Positions 1-59,895 of a stretch of 59,895 nt of DNA are shown here, piece by piece (position 1 is the first letter of the stretch; each line of letters begins with the position of its first letter). The stretch is from contig DVIS01000046.1 of assembly GCA_018711135.1 (NCBI GenBank), positions 1-59,895 on the forward strand, in the 5' to 3' direction. The notes beneath the pieces are model-generated. The model was not told the origin of the DNA, searched no databases, and worked only from the letters and a program-made list of their open reading frames with translations. Made by a program: the position numbers and the translations under genes. Origin of the DNA: Candidatus Onthousia faecavium (lineage in GTDB: Bacteria; Bacillota_I; Bacilli_A; RF39; UBA660).

Positions 1-129
1 ACAAATTTGTCGAAGATGTTCATCCACTGTTTCATCAAATACTACACGACGGTATTTTGCTGGACATACAATGTGGTAAACAAGATTGCTTACGTTGTGC
101 GACAAATATAGATATTGACTATCTCCCAT
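1..129 (-). CDS. tnpA: IS200/IS605-family HUH (Y1) transposase TnpA, N-terminal part; runs off the window start
   Basis: Manual translation from ATG at 129: MGDSQYLYLSHNVSNLVYHIVCPAKYRRVVFDETVDEHLRQIC, with the typical 'YHIV..KYRR.VF' motif. RBS-like GAGGG upstream. Not in the ORF track. Confidence 0.9.
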   Translation of the reverse strand, partial: MGDSQYLYLSHNVSNLVYHIVCPAKYRRVVFDETVDEHLRQIC

Positions 130-237
130 AATATCGCCCTCACTTCGTATTTATAATACTACGTTCGGCCTTACGTTGCAAGCAACGGGGAATTAAACCC
201 TAGACTAATGACCATGCACCGTATGGTCATTAGTTAT
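1..237 (-). mobile_element. Left end of an IS200/IS605-family element with subterminal hairpins
   Basis: Inverted repeat ACTAATGACCAT/ATGGTCATTAGT at 204-215/223-234 and a second hairpin CGTTGC-AA-GCAACG at 174-187, upstream of tnpA. KilA-N homology ends at about 238. Exact boundary is approximate. Confidence 0.75.
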
Positions 238-440
238 TAAAGTTTGGATTATACATTAATTCCCAAGTTCCTAAAAATTATAGAGTTATTCTATTTCTTA
301 ACCATTTTCTAATAATATCATCTGAAGCAGATTTTCCATCTTTAAAATTTAGCAAAATCAGAAATACAAATATAATCATAAGCATTCATATTTGTTATAT
401 TTACTTTAACATTTTGAACTTCAATTATTTTATTTGAAAT
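238..440 (-). pseudogene. KilA-N domain protein pseudogene (frameshift plus nonsense codon, truncated by the IS)
   Basis: Joined frames read ISNKIIEVQNVKVNITNMNAYDYICISDFAKF/KDGKSASDDIIRKWLRNRITL*FLGTWELMYNPNFN, matching the KilA-N 'DYI..TD.AK...I..WLRNR.T.EFLG.WE..YNPNF' pattern. Confidence 0.75.
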
Positions 441-496
441 ACATTCACCGCTTTCTAGTTGTTCTTAAAGATAGCAATTCTTTTTTATTTATCTAG

Positions 497-688
497 TCAC
501 ACTTTTTCAAATCCCACAATTATAAAATTCTGCAAAGCTTCTAATGCTTTTGGGCTTTTTTCTTCTCTTATCTTCAATTCTTTCTTATATTCATCTACGG
601 TATATTTCTTTAATCTTTTTAAAACGAATTTCCCATTTTCTTCTAAAATCTCAATAATACTCTTTATCAGTACAAATAGGTTTTGCAA
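497..688 (-). CDS. Hypothetical 63-aa ORF or gene fragment
   Basis: ORF track; TTG start, no recognisable motif, protein-like composition. Confidence 0.3.
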   Translation of the reverse strand: MQNLFVLIKSIIEILEENGKFVLKRLKKYTVDEYKKELKIREEKSPKALEALQNFIIVGFEKV

Positions 689-808
689 TTATTATGAATT
701 TTGACTAAAAATTCAGGACTGCTAAAATTAGTTTTATAATGATATCCTGGAATAATTAACATATCAATTAATTTTCTTATTTCCTTAACACTATTTACTT
801 TACTCTAT

Positions 809-1408
809 TTAATGGTGACTTTCTATTTTAGTGTCATATTGTTTAAAATATTTTTTTACTGTTTTATTTACATTAAAATAATAATAATTTGTCATCATAT
901 TATCATTTGGATCTAATTTTGTTGCTTCTAGTTTTCCACCTAAAGCTTTTATAATTTTATTAGAAGCAATATTATCAGTAGTACATTCAAGAAGCACCTT
1001 TTCTTCACAAAGCTTTTGTTCTTCTAATAAACCTAAATATAGTGCTATTTTAGCATAACCTTTATTTCGTTCATTAGGTCTTATTCCATAGCCAATATGA
1101 GACACTCCTTTTTTCAACATTTCATTTGAAATATTATATCTAATGTTTATCATACCAACTATTCTGTTATCATTTTTTCTTACCACAAAAAATGTTTTTG
1201 AAAGACATCTATTTATTTTACTTACATACTCACTATTTTCTCTTTTTTTTTGCTCTAATAACCATTCTTCATAAGATATTCCCTCTAACCACTTATCAAT
1301 ACTACCTATTCCGTTTAAATCTGAACCATATTTAATATTTTCTTCTAAATAATCCAAGGCATCCTGCTTCCTATCTAATGAAGGTATTTCTAAAAAAAAA
1401 TTTTCCAT
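809..1408 (-). CDS. GNAT-family N-acetyltransferase
   Basis: 'IVGMINIRY...SHIGYGIRPNERNKGYAK...N.AS.K.I..LGG' GNAT motifs; AGGAG RBS. Confidence 0.85.
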   Translation of the reverse strand: MENFFLEIPSLDRKQDALDYLEENIKYGSDLNGIGSIDKWLEGISYEEWLLEQKKRENSEYVSKINRCLSKTFFVVRKNDNRIVGMINIRYNISNEMLKKGVSHIGYGIRPNERNKGYAKIALYLGLLEEQKLCEEKVLLECTTDNIASNKIIKALGGKLEATKLDPNDNMMTNYYYFNVNKTVKKYFKQYDTKIESHH

Positions 1409-1470
1409 TATTGTCTCCTATTTTCTAATATATATATATAAGATTATCTAATTGATAATCTCAATATTAA

Positions 1471-2280
1471 TTAAATAAATTTAACTAAATCACTTAACTC
1501 TTTTCTTTTATTATGTAAAGGATTTTCCTTACAATCAGCAGCTTTATAACCAATAAGCAAAAGACAAATCGGTTCTATATTATCTTCTAAATTAAACTCT
1601 TCCTTAAGTTTTTCCTTATCAAACATTTCAATCCAAATATTATCTATACCAATATTAGTAGCTTCAAGCATCATATGAGTAGCAACAATACAAGCATCCA
1701 TTTCATAAGTAGAATAGTCTTCTTTTTTCCATGCGATAGATTTATCACTACATACAATTAAAACAGTTTGCGCATTATATCTACAAGGTGTAACTTTATC
1801 TAGTTTATTTAATGATTCCAAAGTATTAGCGACCAATATTTTCTGTGGTTGTAAATTCTTGGCAGTTGGCGCTAGTCTTGCTGCTTCTAATATTTTATTG
1901 ATTTTTTCTATCTCAACTTTTTTATCACTAAATTTTCTTGTAGCAGTTCTTTGTCTAATAACAGTTTCAAAATCATGGTTTTCTTTAGAAATCTCAGTAT
2001 ATTGCTCTACTTTCATTTTTAAATTATATTTATCTCTTAACTTTGCTATTTGCATCATCATAGGAGATTTATGATGTAAATCTAAAGCAGTAGAACTTTC
2101 CCAACGATCAATTAAAAGAACAGTCTCCAGATCATCATGAGGATAGAAATATTCATATTTTTCATTCCCTTTTTCTTTACGAATTTGTTCCACTATCCCC
2201 TTTTCTATCATTTCTTTAGCAAATTCTTTAGCACTACCATTTTCACCTTTATAATATATATTTATTGTTAAACTCATCAT
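1471..2280 (-). CDS. Fusion of an ABM (putative quinol monooxygenase) domain and a nitroreductase domain
   Basis: N-terminal ~95 aa 'IRKEKGNEKYEYF...VLLIDRWES..ALDLHHKSPMM' is ABM-like; C-terminal 'RTATRKF...ILEAARLAPTAKNLQP...DACIVATHMMLEATNIGIDNIWI' is nitroreductase. Confidence 0.8.
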   Translation of the reverse strand: MMSLTINIYYKGENGSAKEFAKEMIEKGIVEQIRKEKGNEKYEYFYPHDDLETVLLIDRWESSTALDLHHKSPMMMQIAKLRDKYNLKMKVEQYTEISKENHDFETVIRQRTATRKFSDKKVEIEKINKILEAARLAPTAKNLQPQKILVANTLESLNKLDKVTPCRYNAQTVLIVCSDKSIAWKKEDYSTYEMDACIVATHMMLEATNIGIDNIWIEMFDKEKLKEEFNLEDNIEPICLLLIGYKAADCKENPLHNKRKELSDLVKFI

Positions 2281-2294
2281 TATTCTCCTTATCT

Positions 2295-2610
2295 TTATTT
2301 AGTTTCTTCTAAAATCCAAGCCAAGTAATCATGATTACAACTTGTTATATCAGTTATAGTAAATTCAAAGCAATCATAACTATGAATACTTTTAATAACA
2401 TTATATATTTCTTCACATATTTTTTTCTTTGTTTTTAAAAGTAGTAAGTATTCTTTACTGTTTTCTCGTATTTTTTTCCAAGACCAGTAACAATAAATTT
2501 CTATTACTTGACAACTTGCTACTAACTTTTTGATCTAGCAACACAGAAATAGTTTTATCTATTTCCTCTTTATTACCAAAAGCTATGGTTATATTACAGC
2601 ATTGTTCCAT
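2295..2610 (-). pseudogene. cutA: CutA divalent-cation tolerance protein with a single +1 frameshift
   Basis: Removing one base from the T5 run at 2527-2531 gives MEQCCNITIAFGNKEEIDKTISVLLDQKLVASCQVIEIYCYWSWKK...KEYLLLLKTKKK...IKSIHSYDCFEF...NHDYLAWILEETK. The span of 316 nt equals 3n+1. Confidence 0.8.
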
Positions 2611-2713
2611 TTTTAAATCAACTCCTTTTAATTAAACTTTCCTTATCTTTAACTTATCATATATATTTCTAAATTTAAAGTAAAAGTCTCTCTATAATAG
2701 AATATAGAAAGAC

Positions 2714-3160
2714 TTATTTTAAAACTTTACATTTACTATAATTTTTAGGACAATTTCGTTTTTTTATTAGCTCACTCATACAACAAGACAAGATACTCCA
2801 CTCTTCACTAGTTAGTTTTTGATTTTTAGCTTGACTTAAAAACAATAAGGCAGCCTTATTTTCTTCTAAATATTTTTTAAAAGCAATAGCACCACTTGTA
2901 TAATCAGCCATCTCATAAAAGGCCATTTTCTCTTCATCAGGAATTTGTAAACAATCTATAAAAGTTTCTAAAATATTGTTATGACTATTTACTGGAGCAT
3001 TTCGCACTCCTTTCTCAATATCACTAAGATAAGCAGCAGATATCCCAGCAGTAGCTGCTAAATTTCTAAGAGAATAACCCTTATCTAATCTTTGCTGTTT
3101 TAAACATTCACCAAATGTATATTTATTGTAACTACTTTTATCTATTTCATTATAATTCAT
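2714..3160 (-). CDS. XRE-family helix-turn-helix transcriptional regulator
   Basis: 'FGECLKQQRLDKGYSLRNLAATAGISAAYLSDIEKGVRNAP'; the ATG at 3160 has a GGAGG RBS (track start 3190). Confidence 0.85.
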   Translation of the reverse strand: MNYNEIDKSSYNKYTFGECLKQQRLDKGYSLRNLAATAGISAAYLSDIEKGVRNAPVNSHNNILETFIDCLQIPDEEKMAFYEMADYTSGAIAFKKYLEENKAALLFLSQAKNQKLTSEEWSILSCCMSELIKKRNCPKNYSKCKVLK

Positions 3161-3173
3161 AAAGCCTCCAATA

Positions 3174-3680
3174 TTAAGAGATACCCCCAAACCTAGAAAA
3201 TGGTAAAATAATGAATGTTGCTTTGCCTAGAATCTGATCTTTACTAATAAAACCTAACTCTCTACTGTCAAGGGAGTTATCTCTATTATCACCTAAGACT
3301 AAATAACTATCAAAAGGGACCTCTGTCGCTCCTAATTCCTCAATATCAAAATCATCTGTTTCTAAACCAGAAATAGGTTCTTCTATCTTTTCTCCATCAA
3401 CATATAAAGTATTATCAATATATTTAATATTTTCACCAGGTAAACCTATAACTCTTTTAATTAAATATTCATTAGGCATGGAAATAACAACAATATCAAA
3501 TCTTTTAGGATCACTAAAGTAATAAGCAGATTTATTTAAAATCATTATATCTTTAGGATGAAGTGTAGGTTCCATAGATTCACCATTTACTTTAATAGGG
3601 GTTACTATAAATATTTTAATAAATACTATAACTACGATAATAAGAAGATAGGGAACTAAACTTTTTATTCTTTCTTTCAT
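3174..3680 (-). CDS. lepB: Signal peptidase I (S26)
   Basis: 'VNGESMEPTL', 'LIKRVIGLPGE', 'GDNRDNSLDSR' motifs; N-terminal TM segment; follows rplS. Confidence 0.95.
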   Translation of the reverse strand: MKERIKSLVPYLLIIVVIVFIKIFIVTPIKVNGESMEPTLHPKDIMILNKSAYYFSDPKRFDIVVISMPNEYLIKRVIGLPGENIKYIDNTLYVDGEKIEEPISGLETDDFDIEELGATEVPFDSYLVLGDNRDNSLDSRELGFISKDQILGKATFIILPFSRFGGIS

Positions 3681-3716
3681 ATTTTACCCTAAAGGAAAAA
3701 ATAAGACCTTTAAGTC

Positions 3717-4064
3717 TTATTGTTGTCCTCTTTCTTTAATACGATATTGACCTTTGCTATTTCTTAAAACATTTCTTAGTTTAGCACGTCTTACTTTACC
3801 GTGTCTTACCACTGTAATAGCAGCAATTTTTGGAGAATGAAGAGGAAATGTTCTTTCAACTCCAATACCACTTGACATTTTACGAACAGTAAATGTTTCA
3901 CTAACACTACCACCACGGCGAGCGATAACGACACCTTCAAAAGCCTGAATTCTTTCACGTTTACCTTCGATGATTTTAACATCAACACGAACAGTATCAC
4001 CTACTCTAAATTCAGGAACATTCTTATTAATTTGCTTTTCATTAATTTTGTCAATTACGTTCAT
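3717..4064 (-). CDS. rplS: 50S ribosomal protein L19
   Basis: '[11 protein letters not shown]...[38 protein letters not shown]'. Confidence 0.99.
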
Positions 4065-4085
4065 ATAGATCCTCCTTTACTTATA

Positions 4086-4125
4086 ACCAATGTTCATAGT
4101 TCAAAGACAAGCGGAACATTTTTTT
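4086..4125 (-). promoter_or_regulatory. L19 ribosomal protein leader (autoregulatory hairpin)
   Basis: Minus strand AATGTTCCGCTTGTCTTTGAACTATGAACATT directly upstream of the rplS RBS; 7-bp stem with the recalled 'AUGUUCCGCU...AUGAACAU' pattern of Firmicute L19 leaders. Confidence 0.7.
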
Positions 4126-4179
4126 GACGCTTATGATTATAACACACTACATGCATTATTGTAAAGATATTTTACAAAT

Positions 4180-5463
4180 TTAATCCACTTTTACTCTTAC
4201 TAAAGCTTGATTATCAAAGTTCAGAGCTTTTATTACCTCAGTCATAGTTGTAATATTCATACCTTTAATTAACTCCACATAATTAGTAATTACTTGATGA
4301 TAATTAATTAAATCATCAGTAATATTATCAACTAAGGTATCTGCATAATCAGTTTTAATAACCTCACCAGAAATCCAGACTTTTTTTATACGTTCTAAAT
4401 CTGCTTCATCAATTTTTAAATTAGCTAAGTAATCTTCTAATTCTTTTAAGAAAACCTCAGTATTTAAACTGTCGATTTCGGCATAAAAAGTAATGATATT
4501 GCCTAAATTTTGAAAGTAATAACCACTACGGCTAACTAATTTACGAACTCTAGTCATTTCTCTAAATTTAGAACTACTACCAAAGCAAAGAGAGGTTATC
4601 ATATTCAAATATAAGTCTAATAAAACATCACTTTTTATAGGAAAATTCGCTCTTGCCATTTTATATCCTAAAGCTAATTTTTCTACTTTAGCATCAACTT
4701 TTAATTCTTCATATGCTTTTATAACTTTAACATCTTCTCTATAATCTTTTCTTTTAATATTAGTCGCTTTAGGAAACTTATATTTTCCTAATGTTCTAAT
4801 CGTTGTTTTAATTATTAAATCCGGATCAACCGCTCCTCCTACCACTAAAAACATATTATATGGTTTATAAAAAGTATTGTAGCAACTATAAAGATTTTCT
4901 TTAGTTATCGCTTTAATACTATCGACAGTTCCTCCTACAGTCGTGTTATAAGGAAGATTTTTATATAGATTTTTACACAAACATTTAAAAGCTAAATAAT
5001 CTGGATTATTATCATACATTCTTAATTCTTCATCAATTATGCCTTGTTCTTTTTTTATATTTTCTAAAGTAAAATATGGTTCATTAACAAAAGTTAAAAG
5101 ATATTCTAAATTTTCTATAGATTTTTTATTACCTGTAACAACATAACAAGTAGCCTTATAACTAGTATATGCATTTACATAACTACCACTTTTAGCATAA
5201 AACTCAAATGGAGACTCCCCTTCTTTAGTTTCAAACATTTTATGTTCAAGAAAATGAGCAATTCCTTTAGGAAAACTAGTCATTTTATTACTATCTAAAG
5301 GAATAAAGTCATTAGTTAAAGCACCATAATATGTACCATAGGTATAATAAAAATTTTTTTTCTTACTATAAGGAGGATTTGGAATAATAATGATTTCTAA
5401 ACCATTATCAAGCACTTCTCTATATATTGTTTTACCAACATCTTTAAGTATTACTTTCTCCAC
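4180..5463 (-). CDS. M16-family zinc peptidase, catalytic subunit (YmfH-like)
   Basis: Inverted zinc motif 'GIAHFLEHKMF', 'NAYTS', 'EQGII.EE'. Confidence 0.9.
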   Translation of the reverse strand: MEKVILKDVGKTIYREVLDNGLEIIIIPNPPYSKKKNFYYTYGTYYGALTNDFIPLDSNKMTSFPKGIAHFLEHKMFETKEGESPFEFYAKSGSYVNAYTSYKATCYVVTGNKKSIENLEYLLTFVNEPYFTLENIKKEQGIIDEELRMYDNNPDYLAFKCLCKNLYKNLPYNTTVGGTVDSIKAITKENLYSCYNTFYKPYNMFLVVGGAVDPDLIIKTTIRTLGKYKFPKATNIKRKDYREDVKVIKAYEELKVDAKVEKLALGYKMARANFPIKSDVLLDLYLNMITSLCFGSSSKFREMTRVRKLVSRSGYYFQNLGNIITFYAEIDSLNTEVFLKELEDYLANLKIDEADLERIKKVWISGEVIKTDYADTLVDNITDDLINYHQVITNYVELIKGMNITTMTEVIKALNFDNQALVRVKVD

Positions 5464-6721
5464 TATTTTCTCTCCCTTCTAGAATATAAATTGTATTAAT
5501 ACTAGTTTTTCTAGCCACAGCAACAATCTCATCTTTAGTAACTTTTTGCATTTTTTCTCTTTTTGTTTCAATATCATCTACGCCAAGCAATTCAATCATA
5601 TAATAACTTTCAATAATTTGTAGAGCACTTTCAATAATATCATCTAAAGCACTAGTATAATATTCTTTAGCTTTTATAACCATATTATCATCAAACTTAC
5701 CCTTTGCTAAATCTTTAAGTATCATTTTAACAATTTTTACAGCCTCTTTACTTTTACCACTACTAATACCACCTCTAATAATAATGATATTATCTAATTT
5801 ATTAGGAGTACTTGAGATAGTATATGCTAAAGATTTTTTTTCTCTTACCTCGTTAAAGAGTAAAGACTCTGTCCCTCCACCTAAAATAACATTTAGTAAT
5901 GACAAAGGATAATTACGTTCATAATCAGTTAAACCAAGCGTATTTAAAGTAATAATAAGATTATCCTGACTACTCTCTATATTCTCAGTTACTACTTTTA
6001 CTTTAGAATTTTCTTTCCGCGCAACAAGAGTTGGTAAAGCTTTTTTCTTATAGGTATTAATTGGAAAAATCTCTCTTATCAAGTTAGTCATCTCTTCACT
6101 ATCAAAGGAGCCAAGAACAAAAACATCTACATAGTTATGTTTAATAACATTTTGATAGTACTCATAAAGATTTTCTTTTGTTATTTTTTCTAAATCTTCT
6201 AGATATCCTATACCTCTATAACCTGTTACAGATGAAGGAAATGACTCTTCAAGCCCTCTCATTAAAGCATAAGTCATTTTATCTTCAACAAGACGTTTTA
6301 AATCATTTTTATACTCTTCATAGACAATATCAAATTCAAGGTCACCAAAACTATTATGTTCAACTTTAGGATTAAAGATAATAGAGTTTAAAAGTTCTAA
6401 ACTTTTTCTAAAATTACCAGGTTCTGTATATTTATCATGTAATACTCTTAGACTAATACTAGTATCTAAGTAATTACCAATTCTTCTATTTGCCCCTGCT
6501 ATATTAACAGCATATAAATCTTGTTCTTTTTTCGTAAGTTCTACTTTACTGGGATAATCTTTGGTTGCTAACATTAAAATGCGTGCTAAAAAGTTTCTTT
6601 TTGTAATATTTTCTTTAAGCGCTTCTTCTCTAAAGAATATTTTAACAGTAATAGTCTTATATAAATCAGTCTTAATTAGATGTAGATTATAAGACCCTAA
6701 TTCTTTTTTTGTGTATTCCAT
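5444..6721 (-). CDS. M16-family peptidase, non-catalytic partner (YmfF-like)
   Basis: 'LLFNEVREKKSLAYTISS' M16 C-domain, no HXXEH; overlaps its partner gene. Confidence 0.85.
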   Translation of the reverse strand: MEYTKKELGSYNLHLIKTDLYKTITVKIFFREEALKENITKRNFLARILMLATKDYPSKVELTKKEQDLYAVNIAGANRRIGNYLDTSISLRVLHDKYTEPGNFRKSLELLNSIIFNPKVEHNSFGDLEFDIVYEEYKNDLKRLVEDKMTYALMRGLEESFPSSVTGYRGIGYLEDLEKITKENLYEYYQNVIKHNYVDVFVLGSFDSEEMTNLIREIFPINTYKKKALPTLVARKENSKVKVVTENIESSQDNLIITLNTLGLTDYERNYPLSLLNVILGGGTESLLFNEVREKKSLAYTISSTPNKLDNIIIIRGGISSGKSKEAVKIVKMILKDLAKGKFDDNMVIKAKEYYTSALDDIIESALQIIESYYMIELLGVDDIETKREKMQKVTKDEIVAVARKTSINTIYILEGRENSGESNT

Positions 6722-6757
6722 AAAACACCACCTTTATCCTTAGTATATCCCATATTT

Positions 6758-7474
6758 CTAATCTAATTCAATTAATGCATCAAGACTTAATTTAATCATT
6801 TGATTTAAGTTTTGTTCTCTTTCCTCACTAGATAAATAGCTATCAGTAAATTCACTATCAACAACAGTAAGAATAGTTCCAGCTTGTTTATTTAAATGAT
6901 TTGCTAAACAAAAAAGTATAGCCGCTTCCATTTCATAAGCAAGATAATTATCACTAGGATATAGGTTTAAGTAACGAGTTTTATCAACATAAGGATCAAA
7001 AATATCACTTGTAATAATTCTTCCTGTATGAACATGTATTTGATGTTCTAAAGCTTTAGCAACTAGTTTTTCAGTAACAGTATCAGTTGCTTTAAAAAGT
7101 TTATCATCATCATCAAAGAACAGTTTAGGATAACTACTAAGTGTATAAGCATCAGTAGCAATAATTAGATCTTTAACTAAGATATCTTTATTAGCAGCCC
7201 CACTTGTACCTATTCTAATAATAGTATCAACATCATAAAAATGATATAATTCATAAGCATAGATACCAATAGAGGGCCCACCCATACCTGAAGCAAAGAC
7301 TGTTATTTTAGTTCCTTTATAGTACCCAGTATAAGCTAACATACCACGAACAGAGTTAACCTCTTTATAGTCAGCAAGAAAGTTTTCTGCAATATATTTA
7401 GCACGCAAAGGATCTCCTGGCATAAGTACTTTTTTAGCAATATCCTCTTTTTTACTTTCAATATGTGCCGTCAT
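6758..7474 (-). CDS. deoD: Purine-nucleoside phosphorylase (DeoD type)
   Basis: 'MTAHI...VLMPGDPLRAKYIAE...SGMGGPSIGIYAYEL...IIRIGTSG...EMEAA'. Confidence 0.95.
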   Translation of the reverse strand: MTAHIESKKEDIAKKVLMPGDPLRAKYIAENFLADYKEVNSVRGMLAYTGYYKGTKITVFASGMGGPSIGIYAYELYHFYDVDTIIRIGTSGAANKDILVKDLIIATDAYTLSSYPKLFFDDDDKLFKATDTVTEKLVAKALEHQIHVHTGRIITSDIFDPYVDKTRYLNLYPSDNYLAYEMEAAILFCLANHLNKQAGTILTVVDSEFTDSYLSSEEREQNLNQMIKLSLDALIELD

Positions 7475-7591
7475 AAATATTACCTCCTTTTAAAGTTATC
7501 AAACGGTTAAATGTACCACATAGTTAAATTATATCTTAACTATAGCAAAAAAACAATTATCGTTTCCAATTTATTTTAAATTTTGGCCAAG

Positions 7592-7611
7592 AAAAAACGT
7601 CATTATGACGC
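7592..7611 (-). terminator. Probable intrinsic terminator of the 618-aa gene
   Basis: Minus strand GCGTCA-TAA-TGACGT followed by a T run; short stem. Confidence 0.55.
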
Positions 7612-7620
7612 TTAATCGTT

Positions 7621-9477
7621 CTAGGAAGCAAGGGCAAGTGTGAAAGGATTTTGCAGAGTTCCATCTCCCCCGGTGATGATGACGTTTTGTTTTAGATTTA
7701 GGGATGGTTTAATGCTGATAGCAACTTGTGTGGTGTCAGTAGGGATTGAACTACCGCTGTTACGAATACGATGCACATAATTTGTATTATTATATGGTGT
7801 TAAAGTCCAATACATAGTTGTTAAATTTGTGGGAATATTTTCTCCTTTTTCACTATATCTTGTAAATTGTCCGGCCATTAACTCACCTAGTCTTAATAAT
7901 CCAACTTTTGTATAGATAATACTTGTTGTAAAAATATTGTCTGTGGTATTGGTATATTTTGCTAATTTATAGGAATCACTATCTCCTACAACACCTAAAT
8001 ACCATGTACTACTTTCTTCTATCATGGCTATATCTTCGGATTTTAAATACCCATTTTCTATATTTAAATAATCTCTATTCAAAAACGTCCCTATTGTATT
8101 GTTATTAGTAAATATTGAATTATTTCCAAAAGTTGTAGTTATAAAATTACCTGACTTTTTTAATGGCTCAGCACTTGTTATTTTTGTGCCCATCACATTT
8201 TCATGACTTACTATTCGATATAAATTATTTTCTCCTGTACCAAACCTTATGTATTCTCCACTATATCTTGTGTTTAATAATGTACCTAAGAGATTAGTGT
8301 CATTATCTCCATCTATACGATAAGGATTATTTTCTGTTCCATTACCTTTTACTATTTTAATACTTGGTTTTAGATTTATTGTCGGACGAATTCCTGCTAC
8401 CTCTGTTGGCAAATCATAACTTATACTACCATCACTAAAAACAACACATACTTGAGTATCATTATATGGCGTGATACTCCACCAACCAAGTCCATTATTT
8501 AAATAACCGGTGGTATAATCTGTACCACTATAACTCATAGTATGTTCATAAGAACTTAATAGACCTACTGGATCAGTCACCAATGTAGTTTTAGCTAATT
8601 TAGTAGTTTCTGCAGTCTCTGTCGCATTCCAGACACTATTCATCTTTATAAACTTTTCTGGCTCTCTTAAATTACCAAGAAAACCGTCAACACTAATATC
8701 ATTTAACCATTCTTCCATATAACTACCTTCAAATGCTGTATTACCACTTTCATTATAAGAAATTGCACTTATATTCCATTGTGTTACTAATTTAACACTA
8801 TTATCACTTGTGTCTATTGATACTGCTCTCCATAATTTACCACTATACCAAATATAGTTATTTGGATCTTCTCCTGTTACAAAGTATTGTTCATTATCTT
8901 CTACATTTATATTATTTTTAGTATCAAAAAGAATTGTATCAGAAACAGTATTAGTTATTTCTCTAAATAAATGTCCATTACTTGGTAAACTAAGATTATT
9001 ATAATCTAGGCCTACACTTACTCCTAAGTTTATTATTTGTTCTTCTTCTGTATGGTTTGCTAGTACTATTTGATAAGTTTGACTAGAACTTATGGTATTA
9101 ACTTTTTCTAGATTTACTCCAGTGTCTATTGGTGGTGTATTATAGTTATCTATGATTTTATAACCAGCAAAGACTCCACTTGGAAGATTATTTAAATAAT
9201 AGAAATTAAATCTAGCCATTCTCTCATTTGGATTACTTAAAGTAATCGTAAAAGTTTTTTCTTCTTTTGGTCCAACAACCAATTTATCTGTACTAACTCC
9301 ATCTATTTTCAAAACATAACTTAATGTCCCCGTAACAATGCTTATAGCATTACTTTTTTCTTTGCTAACAGTAAACATGGCATAAGAAAAGTAACTTGTT
9401 AGTAAAAGAAAAGCAATTAATATTACACATATCATATATATTTTTGATATCTTAGTATTTAATAATATTTGTTTCAT
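7621..9477 (-). CDS. Exported/surface protein: TasA/SipW-type N-terminal module plus two DUF6273-like (C-type-lectin-like) domains
   Basis: Hydrophobic N-terminus ending 'SYFSYAMF'. Two repeats 'WW/YW..TPY...G/SI(R/K)P..NL...G.GT..NP(Y/F)'. N-terminal ~170 aa closely resemble the 29095..30864 protein. Domain names are from recall. Confidence 0.65.
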   Translation of the reverse strand: MKQILLNTKISKIYMICVILIAFLLLTSYFSYAMFTVSKEKSNAISIVTGTLSYVLKIDGVSTDKLVVGPKEEKTFTITLSNPNERMARFNFYYLNNLPSGVFAGYKIIDNYNTPPIDTGVNLEKVNTISSSQTYQIVLANHTEEEQIINLGVSVGLDYNNLSLPSNGHLFREITNTVSDTILFDTKNNINVEDNEQYFVTGEDPNNYIWYSGKLWRAVSIDTSDNSVKLVTQWNISAISYNESGNTAFEGSYMEEWLNDISVDGFLGNLREPEKFIKMNSVWNATETAETTKLAKTTLVTDPVGLLSSYEHTMSYSGTDYTTGYLNNGLGWWSITPYNDTQVCVVFSDGSISYDLPTEVAGIRPTINLKPSIKIVKGNGTENNPYRIDGDNDTNLLGTLLNTRYSGEYIRFGTGENNLYRIVSHENVMGTKITSAEPLKKSGNFITTTFGNNSIFTNNNTIGTFLNRDYLNIENGYLKSEDIAMIEESSTWYLGVVGDSDSYKLAKYTNTTDNIFTTSIIYTKVGLLRLGELMAGQFTRYSEKGENIPTNLTTMYWTLTPYNNTNYVHRIRNSGSSIPTDTTQVAISIKPSLNLKQNVIITGGDGTLQNPFTLALAS

Positions 9478-9501
9478 CTTATACTCCTTTCTTAAATCAC
9501 A

Positions 9502-9535
9502 AATAAGAACAGGATAACTCTATCCTGTTCTTATT
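9502..9535 (-). terminator. Leader hairpin (putative attenuator) upstream of the 618-aa gene
   Basis: Perfect 15-bp inverted repeat AATAAGAACAGGATA (9502-9516) / TATCCTGTTCTTATT (9521-9535) with a 4-nt loop, about 25 nt before the main ATG. Confidence 0.75.
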
Positions 9536-9618
9536 CTATGATTAAAGAAAGTACTTAAGCTTCTAAAGCCCCCCCCCCAGGTAACTTGTTGTAAACGTGC
9601 GCTAGTGCTCATTTTCAT
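9520..9618 (-). CDS. Putative poly-G leader peptide, in-frame state (G10)
   Basis: MKMSTSARLQQVTWGGGFRSLSTFFNHRIRTG*; RBS AAGAAGG; C10 on + at 9569-9578; the stop TAG (9520-9522) lies at the hairpin loop. Confidence 0.65.
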   Translation of the reverse strand: MKMSTSARLQQVTWGGGFRSLSTFFNHRIRTG

Positions 9619-9683
9619 ACCTTCTTTCTATCTTTAACTTAACACCAGTTTAACATAATTTAAAGATATCAACAAGAACTTTC

Positions 9684-10229
9684 TTAATCTTCATATAAAC
9701 CATGTATTTTTAGTAAATCATCATCACTTATCTTTTCTAATACCCATTTCTTATTATCTTTAACTAGACTAAATGTTATTGTGTAATTAGCTTTATCAGT
9801 TGTACTTTTCATGGCATTTATTTTATAGTGATCAATCTTTTCATTACTACTTTCTTCTTCATCACTTGCAAATTCATTTTCATGATCATCTATATAATCT
9901 TCCGCTTCATTTAAAGAATTGTTATAGTCAAATACCTCAATCTCAACAATAACATGAGCTCTATCGCCATTTACATCTTCATTTTTTATTTTATAAGATA
10001 AATTTTGATATTGTTTTATCATTAATTCTTTATATTCTTCCCGATAAGCCTCGCTATAAGTACTATTATCAACAACACTATCTAATTCTGTTAAGACTGT
10101 ACTATCTAAGATTTGATATTTACCTAAATACTCTTCTACTCTTTTCGTTGGCGTATTCATCATATCATTACAACCTGTTATTAATAGTAACATTCCTAAT
10201 AATATAATTTTTTTCTTCATTATTATCAC
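9684..10229 (-). CDS. Conserved lipoprotein of unknown function
   Basis: Lipobox 'LLITGC'; acidic soluble domain. Confidence 0.7.
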   Translation of the reverse strand: MIIMKKKIILLGMLLLITGCNDMMNTPTKRVEEYLGKYQILDSTVLTELDSVVDNSTYSEAYREEYKELMIKQYQNLSYKIKNEDVNGDRAHVIVEIEVFDYNNSLNEAEDYIDDHENEFASDEEESSNEKIDHYKINAMKSTTDKANYTITFSLVKDNKKWVLEKISDDDLLKIHGLYED

Positions 10230-10236
10230 CTAGATG

Positions 10237-10265
10237 TAGTATTAACAAATTTTAGATATTTATAC
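10237..10265 (-). promoter_or_regulatory. SigG-like forespore promoter
   Basis: GTATA-N17-AATACTA, compared with the B. subtilis SigG consensus GHATR-N17/18-CATWHTA. Confidence 0.45.
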
Positions 10266-10273
10266 TTTATTTG

Positions 10274-10945
10274 CTAAAAAGTTTTTGTCTCTTTACTTTT
10301 CTTACTTACAGTCAACTTTAGTAAATTATATAACTTACTGTGGAAACTATTGTAGTCTTTTTGTAATTCTTTTTCTAATTTGGTGTATTTAAAATTAAAG
10401 TCAGGATTATCGCTTGAAAAAAACTCTTTATATATGTAATTTAATTTTGCTTCTTCCCGCTTCGCTTTAATCTTTTTTAACTCTTTTTCTAGAAACTTAA
10501 TCTCTTGTTCTTCTTTTCTTGTTAAATATTTAATATCTTTGCAGCTTTTTAATATTTCATAATCTAATTCTAAAGGTGTTAAGCCTTCCCCCATACTAAG
10601 AACCTCATCTTCTTCATCCATTAACATCGCACTTTTATAACAAACTAGGCCTGTTTCATCTAATTCAACAGCAAGAGCTTTTTTATCATTAAAGACAATA
10701 GCAGCATATTCAACAATATCAACATCATTTTTAAAATAACCTTCTGTTTTATCTTTTATTTTAGATAAGAAACTTTTTTCTATTCTTATTTTAGATACTA
10801 ATAGATCTTTAATTAGGTTATCACTAACTTTTATAAGAGGAATTCTCTTAATATGTTCTAAATCATCGTTAATTTGCCACTCAAAATACTCTCTTAGTTT
10901 TAAGTTTTTTGTCCAGTTAAGTAAAATATCATAAATATAAATCAT
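10274..10945 (-). CDS. DUF3603 (YjbA-like) family protein
   Basis: 'MIYIYDILLNW....EYFEW...D.LEHIK.IPL.KV' and 'S.MLMDEED' resemble the family. Confidence 0.65.
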   Translation of the reverse strand: MIYIYDILLNWTKNLKLREYFEWQINDDLEHIKRIPLIKVSDNLIKDLLVSKIRIEKSFLSKIKDKTEGYFKNDVDIVEYAAIVFNDKKALAVELDETGLVCYKSAMLMDEEDEVLSMGEGLTPLELDYEILKSCKDIKYLTRKEEQEIKFLEKELKKIKAKREEAKLNYIYKEFFSSDNPDFNFKYTKLEKELQKDYNSFHSKLYNLLKLTVSKKSKETKTF

Positions 10946-11166
10946 TTCTTCTCTTCCTTTCGTTTTAATTGTATTAATGCAATAAGGATTAAAATAAGAC
11001 CAAGTATTAGGGAATATAGTCCAAGTTTTGTAAGCATGAAAAGAAAATATTCTTTTAGACTATAGCCAAAAGTAAACAAATTAGAATAAACAATTACATA
11101 AAAAAAGCCAAGAGTTGTTAGAATAAAACCTATAATACCAATTAGTAAATATTTAATAGATATCAC
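10942..11166 (-). CDS. Small two-TM membrane protein
   Basis: Two hydrophobic segments and a basic tail; overlaps the upstream gene's stop. Confidence 0.7.
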   Translation of the reverse strand: MISIKYLLIGIIGFILTTLGFFYVIVYSNLFTFGYSLKEYFLFMLTKLGLYSLILGLILILIALIQLKRKEEKK

Positions 11167-11211
11167 CTAATATAATTTATTCTAATTTATTTTTATTATA
11201 CAAAAAAAATG

Positions 11212-12168
11212 CTAATTTATACTTAGCAATTTCCCATGAACAACAATTCTTTCAGTATTATCTAAAGAACAGGTAGAAAGAGTTATTATTTTATCAGTAC
11301 TATATAATAATTGTTGATAATCTTTGTTACTACGGCTTTTCAAAGTGTTTAAAAATTCTAAGTACCGTTCTTCATTTAGAAAGTCAGTTTGTAAATAAGT
11401 AATTTCTGGTTCTATTTGGTAAGAAGAAAAGATTTGGTAAGTGTATAAATTTGCTGGTGTTTTTAGATATATTTTTAAGTTTGTTTCTTTACTTGTTAAG
11501 ATGTTATCTAAAGTACCAAACATGGTTTCATTTAAAATATGATGCCCATAAATAATAAGGTTATTAGTATTAGATAGATTATTAAAATCATTACGATAAT
11601 CAGCATAGATCCAACCTTTAGTGTTGTAACTTTTATCGATACTGTGATCTAAGTAATATGAGTTATCAGTAGTCTTAACAACGGGATAGTTTATATTTGT
11701 TCCTTCAACTCTAATGAAAGCGACAACATCAGGATTAGTAGCTTGTAATTCCGTAAAATTCAAATTATAAAAATCATATGATAAGTATTTACGATAATTA
11801 TCACTTATAACTACATTATTATCAGAATTAGTATTACTTTGTAAAGAACTATCATCACTTTCTGGTATTTTGTTTTCATTAATATTAATAGAGGTAAAAG
11901 GAATATCTTCTTTATAAGTAACAGATACTGGTAATATAAATCTTAAAATAGTAACAAATGTAACAACATAAAGAGTTACTATCATAATTAATTCCTGATT
12001 AGCTAATCTTTTATCTAATTTCTTTTTTAGAGTAACTCTTTTCTTAAAAAGGCCAGGAATTAATAAACTAAGGCCAAGATAAAAATAATAACATAACGAC
12101 CAAATAACTTTATTTAAACATGTTACCACTTGTTCAACAGTATTTCCTATTACTTTAAGTACCTTCAT
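11212..12168 (-). CDS. srtB: Class B sortase
   Basis: 'INYPVV...N.YYL.H', 'IIYGHH....MFG.L', catalytic 'TLSTC...ERIVVHGKL'; N-terminal TM segments. Confidence 0.9.
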   Translation of the reverse strand: MKVLKVIGNTVEQVVTCLNKVIWSLCYYFYLGLSLLIPGLFKKRVTLKKKLDKRLANQELIMIVTLYVVTFVTILRFILPVSVTYKEDIPFTSININENKIPESDDSSLQSNTNSDNNVVISDNYRKYLSYDFYNLNFTELQATNPDVVAFIRVEGTNINYPVVKTTDNSYYLDHSIDKSYNTKGWIYADYRNDFNNLSNTNNLIIYGHHILNETMFGTLDNILTSKETNLKIYLKTPANLYTYQIFSSYQIEPEITYLQTDFLNEERYLEFLNTLKSRSNKDYQQLLYSTDKIITLSTCSLDNTERIVVHGKLLSIN

Positions 12169-12225
12169 ATTCTCTTACCCTCTTCTTTATTAAAAGAATA
12201 TCACAAAGAGCTTTTGATGTAAACT

Positions 12226-13296
12226 TTATTGTTCTAGTTCTTTAATCTCTTTAAAGTCTACTTTATTAATAGCATCAAATTTTTTACTTATCTTTTCAGT
12301 AGTAATAGAAACATTTTCAACATCTTTATTCACTGCTTGAATACTTTTAGACAGTTTATCCCATCTTTCTTTATAACGAGCAAACTCTAAACTAAGTTTA
12401 TTTAATTCTTCATGAATTACCTTAGTATATTTATCTTTTTCCATATTTTTAATAATCATTTGAATAACAGTTAAAGTTGATATCAAAGTAGTTGGTGAAG
12501 TTATAAAGACTCTTTTTTTATAAGCATATTCAATTAAATCTTGATGATAAGCATTTATTTCCGCAAATATAGCTTCTGCTGGTAAAAACATAATAGCTTC
12601 TTCACTTGTAACACCATGAATAATATATTTACTACTAATTGCATCAATATGTTTTTTAACATCTAGTTTAAAAGCTCTAGCAGCCTCTTCTCTTTCTCCT
12701 TTTGATAATTCTTTAGAAACCATTAATTGATAATGCTCTAAAGGAAATTTAGAATCAATAGCAATTGTTCCTAAAGGCTTAGGAGCAAAAAGAATAGAAT
12801 CAGCAATAGTACCATTAGGTAAAGGACATTGTAATCGATAAATGGCATCATTCTTTTCCCCAAAAACATTAGCTAAAATATGTTTTAAATTTACCTCTCC
12901 ATATATTCCTCTTGTTTTTTTATCAGTTAAAATACTTTGTAAAGAAATAATATCTGTAGAAAGACTATCTATTTTCTTTTGGGCTTCATCTATTTTTCCT
13001 AAACGTTCAATAACAGAGGTAAAAGTCTTATTTGTTTTTTCAAAGTTTTGGTTGATTCTTTCATTAACTTGTTCATTAATAGCTAATAAACGTCTTTCCA
13101 TATTTACATTTAATTTATCAAAATCTTCTCCTAAACTTTTAGTTAAGTTATCTTTAAAAGTATTTAATTCTTTAATTGTACTTATCTCTAAATTATTAAG
13201 CCGATCTGTTATTTTTTGTTCATTTATATTCTTCATTAAGGAAATTACTATTAAAATAATAATTAAAACTAGTAAACCAATTATTACATAATCCAT
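12226..13296 (-). CDS. rmuC: DNA recombination protein RmuC
   Basis: N-terminal TM, coiled coil, 'RGIYGEVNL..IL', 'IAIDSKFPL', 'AIMFLPAEAIF'. Confidence 0.92.
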   Translation of the reverse strand: MDYVIIGLLVLIIILIVISLMKNINEQKITDRLNNLEISTIKELNTFKDNLTKSLGEDFDKLNVNMERRLLAINEQVNERINQNFEKTNKTFTSVIERLGKIDEAQKKIDSLSTDIISLQSILTDKKTRGIYGEVNLKHILANVFGEKNDAIYRLQCPLPNGTIADSILFAPKPLGTIAIDSKFPLEHYQLMVSKELSKGEREEAARAFKLDVKKHIDAISSKYIIHGVTSEEAIMFLPAEAIFAEINAYHQDLIEYAYKKRVFITSPTTLISTLTVIQMIIKNMEKDKYTKVIHEELNKLSLEFARYKERWDKLSKSIQAVNKDVENVSITTEKISKKFDAINKVDFKEIKELEQ

Positions 13297-13354
13297 ATTA
13301 ACACCTCATAGCAATTATATAATTTCAAACATTTATTCGTCAATAGTAAATTAA

Positions 13355-13630
13355 TTAAATTGCTTCATAACCGTCTTTAACACTGTAAACATGATAACCT
13401 AAAGTATTTAACTTTTCAGCAAGAACTTTACTTTTAAAGCCACTTTCACAAATTAAGTAGTACGTTTGCATTTTATCTAAATACTTATCAGGCATAGTTT
13501 TTAACATTCTTGCTGGAATATTTTTAGCATTAGGAAAGTGCCCCCTTACATATAAATAATTTTCTCTAATATCAATAACATTAGGATTTGTTCCTAACAA
13601 ACTTTTTAAAGTATTCATAGTAATAAACAT
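13355..13630 (-). CDS. Rhodanese-like domain protein
   Basis: 'VIDIRE..Y..GHFPNAKNIP', 'YYLICESGFKS', 'VKDGY'. Confidence 0.88.
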   Translation of the reverse strand: MFITMNTLKSLLGTNPNVIDIRENYLYVRGHFPNAKNIPARMLKTMPDKYLDKMQTYYLICESGFKSKVLAEKLNTLGYHVYSVKDGYEAI

Positions 13631-13680
13631 ATAACCACCTATATTATTATAGATGGAAAAGAAAAATAAGTGCTAAGCAC

Positions 13681-14226
13681 TTATCTAACCTGTTCTCCTA
13701 TAATTCGTATTTTACCTTTCCAAACTTGCCCTCCAAAGTCACCATCTATTTCTGTAGTTGGCCAAACTTTTAATACATAATTGTTACTTTCACCACTGTT
13801 TAAGGTACCACTATCAAGAATTCTCGAACCATCTGTTCCTAAGCTAGTAAGGTAATAAGGAGAACCAGTAACATCATTTTTATTAAAACTATATTTTAAA
13901 TATTTATCATCTAATTTAACATCAGGACTTGCTATTGCCACATTATCTAAATAAATAGTATATTCAGCATCTGCAGTTCCCGTATTTTCTAAAGTAAATG
14001 AATATCCATCTAATTCCAGTCCTTGACGATCAGTTAAAGGATATGTATCACTTAAATTAATCATTTCCCCCTCTGTTAAAGTTAATTTTAACGTTCCTAA
14101 AGTCACAATATTATCTTTTTTACCCAATCCTGCATAACTAAAAATAGCATAAGATAAAACAATAACTAATACTATAAGAACAATTAGTAAACCTAATAAA
14201 AATATTTTGTTTTTTCTATCTTTCAT
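13681..14226 (-). CDS. Secreted TasA/camelysin-like (SipW-type signal) single-module protein
   Basis: 'LSYAIFS...GTLKLTL...YSFTLENTG..DAEYTIYL...L..GES..Y.L.VW'; same architecture as the N-terminal module of the two ~600-aa proteins. SigA promoter TTGAAA-N17-TATACT upstream. Confidence 0.6.
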   Translation of the reverse strand: MKDRKNKIFLLGLLIVLIVLVIVLSYAIFSYAGLGKKDNIVTLGTLKLTLTEGEMINLSDTYPLTDRQGLELDGYSFTLENTGTADAEYTIYLDNVAIASPDVKLDDKYLKYSFNKNDVTGSPYYLTSLGTDGSRILDSGTLNSGESNNYVLKVWPTTEIDGDFGGQVWKGKIRIIGEQVR

Positions 14227-14284
14227 TTAAATCACCTATACTAGTTAAAGTATAGCATTATTAGAAAACAGTTTCAACTATTTT

Positions 14285-15226
14285 CTAAAGCAAATCGCTT
14301 CTTTTAACATTAGAAATACTTTCCCCATTCACTTTAAAATTAATAACATTAATATCATAATTAGCAAAAACAGAATAACTAAGAGTATATAAAACCTCTT
14401 CTTTTAACTTACTATCACCATCAAAAAGATAATCATTAAAATCTAAAATAAAAACTCCATCTACTATTTCTTTATCAGTTAAAACTAAATTTTCATTTAA
14501 AATACTTTGTAGATTATCTTCATAAATATAACTTGTTGTCAATTCTTCAACAATAATATCAATTTTCTCTTTATCATCATTTATATATTTAGTTACAGGA
14601 ACATAGAATAAATCATTATCAATATTTTCATTATAATAGATAACTACTTTCGTAATGTCATTTAAACTAGTTAGACAGTATTCTTTATTAATTCCTATAT
14701 CTCGAGAAAGAGGTAAAGTCAGTTTTTTATCAGTATTAGGATAAGAATCTAAAGGTGTTCCATTAACAGATATATAAACTTTATTAATATCATCTAACTC
14801 AGTAAGAGAATAAACAATGCTTTCAATTAATTTACTAGATAACTCTTCTTTAACCGTTAAAAATTCTTTTGAAAAATCTAAATAGACTGTATCTTCTTCT
14901 ACTCTAACCTCATTTAATTTGGTATTTAATGGAATAAGTGCTTGTAATTTATCACTAAATTTACTATTACTATTAAGAGTTAAATTATTAATCACACTTT
15001 TTATATCAAGAATAAGGTCATCGTTATCTAGTAATATTTTGGTTTTAACTAAGTGCTTATTGCTATCTAAAAGATAAATAGAAGAATTAGCAAGATTAGT
15101 TATATATTCAAATTCAAAATTAGTATTAATAGTTTTTTCAGTTGTAGGAATTAAATAAATAGTCATGATAATAAAAAGACTGGCTGTTGCTACTAATATT
15201 TTTCGTAAAGCTTTTGTTTTTAGCAA
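14285..15226 (-). CDS. gerM: GerMN-domain spore germination protein
   Basis: Two GerMN repeats ('LIP..TKL....VEEDTVYLDFSKEF...ESIVYSLTE' and 'FYVPVT'); SigE-like -10 CATATAGT at 15244-15251. Confidence 0.8.
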   Translation of the reverse strand: MLKTKALRKILVATASLFIIMTIYLIPTTEKTINTNFEFEYITNLANSSIYLLDSNKHLVKTKILLDNDDLILDIKSVINNLTLNSNSKFSDKLQALIPLNTKLNEVRVEEDTVYLDFSKEFLTVKEELSSKLIESIVYSLTELDDINKVYISVNGTPLDSYPNTDKKLTLPLSRDIGINKEYCLTSLNDITKVVIYYNENIDNDLFYVPVTKYINDDKEKIDIIVEELTTSYIYEDNLQSILNENLVLTDKEIVDGVFILDFNDYLFDGDSKLKEEVLYTLSYSVFANYDINVINFKVNGESISNVKRSDLL

Positions 15227-15273
15227 TTGACACCACCCATTTAACTATATGAAAAAAAGTACTAAATTAGTAC

Positions 15274-15477
15274 TTATAAAGTTATTTCTTTTAGTTTTAA
15301 TAATTCAATAACGGCATTAGCACGACCTTTGACACCCAGTTTTTGCATGACATTAGAAATATGATTTCTAACTGTTTTTTCACTTATTTCAAGTTTTAAA
15401 GCTATTTCTTTAGTTGACAATCCCGTCACTAAAAGTGAGAAGACTTCTCTTTCTCTATCCGTCAAGATACCACTCAT
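15274..15477 (-). CDS. gerE: Spore coat regulator GerE (stand-alone LuxR HTH)
   Basis: 'LTDREREVFSLLV...TKEIA..L.ISEKTVRNHISNVMQKLGVKGR..AV.ELL' is very close to B. subtilis GerE as recalled. Confidence 0.85.
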   Translation of the reverse strand: MSGILTDREREVFSLLVTGLSTKEIALKLEISEKTVRNHISNVMQKLGVKGRANAVIELLKLKEITL

Positions 15478-15551
15478 AATAATCCCCTTTCAAATACAAG
15501 CATTTCACTAGTAGTTTATGAAAGAAGATTTATTTGTTGTAGATAAAAGAA

Positions 15552-16088
15552 CTAATTACCTTCAAATTTTACGGTTATTGTTTTTTTTGTATCAAATTCT
15601 CCTTGAACAGTCCTCATGATATTATTAGCTAAAGTAACATCATGATCTTTCTTAGCTGCAACAATAGTAATAGTTTCATTATCTATTTTGACAAAACTAT
15701 TAATTTTATAATTATCTTTAATGAGTTTCTCAAGTTTCTCTTCTTCTCCTTCAACAACAGCTAAATTTTTTAATTGTTCATAAGCATTATTTTTTTCTTC
15801 AACCGTTGCTTCTTCTTTTGTCATAGTAGCTTTTAATTCTGTTTTTTCTTTATCCCGTTCTTCATCTAAATTAACTCTTAAGGCCGTTAAACTATCTGCT
15901 TCACTAACATCACTGATAGTATCTGCCTCATCACTATCAGTATTTTCTTCAGTCGTTTTGTTTCCCTCTTCTAAAGTTGTACTATTACTAGCAATTAAAA
16001 GGTCATTAGGCATAGTTATATAATAAACACTAAGAACTAAGATAAGACTGAAAAGAGTTAAAAACCATAAGTTTTGTTTATTAATCAT
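15552..16088 (-). CDS. spoIIIAH: Stage III sporulation protein AH
   Basis: 'MINKQNLWFLTLFSLILVLSVYYIT' N-terminus and a YscJ-like C-terminus. Confidence 0.88.
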   Translation of the reverse strand: MINKQNLWFLTLFSLILVLSVYYITMPNDLLIASNSTTLEEGNKTTEENTDSDEADTISDVSEADSLTALRVNLDEERDKEKTELKATMTKEEATVEEKNNAYEQLKNLAVVEGEEEKLEKLIKDNYKINSFVKIDNETITIVAAKKDHDVTLANNIMRTVQGEFDTKKTITVKFEGN

Positions 16089-16112
16089 TTGTATCCTCCC
16101 TTTTACTAATAC

Positions 16113-16141
16113 ACTTTATGAGGAAGGATATTTATTTATGA
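16113..16141 (-). promoter_or_regulatory. SigE-type promoter of spoIIIAH
   Basis: TCATAAA-N14-CATAAAGT, compared with the SigE consensus KMATAWT-N14-CATAMANT. Confidence 0.65.
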
Positions 16142-17353
16142 CTTTAATTTAGAGGCAGCATTTAAAACAGCAAGTTTACCGTAACAATAAGTAAGTGACC
16201 CCTGTTGATAAGCAATAAATGGTGGTCTAATTGGACCATCACATGAAAGTTCAATGGATGAACCTTGAGTAAATGAACCACTGGCCATAATAACTTTATC
16301 AAGGTAGCCTGGCATAGGACTAGGTATTGGCGTAAAAGCTGAATCAATCGGTGATGAATTTTGAATAGCCCCCACATATTTAACTAAATCACTTTCATTA
16401 CCAAAAATAATATTTTGAACAATATCAGCACGTTCTTCATTATATTTAGGTTCTACTTGATAACCTAAATCTTCTAATAAAGCAGCAGTAAATATCGCTG
16501 TTTTTAAAGCTGAAGCAACAACAGATGGAGCAAGAAATAAACCTTGTAATATTTCTTTATTAGCATTAAGACTAGGTCCAACCTCTTTACCCTCACCAGG
16601 TAAAGTAAGCCGTTCTGCACAAAGATTAATTAAATCTTTTCGCCCAACTATATAAGCACCATTAGAAGCAATACCACCACCTAAGTTTTTGATTAAGGAA
16701 CCAACGGCAATATCTGCTCCTACCTCAATTGGCTCTTTAGTATTAACAAATTCACAATAACAGTTATCAACCATAATAATAGTCAAAGGTGCAATTTCCT
16801 TAATAAATTTGATAACTTTCGCAACTTTCTCAATAGTTAAACTTTTTCTTGTTGAATAACCTTTACTACGTTGAATTTCAATAACTTTAATTTTTTTAGT
16901 TGTTAAAAGCACTTTAATTTTTTCATAATCAAAGTCATTATCAATTAAGTCTATTTGTTCATAAGAAATATGATAACTTGCTAAAGAAGAAGGATTAGGA
17001 ATAATACCAATTACCTCATCTAAAGTATCATAAGGTTTACCCGTAATACTAAGTAAAGTATCATTAGGTCTTAAAAGGGCAAATAAAGCTACTGTTAAAG
17101 CATGACTACCAGAAATAAATTGATTTCTAACAAGAGCATCTTCAGCTTTAAAGATATCAGCATAAATCCTTTCTATTTTATCTCTACCATTATCGTTATA
17201 ACCATAACCAGTAGTAGCATGAAAATCTTGTTCTGACACCTCATTTTTTATAAAAGCACTTAAAACTTTAGTACTTATTTCTTTTTCTAAATCATCTATT
17301 TTCTCAAGTTGATCTTTTATTTTTTGATCAATTTTTGTTTCTAATTCTATCAT
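16136..17353 (-). CDS. Methionine gamma-lyase family / aluminium-resistance (YnbB-like) PLP enzyme
   Basis: 'TGYGYND.GRD..E..YA..F.AE.ALVR.Q..SG.HA', 'GSLIKNLGGG', 'MASGSF.QG.SIELS.DGP'. Confidence 0.9.
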   Translation of the reverse strand: MIELETKIDQKIKDQLEKIDDLEKEISTKVLSAFIKNEVSEQDFHATTGYGYNDNGRDKIERIYADIFKAEDALVRNQFISGSHALTVALFALLRPNDTLLSITGKPYDTLDEVIGIIPNPSSLASYHISYEQIDLIDNDFDYEKIKVLLTTKKIKVIEIQRSKGYSTRKSLTIEKVAKVIKFIKEIAPLTIIMVDNCYCEFVNTKEPIEVGADIAVGSLIKNLGGGIASNGAYIVGRKDLINLCAERLTLPGEGKEVGPSLNANKEILQGLFLAPSVVASALKTAIFTAALLEDLGYQVEPKYNEERADIVQNIIFGNESDLVKYVGAIQNSSPIDSAFTPIPSPMPGYLDKVIMASGSFTQGSSIELSCDGPIRPPFIAYQQGSLTYCYGKLAVLNAASKLKS

Positions 17354-18078
17354 CTTTTTATCCCTCCATCTATTCTAATCACACTATCATTTATATAACT
17401 TGCTTCCCTACTTGCTAAAAAGTAAATAAGGTTAGAAATCTCAACTGGTTCTGCAAAACGATTTAAGAGAATTTTGGCAGTTTCTTTAGCTTTAAAATCA
17501 GGACTCAAACCTTTATTCATTTCAGTATTGACCCAACCAGGTGCAATAGCATTAACTCTTAGATAAGGAGCAAAATAATTAGCTAGATTATGGGTTAAAG
17601 AAATAAGTCCTGCTTTAGCTGCATCATAGTCAATACTCTCTGGATAAGTAGTATCAAGACCATTAGTTGAAGATATATTAATGATGCTACCTTCCTTTCT
17701 ATCAAACATTTTAAGGCCTACTTTTCTTGCTAATAAATAAGGACCAACTAAATCAGTATCCAAAGTCATCAAAAAATCATGCTTCGTCTTTAAAGTAAAA
17801 TCTTGATCATTAGCAATTGCAGCATTATTAACTAAAACATCAAGAAAACCTTCTTTGTATATTTCTTCAACTAAATTATTGATATCTTCTTCCTTTGCTA
17901 AATCTAATTTATAGAAAGTTACATGAGTATTATATTTTGTTTCTAACTCTTTTTTTAGGTTAATAGCATTTTCTTGATCTTGATAATACGTGAAAATAAC
18001 ATCATATCCTAAACTAGCAAATTTAATAACGGTACTTTTACCAATTCCTTTAGTTCCTCCTGTAATTAAAACACGCAT
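17350..18078 (-). CDS. SDR-family oxidoreductase (FabG-like)
   Basis: 'TGGTKGIG', 'LVNNAA', 'YDAAKAG', 'RVNAIAPG'. Confidence 0.9.
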   Translation of the reverse strand: MRVLITGGTKGIGKSTVIKFASLGYDVIFTYYQDQENAINLKKELETKYNTHVTFYKLDLAKEEDINNLVEEIYKEGFLDVLVNNAAIANDQDFTLKTKHDFLMTLDTDLVGPYLLARKVGLKMFDRKEGSIINISSTNGLDTTYPESIDYDAAKAGLISLTHNLANYFAPYLRVNAIAPGWVNTEMNKGLSPDFKAKETAKILLNRFAEPVEISNLIYFLASREASYINDSVIRIDGGIKR

Positions 18079-18165
18079 TTTAACACTCCTTTTTTAAATT
18101 TCGTACTAATATTACCACAACACTTTAGTATTGACAAGAAAAAAAGTACTCTTAGTAAAGAATAC

Positions 18166-18906
18166 TTATGCCCCTATTATACCAAATAAGTATAAAAAGG
18201 AAATTATTATAGAAACTATTGTAATAACAATCGCTATTTTAGCTTTCCCACCCTTTTTAGTATCTAATCCTTGATAAGCTAAAATAAGGATAATTATATT
18301 AATAAGAAAACCAAAAGCATAACCGAAAATAGATACAACTAACCCTATTAAGGAAAACCAAAAACTAAATTCTGCCATCGTCTCTTGCTTTTTAGAAACT
18401 TGATTACTAAAGGTTTGAGAAAAATCTTGAGCATTATTACTTGTATTCATATTATAATAATTAGGAGTATATTGTGATGTACTAGAATTTAGCATCTTAT
18501 TTATATCAGTTTGATTAACACTACTATAACCAGTACTATTATTATTAAGACTGTTATTAGGTGTAATATTATCATGTAACTTACTTACCTCTTCAAATAA
18601 TTTTGCCAGTGATTTTTGATATTCCATTGCAATAATATCAAGTCCATTATGTTCAATTTGAGCATCTCCAAAAAGACTATGGAACCAAGCAGTTACTGTA
18701 AGTGTTTGTCCAGAAATATTATAACTAAAGTATTTAAAACCTTTAAGATTATTCCCTGACTCAAAATAACTTTCTCCATTCTTAGTTTCATAAATAAAAT
18801 TATTAGCATTTAAATAACTTTGTACTAATCTATCAACAAGACTAGCTTCACAATTAAATTGACAGCTATAAGAGCTTCTTCCTTTTTTCATATTAAATCC
18901 TTTCAC
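18166..18906 (-). CDS. Membrane protein with Asn/Ser-rich linker and C-terminal TM hairpin
   Basis: Soluble N-terminal domain, low-complexity middle, hydrophobic C-terminus. Confidence 0.7.
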   Translation of the reverse strand: MKGFNMKKGRSSYSCQFNCEASLVDRLVQSYLNANNFIYETKNGESYFESGNNLKGFKYFSYNISGQTLTVTAWFHSLFGDAQIEHNGLDIIAMEYQKSLAKLFEEVSKLHDNITPNNSLNNNSTGYSSVNQTDINKMLNSSTSQYTPNYYNMNTSNNAQDFSQTFSNQVSKKQETMAEFSFWFSLIGLVVSIFGYAFGFLINIIILILAYQGLDTKKGGKAKIAIVITIVSIIISFLYLFGIIGA

Positions 18907-19277
18907 TTATTATTTTTTTGACTTTCCTCATCTATTTGCACTTTCATTTCTTGTGCTTTCTGCCAACAATTCTTTATATCAAATTTATCTTCAGGAAGCC
19001 ATGAAATAACTAAATTTACAATTGATGGTAAAAAGAAAATAATTAGAGCAGCAGCTATTTTTATGATTATAGTTTTTAATATTCCTTTTTTATCAGGATT
19101 TGTAACCGCTCCAATAATAGTTAAAGCTAAACTTATAATTAAAATAATAGGCACAACTATACAAATGATAGTAAAGGCCGTTTGAAAAAGTGACAGTGTA
19201 TTTGCTAAAGCATAATCATCACAAGCATCAGCAACCGCTAAAATATACATATTTTTCACCTCACTTATTTTTTTCAC
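18903..19277 (-). CDS. Small two-TM protein (pilin/VirB2-like topology)
   Basis: Two TM helices joined by a short charged loop and flanking cysteines; family assignment tentative. Confidence 0.5.
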   Translation of the reverse strand: MKKISEVKNMYILAVADACDDYALANTLSLFQTAFTIICIVVPIILIISLALTIIGAVTNPDKKGILKTIIIKIAAALIIFFLPSIVNLVISWLPEDKFDIKNCWQKAQEMKVQIDEESQKNNK

Positions 19278-19866
19278 TAACAGCTATACCATCTCCAACC
19301 TCATAGATAGTAGTTGTATAATCTTCATTATTTTTTAAAAAAGTTATATAATCTTTAATCTTTCTTACAATCCCTCTTAAATTACGACTCGTTATTGTTT
19401 TTTCATCCTTTTTTACTAAGCCATGAAAATACATATTATCGGTAATGATATAACCTTCATCATTTAAATTACGTTCAAATAATTCAAAAAATTTAATATT
19501 TTGAGCCTTAGCAGCATCAATAAAAACTAAATCGACTTTATCATCAATTCTAACATTTAAAGCATCATTAAATATTAAAGTAATTCTATCTTCCAAATTG
19601 AATTTTTTTATATTTTTAAGAGCTTCTAAGTATCTTTTTTCATCCCGTTCTATACTTATTACTTTTAAATTAGGACTACATAAACACATCATAATAGCAG
19701 AATACCCAATCGCAGTTCCAATTTCTAAGACTGTTTTTATTTGATGTTTAATAATAAATGTTGTTAAAAAGTCAATACCTTCATTCTGCATAATAGGTAT
19801 TTTATTTAAGGATGCATATTCTCTTATTTCTTTAATCAGCATATAATTACTACTTACCATATCCAA
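19261..19866 (-). CDS. O-methyltransferase (YrrM/TrmR-like)
   Basis: 'VLEIGTAIGYSA', 'DLVFIDAAKAQ', 'ITDN'; conserved synteny with mltG. Confidence 0.88.
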   Translation of the reverse strand: MDMVSSNYMLIKEIREYASLNKIPIMQNEGIDFLTTFIIKHQIKTVLEIGTAIGYSAIMMCLCSPNLKVISIERDEKRYLEALKNIKKFNLEDRITLIFNDALNVRIDDKVDLVFIDAAKAQNIKFFELFERNLNDEGYIITDNMYFHGLVKKDEKTITSRNLRGIVRKIKDYITFLKNNEDYTTTIYEVGDGIAVSEKNK

Positions 19867-20918
19867 TCACCATTTTCTTTTAACTCTTGCACTTTCGCTT
19901 CATGTTCAGCCATATTCTTTGTAAAGTAAACTTTTCTATTTTTGTCAGCAACAAAGTATAGATAATCACTTTTCGCAGGCTCTAAGGCCGCAATAATAGC
20001 AGAAATAGAGGGATTACAGATAGGACCAACAGGAAGACGTCCAGCCATTTCGCTACTTCTTGTATTATATGGATTGTAGGTATTAAACATTTCTGAGGTT
20101 AAATCTCGATCCATCTCTTCATTAAAGGCATAGTAAGTAGTAACATCACTACCTAGATTCATCCCTAAAGCAAGACGATTATTAAAAACACTAACAATTA
20201 ATTTTCGATCCTCGTCTGTTACACCTTCAAGTTCAGCCATAGAAGCTAAGGTTATAATATCATGAATATTATTACTTTCTAAAATCTCTTTATATGAAGC
20301 TAATTTCTTCCCCTCTTCATCAAGTAATTTTCTAACAATAGTATCAACAGTTAAATTACTCTTTTGAAACTGATATGTATCAGGAGCTAAATAACCTTCT
20401 AAAGAATAATAGATATCCGGATTTAAAATATCTTCAGTTAAAAACCAATAATCATTAATAAGAGTTGTTAAATAAGCCTCATCATTAACTGTTGTTAAAA
20501 AATCACTAGCAGAAATATTAGTATTCTCTTCAATCATAGTAGCATAGTCTTTAATAGTTTCTCCTTCTTTAAAAGTAAGATTAATAACATCACTATTATC
20601 AATAGTACCACCAACTAAAATATTTACTATTTCATCTAAACTCATATTCTTAGAAAGATTATAAGTTGCAGCTTTTAAATTGCCAACATTATTAAGTTTT
20701 AGATATACTTTAAAGAAAAAATCACTTCTAATTAAATTTTTATCTTTTAAAGTCTTAGCTATATTAGAGGTACTCATCCCACTAGGAATAACAACCTCAA
20801 TTAAAGCATCACTACTGTTATCAACAGGCATTACATTATATTGATAATATCCAAACAACCCAATTAAAATTAAACCTAAAAATCCAATAATCAGGGACAA
20901 TAAACGCATCTTTTTCAT
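19854..20918 (-). CDS. mltG: Endolytic transglycosylase MltG
   Basis: 'LEGYLAPDTY', 'TLASMAELEG', 'VFNNRL..GM.L.SD.T', 'YNPYNT...LP.GPICNPS'. Confidence 0.95.
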   Translation of the reverse strand: MKKMRLLSLIIGFLGLILIGLFGYYQYNVMPVDNSSDALIEVVIPSGMSTSNIAKTLKDKNLIRSDFFFKVYLKLNNVGNLKAATYNLSKNMSLDEIVNILVGGTIDNSDVINLTFKEGETIKDYATMIEENTNISASDFLTTVNDEAYLTTLINDYWFLTEDILNPDIYYSLEGYLAPDTYQFQKSNLTVDTIVRKLLDEEGKKLASYKEILESNNIHDIITLASMAELEGVTDEDRKLIVSVFNNRLALGMNLGSDVTTYYAFNEEMDRDLTSEMFNTYNPYNTRSSEMAGRLPVGPICNPSISAIIAALEPAKSDYLYFVADKNRKVYFTKNMAEHEAKVQELKENGDWIW

Positions 20919-20935
20919 ACTGCCACCCCTACCCT

Positions 20936-21229
20936 TTATTCTTCATTACTTGTTTCTGTTTGTTTTCTAACCTCTTCTTGGATAGTTTCCAAAATTTTAT
21001 CAATTATTTGCCATTCTCTTTCTGTTTCAACAGGATCTAGTTTATTATTATCACTTTCAGGATAATAAACACTAGCATAAACTTGAACATTACCAGCATC
21101 ATCAAAGGTATTATCAGTATACACGACATAACTTTTATTTGTTTCTTCATTATCAAAGGTAAATAAAACATCATAAGTTGTTTCTTGTCCATATTCATCT
21201 TTTAATTTAAATTTATCTTTTAATTCCAT
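20936..21229 (-). CDS. DUF1292 (YrzB-like) protein
   Basis: Acidic; 'L.DE.G.E..Y.VLFTFD..E..KSY' and 'ETE.EW'; synteny. Confidence 0.85.
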   Translation of the reverse strand: MELKDKFKLKDEYGQETTYDVLFTFDNEETNKSYVVYTDNTFDDAGNVQVYASVYYPESDNNKLDPVETEREWQIIDKILETIQEEVRKQTETSNEE

Positions 21230-21646
21230 TTACTTTCTCCTTTTATCTAAAAATGATTGTAATATAATTGTAGCAGCTATTTTATCTATCACTTGTTTTC
21301 TTTTTTTCCTACTTGTATTAGCACTAATTAACACATCTTCAGCACTCTTAGTTGTTAAACGTTCATCTTCTAAATATATAGGAAGATCAACTTTAGATTC
21401 TAATATTTTTTTAAAATCAAGAGTTGCTAAAGCTCTAGCTCCTAAAGTATTGTCCATATTCTTAGGCAATCCTAAAACTAAGGCTTCAACGTTTTGATCT
21501 TTAATTATAGCAAATAACTCATCAAGACATGACAAAGGATTATTATCATGATGTAGCACTTTTAAAGAACTAGCAATTAAACCAGTTTTATCACTAACAG
21601 CAAGCCCAATCGTCTTTGTACCTAAATCCAAACCCAAATAACGCAT
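21230..21646 (-). CDS. ruvX: YqgF/RuvX-family nuclease
   Basis: 'LGLDLGTKTIGLAVSD', 'VLGLPKNM', 'DERLTT', 'DKIAA..ILQ'. Confidence 0.95.
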   Translation of the reverse strand: MRYLGLDLGTKTIGLAVSDKTGLIASSLKVLHHDNNPLSCLDELFAIIKDQNVEALVLGLPKNMDNTLGARALATLDFKKILESKVDLPIYLEDERLTTKSAEDVLISANTSRKKRKQVIDKIAATIILQSFLDKRRK

Positions 21647-21891
21647 TATTTATTTAACATACTAGTAAGAAGGACCTCAATAATCTTACTTCTATCAATA
21701 GTTTTAATTTTGCTTCTAGCATCTTGATAACTGGAAATATAACCTAAATCGCCACTAATTAAATAGCCAACTATTTGATCAATAGGATTATAACCACGTT
21801 CTTTTAAAGAATTATAAACCTCAAGTAATGTTTTATGAACTTTAGCTTGATCATTGCTTACTAGTCTAAATAACCTTGTCTTATCATCCAT
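21646..21891 (-). CDS. IreB/DUF965 family regulatory phosphoprotein
   Basis: 'VYNSLKERGYNPIDQIVGYLISGDLGYI'. Confidence 0.9.
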   Translation of the reverse strand: MDDKTRLFRLVSNDQAKVHKTLLEVYNSLKERGYNPIDQIVGYLISGDLGYISSYQDARSKIKTIDRSKIIEVLLTSMLNK

Positions 21892-21978
21892 ATTATCACC
21901 TCACTACAATTACTAACATAAGTTTAGCATTTTTTTTTAATAAGTTCAAGTAGCAGAAAGCAATAACATTAAGGACTT

Positions 21979-23118
21979 TTAAAACAAAACTCTTTCTGAT
22001 TTATATTGTTTAATTATAACCACTAAAACTAAACTAATAATCACAATTGTTGATAAAACCATTAATAAAATATTAATGATATCTATATTTCCAATAACAA
22101 TATCTTGGAATACAAGCGTAAAATTCAAAAATGGTATTAACGATAAAAGTGGTGAAGAACTAACTCCTGCCATAAAAGCAATCATACCAGGAAAAAAAGA
22201 AATAAATGTTAACGGAGTTAAAGCACTTTGAGCTTCTTTAAAAGTTTTAGATTTACTAGCAATCGCAATACATAAACCACTTATTAATAAAGAATAAGCA
22301 ATAATTACTAAAATTGAAAAAATTAGGCTACTAGAAGATAACATTAACCTAGTATCTTTATATATTTCAAAACTACTATTAGCATAAACTAAAGAAATAA
22401 GCATTAAAATTAAACTAATAATCCCCGTAATAATTGATGATAAGGAAACACTTAGAAATTTACCAATAATTATATCTTTACTCTTAATAGGAAAAGTAAG
22501 TAAAGTTTCAAGAGTGCCACGCTCTTTTTCCCCTGCAGTAGTATCAGTTGCAGGATAAGTTGCTGATATTGTAATAGCCATAATTATAAATAAGAAACCA
22601 TAGTTTACAATGTAATTACCATAAAAATTTTCTGTTTCTTTTAAATTTTTATTAACTGTTATAATATCAGTAACAGCACTAGGATCTATATTATTAGTAA
22701 CTAAATAATTAGTTTGCATCGCTTCTTTATAAGTAGCAAAATAAGTATCCATTAAACTTGTAGCATAAGTACTATTCTCATTATCTTCACCATTAATTGT
22801 ATAAGTAGTGTCTTCTTTAGTGATATATAAATCAATTTCTCCATTAGCATACATACTCTCTAACTCTTCAGTAGTTCCACTGGTAATTTCAATATCTAAG
22901 TTACTAGCAATATCTTGTTCCATAGTACTTAACTCATAATTAAAACCGATTTTATTATAATCAGTTATTGGTTTATTAATTTCTGATTCAAATAAAGCTG
23001 ACATTCCTATCACTAAAGCAGGTATCAAGATTGGAATAATTAACATCATAGCAAGAGACTTCTTATCACGAAACATCTCTCTTAATTCTTTCTTTAAAAT
23101 ATTACCTAAATTACTCAT
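21979..23118 (-). CDS. ABC-2 type permease (NatB-like Na+ efflux)
   Basis: 'ILKKELREMFRDKKS', 'AGEKERGTLETLLT.P'; multiple TM segments. Confidence 0.85.
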   Translation of the reverse strand: MSNLGNILKKELREMFRDKKSLAMMLIIPILIPALVIGMSALFESEINKPITDYNKIGFNYELSTMEQDIASNLDIEITSGTTEELESMYANGEIDLYITKEDTTYTINGEDNENSTYATSLMDTYFATYKEAMQTNYLVTNNIDPSAVTDIITVNKNLKETENFYGNYIVNYGFLFIIMAITISATYPATDTTAGEKERGTLETLLTFPIKSKDIIIGKFLSVSLSSIITGIISLILMLISLVYANSSFEIYKDTRLMLSSSSLIFSILVIIAYSLLISGLCIAIASKSKTFKEAQSALTPLTFISFFPGMIAFMAGVSSSPLLSLIPFLNFTLVFQDIVIGNIDIINILLMVLSTIVIISLVLVVIIKQYKSERVLF

Positions 23119-23866
23119 TAGTTCTACCTCCTATTAAAGTAAAGAAAGCATCTCTTAGATTAGTTGTTTTAGTAGATTTCTTAATATCAATAGGAGTACC
23201 TTCTTTAATAACTTTACCTTTATTAATCATAATAACATAATCACAGATATTTTCTGCTTCCTCCATATAATGAGTAGAATATAAAATTATCTTACCACGT
23301 TTCTTTTCTTCTTTAATAAAGTCTAAAATAATCTGACTAGAAATAATATCAAGGCCACTAGTCGCTTCATCTAAAATATAGTATTTAGGATCATGAACTA
23401 AGCATCTTGCAATATTAACTCTTTGGGTTTGACCTGTAGATAAGTTTTCAATCCTATTATAAAGAAAGCTATCCATGTTTAATTTTTTAGATATTTCTTT
23501 TATCCTAGTTTCTAATTTACTACCATCTACTCCATAAATATTGCCACACATTTTTAATAGTTCATATGGTGATAATGTATTATAAAGTTTGGTATTACCA
23601 GATAAATAGGCAATATTTTTCTTGATTTCGATCTCATTATGAAGGTAATCTAACTTTCCAAAAGAAATTGTCCCACTAGTAGGAACAAGAATACCTGCAA
23701 TCATTCTAAGCAAAGTTGTTTTCCCGGCTCCATTTGGTCCTAATATGCCAATGATTTCTCCATCTTTTGCTTTAAAACTAATACCATCATCAGCATAGAA
23801 CTCTTCTTTTTTATGTTTATCATTATATTTGACAAACTTTTTCTTTAAGTCTTTAATTTCTAGCAT
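23111..23866 (-). CDS. ABC transporter ATP-binding protein (NatA-like)
   Basis: Walker A GPNGAGKTT, signature 'LSTGQ', 'ILDEATSGLD', 'STHYMEEAE'. Confidence 0.9.
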   Translation of the reverse strand: MLEIKDLKKKFVKYNDKHKKEEFYADDGISFKAKDGEIIGILGPNGAGKTTLLRMIAGILVPTSGTISFGKLDYLHNEIEIKKNIAYLSGNTKLYNTLSPYELLKMCGNIYGVDGSKLETRIKEISKKLNMDSFLYNRIENLSTGQTQRVNIARCLVHDPKYYILDEATSGLDIISSQIILDFIKEEKKRGKIILYSTHYMEEAENICDYVIMINKGKVIKEGTPIDIKKSTKTTNLRDAFFTLIGGRTNE

Positions 23867-24072
23867 AATTCACCTCTTCCAGGCAAAATTATAGCATAGC
23901 TGTTACAACGAGGGCAATATAAAAAGAAGAACTTTTTGTCTTCTGTTTTTTCTATAAAATGTTATTTGTTCGATTATTTTGTTTTAATATATATGCTACA
24001 TTATTAACGTAATATCTAGTTGTTTAGGTACTATCCCCTTAAACTTATAATTTTATACTGTTGAAAGGGAAA

Positions 24073-24171
24073 ATGGATATGAGAAAAATAGAAAAATTTC
24101 TTTGTTTAATCACTATCCTTCTTATTATTTTGAATTATTTCATTATAATTAAATTAGTACCTAACAAGTGA
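24073..24171 (+). CDS. Small hydrophobic peptide, candidate type I toxin (locus B)
   Basis: MDMRKIEKFLCLITILLIILNYFIIIKLVPNK*; SD-like GAAAGGGA; own promoter; not in the ORF track. Confidence 0.55.
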   Translation: MDMRKIEKFLCLITILLIILNYFIIIKLVPNK

Positions 24172-24249
24172 AAACTAGGTATTCCCTTTTTTATTGTATG
24201 TAAATTTTCTTTACATATACATAGTACCATAAGTATATGACATATTCAA
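24160..24249 (-). ncRNA. Candidate antisense antitoxin RNA and its promoter (locus B)
   Basis: Minus-strand TTGAAT(24244-24249)-N17-TACTAT(24221-24226) with extended TG, downstream of the ABC operon terminator and pointing into the peptide gene. The 3' end is uncertain. Confidence 0.4.
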
Positions 24250-24276
24250 ATACCGATTATGCCCAATTATATATAG

Positions 24277-24322
24277 AAAAAGATAGGACTTATTATCACC
24301 TTAATAATCTCCTATCTTTTTT
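24277..24322 (-). terminator. Intrinsic terminator of the TetR-ABC-ABC operon
   Basis: AAAAAGATAGGA / TCCTATCTTTTT inverted repeat with an additional inner stem. Confidence 0.7.
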
Positions 24323-24346
24323 CTTAAAAATCTTTAATTATTCAGC

Positions 24347-26176
24347 TTAAGCTTCGGCTACACTTTCAAATTGTGAATTATAAAGTTCGGCATAGAAACC
24401 ATTTTTCTCTAATAATTCATCATGTGTTCCTTGCTCTACTATATCTCCATCTTTCATAACTAAAATTAAATTAGCATTTTTAATGGTAGAAAGACGGTGA
24501 GCTATAACGAAACTAGTTCTACCCTCCATTAAATGATCCATTGCTTGTTGAATTAAAGTTTCCATTCTGGTATCTACACTACTTGTAGCTTCATCAAGAA
24601 TTAAAATCTTTGGATCTTTTAATATTACTCTAGCAATCGTTAAAAGTTGTTTTTGTCCAGCGGAAACGTTATCACTTTCTTCATTTAAAACCATATCGTA
24701 ACCATCTGGTAGAGTTCTAATAAAGTGATCAACATGACTGGCAATAGCGGCATCATATACAGCTTCATCGCTTGCATTTAAATCACCATAGCGAATATTT
24801 TCTTTAATTGTATCACTATAAAGCCAAGTATCTTGTAAAACCATACCAAATAAACTACGCAAATCATTACGTTTCATATCTCTTATGTCAACACCATCTA
24901 TTTTGATAGAACCACTATTAACATCATAAAAGCGCATTAATAGTTTAACAATTGTTGTTTTACCAGCACCAGTTGGTCCAACAATAGCAATCTTTTGTCC
25001 TTTCTTCATAATAGCGTTAAAGTCGTTAATGATAATTTTATTTTTATTATAACCAAATTTAACATCTTCAAAAGTAACAGTATTACCCATTTTTTCTAAG
25101 TCATAATTAACATCAGTTATATCAGGAATTTCTTCTTTTTCTTCTAAAAATTCAAAGACACGTTCACTTGAAGCCACCATAGATTGAATCATATTACCAA
25201 CTTGAGCAATTTGAGCTAAAGGGTTCATAAAATTTCTAATATATTGAGTAAATGATAAAATGTCTCCAACCTCAATTCTATTTTTAATAACCAAGTATCC
25301 TCCTAAAATAGAGATTAAAACATAACCAATATTACCAATAAAATTCATAATTGGATGCATCATACCTGAGAAAAATTGCGCTTTCCAAGCCGAATTATAA
25401 AGTTGTTCATTAGTCTTACTAAAATCTTCAATAGTTTTCTTTTCACCATTAAATAGTTTAACAACTGTATGTCCTGAATAAATCTCTTCAATCGTACCAT
25501 TAATTTCCCCTAGATAATTTTGTTGATCTAAGAAATATTTTTGAGAGTGTTTCATAATAAAGCTCATCATAAATAAAGCGATTGGAACAATAACTAAGGT
25601 TACTAATGTCATTAAAGGACTAATTGTTAACATCATAACAACAACACCAATTAAAGTTGTAACTGATGTTAGGATTTGCGAAATTGATTGATCTAAACTT
25701 TGAGATAAAGTATCAACATCGTTTGTAACTCTTGAAAGTATTTCTCCTGTAGTTTTACTTTCAAAATATGATAGAGGTAATTTATGCATTTTATGAGATA
25801 TCTCTTCCCTCAAATTAAAAGTTACCTTTTGATTTACTCCACTCATAATAAAAGCTTGGATATATGAGAAAAGTGAGCTAATAATGTATAGGCCTAATAA
25901 GGTTAATAAAATACCTGCTATTTTACCAAAGTTGATTCCAGCGGTTGTTCCCATTACTTTTCCCACTAGGCCATTAAAAATTTCTGTTGTAGCTTGACCT
26001 AAGATTTTAGGACCAATAATAGAGAAGATAGCACTACCTATAGCAAAGATAATAACTAAAATTAAACTAACTTTATAGGTAGATAAATACTTAATTAATT
26101 TCTTTAACGTTCCTTTAAAGTCTTTAGCTTTAGAGGTAGAGCCCATTAAAGGTCCATGATTATTTCTACTAGGCAT
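24347..26176 (-). CDS. Heterodimeric multidrug-type ABC exporter, subunit 2
   Basis: TMD plus NBD; GPTGAGKTT, 'VSAGQKQLL', 'ILDEATSSVD'. Confidence 0.92.
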   Translation of the reverse strand: MPSRNNHGPLMGSTSKAKDFKGTLKKLIKYLSTYKVSLILVIIFAIGSAIFSIIGPKILGQATTEIFNGLVGKVMGTTAGINFGKIAGILLTLLGLYIISSLFSYIQAFIMSGVNQKVTFNLREEISHKMHKLPLSYFESKTTGEILSRVTNDVDTLSQSLDQSISQILTSVTTLIGVVVMMLTISPLMTLVTLVIVPIALFMMSFIMKHSQKYFLDQQNYLGEINGTIEEIYSGHTVVKLFNGEKKTIEDFSKTNEQLYNSAWKAQFFSGMMHPIMNFIGNIGYVLISILGGYLVIKNRIEVGDILSFTQYIRNFMNPLAQIAQVGNMIQSMVASSERVFEFLEEKEEIPDITDVNYDLEKMGNTVTFEDVKFGYNKNKIIINDFNAIMKKGQKIAIVGPTGAGKTTIVKLLMRFYDVNSGSIKIDGVDIRDMKRNDLRSLFGMVLQDTWLYSDTIKENIRYGDLNASDEAVYDAAIASHVDHFIRTLPDGYDMVLNEESDNVSAGQKQLLTIARVILKDPKILILDEATSSVDTRMETLIQQAMDHLMEGRTSFVIAHRLSTIKNANLILVMKDGDIVEQGTHDELLEKNGFYAELYNSQFESVAEA

Positions 26177-28376
26177 TTTCTAACTCCTCCTTTGATAGTT
26201 GACTTTCAGCTATTTCTTTATAGACAGAACAGTTTTTTAGTAATTCTTGATGAGTACCAATTCCTACAACTTTACCTTCATCTAAAACGACAATTTGATC
26301 TGCTTTTAAAATAGTATTAATACGTTGAGCCACAATAAAGATTGTAGAATCTTTAGCATAATTATATAAAGCTTTTCTTAATTCAAAATCAGTTTTAAAA
26401 TCTAAAGCAGAAAAACTATCATCAAAAATATAGATTTCTGGATTTTTTGCAATCGCTCTAGCAATAGATAAGCGCTGTTTTTGGCCTCCTGATACGTTAG
26501 TACCACCTTGACTAATTGGACTCTTATAGCCTTCTTTTTTACTTAAGATAAACTCTTCGGCTTGAGCAATTCTTGCTGCTTCTATCATTTTCTCATCAGA
26601 CATAGATTCATCACTATATTTGATATTTGATTCAATTGTTCCAGAGAATAAGACTCCTTTTTGTGGAACATAACCAATTTTATCATGTAAATCTTTTTGC
26701 AAAACATCTTTAACATTAATACCATCTACCAATATTTCTCCATTAGTAACATCATATAATCTTGGTATTAAATTAATTAAAGTTGATTTTCCACTACCAG
26801 TTGAACCAATAAAAGCAGTAGTTGTTCCTGGTTTCGCAGTAAAAGTTACATCAGTTATAACATCTTCATCACTATCAGGATATCTAAATGAAACATTTTT
26901 AAACTCTACTAAACCTTTAATTCTCCGACCAAATTCTTTTGGTTTTTCTGGATCTTTAATAGATTCATCAGTTTCTAATATTTCCATAATTCTATTAGCA
27001 GAAACATTAGCACGTGGTAACATAATAGAGAACATTGATATCATTAAGAATGACATAATTATTTGCATAGCATATTGAATAAAAGCTAGCATATCTCCAA
27101 CTTGTAATAGTCCATTATCAATAGCATGCGCTCCTTGCCAAATAATTAAAATACAAATACCATTCATGATTAACATCATTAAAGGCATCATTAAGTTCAT
27201 AACTCTATTAACAAAAAGGTTTGTTTTCTTTAAATTAATATTAGCATTACTAAATCTTTCTTCTTCATATTTTTGATTAGAGAAAGCTCTAATAACCGGA
27301 ATACCAGTAATAATTTCTCTTGTGACTTGATTTAATTTGTCAATAAGTTTTTGAACTTTCTTAAACTTAGGCATGGTTAAAGCAAATAATGTAAAGATTA
27401 CTACTAAAACTACGATTATTCCTAACCAAATAATATAAGTCATTGATGGAGCAGTAGCAAATACTTTTCTAACAGCACCAAAGGCAATAATTGGAGCATA
27501 AATGAATAATCTTAAAGTCATTATAATCATCATTTGTACTTGTTGAATATCATTGGTACTTCTAGTAATAAGTGAAGAAATACCAAATTGTTTATATTCA
27601 GCAGTTCCAAAGTTTAAGACTTTTGTAAATTCTTTCTTACGAACACGTTTTGATAATCCAGACCCTACTCTAGCTCCTAATAAAACGGTTAGAATAGTAG
27701 CAGTAACGCTAAGTAAAGATAATCCTAACATTTTAAGACCGGTAATAATGATGTAGTTAGTTTGAATACTATCAGTATCTAATCCTACCTCAATATATTC
27801 TAACTTTATTGCACTAACAGCACTTTGTGAAATGATACTATCAGGCATAGATGAGAATTGTTCATTAATATTGGCTCTCATTTCTTCAAGCTGTTCTATA
27901 GGTAAAAAAGCAATAACATCAATAATAGCTGCATCTTGCATTTCCAAAGGCATATCTTTTTTAATTTCATTTTGAATATTCTTTGCTTCTTCTTCATCAC
28001 TTGTAAGCATGAAATCGATTAAGATTGCTTTTTCTAAATCACTATTTAACTTATTTTCATCTTTGATAACATAAACTGGTTCTTCATCTAAAATATCATA
28101 ATCATATTGAGAACTCTTTTCTGTTACTAAATTATAATTAGCAAGTATTTCTTCCTTTGTATCTTGATCAACAAAAAGTAAGATTTCATTTAATTTAGAC
28201 TCTCTAATTACTTTAGGATTAGTCTCACTAATTCCTCCTTGTTGGACACCAACATTAATAATATTAGATGTATATCCAGGAATAGTTAAGTCACAGTTAG
28301 CTTGAACTACTAAAAGTAAAATAATTAGAATAACAGAAATTATATTATCTTTTAAATATCTAAATATTTTTAACAT
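26169..28376 (-). CDS. Heterodimeric multidrug-type ABC exporter, subunit 1 (with extracellular insertion)
   Basis: TMD plus NBD; GSTGSGKST, 'VSGGQKQRL', degenerate 'FDDSFSALD'. Confidence 0.92.
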   Translation of the reverse strand: MLKIFRYLKDNIISVILIILLLVVQANCDLTIPGYTSNIINVGVQQGGISETNPKVIRESKLNEILLFVDQDTKEEILANYNLVTEKSSQYDYDILDEEPVYVIKDENKLNSDLEKAILIDFMLTSDEEEAKNIQNEIKKDMPLEMQDAAIIDVIAFLPIEQLEEMRANINEQFSSMPDSIISQSAVSAIKLEYIEVGLDTDSIQTNYIIITGLKMLGLSLLSVTATILTVLLGARVGSGLSKRVRKKEFTKVLNFGTAEYKQFGISSLITRSTNDIQQVQMMIIMTLRLFIYAPIIAFGAVRKVFATAPSMTYIIWLGIIVVLVVIFTLFALTMPKFKKVQKLIDKLNQVTREIITGIPVIRAFSNQKYEEERFSNANINLKKTNLFVNRVMNLMMPLMMLIMNGICILIIWQGAHAIDNGLLQVGDMLAFIQYAMQIIMSFLMISMFSIMLPRANVSANRIMEILETDESIKDPEKPKEFGRRIKGLVEFKNVSFRYPDSDEDVITDVTFTAKPGTTTAFIGSTGSGKSTLINLIPRLYDVTNGEILVDGINVKDVLQKDLHDKIGYVPQKGVLFSGTIESNIKYSDESMSDEKMIEAARIAQAEEFILSKKEGYKSPISQGGTNVSGGQKQRLSIARAIAKNPEIYIFDDSFSALDFKTDFELRKALYNYAKDSTIFIVAQRINTILKADQIVVLDEGKVVGIGTHQELLKNCSVYKEIAESQLSKEELENA

Positions 28377-28987
28377 TCTTTCTCCTCCTCTTTAAGACAT
28401 CCATACTTTAATATTTCTAGTTGTGCATAATAGTCATTAAGTATATCTTGATTAAGTATATCTTCTTTGAGTAATTTAAATAGTGCTATCATTAAAAGAT
28501 GCATATTAATCGCAAAAATAAGTTCAAGATGTCTTTTTGCAGTATCAGTTAATTTTTCTAAATTGATGTTAGGAATTAGTTTCTTTAAGAGTCTTTTATC
28601 TCGAAAACCAAAGGTTCTTTTTGACTCTTCCATAATAGTGATATTTTCAAGTGACTTTTTAAAGAAATTGATATTGGTATTTTTAAAAGCTTTGTAACAG
28701 TTACTGATAGTATCATAAAACATTTTAAATATATCACCATCATTTTTAATTAAAGCCTCCATCATGGTCTCTTCAAGAATCTTTCCATGTCTTTCCAATA
28801 AATAAAAGTACAAGTCTTTTTTATCTTCAAAATACATATAAAAGCTTCCTCTAGAAATACCAGCTTCCTTAATAATTCTATTAATTGAAGCTTCATTAAA
28901 GTCATGACTAGAAAACTCATTAAAACTAGCATTAAGTAGTTTATCTTTCTTTTCTTTACTAAGTCTTAAAAAGGTATCACTAGGCAT
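28370..28987 (-). CDS. TetR/AcrR-family transcriptional regulator
   Basis: 'LLNASFNEFS...ASINRIIKEAGISRGSFYMYFEDKKDLY'. Confidence 0.93.
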   Translation of the reverse strand: MPSDTFLRLSKEKKDKLLNASFNEFSSHDFNEASINRIIKEAGISRGSFYMYFEDKKDLYFYLLERHGKILEETMMEALIKNDGDIFKMFYDTISNCYKAFKNTNINFFKKSLENITIMEESKRTFGFRDKRLLKKLIPNINLEKLTDTAKRHLELIFAINMHLLMIALFKLLKEDILNQDILNDYYAQLEILKYGCLKEEEKEC

Positions 28988-29015
28988 AAGTATCCCTCCT
29001 AACAGTCACTATAAC

Positions 29016-29044
29016 ATTATATGTGACAAGTTGTCATATGTCAA
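29016..29044 (-). promoter_or_regulatory. Consensus SigA promoter with a palindromic TetR operator in the spacer
   Basis: TTGACA-N17-TATAAT; palindrome TGACAA-N-TTGTCA at 29024-29036 inside the spacer. Confidence 0.85.
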
Positions 29045-29094
29045 CAAAAAATTACAAAAAAAGAATAGAACTGTTTTCTACTCTCCTATAATAA

Positions 29095-30864
29095 CTACTG
29101 TAAATTAACTAAAGTAACCCTAAATGTTAAACCATAAGCTGCTATTCCATTATCATCATAATTATCAAAATAAAATATTCCTCCCTGTATAGAACTAATA
29201 AATGCTCCTCCCCGTCCTTGCCAAGCATTATTTGCATCGACTAGTTCTTTTATATCATTATACCAACCCCAATTCTCTCCTAAACCATGAGAAATACAAG
29301 CATTACCACTGCATGAGGTTAGAACATCATCACTTGTATATTTATCATAATATTTAGATTCAGGCATTGTTTCAAAACCAGAGTTTTCCACTAAGCCATT
29401 ATAATTTGCCATTACAAGTTCAAAAGCTCCACCACTCATATCATATACTCCATATATCGTTCCTGTGGTACTTGCTCCTGTTCCATTAATATCTACATCA
29501 TAAGTATATTGACATCCATAATCAGCAGAAGTTCCCCCACTAGGTGCCCCCAAACTACATCCTGTTATTATCTCATCCGATTTATTTTGATACACCTCTT
29601 TATTAGCTCCAGTAAAATTAACATTACCTAACTTTCCATACTTAGATTGAGATAGGTATGTAATAATAGCCCATTCACTATTTTTTATCATATGCGTATC
29701 TACATCAGTACTAAAACCATACCGATTACCAGGATTATTCATTTTTAAACTAACTTGAAACATAGTAGCAACATTAATATTATCCCAACTAGATACATTA
29801 GGTTTAATCATAACATCTAAATTCATAGAGTCAATACCACTTTCTAAAGCTTCAATATTACTACTTGAAGATTCAAACTTACCAACCCAAATTCCTGATA
29901 ACTCTTTTCCATCAAAGGTAAAAGCATCTGGAGTATACCAATCATCAGCACCTATTCCTTCACTTACAAGATATTTGGCTGTTCCTTTATCTTTAACATT
30001 TGGTTCTATAAACTTTATATCTATTTCTCCTGGTAATTCTTGAGTTGGCATTGTTGTTAAAAAATTCCCTTGCTTTCCATAGTAATTAATACCATCTTCA
30101 CTTCCAATACTGTAACTATATCTTGGTATCCATACCCACATAGTTTCAATATCATCCATCGAAATTACAGTGCCAATATCTGCTTCTAAATATGTATCTC
30201 TAGTTGAACTGCTTACTGTTACTGCATTAGCCCATTCGCCTTTATCATAGTTATACCAGTTTGCCTCATCAGTCTTTACCCAATTATTATTCTCATAAAT
30301 AACAGGAATCATATTATTATCTAATTCTGGAGTATTAACTGTAAAAATCTCTTCAAATAAATTTCCGTTACTTGGTAAAGCTAAATCATTATAGTCTAAT
30401 CCGACCTCAACTCCTAAATTGATAACAATTTGCTCATTATTATTATTAATGACCTTTAATTGATAAATTTGACTTGCACCAATTCCTTCTTTTTCAAGAT
30501 TTACTCCAGTTTCTTCTGGAGGAATATTAAAGTCTTTAATCTTTAAATACCCCATTTCAATATTTTCAAATATTGGAGTTATATAATAGAAATTAAATCT
30601 TGCTAAACGATTATTAGGATTACTTAAAGTAATCGTAAAAGTTTTTTCTTCATTTGGACCAACAACTAGTTCATCAGTACTAACTCCATCTACTTTCAAA
30701 TCATAACTTAATGTCCCTGTCACAATACTTATCGCATTATTCTTTTCTTTAGTTACAGTAAACATCGCATAAGAAAAGTAACTTGTTAATAGTAATAAGG
30801 TTATTAAAATTACACTTATTATATATATTTTTGATACTTTAGTATTTAATAATAGTCTTTTCAT
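29095..30864 (-). CDS. Exported/surface protein: shared TasA/SipW-type N-terminal module plus FGE-sulfatase-like (C-type lectin fold) C-terminal region
   Basis: N-terminus paralogous to 7621..9477. 'MWVWIPRY', 'GIWVGKFE', 'HM.KNSEW....YL.QS.YG', 'GT.YGVYDMSGG..E.V', 'RGG...G.F...G...FRV'. Confidence 0.65.
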   Translation of the reverse strand: MKRLLLNTKVSKIYIISVILITLLLLTSYFSYAMFTVTKEKNNAISIVTGTLSYDLKVDGVSTDELVVGPNEEKTFTITLSNPNNRLARFNFYYITPIFENIEMGYLKIKDFNIPPEETGVNLEKEGIGASQIYQLKVINNNNEQIVINLGVEVGLDYNDLALPSNGNLFEEIFTVNTPELDNNMIPVIYENNNWVKTDEANWYNYDKGEWANAVTVSSSTRDTYLEADIGTVISMDDIETMWVWIPRYSYSIGSEDGINYYGKQGNFLTTMPTQELPGEIDIKFIEPNVKDKGTAKYLVSEGIGADDWYTPDAFTFDGKELSGIWVGKFESSSSNIEALESGIDSMNLDVMIKPNVSSWDNINVATMFQVSLKMNNPGNRYGFSTDVDTHMIKNSEWAIITYLSQSKYGKLGNVNFTGANKEVYQNKSDEIITGCSLGAPSGGTSADYGCQYTYDVDINGTGASTTGTIYGVYDMSGGAFELVMANYNGLVENSGFETMPESKYYDKYTSDDVLTSCSGNACISHGLGENWGWYNDIKELVDANNAWQGRGGAFISSIQGGIFYFDNYDDNGIAAYGLTFRVTLVNLQ

Positions 30865-30892
30865 CTCTTTCTCCTTTCATTTAACCATAAAA

Positions 30893-30920
30893 AAGAACAG
30901 AATCCTTCTATCCTGTTCTT
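30893..30920 (-). terminator. Leader intrinsic terminator (putative attenuator) upstream of the 589-aa gene
   Basis: Minus strand AAGAACAGGAT-AGAAGG-ATTCTGTTCTT followed by TTTT (11 pairs including one G-U), about 28 nt before the main ATG. Confidence 0.75.
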
Positions 30921-30950
30921 ATTCCACGATTAAAGAAAGTACTTAAGCTT

Positions 30951-31055
30951 CTAAAGTACCCCCCCCCAGGTAACTTCTTGTAAACGGGTGTTAGTATAAA
31001 TTTGGTACACCAATTCTTTAGGATATACCATCATCTTTATTCCCTTCATCTTCAT
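30951..31055 (-). CDS. Putative poly-G leader peptide, out-of-frame state (G9)
   Basis: MKMKGIKMMVYPKELVYQIYTNTRLQEVTWGGVL*; C9 on + at 30959-30967. With G8 or G11 it would read ...YFRSLSTFFNRGIRTG* and stop at 30908-30910 inside the hairpin. Confidence 0.6.
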   Translation of the reverse strand: MKMKGIKMMVYPKELVYQIYTNTRLQEVTWGGVL

Positions 31056-31137
31056 TACTTCCTTCCTATCTTCTATTAAAGAATAGCATAATTAACTAAT
31101 ATCTGTCTAGCTAATAAAGAAAAAATAAACTTTTTCA

Positions 31138-31450
31138 CTCCTTGTTATCCCAAAGCCCTAATTTCAAGATAAAATATATTCTATTCTCCATAAGCTTGAA
31201 TTTCACTAAAAACAATAAACACTATTTTTTCACTATTCATTTTAATCTTAAACATCATTTAATACTTTCAAATCTTTATTTACATAAGTAGGAAAATTTC
31301 TTAAAGCTATTATTCTCTTGATAATCTAAAAATAGTTATAAACAAATCTAACACAACCAAAAGTTTTTATGAATTAATAGTTTTTGATTACCTGTTGGAT
31401 ATAGTCTAAACTTATATACTTTATATGCTTCCACTTTGATACCTCCCCTG
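31138..31450 (-). mobile_element. Non-autonomous internal-deletion derivative (MITE-like) of a tnpB element
   Basis: GTG at 31434 gives VEAYKVYKFRLYPTGNQKLLIHK/TFGCVRFVYNYF (TnpB N-terminal helix, frameshifted). It joins directly to 3'-end sequence homologous to 59108-59240. Confidence 0.8.
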
Positions 31451-31526
31451 ATGTAATCAGCTTAACATATAGAACAATAGCTTACTAATAATTTTTTGAT
31501 TTTTTAAACGCACTTTCCTTATATAC

Positions 31527-31558
31527 AAAAAAAGTCCAAAGAAACGTCTTGGACTTAC
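31527..31558 (-). terminator. Intrinsic terminator after the putative 6S RNA
   Basis: AAGTCCAAG...TTTGGACTT followed by a T run on the minus strand. Confidence 0.7.
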
Positions 31559-31715
31559 GATAAAACCTATACTTATGTACAGGTGGGTGTATATAGTCAG
31601 TTCTCAGGATCCCTATCCAGTGGAAAGGTCTTCAACACAAACATGACAATCATCAATACTCCCGTATCGTTAATTTAGTCGGTTTTATACTAAGATGTCC
31701 TATACGTTTTCTTTA
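31558..31715 (-). ncRNA. ssrS: Probable 6S RNA
   Basis: Closing stem ATAAAACC/GGTTTTAT. Internal 'CGGGAG...TTGAAG...GAGAACTG...CACCCACCTG...GTATAGGTT' resembles Firmicute 6S RNA. Extended -10 near 31725-31730 and a downstream terminator. Ends approximate. Confidence 0.6.
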
Positions 31716-31746
31716 GACATTTATAGTATATCATACTATATGATAA

Positions 31747-33054
31747 TTATTCAATTACTTTTCGGAAATTTTCAATTAAATGACTAACTGTAGCACAACC
31801 CATGAACGCTACAACTCCATCTTTATAAGGAATAAGTTTAGATATAGTATCTTCATCTATTAGTTCGCTATTAGGCACTAAAGAAACAATATCTTCTGAT
31901 TTAATAGGTGGATAATCTTCTTTTTTCTCTCTATCACACAAAATTGGGGTAATAAAGGCTTTGTCAGCTTCTCTTAATACCTCCGCAAATTCCTTTTTAA
32001 AAGCAGATGTTCTTGAATAAGTATTAGGCCGAAAAACAACTGTTAATTTTTTATCGGGATATTTTTGTTTAATTGCTTCTAAAGTCACCTTTATTTCAGT
32101 TGGATGATGAGCATAATCATCGATTATAATCGTCTTTCCTATTTTAGTTTCCGCAAATCTTCTAGCAGCATTATGAAAACTTGTTAATGAGGTCTTTATT
32201 GTAGTAACATCTAAATTCTTGTTTAATGCTTCAATAATACTAGCGGCAGCATTTAAAACCATATGTTTACCATATAAAGGTATCATAAAACTACCAATAA
32301 ACGTTTCTTTTTTATATAAATCAAAGTAAGAACCTGATGTTTCTAATTTCATATTTCTTATAATATAATCATTATCTTCATTTTCACCATAGAAAATAAC
32401 TTTCTTCGTAAAGTTAATCGCTCTAATATTCTTATCATCACCATTTGCAATAACAAGCTCGGCTTTATTAGCAAACTTTTCAAAAGTTCTAATAGTGTCT
32501 TCTAAATCTTTATAGATTTCTGTATGTTCTAACTCAATACAAGTTATAATAGCAGTCTTAGGGTGATAAGCAAGAAAATGGCGATTAAATTCATCTGATT
32601 CAATTACTAATAGATCATTTTTCATCTCAATATGACCAGTACCATCACCTATAAAATAGTTACAACCAATCGTCTTTTCAAATAGGTGTTTTAATAAAGA
32701 GGTAGTTGTTGTTTTCCCATGTGTTCCACAAACAGAGATAGTATTAAACTTTGCAGTAATATCTCCTACTACCTCATTATATGGTTTAATCGTAAGACCT
32801 AGTTCCTTTACTCTTTTAATCTCTCTATGGTCTTCACTAAAAGCCTTAGAATAAGTAACAATTGTATCTTTATCTAAAGGATGTTCATTATCATAGAATA
32901 TTTTTATTCCTCTATCTTTTAAACCCTTTTCCGTAAATTTATAATCTTTAGCATCATCATAACCACTAACACTATTTCCCATATCATATAACATTTGGGC
33001 TAACGTACTCATTCCTGTTCCTTTAATTCCTATACAATAGTATTTCATAATCAT
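31747..33054 (-). CDS. murC: UDP-N-acetylmuramate--L-alanine ligase
   Basis: 'IGIKGTGMS.LA', 'GTHGKTTTTS', 'ESDEF', 'DDYAHHPTEI', 'VFRPNTYSRT'. Confidence 0.95.
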   Translation of the reverse strand: MIMKYYCIGIKGTGMSTLAQMLYDMGNSVSGYDDAKDYKFTEKGLKDRGIKIFYDNEHPLDKDTIVTYSKAFSEDHREIKRVKELGLTIKPYNEVVGDITAKFNTISVCGTHGKTTTTSLLKHLFEKTIGCNYFIGDGTGHIEMKNDLLVIESDEFNRHFLAYHPKTAIITCIELEHTEIYKDLEDTIRTFEKFANKAELVIANGDDKNIRAINFTKKVIFYGENEDNDYIIRNMKLETSGSYFDLYKKETFIGSFMIPLYGKHMVLNAAASIIEALNKNLDVTTIKTSLTSFHNAARRFAETKIGKTIIIDDYAHHPTEIKVTLEAIKQKYPDKKLTVVFRPNTYSRTSAFKKEFAEVLREADKAFITPILCDREKKEDYPPIKSEDIVSLVPNSELIDEDTISKLIPYKDGVVAFMGCATVSHLIENFRKVIE

Positions 33055-33159
33055 ACTCCTTCTTTCTTCATATTATAGCTTATGTATTTTATATTTTCAA
33101 ATATACGGTTTCTTCTTTACAGACTTTGACATCTAAGTTATGATAAGATTGGTGATTTT

Positions 33160-34056
33160 ATGGAAGAATTATATACATCTTGTAAGTTATGTCCTAGAAA
33201 ATGTGCGATTAATAGGAGAATAAGAACTGGAGTTTGTGGTAGTTCTAATACGGTTAAAGTAGCAAGAGCATCCCTTCATTATTTTGAGGAGCCTTCTATT
33301 TCTGGAGTTAATGGTAGTGGTACAATCTTTTTTAGTGGTTGTAATTTAAAATGCTGCTATTGTCAAAATAAGGATATTTCCGGGGAAAACTTTGGTAGAG
33401 AAATAACAATTGAAAGACTTGCAGAAATAATGTTAGAACTGCAAAGTAAAAAAGCTCATAATATTAATCTTGTTACCCCTACCCACTTTGTACCTAGTAT
33501 TATTGAAGCGATTAAGTTAGCGAAAGAGAAAGGCTTAAATATACCTATTGTTTATAATACTAGTGGTTATGAAGATGTTCTGACTTTAAAATTACTTGCT
33601 CCATATATTGATATTTATTTAACAGATTTTAAATATTTTAGTAATGACTTAGGGGAAAAGTTTTCTAAGTGTTCTAATTACTTTAATATTGCTAGCAAGG
33701 CCTTAGATGAAATGTATAGACAGACAGGAAAGAATAAATTTAATAAAGATGGCTTAATGACAAAGGGTATTCTTGTCAGATGTTTAATTTTACCAACGCT
33801 TAGTGATGATACGAAAAAAATAATTGAATATGTATATAAAAAATACCAAGATAATGTCTATCTTAGTATTATGAATCAATATACACCAGTTACATATAAT
33901 AAGGATTATCCTTTTTTAAATCAGACTTTAAGTGCTACTGAATATGATGAGGTAGTAGATTATGCTGTTGATCTAGGAATTAAAAATGCTTATATTCAAG
34001 AAGGAGAAACTTGTAGTGAATCTTTTATTCCGCCTTTTGATCTTGAAGGTGTTTAA
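33160..34056 (+). CDS. Radical SAM protein (PflX-like)
   Basis: 'CKLCPRKC', CxxxCxxC motif 'GCNLKCCYCQN', 'HNINLVTPTH'. Confidence 0.9.
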   Translation: MEELYTSCKLCPRKCAINRRIRTGVCGSSNTVKVARASLHYFEEPSISGVNGSGTIFFSGCNLKCCYCQNKDISGENFGREITIERLAEIMLELQSKKAHNINLVTPTHFVPSIIEAIKLAKEKGLNIPIVYNTSGYEDVLTLKLLAPYIDIYLTDFKYFSNDLGEKFSKCSNYFNIASKALDEMYRQTGKNKFNKDGLMTKGILVRCLILPTLSDDTKKIIEYVYKKYQDNVYLSIMNQYTPVTYNKDYPFLNQTLSATEYDEVVDYAVDLGIKNAYIQEGETCSESFIPPFDLEGV

Positions 34057-34651
34057 GTCTTTCTACTTTTGAATAGATACAACCACAATAGTCTTGACGA
34101 TATAAATTATAAAGATGTGATAATTCGATACTACGCTTATAACCATTTTTCTTTTTAAAGTCAGCATATAAGTAATTTATATGATACTTAGAAGCTAGCT
34201 CTTCCCCTATTTCATTTAACCATTTACTATTTTTATAAGGGCTTATTGATAAAGTAGTCGTAAAGTAGTCAAAATTATTTTCTTTAGCAATTTTAGCTGT
34301 TTCTTCAAGTCTTAATCTATAACATTTATAACATCTAATATCTCCTTCTTTTTTATCTTCTAAACCAGAAGCCATTTCAAGAAATTTATCTTTATCATAG
34401 TTGCAGTCTAGTAGTTTTATATCATAGCCAACTAAGGTGATGAATTTTTCTAATTCATCTTTTCTTTTTAAGTATTCTTGATAATCAGTTATATTAGGGT
34501 TATAAAATAAAATAGTAATGTTGAAGTATTTAGCAATTTTTTCTAAGACACTAGATGAACAAGGAGCACAACAAGCATGTAGTAACAAGGATGATTTATT
34601 ATTTAAATCAATACTAGCTAATATTTTTTCACATTCCAAATTATAGTTCAT
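34025..34651 (-). CDS. queH: Epoxyqueuosine reductase QueH
   Basis: 'LLLHACCAPCS', 'FYNPNI', 'RCYKCY..RL', 'YRQDYCGC.YS'. Confidence 0.93.
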   Translation of the reverse strand: MNYNLECEKILASIDLNNKSSLLLHACCAPCSSSVLEKIAKYFNITILFYNPNITDYQEYLKRKDELEKFITLVGYDIKLLDCNYDKDKFLEMASGLEDKKEGDIRCYKCYRLRLEETAKIAKENNFDYFTTTLSISPYKNSKWLNEIGEELASKYHINYLYADFKKKNGYKRSIELSHLYNLYRQDYCGCIYSKVERLKHLQDQKAE

Positions 34652-34660
34652 AACTACCTC

Positions 34661-35563
34661 CTACTTTAATCTTAATCTTTTTTCATCAGCAATTATTCTA
34701 TCATAAGCTTCATTAATTTTGTGATAGTATTTTTTATTTTCGATGTAAAAATCTCCCAATAAAGATTTATTTATTATACACTTGATAATGGCATCTTCCA
34801 TATTATCACACACGGTAATTTGTTTATTTTTATCTAATGATTGTAGTTCTTGAAAAGATTTTGGCTTATCATATAGAGCACTGTATTTATATAAAGGTAT
34901 AACAATATCACTATCAGTACCTATTTTAGAATTAAATGGATAAGCTAAATTATTGTCATCATATCCTACAGTATAGAGTCTTATAGCCCTTGTTGTTATA
35001 TCAATTAAATAACTAATATCCTCATCTCTTACATAATTAATAGCATGATTTCCTAAAAATTTTTCTTTAAAGTAGTTATTAAGAAATAATCTTGTCTTTG
35101 CTAAATTATAATCGTTATGTAATGAAAGGGTTGTAAGAACTAAATCATTAGGCTTATTGAAATAATCCAAAAATTGTTGTAAGAAAGCAGCAGTATGACG
35201 ACAACAACCCTCACCCCTAAAGATTGATAAAGACAAATCAAAGATAAACGTTTCGTCTTGACAATTGATAAGATCATAACTAATGTTATTATTGATATAT
35301 TTTCCTGTTTCTGATAAAAGACCTCGATGAATCAGATGCTGACAAAGAATAGTTAATTCCGTAGCAGTATTAAAACCTAGTTCTTCTTTTAGGTCTTTAA
35401 TATGGCTAAAAACAAGATTATAATTTTCAACAATTTCTAAGTAATCAGGATTACTACTATATCCACTTATAAAATTTTCTCTTTCATTAGTAGTTTTTAT
35501 TACATAGACAAGTTCTTTTATAATATATTTTAACGATATTAATTCATCCTTAACTGTACTCAT
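34661..35563 (-). CDS. Hypothetical protein with a transglutaminase/papain-like Cys-His-Asp arrangement
   Basis: 'GEGCCRHTAAFL' ... 'NHAINYV' ... 'YLIDIT'. Confidence 0.5.
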   Translation of the reverse strand: MSTVKDELISLKYIIKELVYVIKTTNERENFISGYSSNPDYLEIVENYNLVFSHIKDLKEELGFNTATELTILCQHLIHRGLLSETGKYINNNISYDLINCQDETFIFDLSLSIFRGEGCCRHTAAFLQQFLDYFNKPNDLVLTTLSLHNDYNLAKTRLFLNNYFKEKFLGNHAINYVRDEDISYLIDITTRAIRLYTVGYDDNNLAYPFNSKIGTDSDIVIPLYKYSALYDKPKSFQELQSLDKNKQITVCDNMEDAIIKCIINKSLLGDFYIENKKYYHKINEAYDRIIADEKRLRLK

Positions 35564-35741
35564 AGTTTCCTTCTTTCTATAGGAAACTATTTTAGCACGA
35601 AAGTTGGTGGTGGTATATATTTTTTTTGATAAAATGCAACTTGTTCGATTGTATTACAAATATATTTATAGTATATTAGCTACTAGGAAATACTGACTGT
35701 TGAGTACTTGCCTCCATCTTATTAGGAAGGAGGCTGATGTT

Positions 35742-35831
35742 ATGAAGAAGAAAGATTTACTAATCTCTTTTCTAATATTAATCATCATTTTATTAATAGT
35801 TTCTTTAGTGATTCTATCGATAGAAAAATAG
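35742..35831 (+). CDS. Small hydrophobic peptide, candidate type I toxin (locus A)
   Basis: MKKKDLLISFLILIIILLIVSLVILSIEK*; strong SD GGAAGGAGG sequestered by upstream GCCTCC; promoter TTGTAT-N17-TATATT (35649-35677). Confidence 0.7.
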   Translation: MKKKDLLISFLILIIILLIVSLVILSIEK

Positions 35832-35973
35832 TACTCAATCTAACGATTAAGTACTAAACTCAAATTAACATGGGTAAGTACTCAACACGTGAAAGTTAAG
35901 TATTTCCCATTTTTATTTTATGCAAGACTCTTGCTTACATACTTATATTAGCATATATTTACCGAGTTGACAA
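35824..35973 (-). ncRNA. Candidate antisense antitoxin RNA (~115 nt) with promoter and terminator (locus A)
   Basis: TTGTCA(35968-35973)-N17-TAATAT(35945-35950) with extended TG. Terminator AGTACTTAATC-GTTA-GATTGAGTACT-ATTTTT overlaps the peptide stop codon. Confidence 0.6.
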
Positions 35974-36048
35974 GATATTTAGGTTATCATAATTGGCTCT
36001 ACTTATAATATTAACACAATCTTTAACATATAAATTAGTGGTGATATT

Positions 36049-36813
36049 ATGTCTAATTTTCTATATGCTTTTATGTTGTCATCTTTAGCAGGATTATCTA
36101 CTTTAGTTGGTTTTATCCCTGTGTTATTCAATTTAAAGAAAGAGAATTTAATTATTCTTTTAGCTTTAGCTTTTGCAAGTGGTGTTATGATTTGTGTATC
36201 TTTAACTGATTTAATACCAGAGAGTTTCTCTCTTTTGAAGACAATTTTTAAAGATTTTCCAGCTTTATTATTTCTTTTAATTTTTATTACAATAGGAATT
36301 ATTGTTTCTATTTCTATAGATAAGTTTTTACCTAAAACAGATTATAAAGATGTAAATAACAAAAAGCTATATAGATTAGGACTTGTTGCAATGCTTGCGA
36401 TTATTATGCACAATATTCCTGAAGGAGTTGCTACTTTTTTATCTTCTGCTACTAATAAGTCTTTAGGATTATCTTTAGCTTTAGCGATTAGTTTTCATAA
36501 TATTCCAGAAGGTATAAGTATTGCTATTCCCATTTATTTTAGTACCAAATCGAAAGTTAAAGCTTTTCTATATACACTAATATCTGGACTATCTGAACCT
36601 TTTGGAGCGATTCTTGCTTATTTATTTTTATCTAATATTATCAATAACTTTATTATGAGTATAATTTTAGCTTTGACCGCTGGGATTATGATTCATATAA
36701 GTTGTTATGAATTATTAAAGGAATCTTTAAGTTATAAGAGAAAAGCTATAACCATTCTTTGTTTTGTTATTGGCTTTAGTTTTATGTTACTTTCACATTT
36801 CTTGTTAGGATAA
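36049..36813 (+). CDS. zupT: ZIP-family zinc transporter (ZupT-like)
   Basis: 'AFASGVM', 'MHNIPEG', 'FHNIPEGISIAIP', 'SGLSEPFGA'. Confidence 0.9.
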   Translation: MSNFLYAFMLSSLAGLSTLVGFIPVLFNLKKENLIILLALAFASGVMICVSLTDLIPESFSLLKTIFKDFPALLFLLIFITIGIIVSISIDKFLPKTDYKDVNNKKLYRLGLVAMLAIIMHNIPEGVATFLSSATNKSLGLSLALAISFHNIPEGISIAIPIYFSTKSKVKAFLYTLISGLSEPFGAILAYLFLSNIINNFIMSIILALTAGIMIHISCYELLKESLSYKRKAITILCFVIGFSFMLLSHFLLG

Positions 36814-36863
36814 GTAGCATTTTAAATTGATAAAGAGAAGATTTTATAGTACAATATGTTTAG

Positions 36864-37112
36864 GTGTTAATTATGAAAAAGATTCTGATTAAATTAGTTC
36901 GTCTTTATCAGAAAATGCCATTTGCAAGTCATGGAGCTTGTCATTTTTATCCTACTTGTTCTAATTATATGATTGAAGCGATTGAAGAGTATGGTTCAAT
37001 TAAAGGTTGTTATCTTGGGTTTAAACGAATTCTAAGATGTCATCCCGGAGCAAGATTTGGATATGATCCAGTTATTAGAAATGAGGAAAAAAAGAATGAA
37101 AAGAAGATTTAA
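36864..37112 (+). CDS. yidD: Membrane protein insertion efficiency factor YidD
   Basis: '[27 protein letters not shown]....GYDPV'. Confidence 0.92.
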
Positions 37113-37983
37113 AAATTTAGGTAAGCTTGCTTTTCTTTCCTGTGCTGTTATGTTAGGAGCGACAGGATGTAAAAGTGATAATATGGAAGATATTGAAATA
37201 ATTACAACTAATTATCCTAATGAATACATTATTGAAAGATTATATGGTGATCATGCAAAGATAAGTACTATCTATCCTGATGGAGTTGATGTAGAAGACT
37301 ATAATTTTACGGATAAACAAAAAAGGGATTTTGCAAGTAAAGATTTGTTTATTTATACTGGTTTAATTGATCGTGAGCGTGATTTAACAGTAGAATTATT
37401 AGATTATAATGAGTCTTTAAAAATAATTGATAGCTCTTATGTCTTAGATAATGATTATGATATGGATGAGGTTTGGATTGATCCCTCATTTATGTTGATG
37501 ATGAGTCAAAATGTTAGATTAGGTTTGAAAGAATATGTTTCTAATAATTATTTGAAAGAAGAAATTGATAATAATTATGAAGAGTTAAAAGTAGATGTAT
37601 CTGAACTTGATGCTGATATTAGATTAGCGGTAGAAAATGCAAATTATAAAACTATTGTAGCGACAGATACAAATTATAAATTTCTAGAAAAATATGGTGT
37701 TACGGTGTATTTACTAAATGATGATACCTCTGATAAAGATTTAGTTACAATTGATGAATTAGTAGCAAATGGTAGTATTACGAAGATATTTAGTTATGAA
37801 GAAAATGAGGTTACTACTAATGTTCAAAATCTTATTAATAAATATCCGAATAATCTAGAAACAGTTAATTTTAAACATATGACAATTTTAACTGATGAAC
37901 AAAGAGAAACGAAAACTGATTATATAACATTGATGAATCAAAATCTTGATATCTTAAAAGAAGAGTTGTATCATACAAATTAA
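37096..37983 (+). CDS. Metal ABC transporter substrate-binding lipoprotein (ZnuA/AdcA-like)
   Basis: Lipobox 'GATGC', 'TTNYP...I..RLYGD', 'DEVWIDP'; metal-binding histidines look degenerate. Start moved from 37057 to 37096. Confidence 0.7.
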
Positions 37984-38017
37984 AAAAAGAAAAGTTATTC
38001 GCAATGAATAACTTTTT

Positions 38018-39055
38018 TTAAAATAATCTTAAGATATCATAGAAAGTAACATATAGCATTAATAACATAAGAAGGAATAATCCAGCGGCATGGAATTTAG
38101 CTTCTGTCTCTGGCTTAACAGGACTTCCTTTTATCTTTTCAATAATAATAAATAAAATATGTCCACCATCAAAGGCTGGTAGTGGTAGAAGATTAATAAA
38201 GCCAACATTGATTGATAAAAATGAGAATAAGTAAAGAATACTTGCTATTCCCCCACTCGCTTGGGCACCGACAACCTCATAAATGCCGACCGGACCACTT
38301 AATTGATTTAAAGCAATACCTCCAGTAAAGAGATTAACTAAAGTAACAGCCATTTGTTTAAATAAAGAACCTGTTTTAACTACCATATATTCTAAAGCAC
38401 TAACAAAGCCATGCTGTTCTTCACCTTTCATTTCAATGCCATATATATAGCGTTCTGTGCCATCAATGGTTTCCTTTTCAGGCTTAATCTTGTAAGTTTC
38501 AACATCACCATTCTCTTTTTTCACCTCAAAAGTATTCTCTTCTTCAGGATTAGCAATAGCAAGATATAAAGAAATATCATCAATTGTCCAAATATCATGG
38601 CCATTTATTTCTAAGATTTCATCACCTTTACGTATACCTGCTTCATAAGCTGGAGAATCTTCCGTAACATTTGATAAGACTGGGTCTAATGAAGTCGAAC
38701 CAAAGATAAGACCAATAAAAAATAAAACTAAGATAGCAGAGATAAAGTTAAAACCCGCTCCAAAGAACATAACTAAGAACTTTTGCCATGGCTTTTTTCC
38801 TTGTAGAGTTCTATTTTTAGGAACATCTGGATCTTCTGTATCATCCTCTCCTGCTAATTGACAAAAACCACCAATAGGAATTGCTCGTAAAGAATAGACT
38901 GTTTCTCCTTTTTTAAAACTAAATAATTTTGGCCCCATACCTAAAGCGAATTCATAGACATAGATACCGGTTAATTTAGCGAAAAGGAAATGTCCTCCTT
39001 CATGAACAAAGATAATTGAGCCTAATAGAATTATGAATAATAATAATGTAACCAT
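38018..39055 (-). CDS. rseP: RIP metalloprotease RseP
   Basis: 'FVHEGGH', 'RAIPIGGFC', PDZ domain, 'NLLPLPAFDGGH'. Confidence 0.95.
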   Translation of the reverse strand: MVTLLLFIILLGSIIFVHEGGHFLFAKLTGIYVYEFALGMGPKLFSFKKGETVYSLRAIPIGGFCQLAGEDDTEDPDVPKNRTLQGKKPWQKFLVMFFGAGFNFISAILVLFFIGLIFGSTSLDPVLSNVTEDSPAYEAGIRKGDEILEINGHDIWTIDDISLYLAIANPEEENTFEVKKENGDVETYKIKPEKETIDGTERYIYGIEMKGEEQHGFVSALEYMVVKTGSLFKQMAVTLVNLFTGGIALNQLSGPVGIYEVVGAQASGGIASILYLFSFLSINVGFINLLPLPAFDGGHILFIIIEKIKGSPVKPETEAKFHAAGLFLLMLLMLYVTFYDILRLF

Positions 39056-39063
39056 CTTGCCTC

Positions 39064-39864
39064 CTAAATAACACCCATTACTAATATAAATGATAAGATA
39101 ACAAAAATTAGACTATCAAAACGATCTAATATTCCTCCATGACCAGGAATTAAAGAAGAAAAATCTTTAACTCCAAAGGTTCTTTTGATACTTGAGAAAA
39201 CTAAATCTCCTAATTGGCCTACTAAAGCCAGGAATAAAGTTATAAAAATTAGAATAGCTAAAGAAATTTTAGGATCAATTACAACGTAATAGAAAGTACT
39301 AGCAACAAAAGTACCCATTACTAACCCACCAATTAAGCCTTCTATTGTTTTATTAGGACTAATAGTTGGAGCTAGTTTGTTTTTACCTATATATTTGCCA
39401 GTTATAAAAGCAAAAGTATCAGTTATAACCGTGATTAGTAATAAATAGATTAAATAATTTAAACTATAATTACGTAGAACAACAATTAAATTAAAAGCAA
39501 CGTTGATAAATAATAGTGAACCTATTAAATATAAAGCATCAGTAATATTATATTTTTCTTTATTACTTACTAATAATATAGGTAATAAGAAAATTAATAT
39601 TATGAAGCTTATTAAATGATAGTCCATGGTATAACTATAGATACTTTTATCGAAAGATAAAACATTAGCTAGAATAATCAGTAAAAAGCTTATTACTTTA
39701 ATAAAAGTAGGAAATTTCTTTTTCTTCTCTCTTATTGTAATTAATTCATACAATGCACCTAATGATAAAATAGTCATAAATAGGGCAAAGAAAACTCCAC
39801 CTAACAATAATAAAGGCACAAATATTAAAATCATTATAATTGCACTTAAAACTCTCTTTTTCAT
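39064..39864 (-). CDS. cdsA: Phosphatidate cytidylyltransferase
   Basis: 'TDTFAF..GK..GK.KLAP.ISPNKTIEG', 'GDL..S.IKR..GVKDF..LIPGHGGILDRFDS'. Confidence 0.95.
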   Translation of the reverse strand: MKKRVLSAIIMILIFVPLLLLGGVFFALFMTILSLGALYELITIREKKKKFPTFIKVISFLLIILANVLSFDKSIYSYTMDYHLISFIILIFLLPILLVSNKEKYNITDALYLIGSLLFINVAFNLIVVLRNYSLNYLIYLLLITVITDTFAFITGKYIGKNKLAPTISPNKTIEGLIGGLVMGTFVASTFYYVVIDPKISLAILIFITLFLALVGQLGDLVFSSIKRTFGVKDFSSLIPGHGGILDRFDSLIFVILSFILVMGVI

Positions 39865-39917
39865 AAATATCCTCCGTCTATATTAAGTATAATATAATTT
39901 TTCACTTTAGACAATAA

Positions 39918-40844
39918 TTATAAGTGTTTTAATAATCTTTTATCCTGTAAATCTAAGCCTGTTTCCCTAAGAAGTCTTTTATTTACTATTTTTTCTAAAG
40001 CAAAATCTAAATCTAGACATCTTTCTGTTAGAGGCTTTTCTTTAGTTGTTTTATAGTTATAGTCTGCCATTAAATAGGCAATAATATGCTCATAATCTAA
40101 TAAAGGAATATTGTGACTAGCAAGAGCTTTACTTAACTTAGTAAAGTCTTCGGAAGAAAGTTCTCCTGTCTGATAAAATTTATCAGTTAGTTTAAAAATA
40201 TTTATTTCTTGTTCTATTATAGCAGTTGAATCTCGATAAACCATCGCCGTATCTTTACTATATCCTAGAGTTTCTAAGTATTCTTGAAAATAAAAAGTGT
40301 TTAAATAAGCTAAATATTCACTATATAAATTTAAGAATGATTCGTTATCATAATTACTAGTTAGAGAAAAATGAAAGAGATGGGTATATTCATGAATTAA
40401 ATTACAAGCTAGTCTTAAATTATGATAGTTAGTAGCCATTATAATGTTAGATTGGGAGTTATATAAGGCTTCACCAATTAATAAGTCCCTAGCTTCTTCG
40501 ATAGTTAAGAATGGAACATCATAATTTAGTAAATTATCTTTTTTATTTATATAATTATAAAGTAACTCCCTGTCATAAATAACTACTTTTTCCTTACGAT
40601 GAGTTTGGTAATAATCGTAAAAGACCGGATAGAATTCTTTTAAATATTCTCCTAATAGAGTAAATGATTCTTCGGTAGTAATATTAGATTGCATGGTAAT
40701 TCTCCGGTCATAAGTTAGTTTTATGTTTTCTAGTGTGTCATGATACTCTTGGTAATATAAAGATAGAAAAGGATCTCTTTCTATCTCACTATACACACTT
40801 ATTAAGAAATGTCTTGCTATAATTTTTTCTGAAATTTTATCCAT
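39918..40844 (-). CDS. HEXXH zincin-like hypothetical protein, paralog 1
   Basis: 'NLIHEYTHLFH' plus a downstream 'YSEYLAYLNTFYF'. Confidence 0.55.
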   Translation of the reverse strand: MDKISEKIIARHFLISVYSEIERDPFLSLYYQEYHDTLENIKLTYDRRITMQSNITTEESFTLLGEYLKEFYPVFYDYYQTHRKEKVVIYDRELLYNYINKKDNLLNYDVPFLTIEEARDLLIGEALYNSQSNIIMATNYHNLRLACNLIHEYTHLFHFSLTSNYDNESFLNLYSEYLAYLNTFYFQEYLETLGYSKDTAMVYRDSTAIIEQEINIFKLTDKFYQTGELSSEDFTKLSKALASHNIPLLDYEHIIAYLMADYNYKTTKEKPLTERCLDLDFALEKIVNKRLLRETGLDLQDKRLLKHL

Positions 40845-40857
40845 GGAAATCCCTCTT

Positions 40858-42057
40858 TCAATTTTTTTCTAAAAGAAAGTCTATTATATTTTTATGAATA
40901 ATTCCATTTTGTGAATAATCTAACTTGTCAGTAGAAATAACATATTTTGGATAATTATCATCTATATTATCGTATGCAGAAAACTCTCTTTCTTCAGTAT
41001 CATCACTAGCTAAGGTGTAAGCAACTTGATAATATTCTTTTTGATTATATTTTGTCGCAATAAAATCTATCTCTTTACCATTGTTATTACCAATGTTAAC
41101 ATTGTAACCTCTATATATTAATTCATTATAGACAATATTTTCTAAATAAGCACCAAATTGTGTTTTCTTATTGATATTAAGTACCTGTCCTAAACCTAAA
41201 TCTTGCAAATAGTATTTATCTTTTCTTGATAGTATTTTCTTTCCTCTAATGTCATAAGCTGATACTTTTGACATTAATAATGACGATTCAGCATAATCTA
41301 AACATTCGTATATTGTTCTTGTAGAAATAGGAATTTCTTCTTTAGTAAATTCTTTTAACATATTTGTTGGGGAAAAGGATTGGGATAGATTGGTAGCTAA
41401 ATATTCAATCACTCTTTGAAATAAAGTAATGTTCTTAATATTATTTTTTTTAACAATATCTTTTAAAACAATAGCGTCAAAAACATCTGATAGATAGGCT
41501 TTTGTAGCATCGATAGTTTTAAATTCAAATCTTTGAGGAAGACCACCCCATAGTAAGTAATCATTAAAAGCATCTTCAATATCTCTTTTATCTGTTAATT
41601 GTTTCAGCTCTACTACCTCACTGAAAGAAAATGGTGCAATTTTAAAAGATACATAACGACCTGATAATAAGGTTGCTAGTTCACTAGATAAAAGCTTTGA
41701 GTTAGAACCCGTTACAAATATAGAAACATTTAAGGTTGCTTTAAAAGAATTAACAGCTTTTTCCCATTCTTCTACTAACTGAATTTCATCAAAAAGCAAA
41801 TAATATTTAGATTCATCTGTTATTTTTTCTTTTACATATTTATTTAAATCTAAATAATTTTTAATATAAGAATATTCAACATCTTCAAAATTAATATAAA
41901 TAATATGATTGTCAGTTACTTTTTCTTCTTTAAGTTCATCCATAATTTGTTTTAATAGAACAGATTTACCACATCTTCTAATTCCAATAATAACTTTAAT
42001 TAAATCTGCGTCATAAAACTCTCTCATTTTAGACAAATATTTTTCTCTTTTTATCAT
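40858..42057 (-). CDS. AAA_14 / DUF4143 family ATPase
   Basis: 'GIRRCGKS', 'LFDEIQ', 'TGSNS.LLS.EL.T.LSGR', 'KYYLQDLG', 'LENIVY.EL..RGY', 'EIDF'. Confidence 0.88.
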   Translation of the reverse strand: MIKREKYLSKMREFYDADLIKVIIGIRRCGKSVLLKQIMDELKEEKVTDNHIIYINFEDVEYSYIKNYLDLNKYVKEKITDESKYYLLFDEIQLVEEWEKAVNSFKATLNVSIFVTGSNSKLLSSELATLLSGRYVSFKIAPFSFSEVVELKQLTDKRDIEDAFNDYLLWGGLPQRFEFKTIDATKAYLSDVFDAIVLKDIVKKNNIKNITLFQRVIEYLATNLSQSFSPTNMLKEFTKEEIPISTRTIYECLDYAESSLLMSKVSAYDIRGKKILSRKDKYYLQDLGLGQVLNINKKTQFGAYLENIVYNELIYRGYNVNIGNNNGKEIDFIATKYNQKEYYQVAYTLASDDTEEREFSAYDNIDDNYPKYVISTDKLDYSQNGIIHKNIIDFLLEKN

Positions 42058-42139
42058 TAATCATCACCTACAACAAGTATAAATGATAAAACAATTAAAA
42101 TCAATATGTTTTTCTACAGAAAAATATACCGCTCTTTTT

Positions 42140-43087
42140 TTAAGCATATTTTTTTATTAAACGTTTATCTTGTAAATCTAGACCTGTTTCAGCCATAACT
42201 TTGCTATCTACGGTTTTACTTAAATCTTTAGCTAGTATATCACAACGTTTAGATAGATCTATATCTTTAGTTTCTTGGTAATTATGAAAGGCCGTTAGAA
42301 AAGCGATTAAATGATGATAGTCATTAAGAGGAATATAGTCTTCTTTAAGACATTCTGTTATTAGTTCAAAATCTGTCTCTTCAAGTGGCTTCTTTTTATA
42401 ATAATCATCCATTAGCATAAAAATATCACTAGCAGCCATAATATTGTCAAAGAGAATACCATTACTAATTTCATAGTCAGAAAAATATCCTAGACTTTCA
42501 AGATAATCCCCAAAATAAAAGCTATTTAAGTAAGCAAGATATTCTGTATAGAGATAAAAACACTCTGTATTTTGTTTACTATTAAAGTCATCATATATCT
42601 TATGCGTATACTCATGAATAAGCGTAATGGCCGTATTAATATCATTAGTACTGACAATATTAATATCTTTTAAAATATAATCATAATAGCCCTCTCCACT
42701 TAGCAGAGCTTTCGCTTCTTCAAGAGTTAATGGTGGTAATTTCTTCTTGGTAGTTAGTATTTCCTCTTTACTCATTCCAATATATTCTTCAAGGTCTTTC
42801 TTAGGATAGATTGCTAACTTAAGTTTAGAATGTAAGAGATATGTATCATATAAATCTGGATAATATTCTTTTAAGAAATTTCCTACTAAAGTGATAATCT
42901 CATCATTACTAAAATATCTTAAAGGTCCTTCTTTAAGAGGATATTCTTCAACGCCAAATAGCAGATCTTTATAATCTTTAAAATGCTTTTTTAAATATTT
43001 ATCATTTTTTATACTTTCATAATAATAGTTAAGTATATTTCTTACCTCTTTTTCACTCATCTTGAACCACCTATTAAAATTATACAA
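42140..43087 (-). CDS. HEXXH zincin-like hypothetical protein, paralog 2
   Basis: 'TLIHEYTHKIY' plus 'YTEYLAYLNSFYF'; C-terminal 'ETGLDLQDKRL' shared with paralog 1. Confidence 0.55.
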   Translation of the reverse strand: MYNFNRWFKMSEKEVRNILNYYYESIKNDKYLKKHFKDYKDLLFGVEEYPLKEGPLRYFSNDEIITLVGNFLKEYYPDLYDTYLLHSKLKLAIYPKKDLEEYIGMSKEEILTTKKKLPPLTLEEAKALLSGEGYYDYILKDINIVSTNDINTAITLIHEYTHKIYDDFNSKQNTECFYLYTEYLAYLNSFYFGDYLESLGYFSDYEISNGILFDNIMAASDIFMLMDDYYKKKPLEETDFELITECLKEDYIPLNDYHHLIAFLTAFHNYQETKDIDLSKRCDILAKDLSKTVDSKVMAETGLDLQDKRLIKKYA

Positions 43088-43152
43088 TAGAAACTAGATT
43101 CAAGTATATTTTTTTTGCAAAATTTAAAAAAAGCTACGCAGAAACGTAACTT

Positions 43153-43401
43153 TTAAAACTTATCAATATTAATTTTAACATATTTGTTATCATGAAGACT
43201 ACTACTAGCTTGAACTAAACATCTAATAGCATTAGCAGTAGTACCATTCTTACCAATGACACGACCGATATCACTTTCACTAACTAATACCTCAATGATA
43301 ATTTCTTGATCATTTTCACTAGGGAATTCTTTAACCGTTACTGCTTCTTCATCTTTAACAATACTTTTAACTATCTTTTCAGTTAATTCTACTAATGACA
43401 T
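43153..43401 (-). CDS. khpA: KH-domain RNA-binding protein KhpA
   Basis: 'DIGRVIGKNG.TANAIR'; directly downstream of rpsP. Confidence 0.9.
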   Translation of the reverse strand: MSLVELTEKIVKSIVKDEEAVTVKEFPSENDQEIIIEVLVSESDIGRVIGKNGTTANAIRCLVQASSSLHDNKYVKINIDKF

Positions 43402-43682
43402 TATTTACTTTCCTTTTTATTTTTAGATTCAGCAAATTCTTTCATAACGCCAGCTTCTTTTAACAAGCTTCTAACTGTATCTGATGGAATAGCACCATTA
43501 TTTAACCATTTCATAGCGATATCTTTATCAATTTTTACCTCTTTTTCACTACTAATTGGATTATATGTACCTATTTGTTCAATATATTCTCCATCTCTTC
43601 TACTTCTAGAATCAGTTGCTACAATTCGATAAAATGGTCTTTTCTTAGCTCCCATTCTCATTAATCTAATTTTTACTGCCAT
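43401..43682 (-). CDS. rpsP: 30S ribosomal protein S16
   Basis: '[31 protein letters not shown]'. Confidence 0.99.
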
Positions 43683-43715
43683 AATTATTTCCTTCCTTTC
43701 TTTAAAACTGATACT

Positions 43716-43744
43716 ATTATACAGAAATAAAAAACAACTGTCAA
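43716..43744 (-). promoter_or_regulatory. Consensus SigA promoter of rpsP-khpA
   Basis: TTGACA-N17-TATAAT. Confidence 0.85.
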
Positions 43745-43795
43745 TATTTTTTTATTGACAGTTTAAAGAAAGTCCCGTTAAGCTTAACATAAGGA

Positions 43796-44332
43796 CTATT
43801 TATTATCTTCTTCTAAATATTCTTCTACTACCTCTTCATCAATTTTTTCATCAATTGTTTCGTCACTATCCATAATTTCGTCCCAATCATCTATTTCATC
43901 AAGGGTATTAATTCTAACTTTAGTATCTCCTACTAATTCTATACCTAGAACTTTATCAATTATACAGTTAATATTATTACCAGCTATTTCAGCTTTAACA
44001 CAACTTGGACCACTTAAGCTCCTAATAATAACCTCTTGATTTGTAAGGTTATCATCACCACCTTGAACATTAATTGTCTCGGTATAATTCTTTGTTTCTT
44101 TTAACACCTCAGTCTTAGTATCATTATCATATGAATACCAAATATTTACATCATAACTACCATTTATAGTGACAACTCCACTTTGAACAGTTCCAGTGAA
44201 ATTATGGTTTATAACCCAACACCCCAACACTGTGGTGGGATTATTATTAACGGGCAAAGTTAAGTTATCAGTAAATTGTTTTTTTCCTTTACCAATAACT
44301 GCCTTTGTTACAATTTCTCTAAAGCTTGCCAT
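43796..44332 (-). CDS. cotE: Outer spore coat morphogenetic protein CotE
   Basis: 'REIVTKAVIGKGKK', 'LGCWVINH', 'GSYDVNIWYSY..DTKTEV'; acidic tail. Confidence 0.93.
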   Translation of the reverse strand: MASFREIVTKAVIGKGKKQFTDNLTLPVNNNPTTVLGCWVINHNFTGTVQSGVVTINGSYDVNIWYSYDNDTKTEVLKETKNYTETINVQGGDDNLTNQEVIIRSLSGPSCVKAEIAGNNINCIIDKVLGIELVGDTKVRINTLDEIDDWDEIMDSDETIDEKIDEEVVEEYLEEDNK

Positions 44333-44352
44333 GGTTTTCCCTCCTCTAATTT

Positions 44353-44378
44353 AATTTATGCTTAAATAGGTCAAAAGT
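44353..44378 (-). promoter_or_regulatory. SigK/SigE-type promoter of cotE
   Basis: AC-N16-CATAAATT matches the SigK pattern AC-N16-CATAnnnT. Confidence 0.5.
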
Positions 44379-44392
44379 ATACAAAAAAAGAA

Positions 44393-44740
44393 CTAATCAG
44401 TATTAATTAGTTCATCTATAGTTGTATTTAACCCTTCTTTAATCATAATAAGGATATTATTAAGAGCTCTTTCTTTAGCAATATAATCTTGATAAAGAGT
44501 ATTTTCTTGTAATCTTTCTAATATCTCATTAAGTTCTTCTTCAATAGTTTTATCTAAGTAAGCACTTTTTACATAGTCTTTTTGTAAAGCTTTAACTTTA
44601 TTTATTTCATTAAGTAGTAAAGAATCTTTAGCAACTAAAGCTCTTATCTTAATATAATCTTTATACGTATCACTGTTTTTGATGATATTAACTAAATCAT
44701 AGGCTTTCTTTATAATCTCTTCATTACTTAACATAACCAT
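44393..44740 (-). CDS. YlbF/YmcA (RicA-like) family regulator
   Basis: Helical, 'I..A..L...IK.S..Y..Y'; miaB-ymcA-cotE synteny. Confidence 0.8.
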   Translation of the reverse strand: MVMLSNEEIIKKAYDLVNIIKNSDTYKDYIKIRALVAKDSLLLNEINKVKALQKDYVKSAYLDKTIEEELNEILERLQENTLYQDYIAKERALNNILIMIKEGLNTTIDELINTD

Positions 44741-46133
44741 CTAAACTCCAAGTCTTACTATCTGTAATTAAAACCTCTACTATATCTCCTATTTTAATAT
44801 TATCACCTGTAAAATTAATAAGTTTATTAGTTTCACTATAACCAAAGTATTCATTTTTCTTAGTACTAATACCTTCGACTAAGACTTTTAACTTTTTACC
44901 AACTAGTTTATCATTATTTTCTTTAAAGTATTTATTAACTAAACAATTTAATTCTTGGAGTCTAGCTTCTTTCACCTCTTTACTAACATTATCTTTAAGT
45001 TTAGCAGCAGGAGTTCCTACTCTAGGAGAATAGATAAAGGTAAAGGCATTATCATATTTACATTCTTTAACAAGATCTAGAGTTTCCTTAAAGTCTTCAT
45101 CTGTTTCTCCTGGAAAACCAACGATTATATCGGTAGAAATAGTGCAGTTAGGGATTTGTTCTTTCATTTTATGGAAAAGAGTTAAATAAGTTTCTTTGGT
45201 ATAACGTCTTCCCATAAGTTTTAATATTCTATTACTACCTGATTGAACTGGTAAATGAATACTAGGCATAATATTAGGATATTTAGCGATAACCTCGATC
45301 ATTTTATCGTTAAAGTCCCAAGGATGGCTAGTCATAAATCTAATTCTAGGTATATCAGTTTTAGCAACATCAATAAGTAGTTCAGCAAGAGAATAATCAC
45401 TATATAGATCTTTTCCATAGGCATTAACATTTTGGCCAAGTAAAGTTACCTCAGAGTAGCCTTCTTTAACTAAGTCTTCTACCTCTTTAATAATATCTTC
45501 CTTTTTTCTACTCCGTTGTCTTCCTCTTGTATATGGAACAATACAATAAGTACAGAATTTATCACAGCCATAAATAATATTTACATAAGCTTTATACTTA
45601 CTAGCTCTTACAACAGGAAGACGCTCCACTAAGTCTTGCTCTCTAGAATAGACCTCTATTTGTTGGTTATTGCTTAGTTCTTCTTTCTCTAATATTTCAG
45701 GCAATTCATAAAAGTTATGAGTCCCTATAACAAAATTAACAAAAGGATATTTCTCCATAATAGTCTTAACAACGATCTCTTCTTGAGCCATACACCCACA
45801 TAGGCCTACTTTAATATTAGGTTTATTTTCTTTTAAGTGTTTAACCCGTCCTAAAAGTCCAAAAGCTTTATTATGAGCATTTTCTCTAATAGAGCAAGTA
45901 TTTAAGATAATTAAATTGGCATCATCCATTTTATCAGTAAAAGTAAAACCTAATAGAGTAAGAATTCCCTTGATATTTTCACTATCATGTTCATTCATTT
46001 GACAACCATAAGTACGTAAATAACAGGTTTCTCCTTTATATTTATTAAGATACTTTTCATTTAATCTATAAGTCTTAGTTACATAATCTTTTTTATCACT
46101 ACTACGAGCAACTTTAAAATCAGGCAAATGCAT
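44724..46133 (-). CDS. miaB: tRNA-2-methylthio-N6-dimethylallyladenosine synthase
   Basis: 'TYGCQMNEHDSE', 'NTCSIRE', 'GCDKFCTYCIVPYTRG', TRAM tail. Confidence 0.97.
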   Translation of the reverse strand: MHLPDFKVARSSDKKDYVTKTYRLNEKYLNKYKGETCYLRTYGCQMNEHDSENIKGILTLLGFTFTDKMDDANLIILNTCSIRENAHNKAFGLLGRVKHLKENKPNIKVGLCGCMAQEEIVVKTIMEKYPFVNFVIGTHNFYELPEILEKEELSNNQQIEVYSREQDLVERLPVVRASKYKAYVNIIYGCDKFCTYCIVPYTRGRQRSRKKEDIIKEVEDLVKEGYSEVTLLGQNVNAYGKDLYSDYSLAELLIDVAKTDIPRIRFMTSHPWDFNDKMIEVIAKYPNIMPSIHLPVQSGSNRILKLMGRRYTKETYLTLFHKMKEQIPNCTISTDIIVGFPGETDEDFKETLDLVKECKYDNAFTFIYSPRVGTPAAKLKDNVSKEVKEARLQELNCLVNKYFKENNDKLVGKKLKVLVEGISTKKNEYFGYSETNKLINFTGDNIKIGDIVEVLITDSKTWSLDGYVK

Positions 46134-46369
46134 TTTATCAACTCCTTAAACTTTTAACTGCTAAATATTGTAACATTAATTATTTACAAATTCAATTGGA
46201 TTTACTGATTTACATTTCTATAATATTATCAGTTGATATTGTACTTTCGCAAAATCAAAAAATTGCATTTAGATTTAGATAAAATAAATTAGACATATAC
46301 TTATCATTAACGAATGCAAATTGACTAAACAATGTATAATTTTTCTAAATTTGGAAATATTAAAAATAA

Positions 46370-46411
46370 TTAGCACTCATACTTGACAACTGCTAAAAAT
46401 AGTGCTATAAC
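46370..46411 (+). promoter_or_regulatory. CIRCE element (HrcA operator) overlapping the -35 of the hsp20 promoter
   Basis: TTAGCACTC-N9-AACTGCTAA at 46370-46396 (2 mismatches to consensus); TTGACA(46383)-N17-TATAAC. Confidence 0.75.
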
Positions 46412-46439
46412 ATAATTGTGAAAGGAAAGTGATAAAGAT

Positions 46440-46823
46440 ATGTTACCAAGAAGATTTTATTTTGATAACGCATTAGATCAATTTTTTGATGAAGGAAATA
46501 GTATGAAATGTGATATTTATGAGAAAGATAATACTTATCATGTAGAAATGGATTTACCTGGATTTAAAAAAGATGAGATTAAGATTGAATGTAATAAAGG
46601 TACTTTATCAGTAACTGCTGAAAAAGAAAGTAGTTCTGATGAAAAAGATGATGATAAAAAATACATTCGTCGTGAAAGAACTTATGGTAAATACTCTCGT
46701 AGTTTTTATCTAGGTGATGTTAATGAAGAAGGTATTGAAGCTAAATTCGATAATGGTACATTAACTATTTCTATTCCAAAAATTGATGCGAGTGTAAATA
46801 AAAAATATATTGATATAAAATAA
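46440..46823 (+). CDS. Small heat-shock protein Hsp20
   Basis: 'MKCDIYE...Y.VEMDLPGFKK.EI', 'RERTYG..SRSF', 'A.FDNG.L.I.IPK'. Confidence 0.93.
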   Translation: MLPRRFYFDNALDQFFDEGNSMKCDIYEKDNTYHVEMDLPGFKKDEIKIECNKGTLSVTAEKESSSDEKDDDKKYIRRERTYGKYSRSFYLGDVNEEGIEAKFDNGTLTISIPKIDASVNKKYIDIK

Positions 46824-46830
46824 AAAGCCA

Positions 46831-47232
46831 CTACTGGCTTTTTTCTTTTGAATCTAAAAAATAAATAAAGATAGTATTTAAAATTATTCCTAAGATAACT
46901 AAAGATATAATAATAAAATTAGTTTGGAAATAATCATAATTTAATTCTAAAAAAGGATTACTTGGTTGGTACTCGTTATAATATCTAAAAGTAATAAGAG
47001 CTAGATAAATAGTAAGAGCAATTGATATTAAGTTATAGCTTATTAATTCTTTATAAATCTTTTTTCTTGATAGAATAGTAAAGATATTTATCATAATAAA
47101 AAGAATGGACATTATAAGAAAACTGATACCTACTACATAAGAAGAAAAGATAACATCTAAAAGTAAAGAGATAAGGATGATAAATATTAGAACAGATGAT
47201 AATCTTAAGTAATAGAATATTGACTTAAGCAT
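46831..47232 (-). CDS. Four-TM membrane protein of unknown function
   Basis: Hydrophobic; overlaps the stop of the Clp-like ATPase gene. Confidence 0.7.
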   Translation of the reverse strand: MLKSIFYYLRLSSVLIFIILISLLLDVIFSSYVVGISFLIMSILFIMINIFTILSRKKIYKELISYNLISIALTIYLALITFRYYNEYQPSNPFLELNYDYFQTNFIIISLVILGIILNTIFIYFLDSKEKSQ

Positions 47233-48166
47233 TAGAAAGGCCTTGATCTATACCATCTCTTATCTCATTTTTAAATTCTTCTTTAAATCTAGGTAATTCT
47301 TTTTTTATAACATCAGGATAAACATTTTTTGTATTAGTTATAGCTCTTTCAATATCAAAGATATTAACCTCCGTTCTATTGTTATAAATAGCATAAGAAA
47401 AAGCTTGTTGTAACAAAGTTAAAGTTATATCTGGATATCTTGATCCTATTTCATAAATACGACGATATTCACTTGTTAAATCAGTTAAAAAAGTCATTAT
47501 TTTTTGTTTTACATAGGGATCATATAAAAGTTTTGCTCCTGTTTGTTTTTCTATTTTAGGTAATGTTCCCATACAAATAGCTATAACTTGTTCTTTCGTT
47601 GGTTCACTAACACTAACTCTTTGAAATCTTCTTACAAAGGCTTTATCTCTTAAGATATAACGTTCATATTCATCATCTGTTGTCGCCCCAATTACTTTAA
47701 TATCTCCACGATCTAGTGCTGGTTTAAACATATTAGCAAAATCTAAAGATTCAGAACCACTACCCATTAAAGTATGGATTTCATCAATAAAAAGAATTAG
47801 GTTTGAATAACTCTTTAACTCATCTATAAGTATTTGGATCTTACTTTCTCCTGTATCAGGATCAACTCCTAATAAAGCCGAGGTATTAACTTTTATGATT
47901 TGGTAATTTTTTAAAGCATTAGGGACATTACCAAGTTTAATTCTATAAGCTAGGCCTTCAACAATAGCCGTTTTCCCTACACCTGGTTTACCTGTTAGGA
48001 TAGCTGATTTTTCAGGAGTTAATAGGATTAAGACTAGTTGTTTTATTTCTTCTTCTCTACCTATAGCAGGATTAGTTATATAGTTTTTTTCTGAAAAATT
48101 TTCTCCATAACTTTTTAAAATACTAACTTTACTTTTTCTAATTATTTCATCATTCATTACAATCAT
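47225..48166 (-). CDS. Clp/Hsp100-type AAA+ ATPase, first nucleotide-binding domain only
   Basis: 'PAIGREEEI', 'GKPGVGKTAIVEGLA', 'LFIDEIHTL', 'GATT..EY..YI..D.AF.RRFQ', 'SRYPD'. Confidence 0.8.
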   Translation of the reverse strand: MIVMNDEIIRKSKVSILKSYGENFSEKNYITNPAIGREEEIKQLVLILLTPEKSAILTGKPGVGKTAIVEGLAYRIKLGNVPNALKNYQIIKVNTSALLGVDPDTGESKIQILIDELKSYSNLILFIDEIHTLMGSGSESLDFANMFKPALDRGDIKVIGATTDDEYERYILRDKAFVRRFQRVSVSEPTKEQVIAICMGTLPKIEKQTGAKLLYDPYVKQKIMTFLTDLTSEYRRIYEIGSRYPDITLTLLQQAFSYAIYNNRTEVNIFDIERAITNTKNVYPDVIKKELPRFKEEFKNEIRDGIDQGLSNA

Positions 48167-48224
48167 CCTTTACGATATAAGTATAGCAAAAGAAATAAGA
48201 CAAGACAAGTTTTGTTAGGTATTT

Positions 48225-50236
48225 CCCGAGTTTTTCAATAGGACCAATTTTTCATATATATCAAAGCCTTTTAGTATAAGGCTTTTTCTATGTCAATATT
48301 TTTATATTTTTGTATTGTACAATTTAGTACAATGTGATATTATAGTCTTATAAAGGTAGTGATAATATGTCCTTATTTATTAAAAAATATAAATATCCTA
48401 ATGGTAAAATTTATTGTTCTATTGTTGATGGCTATAGAATTAATAATAAAACCAAACATAAAGTTATCCAAAAATATGGTTATTTTGAAGATATAGAAAA
48501 ATTACATGGCGATGCTAATAAATTTCTTAATGATGAACTTATGAAATTAAAAAAACAATTTGAATCTAAAATTACTACTACATTTGATACAAATTTAGAT
48601 AATGATTTCAATGATGATACTTTTAATATCGGGTATGCTTATTTAAAAAAGATATTTCAAGAGTTAAATATTTCTGATATTCTCAAAGCTAAAAAAGCTT
48701 CTATCAATATTGAATATTCTTTATCTAAAGCTTGTGAATTACTTATTTATTCAAGAATACTTAATCCAGGAAGTATTAAATATACTTATGAACATAAAAA
48801 TCAATTTTTTGAGCCTTTTGATTTAAGCCTTAATGATTTATACCGTTCTTTAAAACCTTTATTAGATTGTAAAGAAGATATTTTTAAATGTATCTGGGAT
48901 AATACTAAGGACAAATATAATCGAGATGCTTCAATTTCTTATTATGACTGTACCAATTACTATTTTGAAATAGAATACGATGATGAAGATATATTAAACG
49001 ACAAAGGAGAAATTATAAAAAAAGGATTAAGAAAAAGAGGGCCTGAAAAAAATCATCGTCCAGATCCTATTGTTGAAATGGGCTTATTACTTGATAAACA
49101 AGGGTTTCCAATGTCATATAATGTTTTCCCAGGAAATACGTCTAAAAAAGAAACTATAATTCCAGAAATAAATAAAGTTAAAAAAAGACATGATATAGAT
49201 AAAATTATAGTAGTCGCAGATAGAGGACTTAACTGTTCTAATAACATGATAAAAATGGCAGGAATAGATTTAGATAAAAAAAACAGAGATGGTTATGTTT
49301 ATGGTCAATCTGTAAGAGGAGCCGATCAAGAATTTAAAGATTGGGTATTATCTGGTGACTATGAAGTTGATACAATTATAGAAGATGATAAAGAAATTAA
49401 ATTCATACATAAATCACGTATTTATCCTAAAAAAATGTATATTACAAGAGTTGATTTAGGTCTAACCAAAAAAGGAAATAAAAAAAGGCAATTAATAACT
49501 GTAGATCAAAAACAAATGGTATATTACTCAAGAAAATATGCTGATAAACAAAAAAGAGATAGACAGGCAGTTATTGAAAAAGCCAAAGATTTAATAAAAA
49601 ATCCCGGTTCATATACTAAGGCAACTTCCTATGGGGCTGCTGGATATATCAATAATATTAAATTTGATAAGGATACTGGTGTTATTTCTAACGGTTCTGA
49701 ACTAACTCTAAACGAAGATAAAATAAAAGAAGATGAAAAATATGATGGTTATTATTCAATAGTTACTTCTGAAGAGAACTTGAGTGATTTAGAACTAAGA
49801 AATATTTATAGAGGTCTTTCTAAAATAGAAGAAACATTTAAAATTACTAAATCAGAATTTAATGCTAGGCCTATTAATGTAAGGCTTGAAGATCATATTG
49901 ATGCACACTTTCTAATATGTTTTATTTCATTAATTATTATAAGAATACTTCAAAAAAAAGTTGATGAAAAATATTCATTAAAAACTTTATTAGAGAAGAT
50001 TAAAAAGTTTCAATGTACACATGAAACTGGCAATCTCTATAAATTTATAGGATATAAGCCAGAGATACAATATTTAAATGAAAAATTAGAATTGAATTTA
50101 GATAAAAAATATGACAAAAGAGAAAATATTAAAAAAATTTTAAAATATTAGGAATAGCGATTATTGTACAACACTCAAAAAAGGGCTCTAGCCCTTTTTT
50201 TATAATGGTTTGCAAAATATTGCTGAAAAACTAAAG
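48225..50236 (+). mobile_element. IS1634-family insertion sequence
   Basis: Imperfect terminal inverted repeats CCCGAGTTTTTCA (48225-) and reverse-complement CTTTAGTTTTTCA (-50236) around the transposase; no clear target duplication seen. Confidence 0.75.
48367..50151 (+). CDS. IS1634-family DDE transposase
   Basis: 'YYDCTNYYFE' (D), 'VVADRGL' (D), 'IEETFK..K' (E), 'HIDAHFLICFISL'; uninterrupted 594-aa frame. Confidence 0.93.
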   Translation: MSLFIKKYKYPNGKIYCSIVDGYRINNKTKHKVIQKYGYFEDIEKLHGDANKFLNDELMKLKKQFESKITTTFDTNLDNDFNDDTFNIGYAYLKKIFQELNISDILKAKKASINIEYSLSKACELLIYSRILNPGSIKYTYEHKNQFFEPFDLSLNDLYRSLKPLLDCKEDIFKCIWDNTKDKYNRDASISYYDCTNYYFEIEYDDEDILNDKGEIIKKGLRKRGPEKNHRPDPIVEMGLLLDKQGFPMSYNVFPGNTSKKETIIPEINKVKKRHDIDKIIVVADRGLNCSNNMIKMAGIDLDKKNRDGYVYGQSVRGADQEFKDWVLSGDYEVDTIIEDDKEIKFIHKSRIYPKKMYITRVDLGLTKKGNKKRQLITVDQKQMVYYSRKYADKQKRDRQAVIEKAKDLIKNPGSYTKATSYGAAGYINNIKFDKDTGVISNGSELTLNEDKIKEDEKYDGYYSIVTSEENLSDLELRNIYRGLSKIEETFKITKSEFNARPINVRLEDHIDAHFLICFISLIIIRILQKKVDEKYSLKTLLEKIKKFQCTHETGNLYKFIGYKPEIQYLNEKLELNLDKKYDKRENIKKILKY

Positions 50237-50264
50237 ATATAGACAAATAAATATGGAAAATTAG

Positions 50265-51731
50265 TTACTGATTATTTTTATACCCAATATCATAGTTACT
50301 AGGTCCAAGAATACATTTACCATCTAGATCAAATTTTGAACCATGACATGGACAATCCCAAGTTTTTTCAACCTCATTAAAGACAAGACTACATTTTAAA
50401 TGGGGACATTTATTGTAAATAATATGTTCTTTACCATCACTATCTTTATAAATAGCAATGTTTTTACCATCTTTCTTTGTAAAATAAGGATTACCTTGAT
50501 AGTAGTCTTTATTTTTATTTATTTTACTACCTACAAAACTATAAATATTACTAAAGATATTTAGAGGATAATTAATTAGTTTTTGGATATTTAATCCTCT
50601 TTTAGGATCAAATAAATCTTGATAAATAGACTCTTTATTACTAAGTAAGTCTTTAATAATTTTACTAGCAATTAAACTATTAGAGTTACCCCAAGTATTA
50701 TAACCTGTCGCTAATATTAAATTATCATCGATAAAACCTATTAAAGGTAAATGATCTAGAGTCATTAAATCATGATTACTCCAAAGATAAGTGATATCTT
50801 GTATCTTAGTATTTTCTTTTAGATCATTAACCATCTTTATATCATCACTACCAAAGGCAAGGTTTTTAGAGGAAGAAACTGTTAAGTGATAATCTTTATA
50901 ATAACGCATAGAGTTTAAAGGCTTTTCAATATTAATGGCATTAAAACTATAAGTATCCTCTGTTTTAGAACAAGCGAGATATGACTTTTCTAAATAACAT
51001 TTTAAAGGCATTAAGTAAGGAAAAAGAAAATACGGATAATGAAGAGCTAGAACGATTTGTTTAGTTTTAATAATATTAGTATCAGTATAACATTTAAAGT
51101 AATTATCTTCTTTTTCTATTTTTGTAATCTTAGTATTTTCATAAACTAAATGATTAGGAGTAAGAGACTTTTTAATAATATTTTTAACAAACTTTAAGGG
51201 ATGAAAAATATAAGTATTATTAACAGTGAAACCTGATTCTACTTTAAGACCATTAGGTAAGTTTGTTATATCTAAAACTTTCTCACCAAAGGAAACTAAG
51301 AGTCTTTTTTCTTCTTCAATTCTTTTAATATTGGCTTTATTCATAGTATATAAAATAGAATCACTTACTTTTAAGTCACAAGAGATATTTTCTTCTTTAA
51401 CAATATCTTTCAATATTCCTAAAGCTTCTTTTTGACTCTTATAATATAAAGATGTTTTTCTTAGACCAAAAATATTATTTAATTTCGTATAGATATCTTC
51501 TTGAAGAAATGTTACTTTAGCACTACTCCTACTAGTAGCACCATTACCTATTTTATTTTTTTCAACTAAAGCGATTTTTCTTTTGTCATCTTTAAATTGA
51601 TAAAAGGTACTACAACCTGTAATACCTCCACCTATTATTAAAATATCTAAATTCAAATTCTCTTCTAACCTAGGATAACTATAATTATTATTATAATCTT
51701 GCCAAATAGACATATTCTTCATTTCTATCAC
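50265..51731 (-). CDS. FAD-dependent oxidoreductase with C-terminal Rieske domain (YhfW-like)
   Basis: 'IIGGGITG', 'GATSRSSAK', 'CPHLKCSL....EKTWDCPCHGSKF'; SigF/G-like -10 GGCATACTA at 51739-51747. Confidence 0.88.
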   Translation of the reverse strand: MIEMKNMSIWQDYNNNYSYPRLEENLNLDILIIGGGITGCSTFYQFKDDKRKIALVEKNKIGNGATSRSSAKVTFLQEDIYTKLNNIFGLRKTSLYYKSQKEALGILKDIVKEENISCDLKVSDSILYTMNKANIKRIEEEKRLLVSFGEKVLDITNLPNGLKVESGFTVNNTYIFHPLKFVKNIIKKSLTPNHLVYENTKITKIEKEDNYFKCYTDTNIIKTKQIVLALHYPYFLFPYLMPLKCYLEKSYLACSKTEDTYSFNAINIEKPLNSMRYYKDYHLTVSSSKNLAFGSDDIKMVNDLKENTKIQDITYLWSNHDLMTLDHLPLIGFIDDNLILATGYNTWGNSNSLIASKIIKDLLSNKESIYQDLFDPKRGLNIQKLINYPLNIFSNIYSFVGSKINKNKDYYQGNPYFTKKDGKNIAIYKDSDGKEHIIYNKCPHLKCSLVFNEVEKTWDCPCHGSKFDLDGKCILGPSNYDIGYKNNQ

Positions 51732-51761
51732 CTAGTATTAGTATGCCTATTTTCAATTATT

Positions 51762-52352
51762 TTAGTCATAAATACTATCTACATCATAACTAATTATCGT
51801 TCCTGTTGCAGCATCTATTTTATAATCATATTCATAATTATTGTAAATAAAGTCTACCTCATATACTAAAGTGTTATTTTCATAATCGCGTTCAGTCCTT
51901 AAATGGGTAATGCTATTGATATTAGTACTAGCATGATTTAAAGCGATATCTCTAGCTTCATCCATAGTTATAGTAGTTGTATTACTATTAGAAGCATTTT
52001 CATTATTAGTAGATTCGTTAGTATTAGAATTATTATTATCTATAATACTATTAGTAAAATATTTAAAATCAGTATAAATAATTCTTCCACCTTCAGTAGC
52101 ACTTTTAGCATCTATCTTATATTCATAATCATCATTATGATAATACACCTCTACCTCATAAATACCTTTATCAAGTTCTAAATCAATACTTTCAAAATAT
52201 AAATCATTAACATTAACATTCATATTTGCAGCGATAATATCTTTTACCTCACTTTTACTAATAAATGCTACTTTTAAGTAGATTAAAAAGATTAAAGCTA
52301 GTATTAAAAGTACTCCTATAACAATAATAATTATCTTTTTAGTATTTTTCAT
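51762..52352 (-). CDS. PepSY-domain protein (two repeats)
   Basis: N-terminal TM; 'YEVE......EY.IDA..G.I' twice with an Asn-rich linker. Start moved from 52388 to 52352. Confidence 0.85.
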   Translation of the reverse strand: MKNTKKIIIIVIGVLLILALIFLIYLKVAFISKSEVKDIIAANMNVNVNDLYFESIDLELDKGIYEVEVYYHNDDYEYKIDAKSATEGGRIIYTDFKYFTNSIIDNNNSNTNESTNNENASNSNTTTITMDEARDIALNHASTNINSITHLRTERDYENNTLVYEVDFIYNNYEYDYKIDAATGTIISYDVDSIYD

Positions 52353-52353
52353 T

Positions 52354-53232
52354 TTATTTATCCTCCTTATAATTATTTTTAGCATCATCTATATCACTTT
52401 TCTTTAGTTTAAGTGTCTCTTCAATAACACCTGTAGCATTTAAACACATCCCTAAAGTAAAGATATAAGCTAAAATATAAACCCAGATAAGTAGAACTAA
52501 GATGTTTGACATAGCTCCATAAAAGACATTGTAGTTAGCAAAATAATCAACGTAGAAAGCATAGATTTTAGAGCTTAGTAACCACATAATAGTAGTAAAT
52601 AATGCACCTGGAATAGTACTTTTACTACTTATTTTAGTATCAGGAGCAATAGTGTATAACAGTTTTATATTATAGTAGATTAAGAGTAAGGAAATAGGAT
52701 ATTTTATAATATGATATATTCCTTCAATGATGGCAGTTATACTTTCATTATCAATAGAGGTAGTAATAAACGTTACTAAGACATCACCAAAAGCTGGGAC
52801 TAGTACGAGAAATAAAAGTAAGGTAACTAAGATAAAAGTCATTAAGATAGCTTTGGCACGTCTTTTAATTTCATTACCCTCTTTAACTTTATAGATTTCA
52901 TCAGAGGTTGTAATAATAGAATAAGTACCATTACTTGCTAAGATAAAAGCAGCGACAAAGAAGACAATGGCATTAAAGTTTAAGAAATCTTGTTCTGCTA
53001 CTGGTATTAAATAACTAAGAACATTACTCGGAATAACAGATTCTAAAAGATCTTTAATAGAGGCAGTAGGAAACCCAAACTCACTACCTATTGCCCCTAC
53101 TAAAGTCATTAAAGGAATAATTGAAATAACAAGAAAAAAAGCAAGCTGACCAGGTAAAATCCGCATTTCTGGTAATCTAATTATGGAAATGACTTTTCTT
53201 AAAAAGATTTTTAATCGCTTACTTTTCTTCAT
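52354..53232 (-). CDS. YihY/virulence factor BrkB family membrane protein
   Basis: 'QLAFFLVISIIP', 'PGALFTT..W', 'YG....ILVLLIW.Y'. Confidence 0.9.
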   Translation of the reverse strand: MKKSKRLKIFLRKVISIIRLPEMRILPGQLAFFLVISIIPLMTLVGAIGSEFGFPTASIKDLLESVIPSNVLSYLIPVAEQDFLNFNAIVFFVAAFILASNGTYSIITTSDEIYKVKEGNEIKRRAKAILMTFILVTLLLFLVLVPAFGDVLVTFITTSIDNESITAIIEGIYHIIKYPISLLLIYYNIKLLYTIAPDTKISSKSTIPGALFTTIMWLLSSKIYAFYVDYFANYNVFYGAMSNILVLLIWVYILAYIFTLGMCLNATGVIEETLKLKKSDIDDAKNNYKEDK

Positions 53233-53241
53233 CTTTATCCC

Positions 53242-55293
53242 CTACTTCAATCCTTGTTTTTTTGTCATCATCTCTAAAGTGGCTTCATTAATAGCATCAT
53301 CTAAAGTTTTAATATCATCTAATATCATACTATAACCAACGCTTGCTCCAAAATCATGTGGTAAACCTTTCATTTCTTTTTCAAGTTTATTTGTATAAGT
53401 TGCTACTTGTCTTTCACTATAACCAACAAGATAAACTAAGAATTCATTACCATCAGTTCTTATAATCTCACTATTTTCAAGTTGGGTATTAACAAGCATA
53501 GAAGCAGCCGTAACAATTAATTTATCTCCTTCTTCATGACCATAGTTATCATTTACATATTTAACATTATTAAGATCAATAATAACTACAGCTTGTGGAT
53601 AAACTTTACTAGCTTCCCATTCAGGAGCTTTTTTATTTAAGTAATTTCTATTCTTAAGTGATGTTAATAAATCTGTATACTTATGACGATCTTCTTTTTT
53701 AACTTTCTTAACTTTTCTTTTATATCTAAAATACAAATATAGAATTCCTAAAGTAATTAATGGTATTGAAACAATTAATAGAATAATTAAGAATAAGCCC
53801 ATAAAACTACTTCTTTCTAGTAATGATCTATTAATATCAACTAAACCGTTATTACGGTAATTATAATAGGAATTAGTTGTAATTATATAATTGAATAGAT
53901 TATAGAAAGTCTTATTATTATTCTTTACCATAAATTTATAATCATTCATCATATTATCTTCATATAAAACATCAAAGTCTTTAAAGGTTTGATTTTTATA
54001 TAGATTATATACCTCTTTATCAACAATAATTAGATTATCAACAGCATTTTTAACAAGGTCACTATTAGAATCATAGGTTGTAATATTACTACGACTATTA
54101 TTCTCAAAATAGTTATAAAGTGAGGTATTACCTATCATGATAATATCTTGGTCTTTTAAACTTTCAAAGGAGTTAATGATATGGTTATCGTCTCTTTTAC
54201 CTAGAACAACGTATTTTTCAACAAATGTCGAAATAGTTGGGTTATAATCAGTATTTTCACCACTAAAGTTATAGTAGTCAAAATAGATATCAACATCTCC
54301 TTTTTCAATTGCTTTTCTTAATGCTTCTTTACTAGAGTATTCTTTATAAGTAAAGGTAATATTAGTAAGTCTACTCATTCTATTTAAGTATTCACCAGCA
54401 ATACCACTTACTTTACCATCAACTAAAACCTCATATGGATAGTTAGAAACATAACCGTAAACATAGTTTTTCTTAACTAGTTCTGTTTCTTCACTAGAAG
54501 AGACATTGTTTTCAGTTAGATAATAATTAAAGTAGGAAGCATTATATTCATCTACATAGTTATTACTTTTCCATTTTTCAAAATATTTTTTTACAATGGT
54601 ATTTAGTCTAGCATCATTAGGATCATCGCTTAAAGTCAAGACAAGTTTTTTATTCATTTCTGTAAAATAGTAGTTTATATAGTAACTGTTATTTTCAATA
54701 GTTTTATCTAGATACATAATATTAGGAATGATAATCATAGAGACCTCATCACTATCTAGAGCAGCGAATAATTCATCAATTGTCTCATATGATTTAAAAG
54801 CTAAGTTACTACCTGACTTTAAGTAATAACTAATTTCAGCAGCATCACTTTTAAAAATACCAAAGGTTACATTAGAAAAATCTCTAATACTATTGATACG
54901 CTGATATTCTTTACCAATTGCTATATAACCATCTGTAGCGATTAATAAATCGTTACTAGTTAGTTCTTCTTCATTATTTAAAATTCTAAAACTATAGCTA
55001 GCTTCTTCACTTTGCTCTTCTTTTAGATAAGCTTTTTTATTAAATTCTAGACCAATATTTTGTTCAAAATCATTTAGAAAATCAAAAAATACTCCCTCTC
55101 CATTAAGACCATATAAAGGATAGTTATTAACAACACTAACATCAATCATCGTATTATTATTTTCATCTACCCACTCTTTTTCACTAACTGTTAGTGAGGT
55201 TTTAGAGTCCTCACGATTATAATATATAAAAACACCAATAAAAACGAGAGCAACAACGAGAAGTGGTAAAATTATTAAAGTTTTTTTCTTCAT
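53242..55293 (-). CDS. Membrane receptor: tandem extracellular solute-binding domains, TM, degenerate GGDEF domain
   Basis: 'D.LT.LKNRNYL', 'IIDLNNVKYVND.YGHEEGD', active-site segment 'RTDGNEF' in place of RxGGDEF. Confidence 0.8.
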   Translation of the reverse strand: MKKKTLIILPLLVVALVFIGVFIYYNREDSKTSLTVSEKEWVDENNNTMIDVSVVNNYPLYGLNGEGVFFDFLNDFEQNIGLEFNKKAYLKEEQSEEASYSFRILNNEEELTSNDLLIATDGYIAIGKEYQRINSIRDFSNVTFGIFKSDAAEISYYLKSGSNLAFKSYETIDELFAALDSDEVSMIIIPNIMYLDKTIENNSYYINYYFTEMNKKLVLTLSDDPNDARLNTIVKKYFEKWKSNNYVDEYNASYFNYYLTENNVSSSEETELVKKNYVYGYVSNYPYEVLVDGKVSGIAGEYLNRMSRLTNITFTYKEYSSKEALRKAIEKGDVDIYFDYYNFSGENTDYNPTISTFVEKYVVLGKRDDNHIINSFESLKDQDIIMIGNTSLYNYFENNSRSNITTYDSNSDLVKNAVDNLIIVDKEVYNLYKNQTFKDFDVLYEDNMMNDYKFMVKNNNKTFYNLFNYIITTNSYYNYRNNGLVDINRSLLERSSFMGLFLIILLIVSIPLITLGILYLYFRYKRKVKKVKKEDRHKYTDLLTSLKNRNYLNKKAPEWEASKVYPQAVVIIDLNNVKYVNDNYGHEEGDKLIVTAASMLVNTQLENSEIIRTDGNEFLVYLVGYSERQVATYTNKLEKEMKGLPHDFGASVGYSMILDDIKTLDDAINEATLEMMTKKQGLK

Positions 55294-55301
55294 AATTACT
55301 C

Positions 55302-55766
55302 CTATCTATCTTTTGTAAAGGTAAATCCGTCTTTATTCTGATGTTTATATCCTATGATTGGGAAACTTGCATCATCATTATCTTTTTTTATGAAAACTTG
55401 AATATCATAATAACTAGTTTGATCAGTTTCTAAAGGTTCAATTACAATACTTGTTAGACCTTTAGCTGTATCAAGAGTTACATCATCATTAACGGTTATC
55501 ATGACATTTAAAAGTCTTCCTCTTATGTCAGTACTAGCATCTTTAACACTTTCATTAGCTTTAAGGCCATCTGTAATTTCGCTTTCCTGATCACTTGTAA
55601 TTTCAACCTCTTCAATACCATCTAAGCGGTCACCATAGATAGCAGTAGCTTCAGCTGGGAAAAAGACTAGTTTAACAACAAATACTAAAATTACAAAAAT
55701 TACACACAAAATAAAGACAACAGTAGTTCTTTTATTTTGCTTAATAAATCTTTTTAAATCTTTCAT
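55302..55766 (-). CDS. Hypothetical single-TM protein
   Basis: N-terminal TM, acidic soluble domain, 'FPIIGYK' C-terminus. Confidence 0.7.
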   Translation of the reverse strand: MKDLKRFIKQNKRTTVVFILCVIFVILVFVVKLVFFPAEATAIYGDRLDGIEEVEITSDQESEITDGLKANESVKDASTDIRGRLLNVMITVNDDVTLDTAKGLTSIVIEPLETDQTSYYDIQVFIKKDNDDASFPIIGYKHQNKDGFTFTKDR

Positions 55767-55817
55767 TAAATCACTTCCTAGTATATTTATTATATAATAA
55801 TATTAAAGTATTAGCAA

Positions 55818-57236
55818 TTACTTATTTAAGGCAGAAACTAACATTTCATTAGCTTTTTTAGGGTTAACTTTACCTTTAGCAAGTTTCATTACTTGTCCCA
55901 TTAAGTATTTTAAAGCCCTATCATGACCATTTTTATAATCAGTAACACTCTCTTCATTTTCACTTAAAACTTGATTAATTATGTCCATAATAACTGTATC
56001 ATCGGTAATATTTTCAATTTGACATTTATTTTTAATTGTTGCAAGAGAATCAGTTGTTTCCATTAATAGTGGTAATATTTCTTTGATGTTTTTATTAGAG
56101 ATTGCACCAGTTTCTAATTCTTTAATAATATCTATTAAGCGTTCATAATCTAGAGCAGTATCTTGTAAGGATTTATTAGTCTTATTTAAGTATGATGAGA
56201 TATCTTCTAGTAAAAGATTAGCGGCAACTTGATAATTAGTGTCATAGTCTAGTAGTTTTAAAAAGAAACTGTTTAAAGGACGATTAGCGATTAGTTTTTC
56301 TATTTGTAAAGGAGTAAGGTTTAAAGAGGTGTATTTTTCTCTTAATTCATCTGGTAAAAGAGAAAGAGTACTTAAAGCTTCATTTATAAAAGTATCATCT
56401 AGTTCTAGATAAGGGATATCTGGTTCAATAAAGTAACGGTAGTCATTACCTGTTTCTTTAACACGCATTAAGACTGTTTCTCCTAGTTTATCATCAAAAC
56501 GTCTTGTTTCTTCTTTAATTGTTTCTCCTTTAGCAAGCATACTCTCTTGTCTTTTTATTTCTTTGTTAATAGCAAGACCAACACTATGAATTGAACCAAT
56601 ATTTTTAATTTCCGTCTTAGTACCAAGTCTATTATCTTTACTAATAGAAACATTGGCATCACAACGCATACTACCTTCTTCCATTTTGCAGTCACTAATA
56701 TTAGCATAGAAGAGAAGTTCTTTTAATTTGATAAGATAAGCAACGGCTTCTTCACTATTATTAATACATGGTTTAGTTACGATTTCTATTAGGGGAACTC
56801 CAGCTCTATTAAAGTCAAGAAGACTAACACTACCGCGATGAGCACTTTTACAAGTATCTTCTTCGATATGAATTTCTTCAATGTAGATTTTTTTCTTACC
56901 CTCTTTTGTTTCTATTTCCACATACCCATTAGTACCGATAGGAGTTCTATTTTGGGTAATTTGATAGTTTTTAGGATTATCAGGATAGAAATAGTTTTTA
57001 CGATCAAAATGCATTCTTCTTGTAATATCACAGTGTAAAACATGAGCAGCACGAATACCTTGTTTAATTATTTCTCTGTTTATCGTTGGTAAAGTTCCAG
57101 GATATCCTAAGTCAATGACATTAACAGCTGTATTAGTAGCCATTCCATAAGTATTAGCACTGTTTGAGAATAGTTTACTTTTACTTTTAACCTCTACATG
57201 GACCTCAATTCCGATGGTAGGATTATAACTTTCCAT
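55818..57236 (-). CDS. gatB: Asp/Glu-tRNA amidotransferase subunit B
   Basis: 'IGIEVHV', 'FDRKNYFYPD.PK.YQITQ', 'IHIEEDT.KS', 'DFNRAGVPLIEIVT', 'EGSMRCDANVS'. Confidence 0.98.
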   Translation of the reverse strand: MESYNPTIGIEVHVEVKSKSKLFSNSANTYGMATNTAVNVIDLGYPGTLPTINREIIKQGIRAAHVLHCDITRRMHFDRKNYFYPDNPKNYQITQNRTPIGTNGYVEIETKEGKKKIYIEEIHIEEDTCKSAHRGSVSLLDFNRAGVPLIEIVTKPCINNSEEAVAYLIKLKELLFYANISDCKMEEGSMRCDANVSISKDNRLGTKTEIKNIGSIHSVGLAINKEIKRQESMLAKGETIKEETRRFDDKLGETVLMRVKETGNDYRYFIEPDIPYLELDDTFINEALSTLSLLPDELREKYTSLNLTPLQIEKLIANRPLNSFFLKLLDYDTNYQVAANLLLEDISSYLNKTNKSLQDTALDYERLIDIIKELETGAISNKNIKEILPLLMETTDSLATIKNKCQIENITDDTVIMDIINQVLSENEESVTDYKNGHDRALKYLMGQVMKLAKGKVNPKKANEMLVSALNK

Positions 57237-58655
57237 TTAAAACACCTCCTCAAGGATACTGGCTAGTTGATAAATAGTCGCTTCATCATAACTTTTACCT
57301 ATAATATGTAAACCGATTGGTAGATTATTACTATTAACACCTACTGGTACACTTAAAGCAGGAAGACCTGCCATATTAACAGGAATAACTAAAACATCAT
57401 CCATAAAGGCTTTATGTGGATCATCTTTACTGGTTCCAAGTAGTGGTGCTACTCTTGTCGTGGTAGGTCCAATAATCAAGTCATAGTCTTTAAAGACGCG
57501 GTTAAACTCTTTGGTAATATCATCACGTATTTTTAAAGCTTTATCATAGTATATTTTAGCATTTTCGCCACTTAGGATATAAGAACCAACCATAATTCTT
57601 CTTTTAACCTCATCACCAAAGCCTTCTCCTCTTGTTTTAGCATACATTTCATCTACTGAAGAAGCATCATGCACTCTTTCTCCATAACGAACGCCATCAA
57701 ACCGGGCTAAGTTACTACTAGCTTCGGCCATAGCGATAATTTGGTAAAGATTAACAGCAGTATCTAAATAAGCCATATCAACAATATTAACTATCGCCCC
57801 TTGTTTTCTTAGATAAATAACAACCTCTTCTATTCTCGTTCTAAGTTCTTGATCAACAATATCACTGACATAAAATTTAGGTATAGCTAGAGTCATGCCT
57901 TTAATGTCTTTACCGATTAATCTCGTAAAGTCTTCTTTTTCTTTGTTTACACTAGTAAGATCTTTCTCATCAAGACCTACTAAAGCGTTAAGTAAAGAAG
58001 CATTCTCATAGACAGTTCTTGTCATTGGACCTATTTGGTCAAGGCTTGAAGCAAAAGCAACTAAACCATAACGAGAGATTCTTCCATAAGTTGGTTTCAT
58101 TCCAACAATTCCAGTATAACTAGCAGGTTGTCTAATACTTCCCCCAGTATCACTACCTAAGGCAAAGGGAACAAGATTAGAAGCGACAGCACTAGCACTA
58201 CCACCGGAACTACCACCAGGAGTTCTTGTTTTATCTTTAGGGTTTAATGGCGCTCCAAAATAACTAGTTTCACTAGTTGAACCCATAGCAAATTCATCCA
58301 TATTGACTTTACCAATAATAAGCATTTTATTATCTTTTATTTTTGCAACTACGGTAGCATCATAAATTGGGATAAAGTTATCAAGAATATGGGAAGCACA
58401 AGTTGTTCTTAAGTCTTTAGTTACAATATTATCTTTAACGGCAATAGGAAGACCAAATAAAATATTATCTGGATCAACCTCTCCTAAGTTTAAAGCTTCC
58501 TCACGCACTTTATCATTTATGGTAATAAAGGCATTTAAGTCTTTATTTTCTTCTATTCTATCTAATGATTCATTAACAAGATCAAGAGGTGTTATTTCTT
58601 TTTTTACTAATAATTCATGTATTTCTTTGATACTTAAATCTAAATATTTACTCAT
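57237..58655 (-). CDS. gatA: Asp/Glu-tRNA amidotransferase subunit A
   Basis: 'PIAVKDNI', 'PGGSSGGSA', 'LGSDTGGSIRQPA', 'EVKRRIMVG'. Confidence 0.98.
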   Translation of the reverse strand: MSKYLDLSIKEIHELLVKKEITPLDLVNESLDRIEENKDLNAFITINDKVREEALNLGEVDPDNILFGLPIAVKDNIVTKDLRTTCASHILDNFIPIYDATVVAKIKDNKMLIIGKVNMDEFAMGSTSETSYFGAPLNPKDKTRTPGGSSGGSASAVASNLVPFALGSDTGGSIRQPASYTGIVGMKPTYGRISRYGLVAFASSLDQIGPMTRTVYENASLLNALVGLDEKDLTSVNKEKEDFTRLIGKDIKGMTLAIPKFYVSDIVDQELRTRIEEVVIYLRKQGAIVNIVDMAYLDTAVNLYQIIAMAEASSNLARFDGVRYGERVHDASSVDEMYAKTRGEGFGDEVKRRIMVGSYILSGENAKIYYDKALKIRDDITKEFNRVFKDYDLIIGPTTTRVAPLLGTSKDDPHKAFMDDVLVIPVNMAGLPALSVPVGVNSNNLPIGLHIIGKSYDEATIYQLASILEEVF

Positions 58656-58941
58656 TTATCATCACCGGTACTTCTATAAAATTTCCATTTTTGCAAGGTG
58701 TATTAGCAAGAGCCTCTTTAGCACTTAACATTTCTCCAACCTCATCTTCTCTTAATCTTGCCTTGTCTTTTATTGGGGTATACATCATTTCTTCATCATA
58801 GCCTTTAACATCTTTTATTTTATCTATATCATCCATTAAAACTTTAAGCCCACTTCTAAACTTTTCTATTTCTTCTTCGGTTAAGGAAATACGAGCTAGA
58901 TGGGCAACATGTAGTACTTCTTCTTTACTTAATTTATCCAT
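58648..58941 (-). CDS. gatC: Asp/Glu-tRNA amidotransferase subunit C
   Basis: 'EEVLHVAHLARI', 'LREDE', 'F..VP'. Confidence 0.95.
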   Translation of the reverse strand: MDKLSKEEVLHVAHLARISLTEEEIEKFRSGLKVLMDDIDKIKDVKGYDEEMMYTPIKDKARLREDEVGEMLSAKEALANTPCKNGNFIEVPVMINE

Positions 58942-59107
58942 AATATCTTCCTTTCCTTCTTCGTATTATATCACAGATTCCTCGTTAAAAAAAGTAATAG
59001 TATTAATTGTATTATCTATTACTTAAAGTTATTATTTTCTATTTTGTCAGTCATAAAGTTTAACACAACTTTTTCAGAACAAATGAAACAAAATTTATTT
59101 TGTTTCG

Positions 59108-59238
59108 CTCCTTGTCGTTACCTCCAAGGCTTCCTACTTCACAGATAGAGTACCCTCTATTCTCCATAGGCTTAAATTCCGACAGTCGCCGCCGTACTTT
59201 TTTGCTCTTTATTCATTCATTTTAATCTTAAACATTAT
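59108..59238 (-). ncRNA. Right end / omegaRNA-like scaffold of the tnpB element
   Basis: 'GTACGGCGGCGACTGTCGGAATTTAAGCCTATGGAGA...GAAGTAGGAAGCCTTGG...CAAGGAG' directly 3' of tnpB, resembling IS200/IS605/IS607 3' ends as recalled. Confidence 0.55.
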
Positions 59239-59895
59239 TTAATTTTGATAGTGTAACTTTAATCCTTCAAATAAGATATTTATACTAGCATTTATATCTC
59301 TATCTAACTCTCTTCCACAACTTTGGCATTTATATTCTCTTATACTTAAATCTTTTAAACTTGCGTCTTTTTGTCCACAGTAAGAACAAATCTGACTACT
59401 TGGATAGTATGTATCTATTTTATAGTAGAATTTACCTTGTAATTTACTCTTCCATTCTAGTAAGCTACATAATTTGGAAAAGCTGGCATCTAAGATGTAT
59501 TTTGCTAGGCTTTTATTTTTACTCATCTCTTTTTTATTACGATATCCTCTTATATCAACTAAAACTAATTTAGGGAGTTTTATTTGTCTTTTTTCTAAAT
59601 CAATCTTTATATTGCTATAAATATTATTTTTATAACTACTTACAATACAGTTAGTTTTATAACTTTGATAAGATCTTTTAGCTTTAAAAACAGGATAGTT
59701 ACCTCTTTTAGAAATTCATACTCATTATTTAGTACTTTTAAATCTTTACATAAGCAGGAAGATTTCTTAAAGCCATTATTCTTCTGATAATCTAGAAAAT
59801 GGTTATAAATCAATCTAACACAACCAAAAGTGTTTATGAATTAATACCTTTTGATTAGCTGTTGGATATAGCCTAAACTTATATGCTTTATATGA
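59239..59895 (-). pseudogene. tnpB: Decayed TnpB (RNA-guided nuclease) with frameshift and internal deletions; runs off the window end
   Basis: N-terminal SYKAYKFRLYPTANQKVLIHK/TFGCVR..YN; intact C-terminal 95-aa ORF with zinc ribbon (CSYC, CQSC) and 'DRDINASINI'. The RuvC-I region is missing between 'IRGYRNKK' and 'EMSKNKSLAK'. Confidence 0.88.

Follow-up and report, generated by a model that had tools for sequence, protein, structure and literature searches.

The window, the whole 59,895-nt stretch of DNA analysed here, carries on its reverse strand two large genes, encoding proteins of 618 and 589 amino acids, each preceded by a leader with a poly-G tract, as well as a smaller gene for a 181-aa protein (Table 1). 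Residues 1-174 are common to the two large proteins (69% identity, E 2e-65), and comparison past this segment found no significant similarity, the heads being unrelated. This bears out an earlier note on this DNA, which described about 170 shared N-terminal residues followed by unrelated C-termini; the long identical DNA run that it reported is also present and extends over 35 nt (GAAGAAAAAACTTTTACGATTACTTTAAGTAATCC on the coding strand). As that note had claimed, the proteins have no C-terminal wall anchor, neither translation showing an LPXTG-type sorting signal at its end.

Table 1. Positions, strands and supporting evidence of features in the window.
Feature	Position	Strand	Basis
Signal peptidase I, bacterial type (context only)	3174..3680	-	Pfam Peptidase_S26, E 4.7e-47
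618-aa ORF	7621-9477	-	poly-G-led family gene
Head of 618-aa protein, two DUF6273-like (C-type-lectin-like) repeats	7621..8955	-	Pfam and self-comparison
N-terminal module of 618-aa protein, residues 1-174	8956..9477	-	identity to 589-aa N-terminus; family profile match, E 1.6e-83
Long leader stem of 618-aa gene (predicted)	9487..9551	-	MFE -40.5 kcal/mol, z -6.0
Leader uORF of 618-aa gene, MKMSTSARLQQVTWGGGFRSLSTFFNHRIRTG and stop	9520..9618	-	sequence, frame analysis
Poly-G tract G10 inside 618-aa leader uORF	9569..9578	-	sequence
181-aa protein, membrane helix ending SYAIF and eight-strand beta-sandwich	13681..14226	-	homologues, profiles, AlphaFold model
Promoter-like site of 181-aa gene, TTGAAA-17-TATACT with upstream TG	14249..14277	-	sequence
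589-aa ORF	29095-30864	-	poly-G-led family gene
Head of 589-aa protein, second head class, NWYNY..WANAVTV..MWVWIPRYSY.. ..RGGAF	29095..30345	-	head clustering
N-terminal module of 589-aa protein, residues 1-173	30346..30864	-	618-aa comparison, family profile, AlphaFold model
Long leader stem of 589-aa gene (predicted)	30875..30939	-	MFE -34 kcal/mol, z -4.0
Leader uORF of 589-aa gene	30951..31055	-	sequence, frame analysis
Poly-G tract G9 inside 589-aa leader uORF	30959..30967	-	sequence

Pfam DUF6273 matched residues 238-370 of the 618-aa protein (E 6e-7), and the two halves of its head are related (E 4e-9), the second being a diverged copy of the other, in keeping with the two DUF6273-like repeats previously described. 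DUF6273 has a C-type-lectin-like fold and occurs in phage receptor-binding proteins (PMC10743442). The head of the 589-aa protein had been labelled FGE-sulfatase-like, a label not confirmed by searches of Pfam (nothing at E≤1), NCBIfam (nothing at E≤0.01) or PDB sequences (nothing at E≤1). Head clustering yielded two classes in this clade, and of the 65 full-length family genes whose head could be scored, 55 fell in the DUF6273 class and 10 in the 589-aa-type class. One relative (P0263) has a Laminin_G_3 insert within a 589-aa-type head, and wider relatives fuse the module to DUF6273, LamG, BspA-LRR or Gly-rich heads, the head families matched being DUF6273, Laminin_G_3, LRR_5 and ALK_LTK_GRD. 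Together, the shared module and the two head classes support the proposed modular family of surface proteins, in which a single N-terminal module is combined with interchangeable, lectin-like heads; these heads probably bind ligands and would be swappable between paralogues.

Exhaustive profile searching assigned 559 clusters to the module family (109 homologues by word-indexed search), and the source samples were chiefly chicken-gut metagenomes. All 165 module loci in reference genomes came from MAGs of uncultured Bacilli, 'Tenericutes' or Ca. Onthousia, and the number of family genes per MAG was at least 8-9. The two large genes are members of a lineage-specific multigene family of probable surface proteins in uncultured, spore-forming gut Bacilli that have small genomes and are relatives of 'Candidatus Onthousia'. 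Many unrelated housekeeping genes lie upstream of family genes, and no conserved accessory genes were found in their neighbourhoods.

In the 618-aa protein, the module comprises a charged N-terminus, a hydrophobic helix, a SYAMFT..E..N..TGTL motif and an Ig-like beta-sandwich; family-wide, the motif is SYAMFT..E..N..TGxL, strongly conserved between helix and sandwich. Conservation of SYAMFT..TGNL is stronger than a simple membrane anchor would explain. The AlphaFold model of the 589-aa module (pLDDT 86) has a helix at 12-49, continued through the motif, and eight strands within 55-156, and Foldseek searches of the PDB library with the module model returned only generic Ig-like sandwiches. The hydrophobic helix would lead the protein into or through the membrane, ending at SYA-MFT..E..N..TGxL, and, as no further anchoring device is present, it probably stays as an N-terminal anchor; the roughly 105-residue sandwich may then form a conserved stalk or spacer on proteins that are presumably exposed at the surface. 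The residues before the possible cleavage point (S at -3, A at -1) fit the signal peptidase I rule, and a gene for a bacterial-type signal peptidase lies in the window, so the large proteins, with no C-terminal anchor, could instead be cut after SYA and released as ordinary secreted proteins, such as soluble lectins or enzymes, with the shared domain serving as a conserved pro-domain or carrier. We consider release unlikely, because the hydrophobic stretch spans about 18-20 residues and is extended as a helix in the model, because the heads belong to families of binding rather than catalytic modules (C-type-lectin-like, LRR, LamG), and because stochastic switching of tens of paralogues typifies cell-attached variable surface proteins, not secreted enzymes. 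Membrane retention through the N-terminal helix is the reading that we carry forward.

The 181-aa gene has a consensus-like promoter and no poly-G leader, as had been stated, and the protein has 203 homologues (lengths 180-216 aa and identity 63-99% among the 120 listed). The earlier view of this protein as a similar module standing alone held in part: its profile and that of the module were reciprocal best non-self matches among window ORFs, albeit weak (E 0.002-0.004), and AlphaFold models of both show a helix and eight strands, but BLASTP between them gave E 1.7, and hhalign joined the families with 55% probability (E 1.2e-4) over 53 columns that span only the membrane helix, SYAxF and first strand. 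Foldseek searches of the PDB library with the 181-aa model gave jelly-roll matches. The 181-aa protein is conserved, uniform in length and weakly related to the module.

The earlier note had assigned the module to the TasA/SipW type and envisaged a fibre in which the 181-aa protein, as stalk-only major subunit, polymerises by donor-strand exchange and the large proteins, with a TasA/CalY-type module, are phase-variable tip adhesins. The motifs SYA-MFT..E..N..TGxL and SYA-IF..N..LGTLxL do resemble TasA TWA-AFND..TFASGTLDL in register, the post-helix sequence ISIVTGNLTYKL has a strand-like alternating pattern, and hhalign aligned the 181-aa family with the TasA-family profile, weakly (23% probability, E 9e-4, 76 columns), in register from the signal peptide end through the first strands to F.L.N.G[ST]. 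The profile relationship between module and 181-aa protein also favours this model, as does the position of the 181-aa gene directly upstream of a family gene in five MAGs, with a gap of 15 nt between the 181-aa stop codon and the start codon of the leader uORF in one of them (L073); this adjacency is one arrangement among many, because family genes follow so many unrelated housekeeping genes. However, neither family matched Pfam Peptidase_M73 (PF12389) or NCBIfam TIGR04088/04089/04090/NF046066, against a TasA positive control of 41 bits on TIGR04088; TasA was absent from the Foldseek top 50 for both models, although 8aur and 5of1 are in the PDB library; and the hhalign probability of the module against the TasA-family profile was 0.1%. 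The motif is modelled as part of the helix, conserved accessory genes are lacking near family genes, and the sole signal peptidase among the scanned window ORFs is not of the SipW type (168 bits on TIGR02227; 23.5 bits on the archaeal/SipW-type TIGR02228, under the cutoff of 51.85). TasA/SipW membership was not supported, no TasA-like fold having been found, which is the outcome that the earlier note had named as refuting it, and we regard the fibre model as distinctly improbable.

The genome has a G+C content of about 27%, and besides the two leader tracts the window contains no run of at least eight G. The 618-aa leader uORF is preceded by a Shine-Dalgarno (SD) sequence, GAAAGAAGG, and its G10 gives a long frame ending with a TAG inside the hairpin loop; G9 in the 589-aa leader gives a short frame with an early TAG 8 nt beyond the tract. 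The long stem is predicted to pair an anti-SD with the SD region of the gene, CTTTCTTT (9544-9551) with GAAAGGAG (9484-9491) in the 618-aa leader and 30932-30939 with 30871-30878 in the 589-aa leader, and to carry a terminator-like hairpin at its apex (9505-9532, and 30893-30920 with its T-run, respectively). The 589-aa hairpin was terminator-like in terminator scoring; the scan called no terminator in the 618-aa leader, where the T-run that follows the hairpin is interrupted. About 60 of about 83 family genes, from many species, share this conserved leader, with tracts of 5-13 G (mode 9-10), and about 22 family genes lack it; some leaders have no SD-linked uORF start or have alternative ATGs in other frames. 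Long leader stems had z-scores of -6.0, -4.0 and -3.6. RNAalifold over 50 leaders selected the anti-SD:SD pairs with almost entirely one-sided covariation, so that the support for this pairing comes from conservation and predicted energy, and there is covariation between the arms of the hairpin (GAATAGA/TCTATTC versus GAACAGG/CCTGTTC). Frame analysis of 37 distinct spacers revealed that the same frame is open for 46-69 nt, up to the hairpin, in 37/37, and that both other frames are shut before the anti-SD in 36/37. The chance of this pattern in shuffles was 0.10-0.21 per spacer, and it recurred in at least seven different spacer architectures.

We propose that most paralogues are stochastically switched by this cassette-like leader. 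The short uORF, with its own SD, would be translated through the tract (usually G9-G10), and slippage that adds or removes one G would reset its frame. In two of the three frames the ribosome would halt 2-29 nt past the tract, leaving the long stem free to form, with a terminator-like hairpin and T-run at its apex and the anti-SD (CTTTCTTTC) paired with the gene's SD at its base (OFF); in the third it would continue past the anti-SD and enter the hairpin's 5' arm, opening the stem, preventing termination and freeing the SD (ON). The poly-G run most likely flips each large gene on and off, with uORF frame as the probable cause; judged by its frame, the 618-aa gene (G10) would be in the ON-type and the 589-aa gene (G9) in the OFF-type state in the sequenced window. 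Poly-G and poly-C tracts in promoters are a classical phase-variation device (Neisseria porA/opc, Bordetella fim, Moraxella uspA1), a precedent for the tract acting instead at the start of transcription, by changing promoter spacing or the distance to an activator site; alternatively, it could act on RNA structure, pairing as an anti-antisequestor with the C/U-rich anti-SD. A TTTACA lies just upstream of the tract, and G9-10 could base-pair (G-C and G-U) with CUUUCUUUC, but TTTACA has no -10-like hexamer at a suitable distance, a scan of the 618-aa leader gave no promoter, and a G:U-rich helix would be little affected by ±1 G. The conserved upstream SD and ATG are not predicted by a promoter model, nor is the strict one-open/two-closed pattern over 37 spacers of varied length expected, making this alternative rather unlikely compared with a readout of uORF frame.

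At both window loci, tract length varies from one metagenome sample to another and also inside single samples. Sample X1 contained both G9 and G10 at the 618-aa locus (G9 depth 19.9 of 39.9) and X2 only G9, and at the 589-aa locus G10 occurred beside G9 with depths of 26.5 (X1), 18.4 (X2) and 4.6 (X4), all in Logan contigs, where homopolymer error and paralogue cross-mapping could inflate variation; matches were limited to 97% identity across locus-specific flanks. At one locus, three assemblies carried G10 and a fourth carried G9. A metatranscriptome contig, which could be contaminating DNA, runs unbroken from leader through hairpin to the 618-aa ORF. The tracts and their length variants support the earlier suggestion of poly-G leaders on the large genes, whose expression would be phase-variable.

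As a whole, these data are best explained, and probably correctly so, by a modular surface-protein family with exchangeable heads and a stochastic poly-G leader switch: a phase-variable adhesin repertoire with an unusual, putative switch. Simple-sequence-repeat contingency loci (Campylobacter/Neisseria poly-G genes; Mycoplasma Vlp/Vsa) likewise combine a hypermutable homopolymer, an A+T-rich genome and many paralogous surface proteins, most copies OFF and few ON. Their tracts lie within the structural gene or promoter spacer, whereas those in the window lie in a separate leader uORF, whose frame would be read out through an SD-hiding, terminator-like RNA stem. Leader-peptide attenuators (pyrBI, trp, erm/cat) similarly have a short translated leader ORF overlapping an arm of a terminator or SD-sequestering stem, and ribosome position decides stem formation there, as it would here; the input is a physiological signal (tRNA charging, UTP, antibiotic) in the attenuators and would be a heritable, reversible frameshift here. 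Intrinsic-terminator formation in a 5' leader also governs the phase-variable surface protein gene cwpV of Clostridioides difficile, as proposed for the window, but through site-specific DNA inversion by RecV, with no homopolymer or uORF. In Neisseria meningitidis siaD, poly-C slippage causes a premature translation stop and lower downstream transcription, again as proposed here, although that tract lies in the structural gene and acts by Rho-dependent polarity, with no dedicated leader bearing an intrinsic-terminator-like stem.

The window proteins resemble the TasA/TapA/CalY fibre proteins of Bacillus in an N-terminal signal helix ending small-x-A and followed by x-F, a G-T/N-L strand ~15 residues on, an F-x-L-x-N-x-G strand and a beta-sandwich body, and in TapA the TasA-like N-terminal part can bear additional C-terminal sequence, as in the window proteins. 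Unlike TasA (Peptidase_M73; SipW-dependent signal peptides, TIGR04088), they have no HMM- or fold-level match, a sandwich about half the size, neither sipW in the window nor an operon, and tens of paralogues with large lectin-like heads and their own poly-G leaders. Phage tentaclins and DGR target proteins also place a variable, ligand-binding DUF6273 C-type-lectin-like head on Ig-like spacers (PMC10743442). They are, however, components of phage tails and are diversified through retroelement mutagenesis, whereas the window proteins are encoded on a bacterial chromosome, carry a membrane helix and belong to a family that would vary by paralogue choice and ON/OFF switching.

Two genes on the minus strand, which carries most genes of the window (G+C around 27%), encode proteins of 618 and 589 amino acids (aa) that share residues 1–174 at 69% identity (E = 2e-65); beyond residue 174, no significant similarity between them was found. 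The DNA encoding this shared stretch, hereafter the module, includes the identical run described in the earlier note, 35 nt long. The C-terminal remainder, or head, of the 618-aa protein matches DUF6273 (Pfam PF19789; 29.9 bits against a gathering cutoff of 23.5), and its second half repeats the first in diverged form; two homologous proteins, P0338 and P0308, score 62–64 bits on the same model. DUF6273 is a C-type-lectin-like binding domain in phage receptor-binding proteins (PMC10743442). The head of the 589-aa protein had no match in Pfam (PF19789 included), NCBIfam or PDB sequences, so its former label, 'FGE-sulfatase-like', is unconfirmed. Among full-length genes of this clade with a scorable head, 55 of 65 have the DUF6273 type and 10 the 589-aa type. 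With a common N-terminal module beneath these differing heads, the modular family reported in the earlier note was largely the right observation. Both large proteins also lack a C-terminal anchor, as had been claimed: the combination of LPXTG or NPQTN, a hydrophobic stretch and a charged tail was not found at their C-termini, which read ...GDGTLQNPFTLALAS and ...GLTFRVTLVNLQ, and the NP[FY] near the C-terminus belongs to the DUF6273 repeat ending. A 178-aa homologue on a 14.5-kb contig (P0002) is identical to the 618-aa protein to about residue 171 and then closes with ...LCNRRRSK; a simple frameshift of the window sequence would not give this ending, which suggests a rearrangement at the module–head junction in another sample.

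A word-indexed search recovered 109 module homologues and an exhaustive profile search 559 clusters, with the module N-terminal in every case. Among species-representative genomes, 165 loci encode it, all of them in metagenome-assembled genomes (MAGs) labelled uncultured Bacilli, uncultured Tenericutes or Candidatus Onthousia; one of these MAGs is a closed 1.5-Mb chromosome. Counting paralogues, as the earlier note had proposed, gave at least 8–9 family genes per MAG, some in tandem. Full-length members are mostly 590–630 aa long, and in more distant ones the module is fused to Laminin_G_3, BspA-type LRR or ALK/LTK-type glycine-rich domains. Sequencing runs containing the window's sequence come chiefly from chicken-gut metagenomes. 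When all ORFs of the window were searched with an HMM, the two large genes were recovered and no third member; a 208-aa ORF was discarded as a candidate because its match runs through a membrane helix only. Neighbour-gene clustering at 81 loci found no recurrent accessory genes beside family genes. Sporulation and other housekeeping genes lie between the 618-aa and 589-aa genes, and exchange between the two by a shufflon or cassette mechanism was rejected, as the genes themselves form direct repeats 20 kb apart, with no recombinase nearby.

Some family genes are interrupted. Several end abruptly at ...VSTIL (L001:6770-11205, from a related MAG; also L002–L004, L063 and L069). At L001 the break coincides with one boundary of a 4.4-kb segment; the ends of this segment are mutual inverted copies, each with an HTH gene and a gene for a 75-aa membrane protein, and with TTTCTACAATACTCTAGG as the outermost repeat; an IS110-family transposase gene sits just outside. 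This segment could be an invertible or mobile element that truncated the family gene. Several homologues (P0020, P0012, P0019 and P0024) stop at ...NYIWYSGKL, at a place where other members have W. At L005:6655-6665, TAG replaces TGG and the frame goes on into a 390-aa DUF6273 ORF; the stop is either a nonsense mutation that these homologues have in common or the mark of a pseudogene. An alternative genetic code was rejected for the ...WYSGKL endings, given this TGG-to-TAG nonsense change with a continuing ORF and the fit of the long window ORFs to code 11.

One and the same leader, of about 150 nt, lies upstream of each of the two large genes. The poly-G leader remarked on in the earlier note proved widespread among paralogues, occurring at about 60 of about 83 family genes from many species. 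It consists, in order, of the Shine–Dalgarno sequence (SD) and ATG of a short upstream ORF (uORF; peptide M[KR]K.CLQYVTWGG...), the conserved CGTTTACAAnnnGTTACCT, a poly-G tract of 5–13 (mode 9–10), a variable spacer, the invariant TTACTTTCTTTCAT, a hairpin with a T-run, and finally the SD (GAAAGGAG) and ATG of the gene. Conservation of its SD and ATG suggests that the uORF is translated. The leader RNA is predicted to form a single long stem in which CUUUCUUU is base-paired to the SD region, with the hairpin at the apex (−40.5, −34 and −30.9 kcal/mol; z = −6.0, −4.0 and −3.6). The helix between anti-SD and SD was recovered in an RNAalifold consensus of 50 leaders, the two arms of the hairpin show covariation when the window is compared with most other loci, and the hairpin of the 589-aa leader scored as terminator-like. 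Rfam detected no known RNA families anywhere in the window, which also has no tRNAs. About 22 family genes are without the poly-G leader (L009, L023, L025–L027, L046, L052 and others; upstream of position 3001), and several of them have ordinary strong promoter-like sequences instead (for example, TGTTATAAT), so some members may have constitutive expression.

Reading frames in the spacer follow a strict pattern. Each of the 37 distinct spacers leaves the same frame open for 46–69 nt; this frame reads the anti-SD as T-F-F-H/N and ends at a TAG inside the hairpin. The remaining two frames are both closed ahead of the anti-SD in all but one of the spacers (36 of 37). The probability of this pattern in shuffled spacers is 0.10–0.21 each, and it recurs in at least seven unrelated spacer architectures. 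By crossing the anti-SD and ending inside the hairpin, the long-frame uORF overlaps the stem arm as in leader-peptide attenuators. Because one frame is long and the others short, the tract would set the distance that a leader ribosome travels: the ribosome would either stop short of the stem or pass through its 5′ arm, and only the long frame would open the stem, preventing termination and freeing the SD. Slippage would then alter the travel distance of the leader ribosome and leave the structural gene unbroken. Assembled copies are mostly in a short frame, with roughly one in ten in the long frame, a scarcity that fits few paralogues being ON at once. Of the two large window genes, that of the 618-aa protein, with G10, has its uORF in the long frame, and that of the 589-aa protein, with G9, has it in a short frame. 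The tract could instead have served as a promoter spacer, a role that we rejected because there is no usable −10 hexamer.

Tract length varies between and within samples. Runs of eight G are expected 0.09 times by chance in the window, where G9 and G10 are observed, and the tract sits in the conserved uORF, the length of which depends on its frame. Tract lengths were matched at 97% identity over locus-specific flanks in contig-level data from metagenome samples X1, X2 and X4. At the 618-aa locus, X1 contigs included both G9 and G10 forms, with G9 accounting for 19.9 of 39.9 depth, and X2 contigs had G9 alone; at the 589-aa locus, contigs of the G10 form accompanied G9 in X1, X2 and X4. One locus assembled in four samples had G10 three times and G9 once. 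This contig-level heterogeneity at both loci, the conserved leader and the frame rule support the earlier proposal of phase variation via poly-G. Leader depth in these metagenomes is about 30-fold above that of the flanks, which indicates that the leader is present in tens of copies. One low-depth chicken-gut metatranscriptome contig runs unbroken from the leader over the hairpin into the 618-aa ORF.

The earlier note had assigned the module to the TasA/SipW type and pictured a fibre with phase-variable tips. In an AlphaFold model built on 65 aligned sequences (pLDDT 86), the module comprises a helix (residues 12–49) and an eight-strand sandwich (55–156), with the family's most conserved segment, YFSYAMFTVSKEKSNAISIVTGNL, at the outer end of the helix; the class III signal (G|F/M...E5) of type IV pilin-like proteins was not found before the helix. 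Motif-level likeness to TasA is real, but the module matched neither the TasA family models nor the TasA fold. Foldseek against the PDB returned generic Ig-like sandwiches only (among them PapD-like domains, FimG and MSP; best E = 0.016) and no TasA, although 8aur and 5of1 were in the library; against a viral library it returned only uncharacterised sandwiches and was uninformative. The module has no match to Pfam Peptidase_M73, TIGR04088/04089/04090 or NF046066. PF12389, present in all genuine TasA relatives, and NF046066 were absent from the 618-aa, 589-aa and 181-aa proteins (Pfam E ≤ 0.1; NCBIfam E ≤ 1). The N-terminal parts of the 589-aa and 181-aa proteins had no match to the NCBIfam TasA-type models at E ≤ 10, nor did two distant family members match TIGR04088/04089/04090 at that threshold; the TasA N-terminus, as a positive control, scored 41 bits on TIGR04088 (cutoff 19). 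Alignment of the module to a 26-sequence TasA-family profile with hhalign gave a probability of 0.1%. The proposed hunt for a sipW gene covered the window and 81 family-locus neighbourhoods: the window's only S26 peptidase is of the bacterial type, scoring 23.5 bits on TIGR02228 (SipW type; cutoff 51.85), and no S26 gene recurs beside family genes in the 81 loci. On the combined searches of Pfam, NCBIfam, PDB sequences, Foldseek and hhalign, a TasA/SipW identity of the module was rejected. The fibre reading is not supported, and the SYAxF...GTL motif should not be a basis for annotating family proteins as TasA-like.

The 181-aa protein, formerly viewed as a similar module standing alone, retains only a weak likeness to it. 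BLASTP against the module gave E = 1.7; the two profiles are reciprocal best non-self matches among window ORFs (E = 0.002–0.004), and hhalign pairs the 181-aa family with the module at 55% probability, in an alignment that spans the helix, SYAxF and the first strand. Its near-consensus promoter and freedom from a poly-G tract were as described. Homologues are of even length and well conserved (180–216 aa and 63–99% identity among 120 listed of 203 found). Its AlphaFold model, of moderate confidence (pLDDT 67), resembles jelly-roll and CBM-like sandwiches. Foldseek against the PDB returned the C-CPE, Pgp3 and CUB jelly rolls and did not return TasA (8aur, 5of1), a test weakened by the pLDDT of 67. 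An hhalign comparison with the TasA-family profile aligned 76 in-register columns (23% probability, E = 9e-4), and this protein may have a distant TasA-like origin. Three of four weak matches of its profile (alignment A3) to PDB sequences run through the N-terminal helix (E = 1.1–2.8, not significant). One weak match is the archaeal type IV pilin 6w8x; 6nav and 8tib are presumably archaeal pilins too. These non-significant matches echo the helix-plus-sandwich model.

In five MAGs (L018, L036, L039, L072 and L073), the 181-aa gene lies directly upstream of a family gene or its leader, with 15 nt from its stop codon to the uORF start codon at L073:2841-2870. This adjacency is not specific, since many unrelated genes precede family genes, including Mur-ligase/3D-domain, DUF87 ATPase and tRNA-synthetase contexts. 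One 181-aa homologue (P0172) has a called C-terminus, ...LQFVTWGGAL, that fits the peptide motif of the uORF. The window copy of the 181-aa gene has a different downstream neighbourhood, namely a terminator-like hairpin (13664–13686) and a rhodanese gene.

Features of the window, with coordinates and basis of assignment
Feature	Coordinates	Strand	Basis or remark
Signal peptidase I, bacterial type	3174-3680		TIGR02227, 168 bits
618-aa protein	7621-9477	-	Module plus DUF6273 head
Sortase-B-like gene	11212-12168	-	NCBIfam 146 bits against cutoff 153.75; long N-terminal extension
181-aa protein	13681-14226	-	
spoIIIA, gerM and spoIIIAH look-alikes	14285-23866		By eye
589-aa protein	29095-30864	-	Module plus second head type
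IS605/TnpB-type fragment resembling N-terminal piece (MEAYKVYKFRLYPTGNQKLL...)	31395-31460	-	By eye
CotE gene	43796-44332		E = 2e-45
IS1634-family transposase gene, full length	48367-50151	+, opposite most genes	343 bits
208-aa ORF	51762-52388		Rejected as family member
IS605/TnpB-type fragment resembling zinc-finger C-terminal piece	59239-59526	-, window end	By eye

No protein of the window visibly has a sorting signal that would mark it as a substrate of the sortase-B-like gene product. The first IS605/TnpB-type fragment falls within an 880-bp gap between a Mur-ligase gene and the 589-aa gene; related genomes have a 225-aa gene in this gap instead. CotE and the sporulation-like gene neighbourhood indicate that the lineage is probably a spore-former, a reading at odds with the 'Tenericutes' label on several related MAGs.

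Together, these findings are best explained if the family is a repertoire of phase-variable surface proteins with an N-terminal anchor, an Ig-like stalk and lectin-like heads. Its hosts are common uncultured members of the chicken gut, with relatives in other guts, and because their genomes are very small yet apparently give tens of genes to this one family, gene content points to host-glycan or partner-cell attachment as probably central to their lifestyle. From leader sequences, we infer that the leader is a gating device. Whether the poly-G tract in the leader uORF is a heritable frame switch of a terminator and SD-sequestering stem, gating tens of lectin-headed paralogues in a 1.5-Mb genome by a phase-variation mechanism undescribed so far, seems to us evenly balanced. 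We found no precedent for a uORF-borne homopolymer attenuator in the part of the literature searched. Such a 'uORF-attenuator cassette' would be portable and could go behind any transcribed gene. If the leader works in this way, the structural gene would stay intact in every state, and graded states may be possible because the two short frames stop at differing distances from the stem. It would then interest the phase-variation and RNA-regulation fields and offer synthetic biology a stochastic switch, uniting slipped-strand phase variation with leader-peptide attenuation in one compact device.

Follow-up and report, generated by a model that had tools for sequence, protein, structure and literature searches.

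A candidate slipped-strand switch within a leader-peptide attenuator ahead of a surface-protein family in Candidatus Onthousia

Simple-sequence-repeat (SSR) contingency loci are known as poly-G/C tracts in genes of Neisseria, Haemophilus and Campylobacter and as poly-A or TA repeats in the vlp/vmm promoters of Mycoplasma. In Clostridioides difficile, the cell-wall protein gene cwpV undergoes phase variation after transcription initiation, as its leader RNA either forms an intrinsic terminator or does not (PMC5914908). Leader-peptide attenuation, as in E. coli pyrBI, the erm/cat leaders and the Bacillus bmrCD type, relies on a translating ribosome that disrupts a terminator or a hairpin sequestering the Shine-Dalgarno (SD) site. 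The variable G-repeat in the 5′-UTR of Helicobacter pylori tlpB is the target of the RepG sRNA, which exerts post-transcriptional control (PMC8322730). Two further cases involve G residues in a leader: in Bacillus subtilis pyrG attenuation, G residues added without template at the transcript 5′ end pair with the terminator strand, and in Moraxella catarrhalis the 5′-UTR poly-G of uspA1 influences mRNA level by a mechanism that is not frame-based.

The window analysed here, i.e., the whole stretch of 59,895 nucleotides from Candidatus Onthousia faecavium, carries two copies of a leader cassette in which a G tract lies inside a short leader ORF (uORF) upstream of a hairpin and of a surface-protein gene; none was found in the window beyond these two. 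We read the cassette as a slipped-strand phase-variation switch placed within a leader-peptide attenuator, a reading in which we have moderate confidence and that has no expression, termination or read-level data behind it. The elements of copy 1, from promoter to gene, are the following:

9647..9675, minus strand: promoter-like site, with -35 TTGTTG (9675-9670), N17 and a TG-extended -10 TGtTAAACT (9655-9647)
9620..9628, minus strand: uORF SD site GAAAGAAGG, strong (basis: sequence and relatives)
9520..9618, minus strand: leader ORF (uORF), 32 codons from the first ATG, 30 from the ATG at 9612 (basis: sequence)
9579..9596, minus strand: conserved block GTTTACAA-nnn-GTTACCT, which abuts the tract on its 5′ side and encodes L-Q-x-V-T
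9569..9578, minus strand: G10 homopolymeric tract, the proposed slipped-strand switch (basis: sequence)
9553..9568, minus strand: 16-nt spacer, with the read-through frame open
9540..9552, minus strand: anti-SD element ACTTTCTTTAATC, pyrimidine, T-F-F-N in the read-through frame
9502..9535, minus strand: perfect 15-bp hairpin with a 4-nt loop, core of a helix of about 30 bp (9551-9487)
9484..9493, minus strand: main-gene SD region AAGAAAGGAG, buried in a helix with the anti-SD in the predicted fold
7621..9477, minus strand: copy 1 controlled gene, 618 aa

This anatomy is directly observed and mostly agrees with an initial annotation made before any comparison, which had described a 32-codon leader ORF with its own RBS and a G10 tract, followed by a perfect 15-bp hairpin about 25 nt before the main ATG. 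Both held. The uORF translates as MKMSTSARLQQVTWGGGFRSLSTFFNHRIRTG and a stop (9618-9520); with G10 it crosses the anti-SD and ends at TAG 9522-9520, at the junction of 5′ arm and loop, which upholds the claim that it stops at the hairpin loop. The arms are AATAAGAACAGGATA (9535-9521) and TATCCTGTTCTTATT (9516-9502), the loop is 9520-9517, and 24 nt were counted from the hairpin to the main ATG (9477). The early stops claimed for the other two frames held exactly: within the spacer, G11 leads to TAG 9565-9563 and G9 to TAA 9557-9555, the read-through lengths being G7, G10 or G13. Between the end of the tract and the main ATG there are 91 nt, and all three frames terminate upstream of that ATG. 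One refinement concerns the uORF start, for which the second ATG (9612) is the likelier choice: it stands 7 nt from GAAGG, as in relatives, while the first is only 1 nt from the SD. Since both share a frame, the choice alters nothing. That the uORF is translated at all is inferred.

Genome GC is about 27%, and chance would give 0.09 runs of at least 8 G per window. Two were observed, a count that 0 of 100 shuffles matched, and both occupy the same position in homologous leaders. At G10 and G9 they exceed the 7-8 nt or so from which a homopolymer can slip. The second belongs to copy 2:

30951..31055, minus strand: copy 2 leader ORF, MKMKGIKMMVYPKELVYQIYTNTRLQEVTWGGVL and a stop
30959..30967, minus strand: copy 2 G9 tract
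30928..30940, minus strand: copy 2 anti-SD ACTTTCTTTAATC
30889..30920, minus strand: copy 2 intrinsic-terminator-like hairpin, 11 pairs, then TTTTTT
30871..30878, minus strand: copy 2 main-gene SD GAAAGGAG
29095..30864, minus strand: copy 2 controlled gene, 589 aa, paralogue of the copy 1 gene

With its G9 tract, the copy 2 uORF ends at TAG 30953-30951, ahead of the anti-SD; it would need G8 or G11 for read-through.

The controlled genes belong to a multigene family in which the N-terminal anchor and beta-sandwich are conserved and the C-termini vary. The 618-aa protein has an N-terminal TM helix/signal, the conserved beta-sandwich (ending near residue 175) and, in its variable C-terminal part, DUF6273, the only Pfam domain found. 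Over the first 174 aa it shares 69% identity with the 589-aa protein; their C-terminal parts are unrelated. Modelled with AlphaFold (pLDDT 83), the N-terminal domain shows the TM helix and beta-sandwich. A Foldseek search with that model gave no significant match, NCBIfam gave no match for the regulated protein and a PDB sequence search returned nothing meaningful.

The SigA-like promoter (TTGTTG-N17-TAAACT) of the initial annotation held only in part: the sequence is present, but it matches at 8 of 12 positions and stays under the threshold of the promoter scanner. It fits the layout of relatives, in which TTGnnn-N17-TGnTAAnAT precedes the uORF SD. The tract lies about 70 nt downstream of the copy 1 -10, within the uORF. 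A promoter-spacer repeat switch was considered and rejected, as no usable hexamers flank the tract and the promoter-like site is upstream of the uORF SD; the TTTACA inside the conserved block lacks a -10 at a workable spacing. A frameshift switch within the structural gene was likewise rejected, the tract being outside its coding sequence, 91 nt before the ATG. DNA inversion of the cwpV/fim type was also discarded: the sole inverted repeat is the hairpin itself. As a separate observation, a weak RmuC-like match was obtained for the gene at 12226-13296 (minus strand), which lies about 2.7 kb upstream of the cassette; site-specific inversion is not an activity of RmuC.

Conservation of the cassette is shown by a search of relatives, which the initial annotation had suggested. 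Some 59 paralogues or orthologues of the family carry it, in about 20 Candidatus Onthousia-like gut MAGs, at the same place relative to the gene, about 100-130 nt before the main ATG. Contigs with the cassette occur, for example, in the metagenomes behind ERZ1643246, ERZ28573932 and ERZ4883045 and in the BRZ and ONAT22 sample series. Each of the 65 cassette instances stands ahead of a family gene, a biased figure given that the loci were fetched by family homology; viral contigs gave 0 matches. An SD and a start codon in the frame of the tract are present in 55 of 59 cassettes, with a GAAGG-type SD 6-8 nt before the start. Homology between copies starts only about 25 nt before the tract, and four unrelated types of uORF N-terminus are found. 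All of these counts, and those that follow, carry the caveat that paralogues are not independent samples.

The frame asymmetry downstream of the tract is likewise shown. The 39 distinct post-tract spacers are 15-47 nt long and fall in all length classes mod 3, and in each of them (39/39) one frame is open regardless of that class. In the frame continuous with ACT-TTC-TTT of the anti-SD, 0 of 362 codons are stops, against 110 of 333 and 54 of 326 in the other two (164/659 together), which run into stops 2-29 nt past the tract. For 14 representative spacer classes, the joint shuffle probability of this pattern is about 10^-6.6. At 59 of 59 loci, the open frame meets its stop codon within the hairpin's 5′ arm, 24-30 nt past the start of the anti-SD. 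The claim that tract length mod 3 gates the reach of the leader ORF to the hairpin is thus supported by comparative data, with no expression data. A hairpin within the spacer is not a general feature, being limited to some spacer classes of the TTAAATTACCA...TGGTAGTTTAA type. In the conserved block, the middle codon is unconstrained and the one preceding L undergoes non-synonymous change (TGT/CGT/AGT); by the look of this variation, it is the nucleotides that are conserved. The switch model does not account for the role of this invariant GTTTACAA-nnn-GTTACC block.

The copy 1 leader folds (MFE) into one long helix of -46.8 kcal/mol (z = -5.4), in which CTTTCTT (9551-9545) pairs with AAGAAAG (9493-9487), a pairing that the initial annotation had anticipated. 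Leader folds have z-scores of -3.1 to -5.4, and the anti-SD:SD helix is present in the MFE folds of three leaders. This helix (alignment columns 6-18 and 71-83) is 90.9% paired; terminator and anti-SD:SD helices together are 91% paired, versus 53-70% in slid controls. Compensatory C-G to U-A changes occur in the conserved helices, although the close similarity of the leaders limits the covariation. As for the hairpin acting as a terminator, also claimed at the outset, the outcome was divided: in copy 1 it is followed by AUUUGUGAUUU, a weak U-tail without a clean U-run, and was not called; in copy 2 it was called, and most relatives have a hairpin and a clean T5-T7 run and were called likewise. 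We infer, from sequence alone, that sequestration of the SD is better supported than termination for copy 1. Pairing of the poly-G with the pyrimidine anti-SD, as a pyrG-like antiterminator or anti-anti-SD, was tried and rejected: the duplex does not go beyond -5.4 to -7.3 kcal/mol, and no MFE or co-transcriptional fold contains it. Rfam 15 gave 0 matches at the gathering score over the whole window, and only sub-threshold chance matches at E up to 10 on the leader.

Tract length varies from G5 to G13 at this one leader position across the approximately 59 loci, most cassettes keeping G7 or longer in short- and long-read assemblies alike. Polymorphism between orthologous loci is indicated by four pairs: L030 (G9) and L039 (G11), with 6 mismatches in 1,500 nt of flank; L085 (G10) and L087 (G9), with 0 flank mismatches; and the near-identical L021/L078 and L024/L051, each G9 versus G10. 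Judging by contig names, one polymorphic pair involves long-read assemblies, in which homopolymer lengths are prone to error. A wider search of contigs for same-locus pairs returned mostly de-duplicated entries or cassette-less members of a subfamily. An invariant tract across strains had been named at the outset as grounds for refutation; here some orthologous loci of relatives differ, but the copy 1 locus is G10 in 3 of 3 samples, and the variability of copy 1 itself is therefore unproven. Interrupted tracts are found in both frames, apparently as locked states, and one of them, GGGAGGGG, is unchanged across 6 samples. G9 is the commonest length (31/59 loci), and the read-through frame is found in only 6 of 59, at most one per MAG. 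With read-through lengths rare and G9 dominant, the early-stop state could instead be the working one.

We hypothesize that transcription would start at the promoter upstream of the uORF, which has its own strong SD and contains the G tract. One post-tract frame would be open through the pyrimidine anti-SD ACUUUCUUU into the 5′ arm of the hairpin. When tract length selects that frame, ribosomes would cover the anti-SD and the 5′ arm and block the SD-sequestering, terminator-like helix, and the downstream surface-protein gene would be transcribed and translated (ON). With a tract of either of the remaining length classes, ribosomes would leave early, and the helix would form and either terminate transcription or bury the SD (OFF). 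Gain or loss of one G at replication would toggle each paralogue separately, with the structural gene unchanged and no recombinase. Control of the hairpin by ribosome position is an inference, and so are the assignment of the ON state and the occurrence of frequent heritable switching. The model predicts copy 1 (G10) to be ON and copy 2 (G9) to be OFF, without expression data; of the initial prediction that copy 1 is ON, the part on frame held, as the G10 tract of copy 1 gives the read-through frame, unlike copy 2 (G9 plus TA). In Bacillus subtilis, transcription and translation are reported to be only weakly coupled; weak coupling of this kind would favor the translational arm, i.e., unmasking of the SD, over antitermination.

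The alternative that survives best, although we consider it improbable, is the same frame-gated attenuator with the frame picked at the RNA or ribosome level and not inherited. RNA polymerase slippage or ribosomal frameshifting on G9-G10 (GGG codons, SD-like sequence) would place a fixed fraction of ribosomes in the open frame, giving low, tunable expression from the common G9/G10 alleles, and variation in DNA length would merely shift that fraction. RNA polymerase and ribosomes are both known to slip on homopolymers of 9 or more (reviewed in PMC5009743). The asymmetry of the frames and the conservation of the uORF fit this alternative equally well, and so does the predominance of G9/G10 with read-through lengths rare. 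Against it, near-identical orthologous loci do differ in tract length, and interrupted tracts occur in both frames, apparently locked. It is impossible to separate this alternative from DNA-level switching on the sequence by itself.

A conventional sensory leader peptide is much harder to sustain. Here the G9 early-stop form would be the working state and the G run mere codons, with W-G-G-G codon stalling or L-Q-x-V-T-W nascent arrest sensing a metabolite, tRNA charging or an antibiotic. The L-Q-x-V-T-W-G-G block is indeed the most conserved part of the leader, and the early-stopping G9 form is the most frequent one. However, a G9-G10 glycine homopolymer is very unlikely at 27% GC unless selected as a homopolymer, and both the open third frame in 39/39 spacers and the stop-rich others remain unexplained. 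The conserved block also looks constrained as nucleotides (variable codon before L, free middle codon), and folds show no alternative antiterminator pairing with the tract region.

Equally hard to sustain is a frame-independent RNA or DNA element, whose interaction with the pyrimidine anti-SD, a trans-acting C/U-rich sRNA of the RepG kind or a protein would be tuned by tract length, for graded and not mod-3 control. It has a precedent for 5′ leader G-repeats in H. pylori tlpB/RepG (PMC8322730), the tract is able to pair with CUUUCUUU, and the flanking GTTTACAA-nnn-GTTACC block resembles a nucleic-acid site. However, the duplex predicted between tract and anti-SD has little stability (-5.4 to -7.3 kcal/mol) and is missing from MFE and co-transcriptional folds, and such an element neither needs nor explains the conserved SD and ATG and the one-open/two-closed frames.

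Finally, a non-functional relic, an old coding-region end and terminator duplicated with the paralogues and spread by duplication and gene conversion, its lengths being assembly noise, would account for a leader common to paralogues by descent, and contigs do often break within the leader and homopolymers are error-prone in some technologies, but it is made very unlikely by a frame kept open across many indel-bearing spacer variants, an SD and ATG kept in unrelated upstream contexts, and a tract of G7 or longer in most copies of short- and long-read assemblies.

Returning to the slipped-strand switch in a leader-peptide attenuator, a bolder reading, on which we remain evenly divided, is that it represents an undescribed class of contingency switch: a homopolymer in a leader ORF would set the frame and the frame would gate a helix, one frame ON and two stop-rich frames OFF, before most genes of this large, variable family, yielding independent and largely mutually exclusive expression of surface proteins with coding sequences untouched. 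The initial annotation had cautioned that the architecture seemed undescribed; consistent with this, our search found no earlier description of a leader-ORF repeat switch in the searchable literature, subscription journals being outside its coverage. If the switch is real, repeat-driven switching can work via a decoy ORF, and screens limited to repeats in promoters or coding regions could therefore miss phase-variable genes. It would also point to antigenic or adhesive variation in little-known uncultured animal-gut Bacilli (Candidatus Onthousia and relatives). The cassette spans about 150 nt, makes testable predictions (mod-3 periodicity and a requirement for the uORF start codon) and could find use as a stochastic genetic toggle.

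Compared with the systems described so far, the cassette shares with SSR contingency loci a hypermutable homopolymer, a mod-3 or length logic and multigene families of surface proteins that switch independently (background in PMC3711429). Their repeat lies in the structural ORF or between -35 and -10, whereas that of the cassette is part of a distinct leader ORF, past the promoter and about 90 nt ahead of the gene, and the structural protein is never frameshifted. As in cwpV, the switch would act after transcription initiation through a leader terminator; cwpV, however, uses site-specific DNA inversion by a recombinase and RNA alone decides, while in the cassette a homopolymer sets the uORF frame, the ribosome is the proposed effector and there are no inverted repeats for inversion or invertase. 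With tlpB/RepG it has in common a homopolymeric G-repeat of variable length in an mRNA leader, but RepG control is by sRNA pairing, graded and without a uORF, and the cassette points to mod-3 gating by ribosomes. In pyrG and uspA1, too, leader poly-G upstream of a terminator or gene affects read-through or mRNA level; the tract of the cassette is instead encoded in the template, sits internally within an ORF and is predicted to pair only weakly with the pyrimidine element. The order of promoter, short leader ORF and terminator or SD-sequestering hairpin is that of leader-peptide attenuation. Those leaders sense physiology (UTP level, antibiotic-stalled ribosomes), whereas the input proposed here is a heritable change of frame, and stop-rich off-frames replace the stall site. 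If this holds, slipped-strand phase variation and leader-peptide attenuation are merged in one compact device.

The leader arrangement that the initial annotation had claimed before the 618-aa gene of copy 1 held and was confirmed on the minus strand. Its parts, including the leader ORF (uORF) and the Shine-Dalgarno (SD) sequences, are as follows.

Copy 1 leader and controlled gene
7621-9477, minus: controlled ORF, 618 aa
9675-9647, minus: promoter-like site TTGTTG-N17-(TGt)TAAACT, read from sequence
9628-9620, minus: SD of the uORF, GAAAGAAGG
9618, minus: ATG of the uORF; a second ATG, in frame with the first, at 9612
9520-9618, minus: uORF, translation MKMSTSARLQQVTWGGGFRSLSTFFNHRIRTG, then stop
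directly before the tract, minus: CGT TTA CAA CAA GTT ACC T
9578-9569, minus: G10 tract
after the tract, minus: CTTTAGAAGCTTAAGT, then ACTTTCTTTAATC
9535-9502, minus: hairpin AATAAGAACAGGATA-gagt-TATCCTGTTCTTATT
24 nt from hairpin to main ATG, minus: includes AAGAAAGGAG
9477, minus: main ATG

The TAG of the uORF consists of the final two bases of the hairpin 5′ arm and the first loop base. The early stops claimed for other tract lengths also held: copy 1 would end at TAA 9557-9555 with G9 and at TAG 9565-9563 with G11. The claimed uORF start needs adjusting, as the second ATG (9612) is probably the true one because of its canonical 7-nt spacing from GAAGG. The SigA-like promoter held only in part (8/12 matches, below the promoter-scanner threshold), as did the terminator, whose hairpin is there but lacks a clean U-run after it. 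Runs of at least eight G occur twice in the whole window (27% GC) against 0.09 expected, at equivalent positions in copies 1 and 2.

The second copy was recognized from a 29-mer 3′ of the copy 1 tract, which occurs once more in the window, 5′ of a 589-aa ORF.

Copy 2 features
29095-30864, minus: controlled ORF, 589 aa
31055, minus: ATG of the uORF, which has its own SD and the same frame; translation MKMKGIKMMVYPKELVYQIYTNTRLQEVTWGGVL, then stop

The two proteins share 69% identity across their first 174 residues and none beyond. Homology at the DNA level begins only ~25 nt 5′ of the tract and continues via the leader into the coding sequence; promoter, SD and uORF start are non-homologous. 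Carrying G9 plus TA, the copy 2 uORF ends at TAG 30953-30951, 5′ of the anti-SD, a pyrimidine element that pairs with the main-gene SD. The hairpin, followed by TTTTTT, is called as an intrinsic terminator. A TetR regulator and two ABC exporter genes (24347-28987, minus) lie directly downstream on the same strand.

A search of relatives for this cassette recovered about 59 loci that share one order of parts.

Parts of the family cassette
Part 1: SD (mostly AAGAAGGT), 6-8 nt, ATG, short ORF
Part 2: GTTTACAA-nnn-GTTAC(C/T)T, then G(5-13)
Part 3: variable spacer of 15-47 nt, then (T)ACTTTCTTTCAT
Part 4: hairpin (typically AAAAGAATAGA...TCTATTCTTTT) with a T5-T7 run
Part 5: AATGAAAGGAGTAAG, then ATG

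Each of the 65 cassettes in the fetched DNA stands before a family gene, in a sample biased by the fetching of loci through family homology. Rfam returned no family match for the cassette or the window. In two loci (L059, L065) the cassette lies ~200 nt upstream of the ATG, not at the usual distance, and an extra ~110-nt segment with its own promoter-like TTGATA...TGCTAATAT separates the terminator from the gene SD; this segment might bypass the switch, and both loci are in the read-through frame. A long uORF type starting M(T/A)NL(I/V)YQGKI(I/N)RQFWGKLIRQST (L015, L027, L028, L037, L071, L005, L006; several MAGs) contains an internal DNA repeat (GGTAAAATAATTCGTCAAT...) and is always in the tract frame.

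Several results concern reading frame. The 5′ portions of the uORFs are of at least four unrelated types (15-55 codons), yet 55 of 59 loci place an SD and start codon in frame with L-Q-x-V-T-W-G-G. Stop codons are absent from the frame that runs on into ACT-TTC-TTT (0/362 codons over 39 distinct spacers, whose lengths include every residue mod 3) but make up 110/333 and 54/326 codons of the other two. Composition-preserving shuffles leave that frame open in 19-62% of cases per spacer, and the joint probability is ~10^-6.6 for 14 representative spacer classes, which are not fully independent. The open frame ends 24-30 nt past the anti-SD start, within the hairpin 5′ arm, in 59/59 loci.

Structure is likewise conserved. 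Over 31 distinct leaders, the terminator helix and the enclosing anti-SD:SD helix reach 91% pairing; shifting the partners by 1-3 columns lowers this to 53-70%. Both partners have changed in four pairs, among them C-G to U-A in window-type leaders, and three leaders fold into this long helix (z-scores -5.4, -4.2 and -3.1). In relatives, TTGnnn-N17-TGnTAAnAT is found upstream of the uORF SD, and some uORFs begin directly after the preceding gene's stop codon; this puts the tract within the transcript, not in a promoter spacer. The anti-SD ACUUUCUUUC also complements the uORF's own SD GAAAGAAGGU (window 9620-9629 versus 9540-9552, minus; also L021), and in partial-transcript folds this SD is its first partner, with pairing to the main SD seen only once the leader is complete. 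We leave this complementarity unexplained.

Two further features have no account in the frame-switch model. One is the strong preference for G9 (31 loci; G10 in 13-15, the rest G6-G8, G11 and G13). The other is the GTTTACAA-nnn-GTTAC(C/T)T block, nearly invariant in nucleotides in all cassette loci (window 9579-9596 and 30968-30985, minus), in which the middle codon is free; the codon before the block varies non-synonymously. The block could bind a protein or RNA, or encode a nascent-peptide signal.

Tract variability is supported for the family but is not shown for copy 1, which also has G10 in both other samples containing the locus. L030 (G9) and L039 (G11) differ by 6 substitutions across 1,500 nt of flank; L085, L086, L088 and L051 (G10) have flanks identical to L087 (G9), some of these five being probably long-read assemblies; within each of the syntenic pairs L021/L078 and L024/L051, one tract is G9 and the other G10; and one metagenome holds two window-type paralogues, of which the G8 copy is in the read-through frame and the G9 copy stops early. 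One tract has decayed to GGGAGGGG, with the same sequence in six independent samples (L094-L099), as expected if only pure runs slip. It lies in the read-through frame, ~150 nt ahead of the gene at 401, and looks like a locked-ON allele; the downstream family gene encodes only 121 aa. Assemblies often break inside the leader (L083, N-gap; L084, L056 and L076, contig ends), with L084 beginning at ACAACAAGTTACC and the L083 scaffold gap at that same point, which fits repeated and/or heterogeneous sequence there.

Only 6/59 loci have a tract length that gives the read-through frame (window copy 1, L019, L032, L039, L059, L065), with a maximum of one per MAG, which fits a family with most copies silent in most cells. 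Alternatively, the early-stop G9 form could be the working state, and this is our chief ground for caution about the ON/OFF reading.

The conserved N-terminal 174 aa matched 123 proteins, nearly all unnamed and from ENA metagenomes. A scan of species-representative genomes gave 80 family loci, all in MAGs labelled Candidatus Onthousia, uncultured Bacilli or "Tenericutes", with up to 7 per MAG among the loci kept; interpretable sample or species names indicate animal guts. The N-terminal region is predicted to form a TM helix plus beta-sandwich (pLDDT 83), for which structure search found no significant neighbour, and C-terminal parts differ among members (DUF6273 in copy 1). A class B sortase gene (11212-12168, minus, ~1.7 kb upstream of copy 1) and murC are close by, which makes a peptidoglycan wall probable in this organism. 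Taken together, these features make variable surface or secreted proteins the likely identity of the family, its function being inferred.

In the syntenic orthologues L021/L078 and L024/L051, the upstream flank is ~99% identical and the leader nearly so; the surface-protein coding sequences differ by 10-25%, with diversification confined to that gene. The copy 1 locus in two other metagenomes (L083, L084) lacks 83 nt of coding sequence (window 8887-8969, minus), where the variable part joins the conserved N-terminal domain, and is thereby left with two ORFs of 178 and 425 aa; either a real inactivating deletion or assembly collapse is conceivable. Cassette-less members (L013, L038, L045, L053, L062; L003, L004, L040, L054, L055, L057, L064, L079, L089-L092, L101-L104) include one group with a plain TTG...TATAAT promoter-like site and a distinct "MKYKIK" subfamily directly after a tRNA-synthetase gene and that gene's terminator. 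They may be a constitutive part of the family.

Anatomy, conservation, frame statistics and polymorphism are shown; ribosome gating, ON/OFF polarity and switching rate are inferred. We propose that in the open frame ribosomes would sit over the anti-SD and hairpin 5′ arm, blocking the terminator-like, SD-masking helix and turning the gene ON; in the two stop-rich frames they would exit 2-29 nt past the tract, the helix would form and the gene would be OFF. From the uORF stop to the U-run end is ~18-25 nt, which by our estimate is about how far a ribosome would be expected to trail an RNA polymerase to which it is closely coupled. Copy 1 has a weak U-tail, and there the SD-unmasking arm of the model has the better support.

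Among rival explanations, slippage of RNA polymerase or ribosome on the run could set the frame at the same gate with no heritable change; we consider it unlikely. Still less credible are a sensory arrest peptide encoded by the uORF, a tract acting independently of frame, by RNA pairing or a RepG-like sRNA (PMC8322730), and a relic cassette: all three leave unexplained the pattern of one open and two closed frames in combination with the conserved SD and ATG, and for the second the predicted tract:anti-SD duplex is weak and missing from folds.

No attenuator gated by a repeat within a leader ORF is described in the full-text literature searched, which for Onthousia consists of MAG catalogues. 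A known RNA family was rejected, and the defining features of a promoter-spacer switch and of an in-ORF switch were tested in the cassette and not met. On balance we favour, with strong comparative and no experimental support, a cassette that works as an SSR contingency locus and a leader-peptide attenuator combined. The cwpV system likewise gates a leader terminator, yet does so by recombination (PMC5914908), whereas the cassette is not an inversion switch.

Follow-up and report, generated by a model that had tools for sequence, protein, structure and literature searches.

Locus B, a small peptide-encoding locus of 240 bases between two ABC transporter operons of Candidatus Onthousia faecavium, is probably an authentic copy, though a damaged one, of a type I toxin–antitoxin (TA)-like module; modules of this kind form a large, hitherto undescribed family in uncultured gut Bacilli with small genomes. 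All coordinates refer to the window, the 59,895-nt stretch of DNA that was analysed (GCA_018711135.1, DVIS01000046.1:1-59895), counted from its first letter. At the level of the family, the type I TA-like reading is supported by covariation within the predicted toxin mRNA and by conservation of a convergent promoter. All of the sequence features described in the initial annotation of this DNA (ORF, repeats, promoters and terminator) are present where it placed them, and the comparison with homologues changes what several of them appear to mean.

Organization of locus B

The neighbours of locus B are both encoded on the minus strand, a DrrA-like ABC ATPase with an ABC-2 permease (‘natAB’) on the left and a pair of MsbA-like exporters on the right. 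The locus B open reading frame (ORF, 24073–24171) runs on the plus strand and encodes the 32-residue peptide MDMRKIEKFLCLITILLIILNYFIIIKLVPNK, in agreement with the earlier description of a hydrophobic 30–32-residue ORF on the strand opposite its neighbours. We favour the 30-residue form MRKIEKFLCLITILLIILNYFIIIKLVPNK (24079–24171), initiated at the second of two in-frame ATG codons, because the first ATG (24073) is absent from other subgroups and the Shine–Dalgarno (SD) sequence lies 6 nt before the second. In encoding a small (<60 aa) hydrophobic peptide behind an SD of its own, the locus resembles type I TA systems. The existence of conserved homologues rules out a chance ORF. A minus-strand ORF of 31 codons (24135–24230) was set aside because it begins upstream of the predicted antisense transcription start.

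The SD sequence, AAAGGGAA (24064–24071, plus strand), has the form AAAGGGGAG in the family and is weakened in locus B by private G>A changes at 24070 and 24072. Its predicted pairing partner in minimum free energy (MFE) structures is the anti-SD segment UCCCCUU of the 5′ UTR (24034–24040, plus strand). The initial annotation had assigned this role to TTCCCTTT (24182–24189). That sequence is indeed complementary to the SD; in intact family members, however, it forms the 3′ arm of the terminator and is the partner of the mRNA 5′ end, and we do not consider it to be the SD partner.

The toxin promoter (23974–24002, plus strand) was assigned from an alignment of 15 homologues. It consists of a −35 box TTATTT (TTGTTT in the family), a 17-nt spacer, a TG dinucleotide at 23994–23995 and a −10 box TACATT at 23997–24002, with a predicted start near 24009. 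Private substitutions occur in this region at 23976 and 23981, and the latter (A>G) gives rise to an alternative, shifted promoter composed of TTGTTT (23979–23984) and TATTAA (24002–24007). The −35 box is adjoined by the motif AAAATGTTATTTGTTCGATTAT (23954–23975, plus strand; family consensus AAAATGTATCTTGTTCGATTG), which is kept across toxin subtypes within the genus and is mostly missing from copies in other genera. The predicted toxin mRNA extends from 24009 to 24192 (~184 nt, versus ~235 nt in intact relatives), with its 5′ end placed by promoter spacing and its 3′ end by the U6 run at 24187–24192.

The 5′ arms of two mRNA closing helices lie at 24011–24033 on the plus strand: AAUAUCUAG for P1 (24011–24019) and the subtype ‘key’ UUAGGUACUA for P2 (24024–24033). 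The 3′ arm of P2 is also the junction of the deletion described below, marked by a single copy of TAGTACCTA at 24155–24163. A complementarity between the leader and the ORF end had been noted previously. The perfect 10-nt inverted repeat formed by TTAGGTACTA (24024–24033) and TAGTACCTAA (24155–24164) bears this out, but the pairing is really the 5′-UTR/3′-UTR helix of the family, which the deletion has moved beside the ORF. The remaining hairpin, UACCUA/UAGGUA (24156–24192), is chimeric, with U6 on the plus strand and a UAAUUUAAUUAU tail (24141–24152) on the minus strand. It is what remains of two once separate terminators; its predicted stability is −6.5 kcal/mol on the plus strand and −5.0 kcal/mol on the minus strand, and neither value beats shuffled sequences.

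The antisense promoter (24221–24249, minus strand) has a −35 box TTGAAT at 24249–24244, a 17-nt spacer, a TG dinucleotide at 24229–24228 and a −10 box TACTAT at 24226–24221, with a predicted start near 24214–24216. A simple promoter scan misses it, at 8 of 12 matches. It forms part of a shared 3′ module (a U-tract, a hairpin and a minus-strand TGnTAyTAT/TTGacA promoter) that is matched at 24173–24241 with an nhmmer E-value of 3.3e-16. The predicted 5′ stem-loop of the antisense RNA (24197–24217, minus strand; −5.4 kcal/mol, z −2.3) lies within this family-conserved segment.

On the left, the locus is bounded by natA's own promoter (23917–23888, minus strand; TTGCCC-18-TATAAT with TG, 10 of 12 matches), which lies outside the module in a flank that is conserved in orthologous loci. 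The earlier observation that natAB has a nearer promoter of its own is therefore correct. Between this promoter and the module is a hairpin, AGAAGA/UCUUCU followed by U5 (23921–23948, minus strand), and orthologous loci have a comparable hairpin with a U-run at the same place. Its predicted energy of −6.2 kcal/mol and z of −1.5 mark it as weak; it could act as a stop for leftward read-through. The right limit, also outside the module, is the terminator of the upstream MsbA-like ABC operon (24277–24321; 12-bp perfect arms, −17.3 kcal/mol, z −3.4), which is usable in both directions.

A multicopy module family with a conserved convergent promoter

The C. Onthousia faecavium genome (1.28 Mb, 28% G+C) contains 11 copies of the module, as identified with an nhmmer profile of the conserved 3′ part; one of these is locus A (35620–35975 of the window, with its 3′ module at 35895–35955). 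The 3′ 70 nt of the locus B stretch are found again elsewhere in the genome. A close paralogue of locus B, on contig C41 (11085–11445), is intact and 86% identical. The parts follow the same order in all genome copies: a promoter, a ~60-nt leader, an SD with a hydrophobic ORF of 25–33 residues, a 3′ UTR, a terminator with a U-run, a hairpin and an opposite-strand promoter directed towards the ORF. On contig C4, two copies consist of the 3′ part alone, without a toxin ORF, and several further copies are broken.

The whole locus B stretch has homologues at hundreds of sites. Within the genus, 22 of the 25 genomes give DNA matches, a single genome having as many as 22; at the same stringency, 16 genomes from outside the genus gave none. 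The conserved 3′ part itself occurs in 63 of 201 genomes of the order and in 41 of 98 sampled genera, all those listed belonging to one family. A pattern scan of GTDB genomes located more than 117 loci, in MAGs labelled as uncultured Bacilli, Tenericutes, Erysipelotrichaceae, Candidatus Onthousia and Candidatus Ventrenecus and derived from chicken, rabbit, mouse, human and goat hosts.

Five peptide subfamilies are represented among 113 modules: MRKxEKFLC...KIVPTx (the locus B type), MKTKTFIIKVLK...VIKK, MKKKDLLISFLIL... (the locus A type), MSKKDFLI... and MTKREFSQF.... The consensus 30-residue peptide of the B type is MRKIEKFLCLIIILLIILIYFIIIKLVPTP, and five other species contain between them six copies whose peptides of this group are identical. 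Most copies in the family retain an open ORF. Its variable sites number 26, 15 and 36 at codon positions 1, 2 and 3, respectively, so that position 3 varies most and the ORF behaves as a coding sequence.

Known relatives of the family were sought in several collections. The modules have no match in Rfam at gathering thresholds or at E ≤ 5, and the peptides have none in Pfam or NCBIfam at E < 0.08 and none to any toxin family. Pfam includes models for Fst and Ldr, and the Fst/Ldr peptide profile gave no match to the locus B-family peptides in the Pfam and NCBIfam searches. The peptides are likewise unmatched in PHROGs and PADLOC, and the module has no match among phage records, plasmid records or IMG/VR. 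A profile of the B-type peptide, run against 1.84 billion cluster representatives, returned eight matches, all of them mis-called longer ORFs covering the same peptide and none of them named. We did not find the family described for these lineages in the literature. A MITE-like mobile element was considered and rejected: no terminal inverted repeats were seen by eye at the conserved module ends, and the natA-adjacent site is syntenic in 12 genomes.

The convergent promoter proposed for locus B as TTGAAT-N17-TACTAT is present in the sequence, and its architecture is conserved in the family. In 137 non-redundant copies, the minus-strand TTGacA lies exactly 17 nt before TGnTAyTAT and the spacer sequence varies; the T, T, G and A of the −35 box are each present in 121–131 of these copies. 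In every subtype a hairpin with a U-tract lies 105–125 nt from the antisense start, inside the last toxin codons, and in the C41 copy this terminator has a predicted stability of −14 to −15 kcal/mol (z −3.8). The RNA predicted from these signals has the same make-up in every subtype, with a 5′ hairpin, an A-run and a key-bearing complement of the toxin terminator. In 27 of 33 copies, alignment-free folding favours the minus strand for the stability of both antisense hairpins, a bias that arises because G·U pairs on that strand turn into A·C mismatches on the other and that, since the copies are mutually related, we treat as supporting evidence only. RNAalifold recovered the middle hairpin only from a MAFFT alignment of the antisense RNAs; the terminator hairpin is missed because it is misaligned between subtypes. 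The conserved convergent promoter, the downstream terminator of intact copies and the minus-strand bias together predict an overlapping antisense RNA gene. Promoter positions and terminators indicate convergent genes that would overlap at their 3′ ends, as in systems of the TxpA/BsrG type. The antisense RNA, as predicted, spans only the 3′ UTR and the last codons, and complementarity to the 5′ leader or translation start, of the hok/Sok and aapA1/IsoA1 kind, was not found.

In every natA-bearing genome of the genus (12 genomes), a module is located directly upstream of the natA promoter, which indicates that it is old at this site. The B-type cassette is found there in this genome (G000) and in G017, G008 and G015. 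The positional orthologues in G017 and G008 are intact; the G015 cassette is broken by a different deletion and lies in tandem with an MSKKD-type cassette. In eight other species the site is occupied by an MSKKD-type cassette, which in at least one of them has lost its start codon. The copies at this site in G015 and G018 have decayed. The natA-upstream site carries two different cassettes in different species. The cassette has undergone exchange or differential loss here, and decay at the site is recurrent.

mRNA closure and the deletion at locus B

In intact copies, the mRNA 5′ end (GGAAUAYCUAG...UUAGGUACUAUCCC) is complementary to the last nucleotides of the transcript (GGGAUAGUACCUAA...CUAGGUAUUCC). 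The resulting 5′/3′ duplex has a predicted energy of ~−42 kcal/mol (z ~−9), versus −22.8 kcal/mol in locus B. Helix P1 is common to all subtypes; the sequence of helix P2 is subtype-specific yet complementary. The P2 keys pair with a mean energy of −23 kcal/mol with cognate partners and −12 kcal/mol across subtypes, and 0.5% of the cross-subtype partners pair as well as the cognate ones. Covariation was examined in an alignment of 50 distinct copies, each represented by its 5′-terminal 32 nt joined to its final 48 nt. Where the 5′ segment of a copy lies was decided by which of its GGAAW motifs gave the best duplex energy, and the set was restricted to copies at −25 kcal/mol or stronger. In this alignment, 95.0% of the closing-helix cells are in standard pairs, compared with 85.1% after shuffling and 31–46% with slid partners. 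None of 500 shuffles reaches the observed value, and both sides have changed in 18 of the 27 pairs. The family has the long-distance 5′–3′ closure of hok and aapA1, and locus B has it in reduced form, with a P2 helix of 10 bp.

The anti-SD and SD sequences change in step between subtypes (UCCCUUUC/GAAAGGGGA, CUCCUUU/AAGGAGG and GCCUCC/GGAGGC), and in the modelled structures the SD is likely to be sequestered by an upstream anti-SD hairpin. The unpaired probability of the SD is 0.18, which is not lower than the 0.17 obtained after shuffling both UTRs.

In Gram-positive type I systems, the toxin mRNA and the antisense RNA are convergent and overlap at their 3′ ends by ~75–120 nt (PMC4147584). 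Pairing of the 3′ ends in bsrG/SR4 and txpA/RatA triggers RNase III cleavage, and in bsrG it also tightens the SD helix (PMC4147584). For intact members of the present family, we infer that an extended −10 promoter drives a ~235-nt mRNA encoding a toxic single-helix membrane peptide of 25–33 residues. The first ~30 nt of this mRNA would pair with its last ~45 nt via the common P1 and the 14-bp subtype key of P2, and the SD is predicted to be masked by a hairpin whose position is conserved. The convergent promoter would produce an antisense RNA of ~120 nt, composed of a 5′ hairpin, a key-bearing complement of the toxin terminator and a terminator inside the last codons of the ORF, that would bind the 3′ ~105 nt of the mRNA. 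The key of the mRNA 5′ end is also present in the antisense RNA, so that this RNA and the 5′ end would be rivals for the 3′ UTR. On the model of bsrG/SR4 and txpA/RatA, pairing would most likely lead to RNase III decay, to an untranslatable mRNA or to both.

Alignment of 15 close homologues shows that ~52 nt between two TAGTACCTA repeats are absent from the assembled sequence of locus B alone. In intact copies, one repeat is at the ORF end and the other is in the 3′ UTR, ~52 nt apart. Locus B is the sole bearer of this deletion among the ~160 copies examined, and the distance from the stop codon to the 3′ module, which is 42–94 nt in all of the other copies for which a peptide was detected (84 of 113), is ~0 in locus B. 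A search of JGI metagenomes for the exact deletion junction gave no match, and a looser junction pattern gave five matches there, all unrelated and due to chance. Recombination between the two repeats would account for the loss and for the fusion of the ORF end to the 3′ UTR; the P2 partner survives because the deletion end-points lie within the repeat.

The deletion changes the C-terminus of the peptide from ...VPTP to ...VPNK, shortens P2 from 14 to 10 bp and removes both the antisense terminator hairpin and the GGGA (5′) arm of the toxin terminator. The MFE of the mRNA is −42 kcal/mol, versus ~−75 kcal/mol in intact copies. Locus B no longer has the intact 3′ UTR, with P2 partner and antisense terminator hairpin, that characterizes the family. 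The initial annotation had described its architecture as the same as that of locus A, which does not hold: 14 of 14 aligned close homologues carry the ~52 nt that locus B is without, and its antisense terminator is gone. If made, the two RNAs of locus B would terminate poorly, overlap extensively and probably read through each other.

Locus B also has 26 private substitutions at alignment columns on which its six closest homologues agree. These changes convert the SD from GGGGAG to GGGAAA and the mRNA 5′ end from GGAAUA to GUAAUA, and they affect both −35 boxes. Relative to the group peptide, the locus B peptide has two polar replacements in the membrane helix (I12T and I19N) in addition to the altered end (TP>NK). 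Overall divergence from the orthologues (85–88%, versus 88% for the natA flank) is no greater than that of the flank, so the private substitutions need not mean relaxed selection. Locus B provides a dated example of module decay through repeat-mediated loss of an antitoxin terminator, and a warning for annotation that a damaged copy may look complete by eye.

Alternative readings and known systems

One alternative, in line with the view of locus B in the initial annotation as a candidate type I TA locus, is that it is a fully working, streamlined pair. The single hairpin flanked by an A-run and a U-run would then be a shared bidirectional terminator like that of par of pAD1, and an antisense RNA of ~70 nt would still control the toxin. 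Locus B could be a working minimal variant of this kind. Its ORF is open, both promoters retain their TG and −10 boxes, the 10-bp leader/3′ helix is perfect, the plus-strand RNA folds better than 200 of 200 shuffles (z = −4.1) and the hybrid hairpin is flanked by U6 on the plus strand and by a U/A-rich tail on the minus strand. Polar helix residues, moreover, are present in at least one other subgroup (MRKMEKFLCYIIFSLVFVIISLIF...). A working pair is nevertheless unlikely given that the deletion is unique among ~160 copies, that the hybrid hairpin (−5 to −6.5 kcal/mol) is no better than shuffles, that the SD, the mRNA 5′ end and both −35 boxes are privately changed at positions invariant in the six closest homologues and that copies at the same site in G015 and G018 have decayed too. 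Judged from these sequence features, attenuation or decay is the most likely state of locus B.

We also considered that the family might consist of ordinary small membrane proteins, such as transporter regulators or envelope stress peptides, tuned by a cis-antisense RNA. The peptides resemble no known toxin family, and the modules are chromosomal, absent from the phage, plasmid and IMG/VR collections and fixed in position beside natAB in 12 genomes. However, high copy number, interchangeable peptide types, frequent decay and toxin-less antisense genes are better suited to selfish or addictive modules, and a closed mRNA with a dedicated antisense RNA carrying a subtype key is a hallmark of type I toxins (PMC5416894, PMC4147584), which makes a role outside TA systems improbable. 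The initial annotation had itself named the outcome that would overturn it, in which the minus-strand promoter is a distal natAB promoter with a long leader and the plus-strand peptide is unexpressed. In locus B the antisense terminator is missing and nothing but the weak hairpin at 23921–23948 stands between the promoter and natA, so that transcription might conceivably continue into natAB to some extent. As the origin of the promoter this explanation is scarcely credible: the promoter and 5′ hairpin recur at 11 unrelated sites in the genome and at hundreds elsewhere, unlinked to natAB, intact relatives have their own terminator ~120 nt after the promoter, and natA has a good promoter of its own. 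We therefore assign the minus-strand promoter to the module.

The predicted organization resembles bsrG/SR4 and txpA/RatA of Bacillus subtilis in its convergent RNAs, which overlap at their 3′ ends (by a predicted ~105 nt in intact members), in its small hydrophobic toxin, in the placement of the SD within a helix and in an antisense RNA that would act far from the start codon. It differs from them in several respects. There is no peptide or RNA sequence similarity, and the family peptides are half the size (25–33 versus 38–59 aa). The antisense target doubles as the partner of the mRNA 5′ end, and a single antisense promoter module serves many subtypes. The modules are located in the core chromosome, not in prophage or skin elements, and they are known from sequence alone.

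The primary transcripts of hok and aapA1 are kept inert by 5′–3′ closure, which in aapA1/IsoA1 takes the form of a long-distance interaction, and copies of the latter system are often decayed (PMC5416894). AapA1 of Helicobacter pylori is likewise a 30-residue peptide, and both hok/Sok of plasmid R1 and aapA1/IsoA1 resemble the present family in having multiple chromosomal copies that are often inactivated. In those systems, however, the antisense RNA is directed at the 5′ leader or the start of translation, not at the 3′ end, and the mRNA is activated by 3′ trimming; they are found in Proteobacteria and Campylobacterota, not Bacilli, and have no sequence similarity to the family. The Gram-positive par locus (fst/RNA II) of Enterococcus faecalis pAD1 also has convergent toxin and antitoxin RNAs, and the A-run/U-run-flanked hairpin of locus B is superficially like its shared bidirectional terminator. 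In contrast to par, intact family members have two separate terminators and no Fst/Ldr match, 5′ direct repeats resembling DRa/DRb were not seen, and the locus B hairpin is weak. The design would unite two ideas known separately, the 3′-end antisense RNA of Bacillus and the 5′–3′ mRNA closure of hok and aapA1. With 11 copies in 1.28 Mb and a presence in 41 of 98 sampled genera, the family would be a further example, both widespread and high-copy, from a reduced-genome, uncultured gut lineage. Because the subtype key covaries, its specificity rules are directly testable.

More speculatively, and with less likelihood than not, the modules could operate jointly as a cassette system. The conserved ends would be both regulatory parts and homology arms for toxin-cassette swaps between fixed chromosomal sites, a single 14-nt key would set both mRNA self-closure and the choice of neutralizing antisense RNA, and paralogues and toxin-less antisense genes would constitute a cross-protection (anti-addiction) network. 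If so, nature would have run an experiment at locus B, where a toxin without its own antisense terminator is rendered harmless by a 23-nt match to the antisense RNA of its C41 paralogue.

Locus A and locus B belong to one family, as had been proposed. They share the antisense promoter and 5′ hairpin module (nhmmer), the promoter-proximal TTGTTCGA motif, the order of parts and the P1 helix. They differ in peptide subtype (MKKKDLL... in locus A) and in the P2 key (GAGUACUU in A versus GGUACUAU in B), and locus A is an intact copy that retains its 3′ UTR and antisense terminator. The antisense RNA of one locus and the mRNA of the other are complementary only over runs of 8–10 nt (10 nt for A antisense RNA and B mRNA), so that the earlier prediction that the two antitoxins would not cross-neutralize is plausible. 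Within the B subtype, cross-talk is likely: the antisense RNA of the C41 paralogue matches the 3′ end of the locus B mRNA perfectly over 23 nt, and the two toxin-less antisense genes on contig C4 match this mRNA over 16–17 nt.

Probable cassette turnover at the natA-upstream site

The site upstream of natA, which holds locus B in the window, was compared with the corresponding stretches of 11 other genomes of the genus (L176–L183 and L055–L058). At this one chromosomal site, four species carry a B-type cassette and eight carry an MSKKD-type cassette, which belongs to another peptide subtype of the same toxin–antitoxin-like family. In genome G015, both cassettes are arranged in tandem. The presence of different cassettes at one site, and of both in G015, suggests that cassettes have been exchanged or differentially lost between ends that are conserved.

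The MSKKD-type module upstream of natA in G018 (contig C85; L182) is a further decayed copy at this site. Its toxin promoter region contains three tandem repeats of ATATGTGGTAGT, and the start codon is ATA rather than ATG. In the natA-proximal module of G015 (contig C55; L019/L057), the B-type ORF runs straight into the antisense 5' hairpin region after a separate deletion, which gives MRKIEKFLCYVIFSLIFVIIVLLYVIFLYIFIVS. This deletion is independent, and decay at the natA-upstream locus has therefore occurred more than once.

A motif adjoining the toxin promoter

The toxin −35 box is directly flanked by AAAATGTATCTTGTTCGATTG in all copies within the genus and in all toxin subtypes, including locus B (window positions 23954–23975) and locus A (35629–35650). 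The motif is mostly absent from copies in other genera. It could serve as a regulator site or as a recombination arm.

Intact, decayed and orphan copies in the same genome

Only some five or six of the 11 module copies in the genome of the window (G000) look intact when roughly counted from their sequences. Four are partly decayed (C47:749–811, C47:2685–2736, C35:1372–1432 and C39:35790–35860); among these, one ORF starts with GTG, two encode shortened peptides (VKIKPFILRLLKSCVFIILSLTYIY and MTKRELSLFIIILLLFL), and in one no ORF can be recognised. Two copies on contig C4 (35345–35416, L003; 12394–12463, L006) carry the antisense part of the module (promoter, hairpin and terminator) with a remnant of an A-type 3' UTR, but no toxin ORF lies upstream. 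These are predicted orphan antisense genes, whose RNAs could pair with 16–17 nt of other toxin mRNAs. A tRNA gene (L005:1357–1429, contig C51) lies ~100 nt or less from the B-type paralogous module at C51:28073–28400.

Within natA itself, Rfam matches the Staphylococcus sRNA sau-31 on the + strand (window 23175–23241; L001:726–792), opposite to the strand that encodes the ABC ATPase. At 35.3 bits (E = 0.01) the match falls below the gathering score of 50 and is probably due to chance.

Follow-up and report, generated by a model that had tools for sequence, protein, structure and literature searches.

A poly-G tract in a leader-peptide ORF ahead of an intrinsic terminator: a candidate expression switch for surface-protein genes of uncultured gut Bacilli

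The gene for a 589-aa protein of Candidatus Onthousia faecavium (29095..30864 on the minus strand of contig DVIS01000046.1) is preceded by a run of nine G residues. The run lies in a short upstream open reading frame (ORF), which is followed by an intrinsic terminator, and this raises the question of whether the length of a G tract can decide if the gene is transcribed. We addressed this question in the window, by which we mean the whole stretch of 59,895 nt that was analysed, and in homologous leaders from other genomes and metagenomes. The sequences indicate that the region is probably a cis-acting expression switch for the 589-aa gene, built from a hypermutable G tract in a leader-peptide ORF and an intrinsic terminator. 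The interpretation given in the original prediction for this locus is therefore supported at the level of sequence. The mechanism itself is not new, as it has an experimental precedent in the pil1 and pil3 operons of Streptococcus gallolyticus, which the prediction did not cite.

We began with the order of elements upstream of the 589-aa gene (copy 2; all features are on the minus strand). A promoter-like site for the leader transcript is present at 31080..31109, with TAGACA, an 18-nt spacer and a TG-extended TATTCT, and is a consensus match only. TG-extended -10-like boxes could also be read from the sequences of homologous leaders, about 25 nt 5' of the leader Shine-Dalgarno sequence (SD). 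The SD region of the leader ORF in copy 2 is the purine-rich GGAAGGAAG (31058..31066), and in minimum-energy and consensus folds it doubles as the 5' strand of a long-range helix, P1. The homologous G9 leader described in the original prediction was found here, with the tract, the proposed slipped-strand switch, at 30959..30967. Its end lies 95 nt upstream of the ATG at 30864. With G9, the leader ORF (30951..31055) runs from its ATG for 34 aa (MKMKGIKMMVYPKELVYQIYTNTRLQEVTWGGVL) to the predicted stop, TAG 30951-30953, which lies 30 nt upstream of the hairpin; this is the predicted OFF arrangement. Only G8 or G11 gives access to the open frame that follows the tract (frame 'a', 30908..30958, encoding YFRSLSTFFNRGIRTG), and the stop of this frame, TAG 30908-30910, is in the hairpin. 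Reading the sequence by hand with G8 or G11 gave a leader of ...WGG(G)YFRSLSTFFNRGIRTG that ends at this TAG, as had been proposed.

Frame 'a' also includes the anti-SD segment TACTTTCTTTA (30931..30941; core TACTTTCTTT), which forms the 3' strand of helix P1 in the folds. The intrinsic terminator (30885..30920) consists of a hairpin at 30893-30920 (AAGAACAGGAT / AGAAGG / ATTCTGTTCTT) and a T-run, and was identified by a terminator scan, by folding and by compensatory pairs. The scan, which covered 800 nt, returned a single site (30920..30893, an 11-bp stem with a T-run) where 0.1 would be expected in shuffled sequence, in agreement with the U-tract terminator that had been predicted upstream of this gene. 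Folding of the terminator gave -11.3 kcal/mol (z = -3.6). Approximately 30 nt, containing the gene's own SD, separate the T-run from the ATG of the gene.

A second cassette (copy 1, 9505..9628, minus strand) precedes the gene of a 618-aa paralog. Its SD is at 9620-9628, its leader ORF at 9520-9612/9618, its G10 tract at 9569-9578 and its hairpin at 9505-9532. The 29-mer CTTTAGAAGCTTAAGTACTTTCTTTAATC that follows the tracts occurs exactly twice, at 30928-30956 and 9540-9568, and was absent from shuffled sequences. Copy 2 carries an extra TA between tract and 29-mer, which the original prediction had left implicit when it noted the 29-nt identity, and the TA and G9 together set the frame in this copy. 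The copy-1 leader, with G10 and without the TA, keeps its frame across the tract and reaches its stop, TAG 9520-9522, within the hairpin; this copy is predicted ON. The two tracts are the only G runs of at least 7 nt in the 59.9-kb window, which has a GC content of 27.8%, and shuffles average 0.39 G7 matches. As had also been noted, the 5' arm of the hairpin is identical between the copies and pairing is kept despite a change in the 3' arm, which is a single C-to-T substitution converting a G-C pair to G-U. The copy-1 hairpin folded at -15.9 kcal/mol and was not called as a terminator by the scan because its U-tract is interrupted, and weaker than that of copy 2.

The part of the leader that precedes the tract is 16 codons shorter in copy 1 than in copy 2. 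Conservation of its frame despite this difference, part of the original prediction, was borne out more widely, as an SD and an in-frame ATG are kept across loci and the lengths of insertions and deletions are divisible by three. The 618-aa and 589-aa proteins have a common N-terminal part of 174 residues with 69% identity, and the rest of the two sequences differs. By analogy with the streptococcal operons, we predict that the 589-aa gene is OFF and the 618-aa gene is ON. The view that these are two switches in different states thus holds as far as the reading frames are concerned, copy 1 being in frame and copy 2 out of frame, whereas the stochastic switching that was also proposed is something we infer.

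We then used the shared N-terminal part as a query to collect further examples. Metagenome searches found 109 unnamed relatives, and a genome scan gave 155 matches, 80 of which were kept. All kept loci came from gut-metagenome assemblies of uncultured Bacilli or 'Tenericutes', including Candidatus Onthousia, and up to seven loci (eight leaders) were found in one genome among the kept matches. A G run of at least 6 nt was present about 110 nt upstream of the start codon in 56 of the 80 loci, while the remaining 24 were truncated by the contig, had shorter or interrupted tracts, or had ordinary promoters. Scanning metagenomes with a DNA pattern added 17 leaders, some of them from human gut samples; some precede other membrane-anchored surface proteins, one of which has PARCEL repeats. 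The final set comprised 84 homologous leaders from approximately 25 genomes and metagenomes of uncultured gut Bacilli.

The order of elements in these leaders is constant. The SD GAAAGAAGGTA is followed by an ATG and a short N-terminal part that varies in 3-nt steps, then by GTTTACAAnnnGTTACCT, the G tract, a variable segment, TACTTTCTTTCAT, a stop within the terminator hairpin, the T-run, and finally the SD and the gene. A pattern search recovered an SD-led in-frame ATG in 69 of the 84 leaders. We judge the leader ORF to be real because an SD and ATG are in frame with the tract across loci and because indels occur in threes. Tract lengths range from 6 to 13, with G9 in 42 leaders, G10 in 24, G11 and G7 in four each, G8 in three and G13 in one; the six leaders of the G6 class are mostly remnants of interrupted tracts. 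At several loci, promoter-like sequence was seen downstream of the terminator, and the leader is therefore not always the sole control of its gene.

Reading frame 'a' is open in all of these leaders. Between the tract and TACTTTCTTT it contains no stop in any of the 84, and the other two frames contain 107 and 243 stops. The variable segment exists in at least 10 unrelated versions that differ in length by multiples of three, and the frame is open in all of them. A T-run was found in 78 leaders, and in 76 of these the stop of frame 'a' precedes it by 13-23 nt; the values of 5-10 nt in the other two are an artefact, the search having matched a T-run in the hairpin loop. Throughout the family, the other two frames meet a stop 2-29 nt past the tract. 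The original prediction had named the position of the stop relative to the hairpin as the conserved feature, and frame 'a' does end within the hairpin family-wide. The comparison of aligned copies for covariation that it suggested revealed two compensatory pairs in the terminator stem across homologs (U-A to C-G, and A-U to G-C). A divergent leader with a G11 tract (L129) lacks the conserved motifs and retains the SD, the ORF and the G tract, and has an open frame of 22 codons with its stop in the hairpin loop. Taken together, the open frame, the stop position, the compensatory pairs and this divergent leader point to selection on ribosome access to the terminator in a single frame. To judge from these sequences, the one property that selection has kept is that a single frame allows ribosomes to translate past the tract and on into the terminator.

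How might such an arrangement control the gene? The architecture, the selectively open frame, the stop in the hairpin, the terminator and the differences in tract length between loci and strains are all seen in the sequence. In the mechanism that we propose, the transcript would begin about 25 nt before the leader SD, and its leader would then be translated by ribosomes. With G8 or G11, the leader would stay in the open frame and stop at the TAG in the 5' arm or loop of the hairpin. The ribosome would then cover the hairpin, RNA polymerase would read through, and the gene would be transcribed (ON). With G9, as in copy 2, or G10, the leader would stop at least 30 nt upstream of the hairpin, allowing the terminator and the SD:anti-SD helix to form, and most transcripts would stop short of the gene (OFF). 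A lineage would pass from one state to the other by slipped-strand mispairing at the tract during replication. Transcription and translation are reportedly only loosely coupled in Bacillus subtilis, and ribosome-mediated antitermination here would therefore need a pause of RNA polymerase. Both this antitermination and the direction of the effect are proposed by analogy with S. gallolyticus, and the size of any effect on expression would likewise be gauged from that precedent.

In the pil1 and pil3 operons of S. gallolyticus, a leader-peptide gene contains GCAGA repeats whose gain or loss alters the length of the leader and switches expression (Danne 2014, PMC3894217). Pilus expression is low when the leader ends 28-39 nt (28 nt or more) upstream of the terminator, and high when it ends within or after the terminator (PMC3894217). 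The effect requires both translation and the terminator, since removal of the start codon, introduction of additional stops and deletion of the terminator gave results that fit the model (PMC3894217). The cassette described here has the same order of promoter, short leader ORF with a simple-sequence repeat, intrinsic terminator and surface-structure gene. The leader ORF has its own SD, the repeat lies within the ORF, a terminator intervenes before the gene, and the end of the leader depends on the frame. In both systems the length of the repeat sets the leader frame and hence the site of the stop, which is far upstream of the hairpin or within it, and an alternative antiterminator hairpin is unnecessary. 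The two differ in the repeat, which is a G homopolymer (1-nt unit) here and GCAGA (5-nt unit) in the streptococcus. Further, one frame in three reaches the hairpin here, whereas out-of-frame changes in pil1 give long leaders. Unlike the streptococcal leaders, the cassette is common to many paralogs per genome and to several protein families and has an additional conserved SD:anti-SD helix, and its hosts are uncultured low-GC gut Bacilli.

We also determined the frame of each leader. After removal of duplicate loci, 11 leaders were in frame, 43 would be brought into frame by the loss of one G and 22 by the gain of one. The in-frame share is approximately 14%, compared with one-third expected for random phase. 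The in-frame state is reached by tract length in two leaders (G8 in L102, G13 in L032), by loss of the T before the tract in L037, L045 and L074, by changes at the 3' edge of the tract in L090, L099, L095 and W1, and by a one-base shift upstream of the tract in L097. An identical protein (P0044) was found in two samples behind a leader that is out of frame (T+G9+CAG) in one and in frame (G8+CATT) in the other (L127, L128). At one further locus, three samples (four contigs) carry G10 and another sample carries G9, which is weak evidence, the assemblies being long-read and prone to homopolymer error. Six independent samples share an identical interrupted tract, GGGAGGGG, that is in frame, and such constancy would be expected of a tract that can no longer slip. 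Among the kept loci, genomes with several leaders never had more than one leader clearly in frame, an observation that is not statistically meaningful because sampling is incomplete.

Both window loci were located in other metagenome assemblies through exact matches of their proteins. Consensus tract lengths at the two loci were G9 in 2/2 independent samples for the 589-aa locus (one being L087, an independent short-read metagenome contig) and G10 in 3/3 for the 618-aa locus (including L088 and L089). As the same length recurs across samples at both, hypermutability is indicated only by the differences between loci and strains, and the switching within populations that these suggest is likewise a reading of sequence. 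Direct evidence for length polymorphism is thin, the tract being missing or interrupted at the loci that are present in several assemblies. Contig breaks near the tract are uninformative in this respect because the leader is itself a multi-copy repeat. We also considered a second, intragenic frameshift switch, and rejected it, as there is no repeat at the point where the genes of L001 and L006 are split, and the split in L088/L089 is a deletion of approximately 80 nt. Alternative ATGs at -9 and -20, which lie in the other two frames and could read the open frame from G9 or G10, did not track tract length significantly (Fisher p = 0.26 and 0.34).

The deficit of in-frame leaders means either that there is a strong preference for OFF, arising in vivo or from mutational bias, or that the out-of-frame state is not simply OFF. 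Candidate causes are selection against expression in the gut, a mutational bias to G9-G10, and partial decoding of G9 and G10 templates. A mutational bias toward G9-G10 is known from Campylobacter tracts. The third candidate leads to the main rival to a heritable switch, namely that the tract acts at the level of RNA or decoding, with RNA polymerase slippage or +1/-1 frameshifting feeding the open frame from G9 and G10 templates. Attenuation would then be graded and possibly dependent on GTP or tRNA-Gly, comparable to UTP-sensitive pausing at pyrBI. The predominance of G9 and G10 (66 of 84 leaders), with most loci exactly one nucleotide out of frame, agrees with this idea, as do the stable consensus lengths at the window loci and the maintenance of an open frame that is rarely in frame; moreover, at 9-10 nt the tracts are as long as the RNA-DNA hybrid, a correspondence that favours slippage. 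Programmed recoding would, however, be expected to fix one offset, and we disfavour this explanation because +1, -1 and in-frame states coexist among close relatives. We also found no conserved stimulatory element at a fixed distance from the tract, whether a structure downstream or an A-site codon that is either hungry or a stop. Interrupted tracts occur both in frame and out of frame, and replication slippage at G tracts is established in other bacteria (PMC9187656). Action of the tract on RNA synthesis or decoding in place of replication is thus unlikely.

We next considered whether the leader could act through its RNA structure. Helix P1, a 10-bp pairing of the leader SD with TACTTTCTTT(C), was predicted in every leader folded and encloses the start of the ORF and the tract, and the terminator folds apart from it. 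No covariation was seen in this helix across homologs, and as both strands are nearly invariant this is uninformative either way. P1 could silence further translation of the leader after the leader has been completed, at times when the anti-SD segment is not being crossed by a ribosome. A conserved antiterminator hairpin competing with the terminator was not found, so that the ribosome is likely to be the antiterminator. Pairing of the anti-SD segment with the 5' arm of the terminator was rejected as a candidate, since in a typical leader it amounts to -1.4 kcal/mol, a value equalled or bettered by 182 of 200 shuffles; the single case of such pairing, at -8.1 kcal/mol, is specific to leader W2.

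The leader could also be a structured regulatory RNA, that is, a riboswitch or a leader bound by a protein or sRNA, in which the G run and a C/U-rich segment serve for recognition and the ORF is incidental. A variable G-repeat in an mRNA leader of Helicobacter pylori is the target of an sRNA, and several properties of the family would suit a similar role. The nucleotides of GTTTACAAnnnGTTACCT-Gn and TACTTTCTTTCAT are better conserved than the downstream coding sequence, the in-frame leader L097 keeps the conserved motif nucleotides although its pre-tract reading frame differs, and the SD:anti-SD helix recurs in all folds. On the other hand, no Rfam 15 family reached its gathering score anywhere in the window, nothing matched 30800-31200 even with the cutoff relaxed to E = 1, and the invariance of its strands leaves P1 without covariation. 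A recognition element would also leave unexplained the absence of stops from one frame in 84/84 leaders against 350 in the other frames, the indels in threes, the SD-ATG spacing and the stop inside the hairpin. The divergent leader L129 retains the logic of the ORF and not the sequence motifs. We therefore regard it as very unlikely that the ORF is incidental to a structured RNA, and retain the translated leader as the working element.

Next, we examined the regulated proteins. The 589-aa protein combines an N-terminal membrane anchor and a conserved beta-sandwich domain with a variable C-terminal part, and has no family in Pfam or NCBIfam. In an AlphaFold model of the N-terminal part common to the two window proteins (pLDDT 80), a membrane helix precedes a beta-sandwich of eight strands. 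Comparison of this model with PDB structures gave nothing significant, the best match (E = 0.013) being to generic PapD/MSP-like folds. A TasA/camelysin-like N-terminal domain, suspected from an SYAMFTV motif, was not supported by Pfam, NCBIfam or the PDB comparison. On the basis of the model, we name the proteins membrane-anchored surface proteins of unknown function. Genes for an ABC exporter lie downstream of the 589-aa gene.

This neighbourhood bears on another explanation, in which the ORF is a small gene in its own right, with its own terminator, whose peptide product is secreted or regulatory and might carry a double-glycine leader, and the surface gene is transcribed separately. The exporter genes, the WGG motif that precedes the variable C-terminal part of the peptide and the promoter-like sequence past the terminator at some loci could all be read in this way. 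At most loci, including both window copies, there are nevertheless only about 30 nt, containing an SD, between the T-run and the start codon, which leaves no room for a promoter. The peptide encoded after the tract is poorly conserved except in the anti-SD codons, and most alleles would encode truncated peptides. In addition, the neighbouring ABC proteins lack a peptidase C39 domain, and on this ground a double-glycine bacteriocin leader was rejected. A separate peptide gene is accordingly highly improbable. Finally, that G9 is a homopolymer sequencing or assembly error hiding an in-frame allele, which the original prediction had named as grounds for its own refutation, is hardly credible: G runs are error-prone and contigs often break near the tract, but G9 recurs in the independent short-read contig L087 and as G9+TAC in the related locus L101, and out-of-frame alleles predominate in dozens of independent assemblies.

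The preferred reading, a G-tract switch in a leader-peptide ORF, can be compared with other phase-variable and leader-controlled systems. Pilus genes of Bifidobacterium breve, a Gram-positive gut commensal, are controlled by replication slippage at G tracts (PMC9187656). The tracts described here resemble those of the B. breve genes (PMC9187656) and of the contingency genes of Campylobacter jejuni in being G runs of 8-11 nt with a mode of G9-G10, associated with surface-structure genes of gut bacteria, with replication slippage presumed. They differ in position, since the tract in those species lies inside the structural gene and truncates the protein, and here it is in a separate upstream ORF approximately 95 nt before the start codon, where it would act on termination. 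Intragenic homopolymer phase variation was rejected, as the tract is outside the 589-aa ORF and no G run of at least 7 nt is present within it. Variation of a promoter spacer, as in Neisseria porA and Treponema tpr, was also rejected, given that the tract is downstream of the leader SD and ATG and inside an ORF; counted on the sequence, the distance from the conserved TTTACA to any -10-like box past the tract is 22-23 nt, which is too long. An amino-acid-sensing attenuator of the trp/his type was set aside because antiterminator pairing does not exceed that in shuffles and the downstream genes encode surface proteins and not biosynthetic enzymes.

Leader ORFs that run into or next to an intrinsic terminator, where the position of the ribosome decides termination, occur in pyrBI of E. 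coli and in resistance genes of Firmicutes such as bmrCD and vmlR, and none of these uses an amino-acid sensor. UTP-dependent pausing is responsible in pyrBI, and antibiotic-stalled ribosomes in bmrCD/vmlR-type leaders. Physiology thus sets the position of the ribosome in those systems, whereas here it would be set genetically, by the length of the tract. The phase-variable surface protein CwpV of Clostridioides difficile is controlled through formation of an intrinsic terminator in the 5' leader (cwpV), following site-specific DNA inversion. Both cwpV and the cassette would act through a 5'-leader terminator, the variable element being DNA inversion in the one and a repeat in a leader ORF in the other. 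A full-text literature search for phase variation by a homopolymer in a leader peptide together with termination found only the streptococcal case.

What is novel here is the use of a homopolymer and not a pentanucleotide repeat, one productive frame out of three, the SD:anti-SD helix, and a cassette shared by a multigene family. We tentatively offer a broader interpretation, in which we place little confidence: the cassette may be more than a copy of the pil1 logic and serve as a shared regulator for a whole genome's set of variable surface proteins (several families, with 8 copies or more in one genome) in reduced-genome, uncultured gut Bacilli, with nearly all members one slip from ON and no more than about one of them in frame in any genome. 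The excess of G9 and G10 could also mean that the G run has a role in RNA polymerase slippage or pausing, which would add graded, GTP-sensitive read-through to the heritable switch.

The mechanism has so far been demonstrated for only two pilus operons of one streptococcal species, and the present analysis extends it to a poly-G cassette that is portable and widespread in uncultured Bacilli from the guts of chickens, other animals and humans. The excess of out-of-frame leaders may be explained by selection, by mutational bias or by decoding tricks. As the switch lies outside the structural gene, contingency loci of this kind are missed by scans limited to coding sequences. The predicted ON or OFF state of a whole surface-protein repertoire can be read from metagenome sequence alone, and this provides a model of surface variation, open to testing, in organisms that are not yet culturable.

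The leaders of this family, short open reading frames with a G tract ahead of an intrinsic terminator, differ at their N-terminal ends. A subset (L015, L024, L042, L045, L053, L056, L067, L082, L083, L094, L095, L098 and L122, homologous loci from genomes and metagenomes of uncultured gut Bacilli) carries an in-frame insertion within the 60-150 nt that precede the G tract, in which a 24-nt unit (GGGTAAATTAATTCGTCAATTCT / ...CAATCTACA) is present once or twice in tandem. The inserted units lengthen the leader peptide by GK(I/L)IRQ(F/S)(W/T) repeats. A third N-terminal class, MMVYPxExVYQxYTxTRLQ, was seen in the G9 leader of the 589-aa gene in the window and in L090, L096, L106 and L108.

Variation was also observed between the leader terminator and the gene, where nine loci (L011, L013, L032, L041, L099, L104, L106, L109 and L110) share a conserved module of ∼90 nt, located 10-130 nt downstream of the terminator. 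The module contains both a good promoter-like sequence (TTGATA, a 17-nt spacer and a TG-extended TAAYAT) and, ahead of the gene, the conserved 5'-UTR motif GAATAAAAGATAAnAnTTTGGGYRAGACTA. Judged from these elements, the genes behind the module may be served by a second promoter that does not depend on the leader, or by another regulatory RNA.

In several homologs the annotation shows a pair of overlapping ORFs (313 + 278 aa, 319 + 287 aa) in place of one gene. A second switch inside such split genes was considered and rejected, because no repeat was found at the ORF break in either L001 (3935-3942) or L006 (3947-3960); these two homologs look like pseudogenes or assembly errors instead.

The 618-aa gene is itself interrupted in other samples. 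Compared with the window, two independent metagenome contigs of this locus (L088 and L089) have a deletion of ∼80 nt that maps to 8650-8740 on the minus strand (∼nt 508-590 of the gene), at the boundary of the conserved N-terminal domain with the variable C-terminal part, and breaks the gene into ORFs of 178 and 425 aa. The leader in both contigs is unaltered and has the same G10 tract as in the window.

Directly downstream of the 589-aa gene, the minus strand of the window (24347-28987) carries a 205-aa TetR-family regulator gene, followed by fused ABC exporter genes of 735 and 609 aa; the start of the 735-aa gene overlaps the end of the TetR gene. Elsewhere, at L127 (1-73), the gene directly upstream of a switched family member has domains resembling those of phage antirepressors (ORF6N, pRha), and L002 adjoins DUF87 and sigma-70 region-4 genes; given these neighbors, some family members may reside inside mobile elements.

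A contig of the 589-aa locus from another sample (L087) is identical to the window in the leader and the N-terminal domain, but becomes mosaic after this domain (window ∼29600-30270), with strong divergence ∼600 nt into the gene. This pattern suggests that C-terminal parts are swapped in a cassette-like manner between members of the family.
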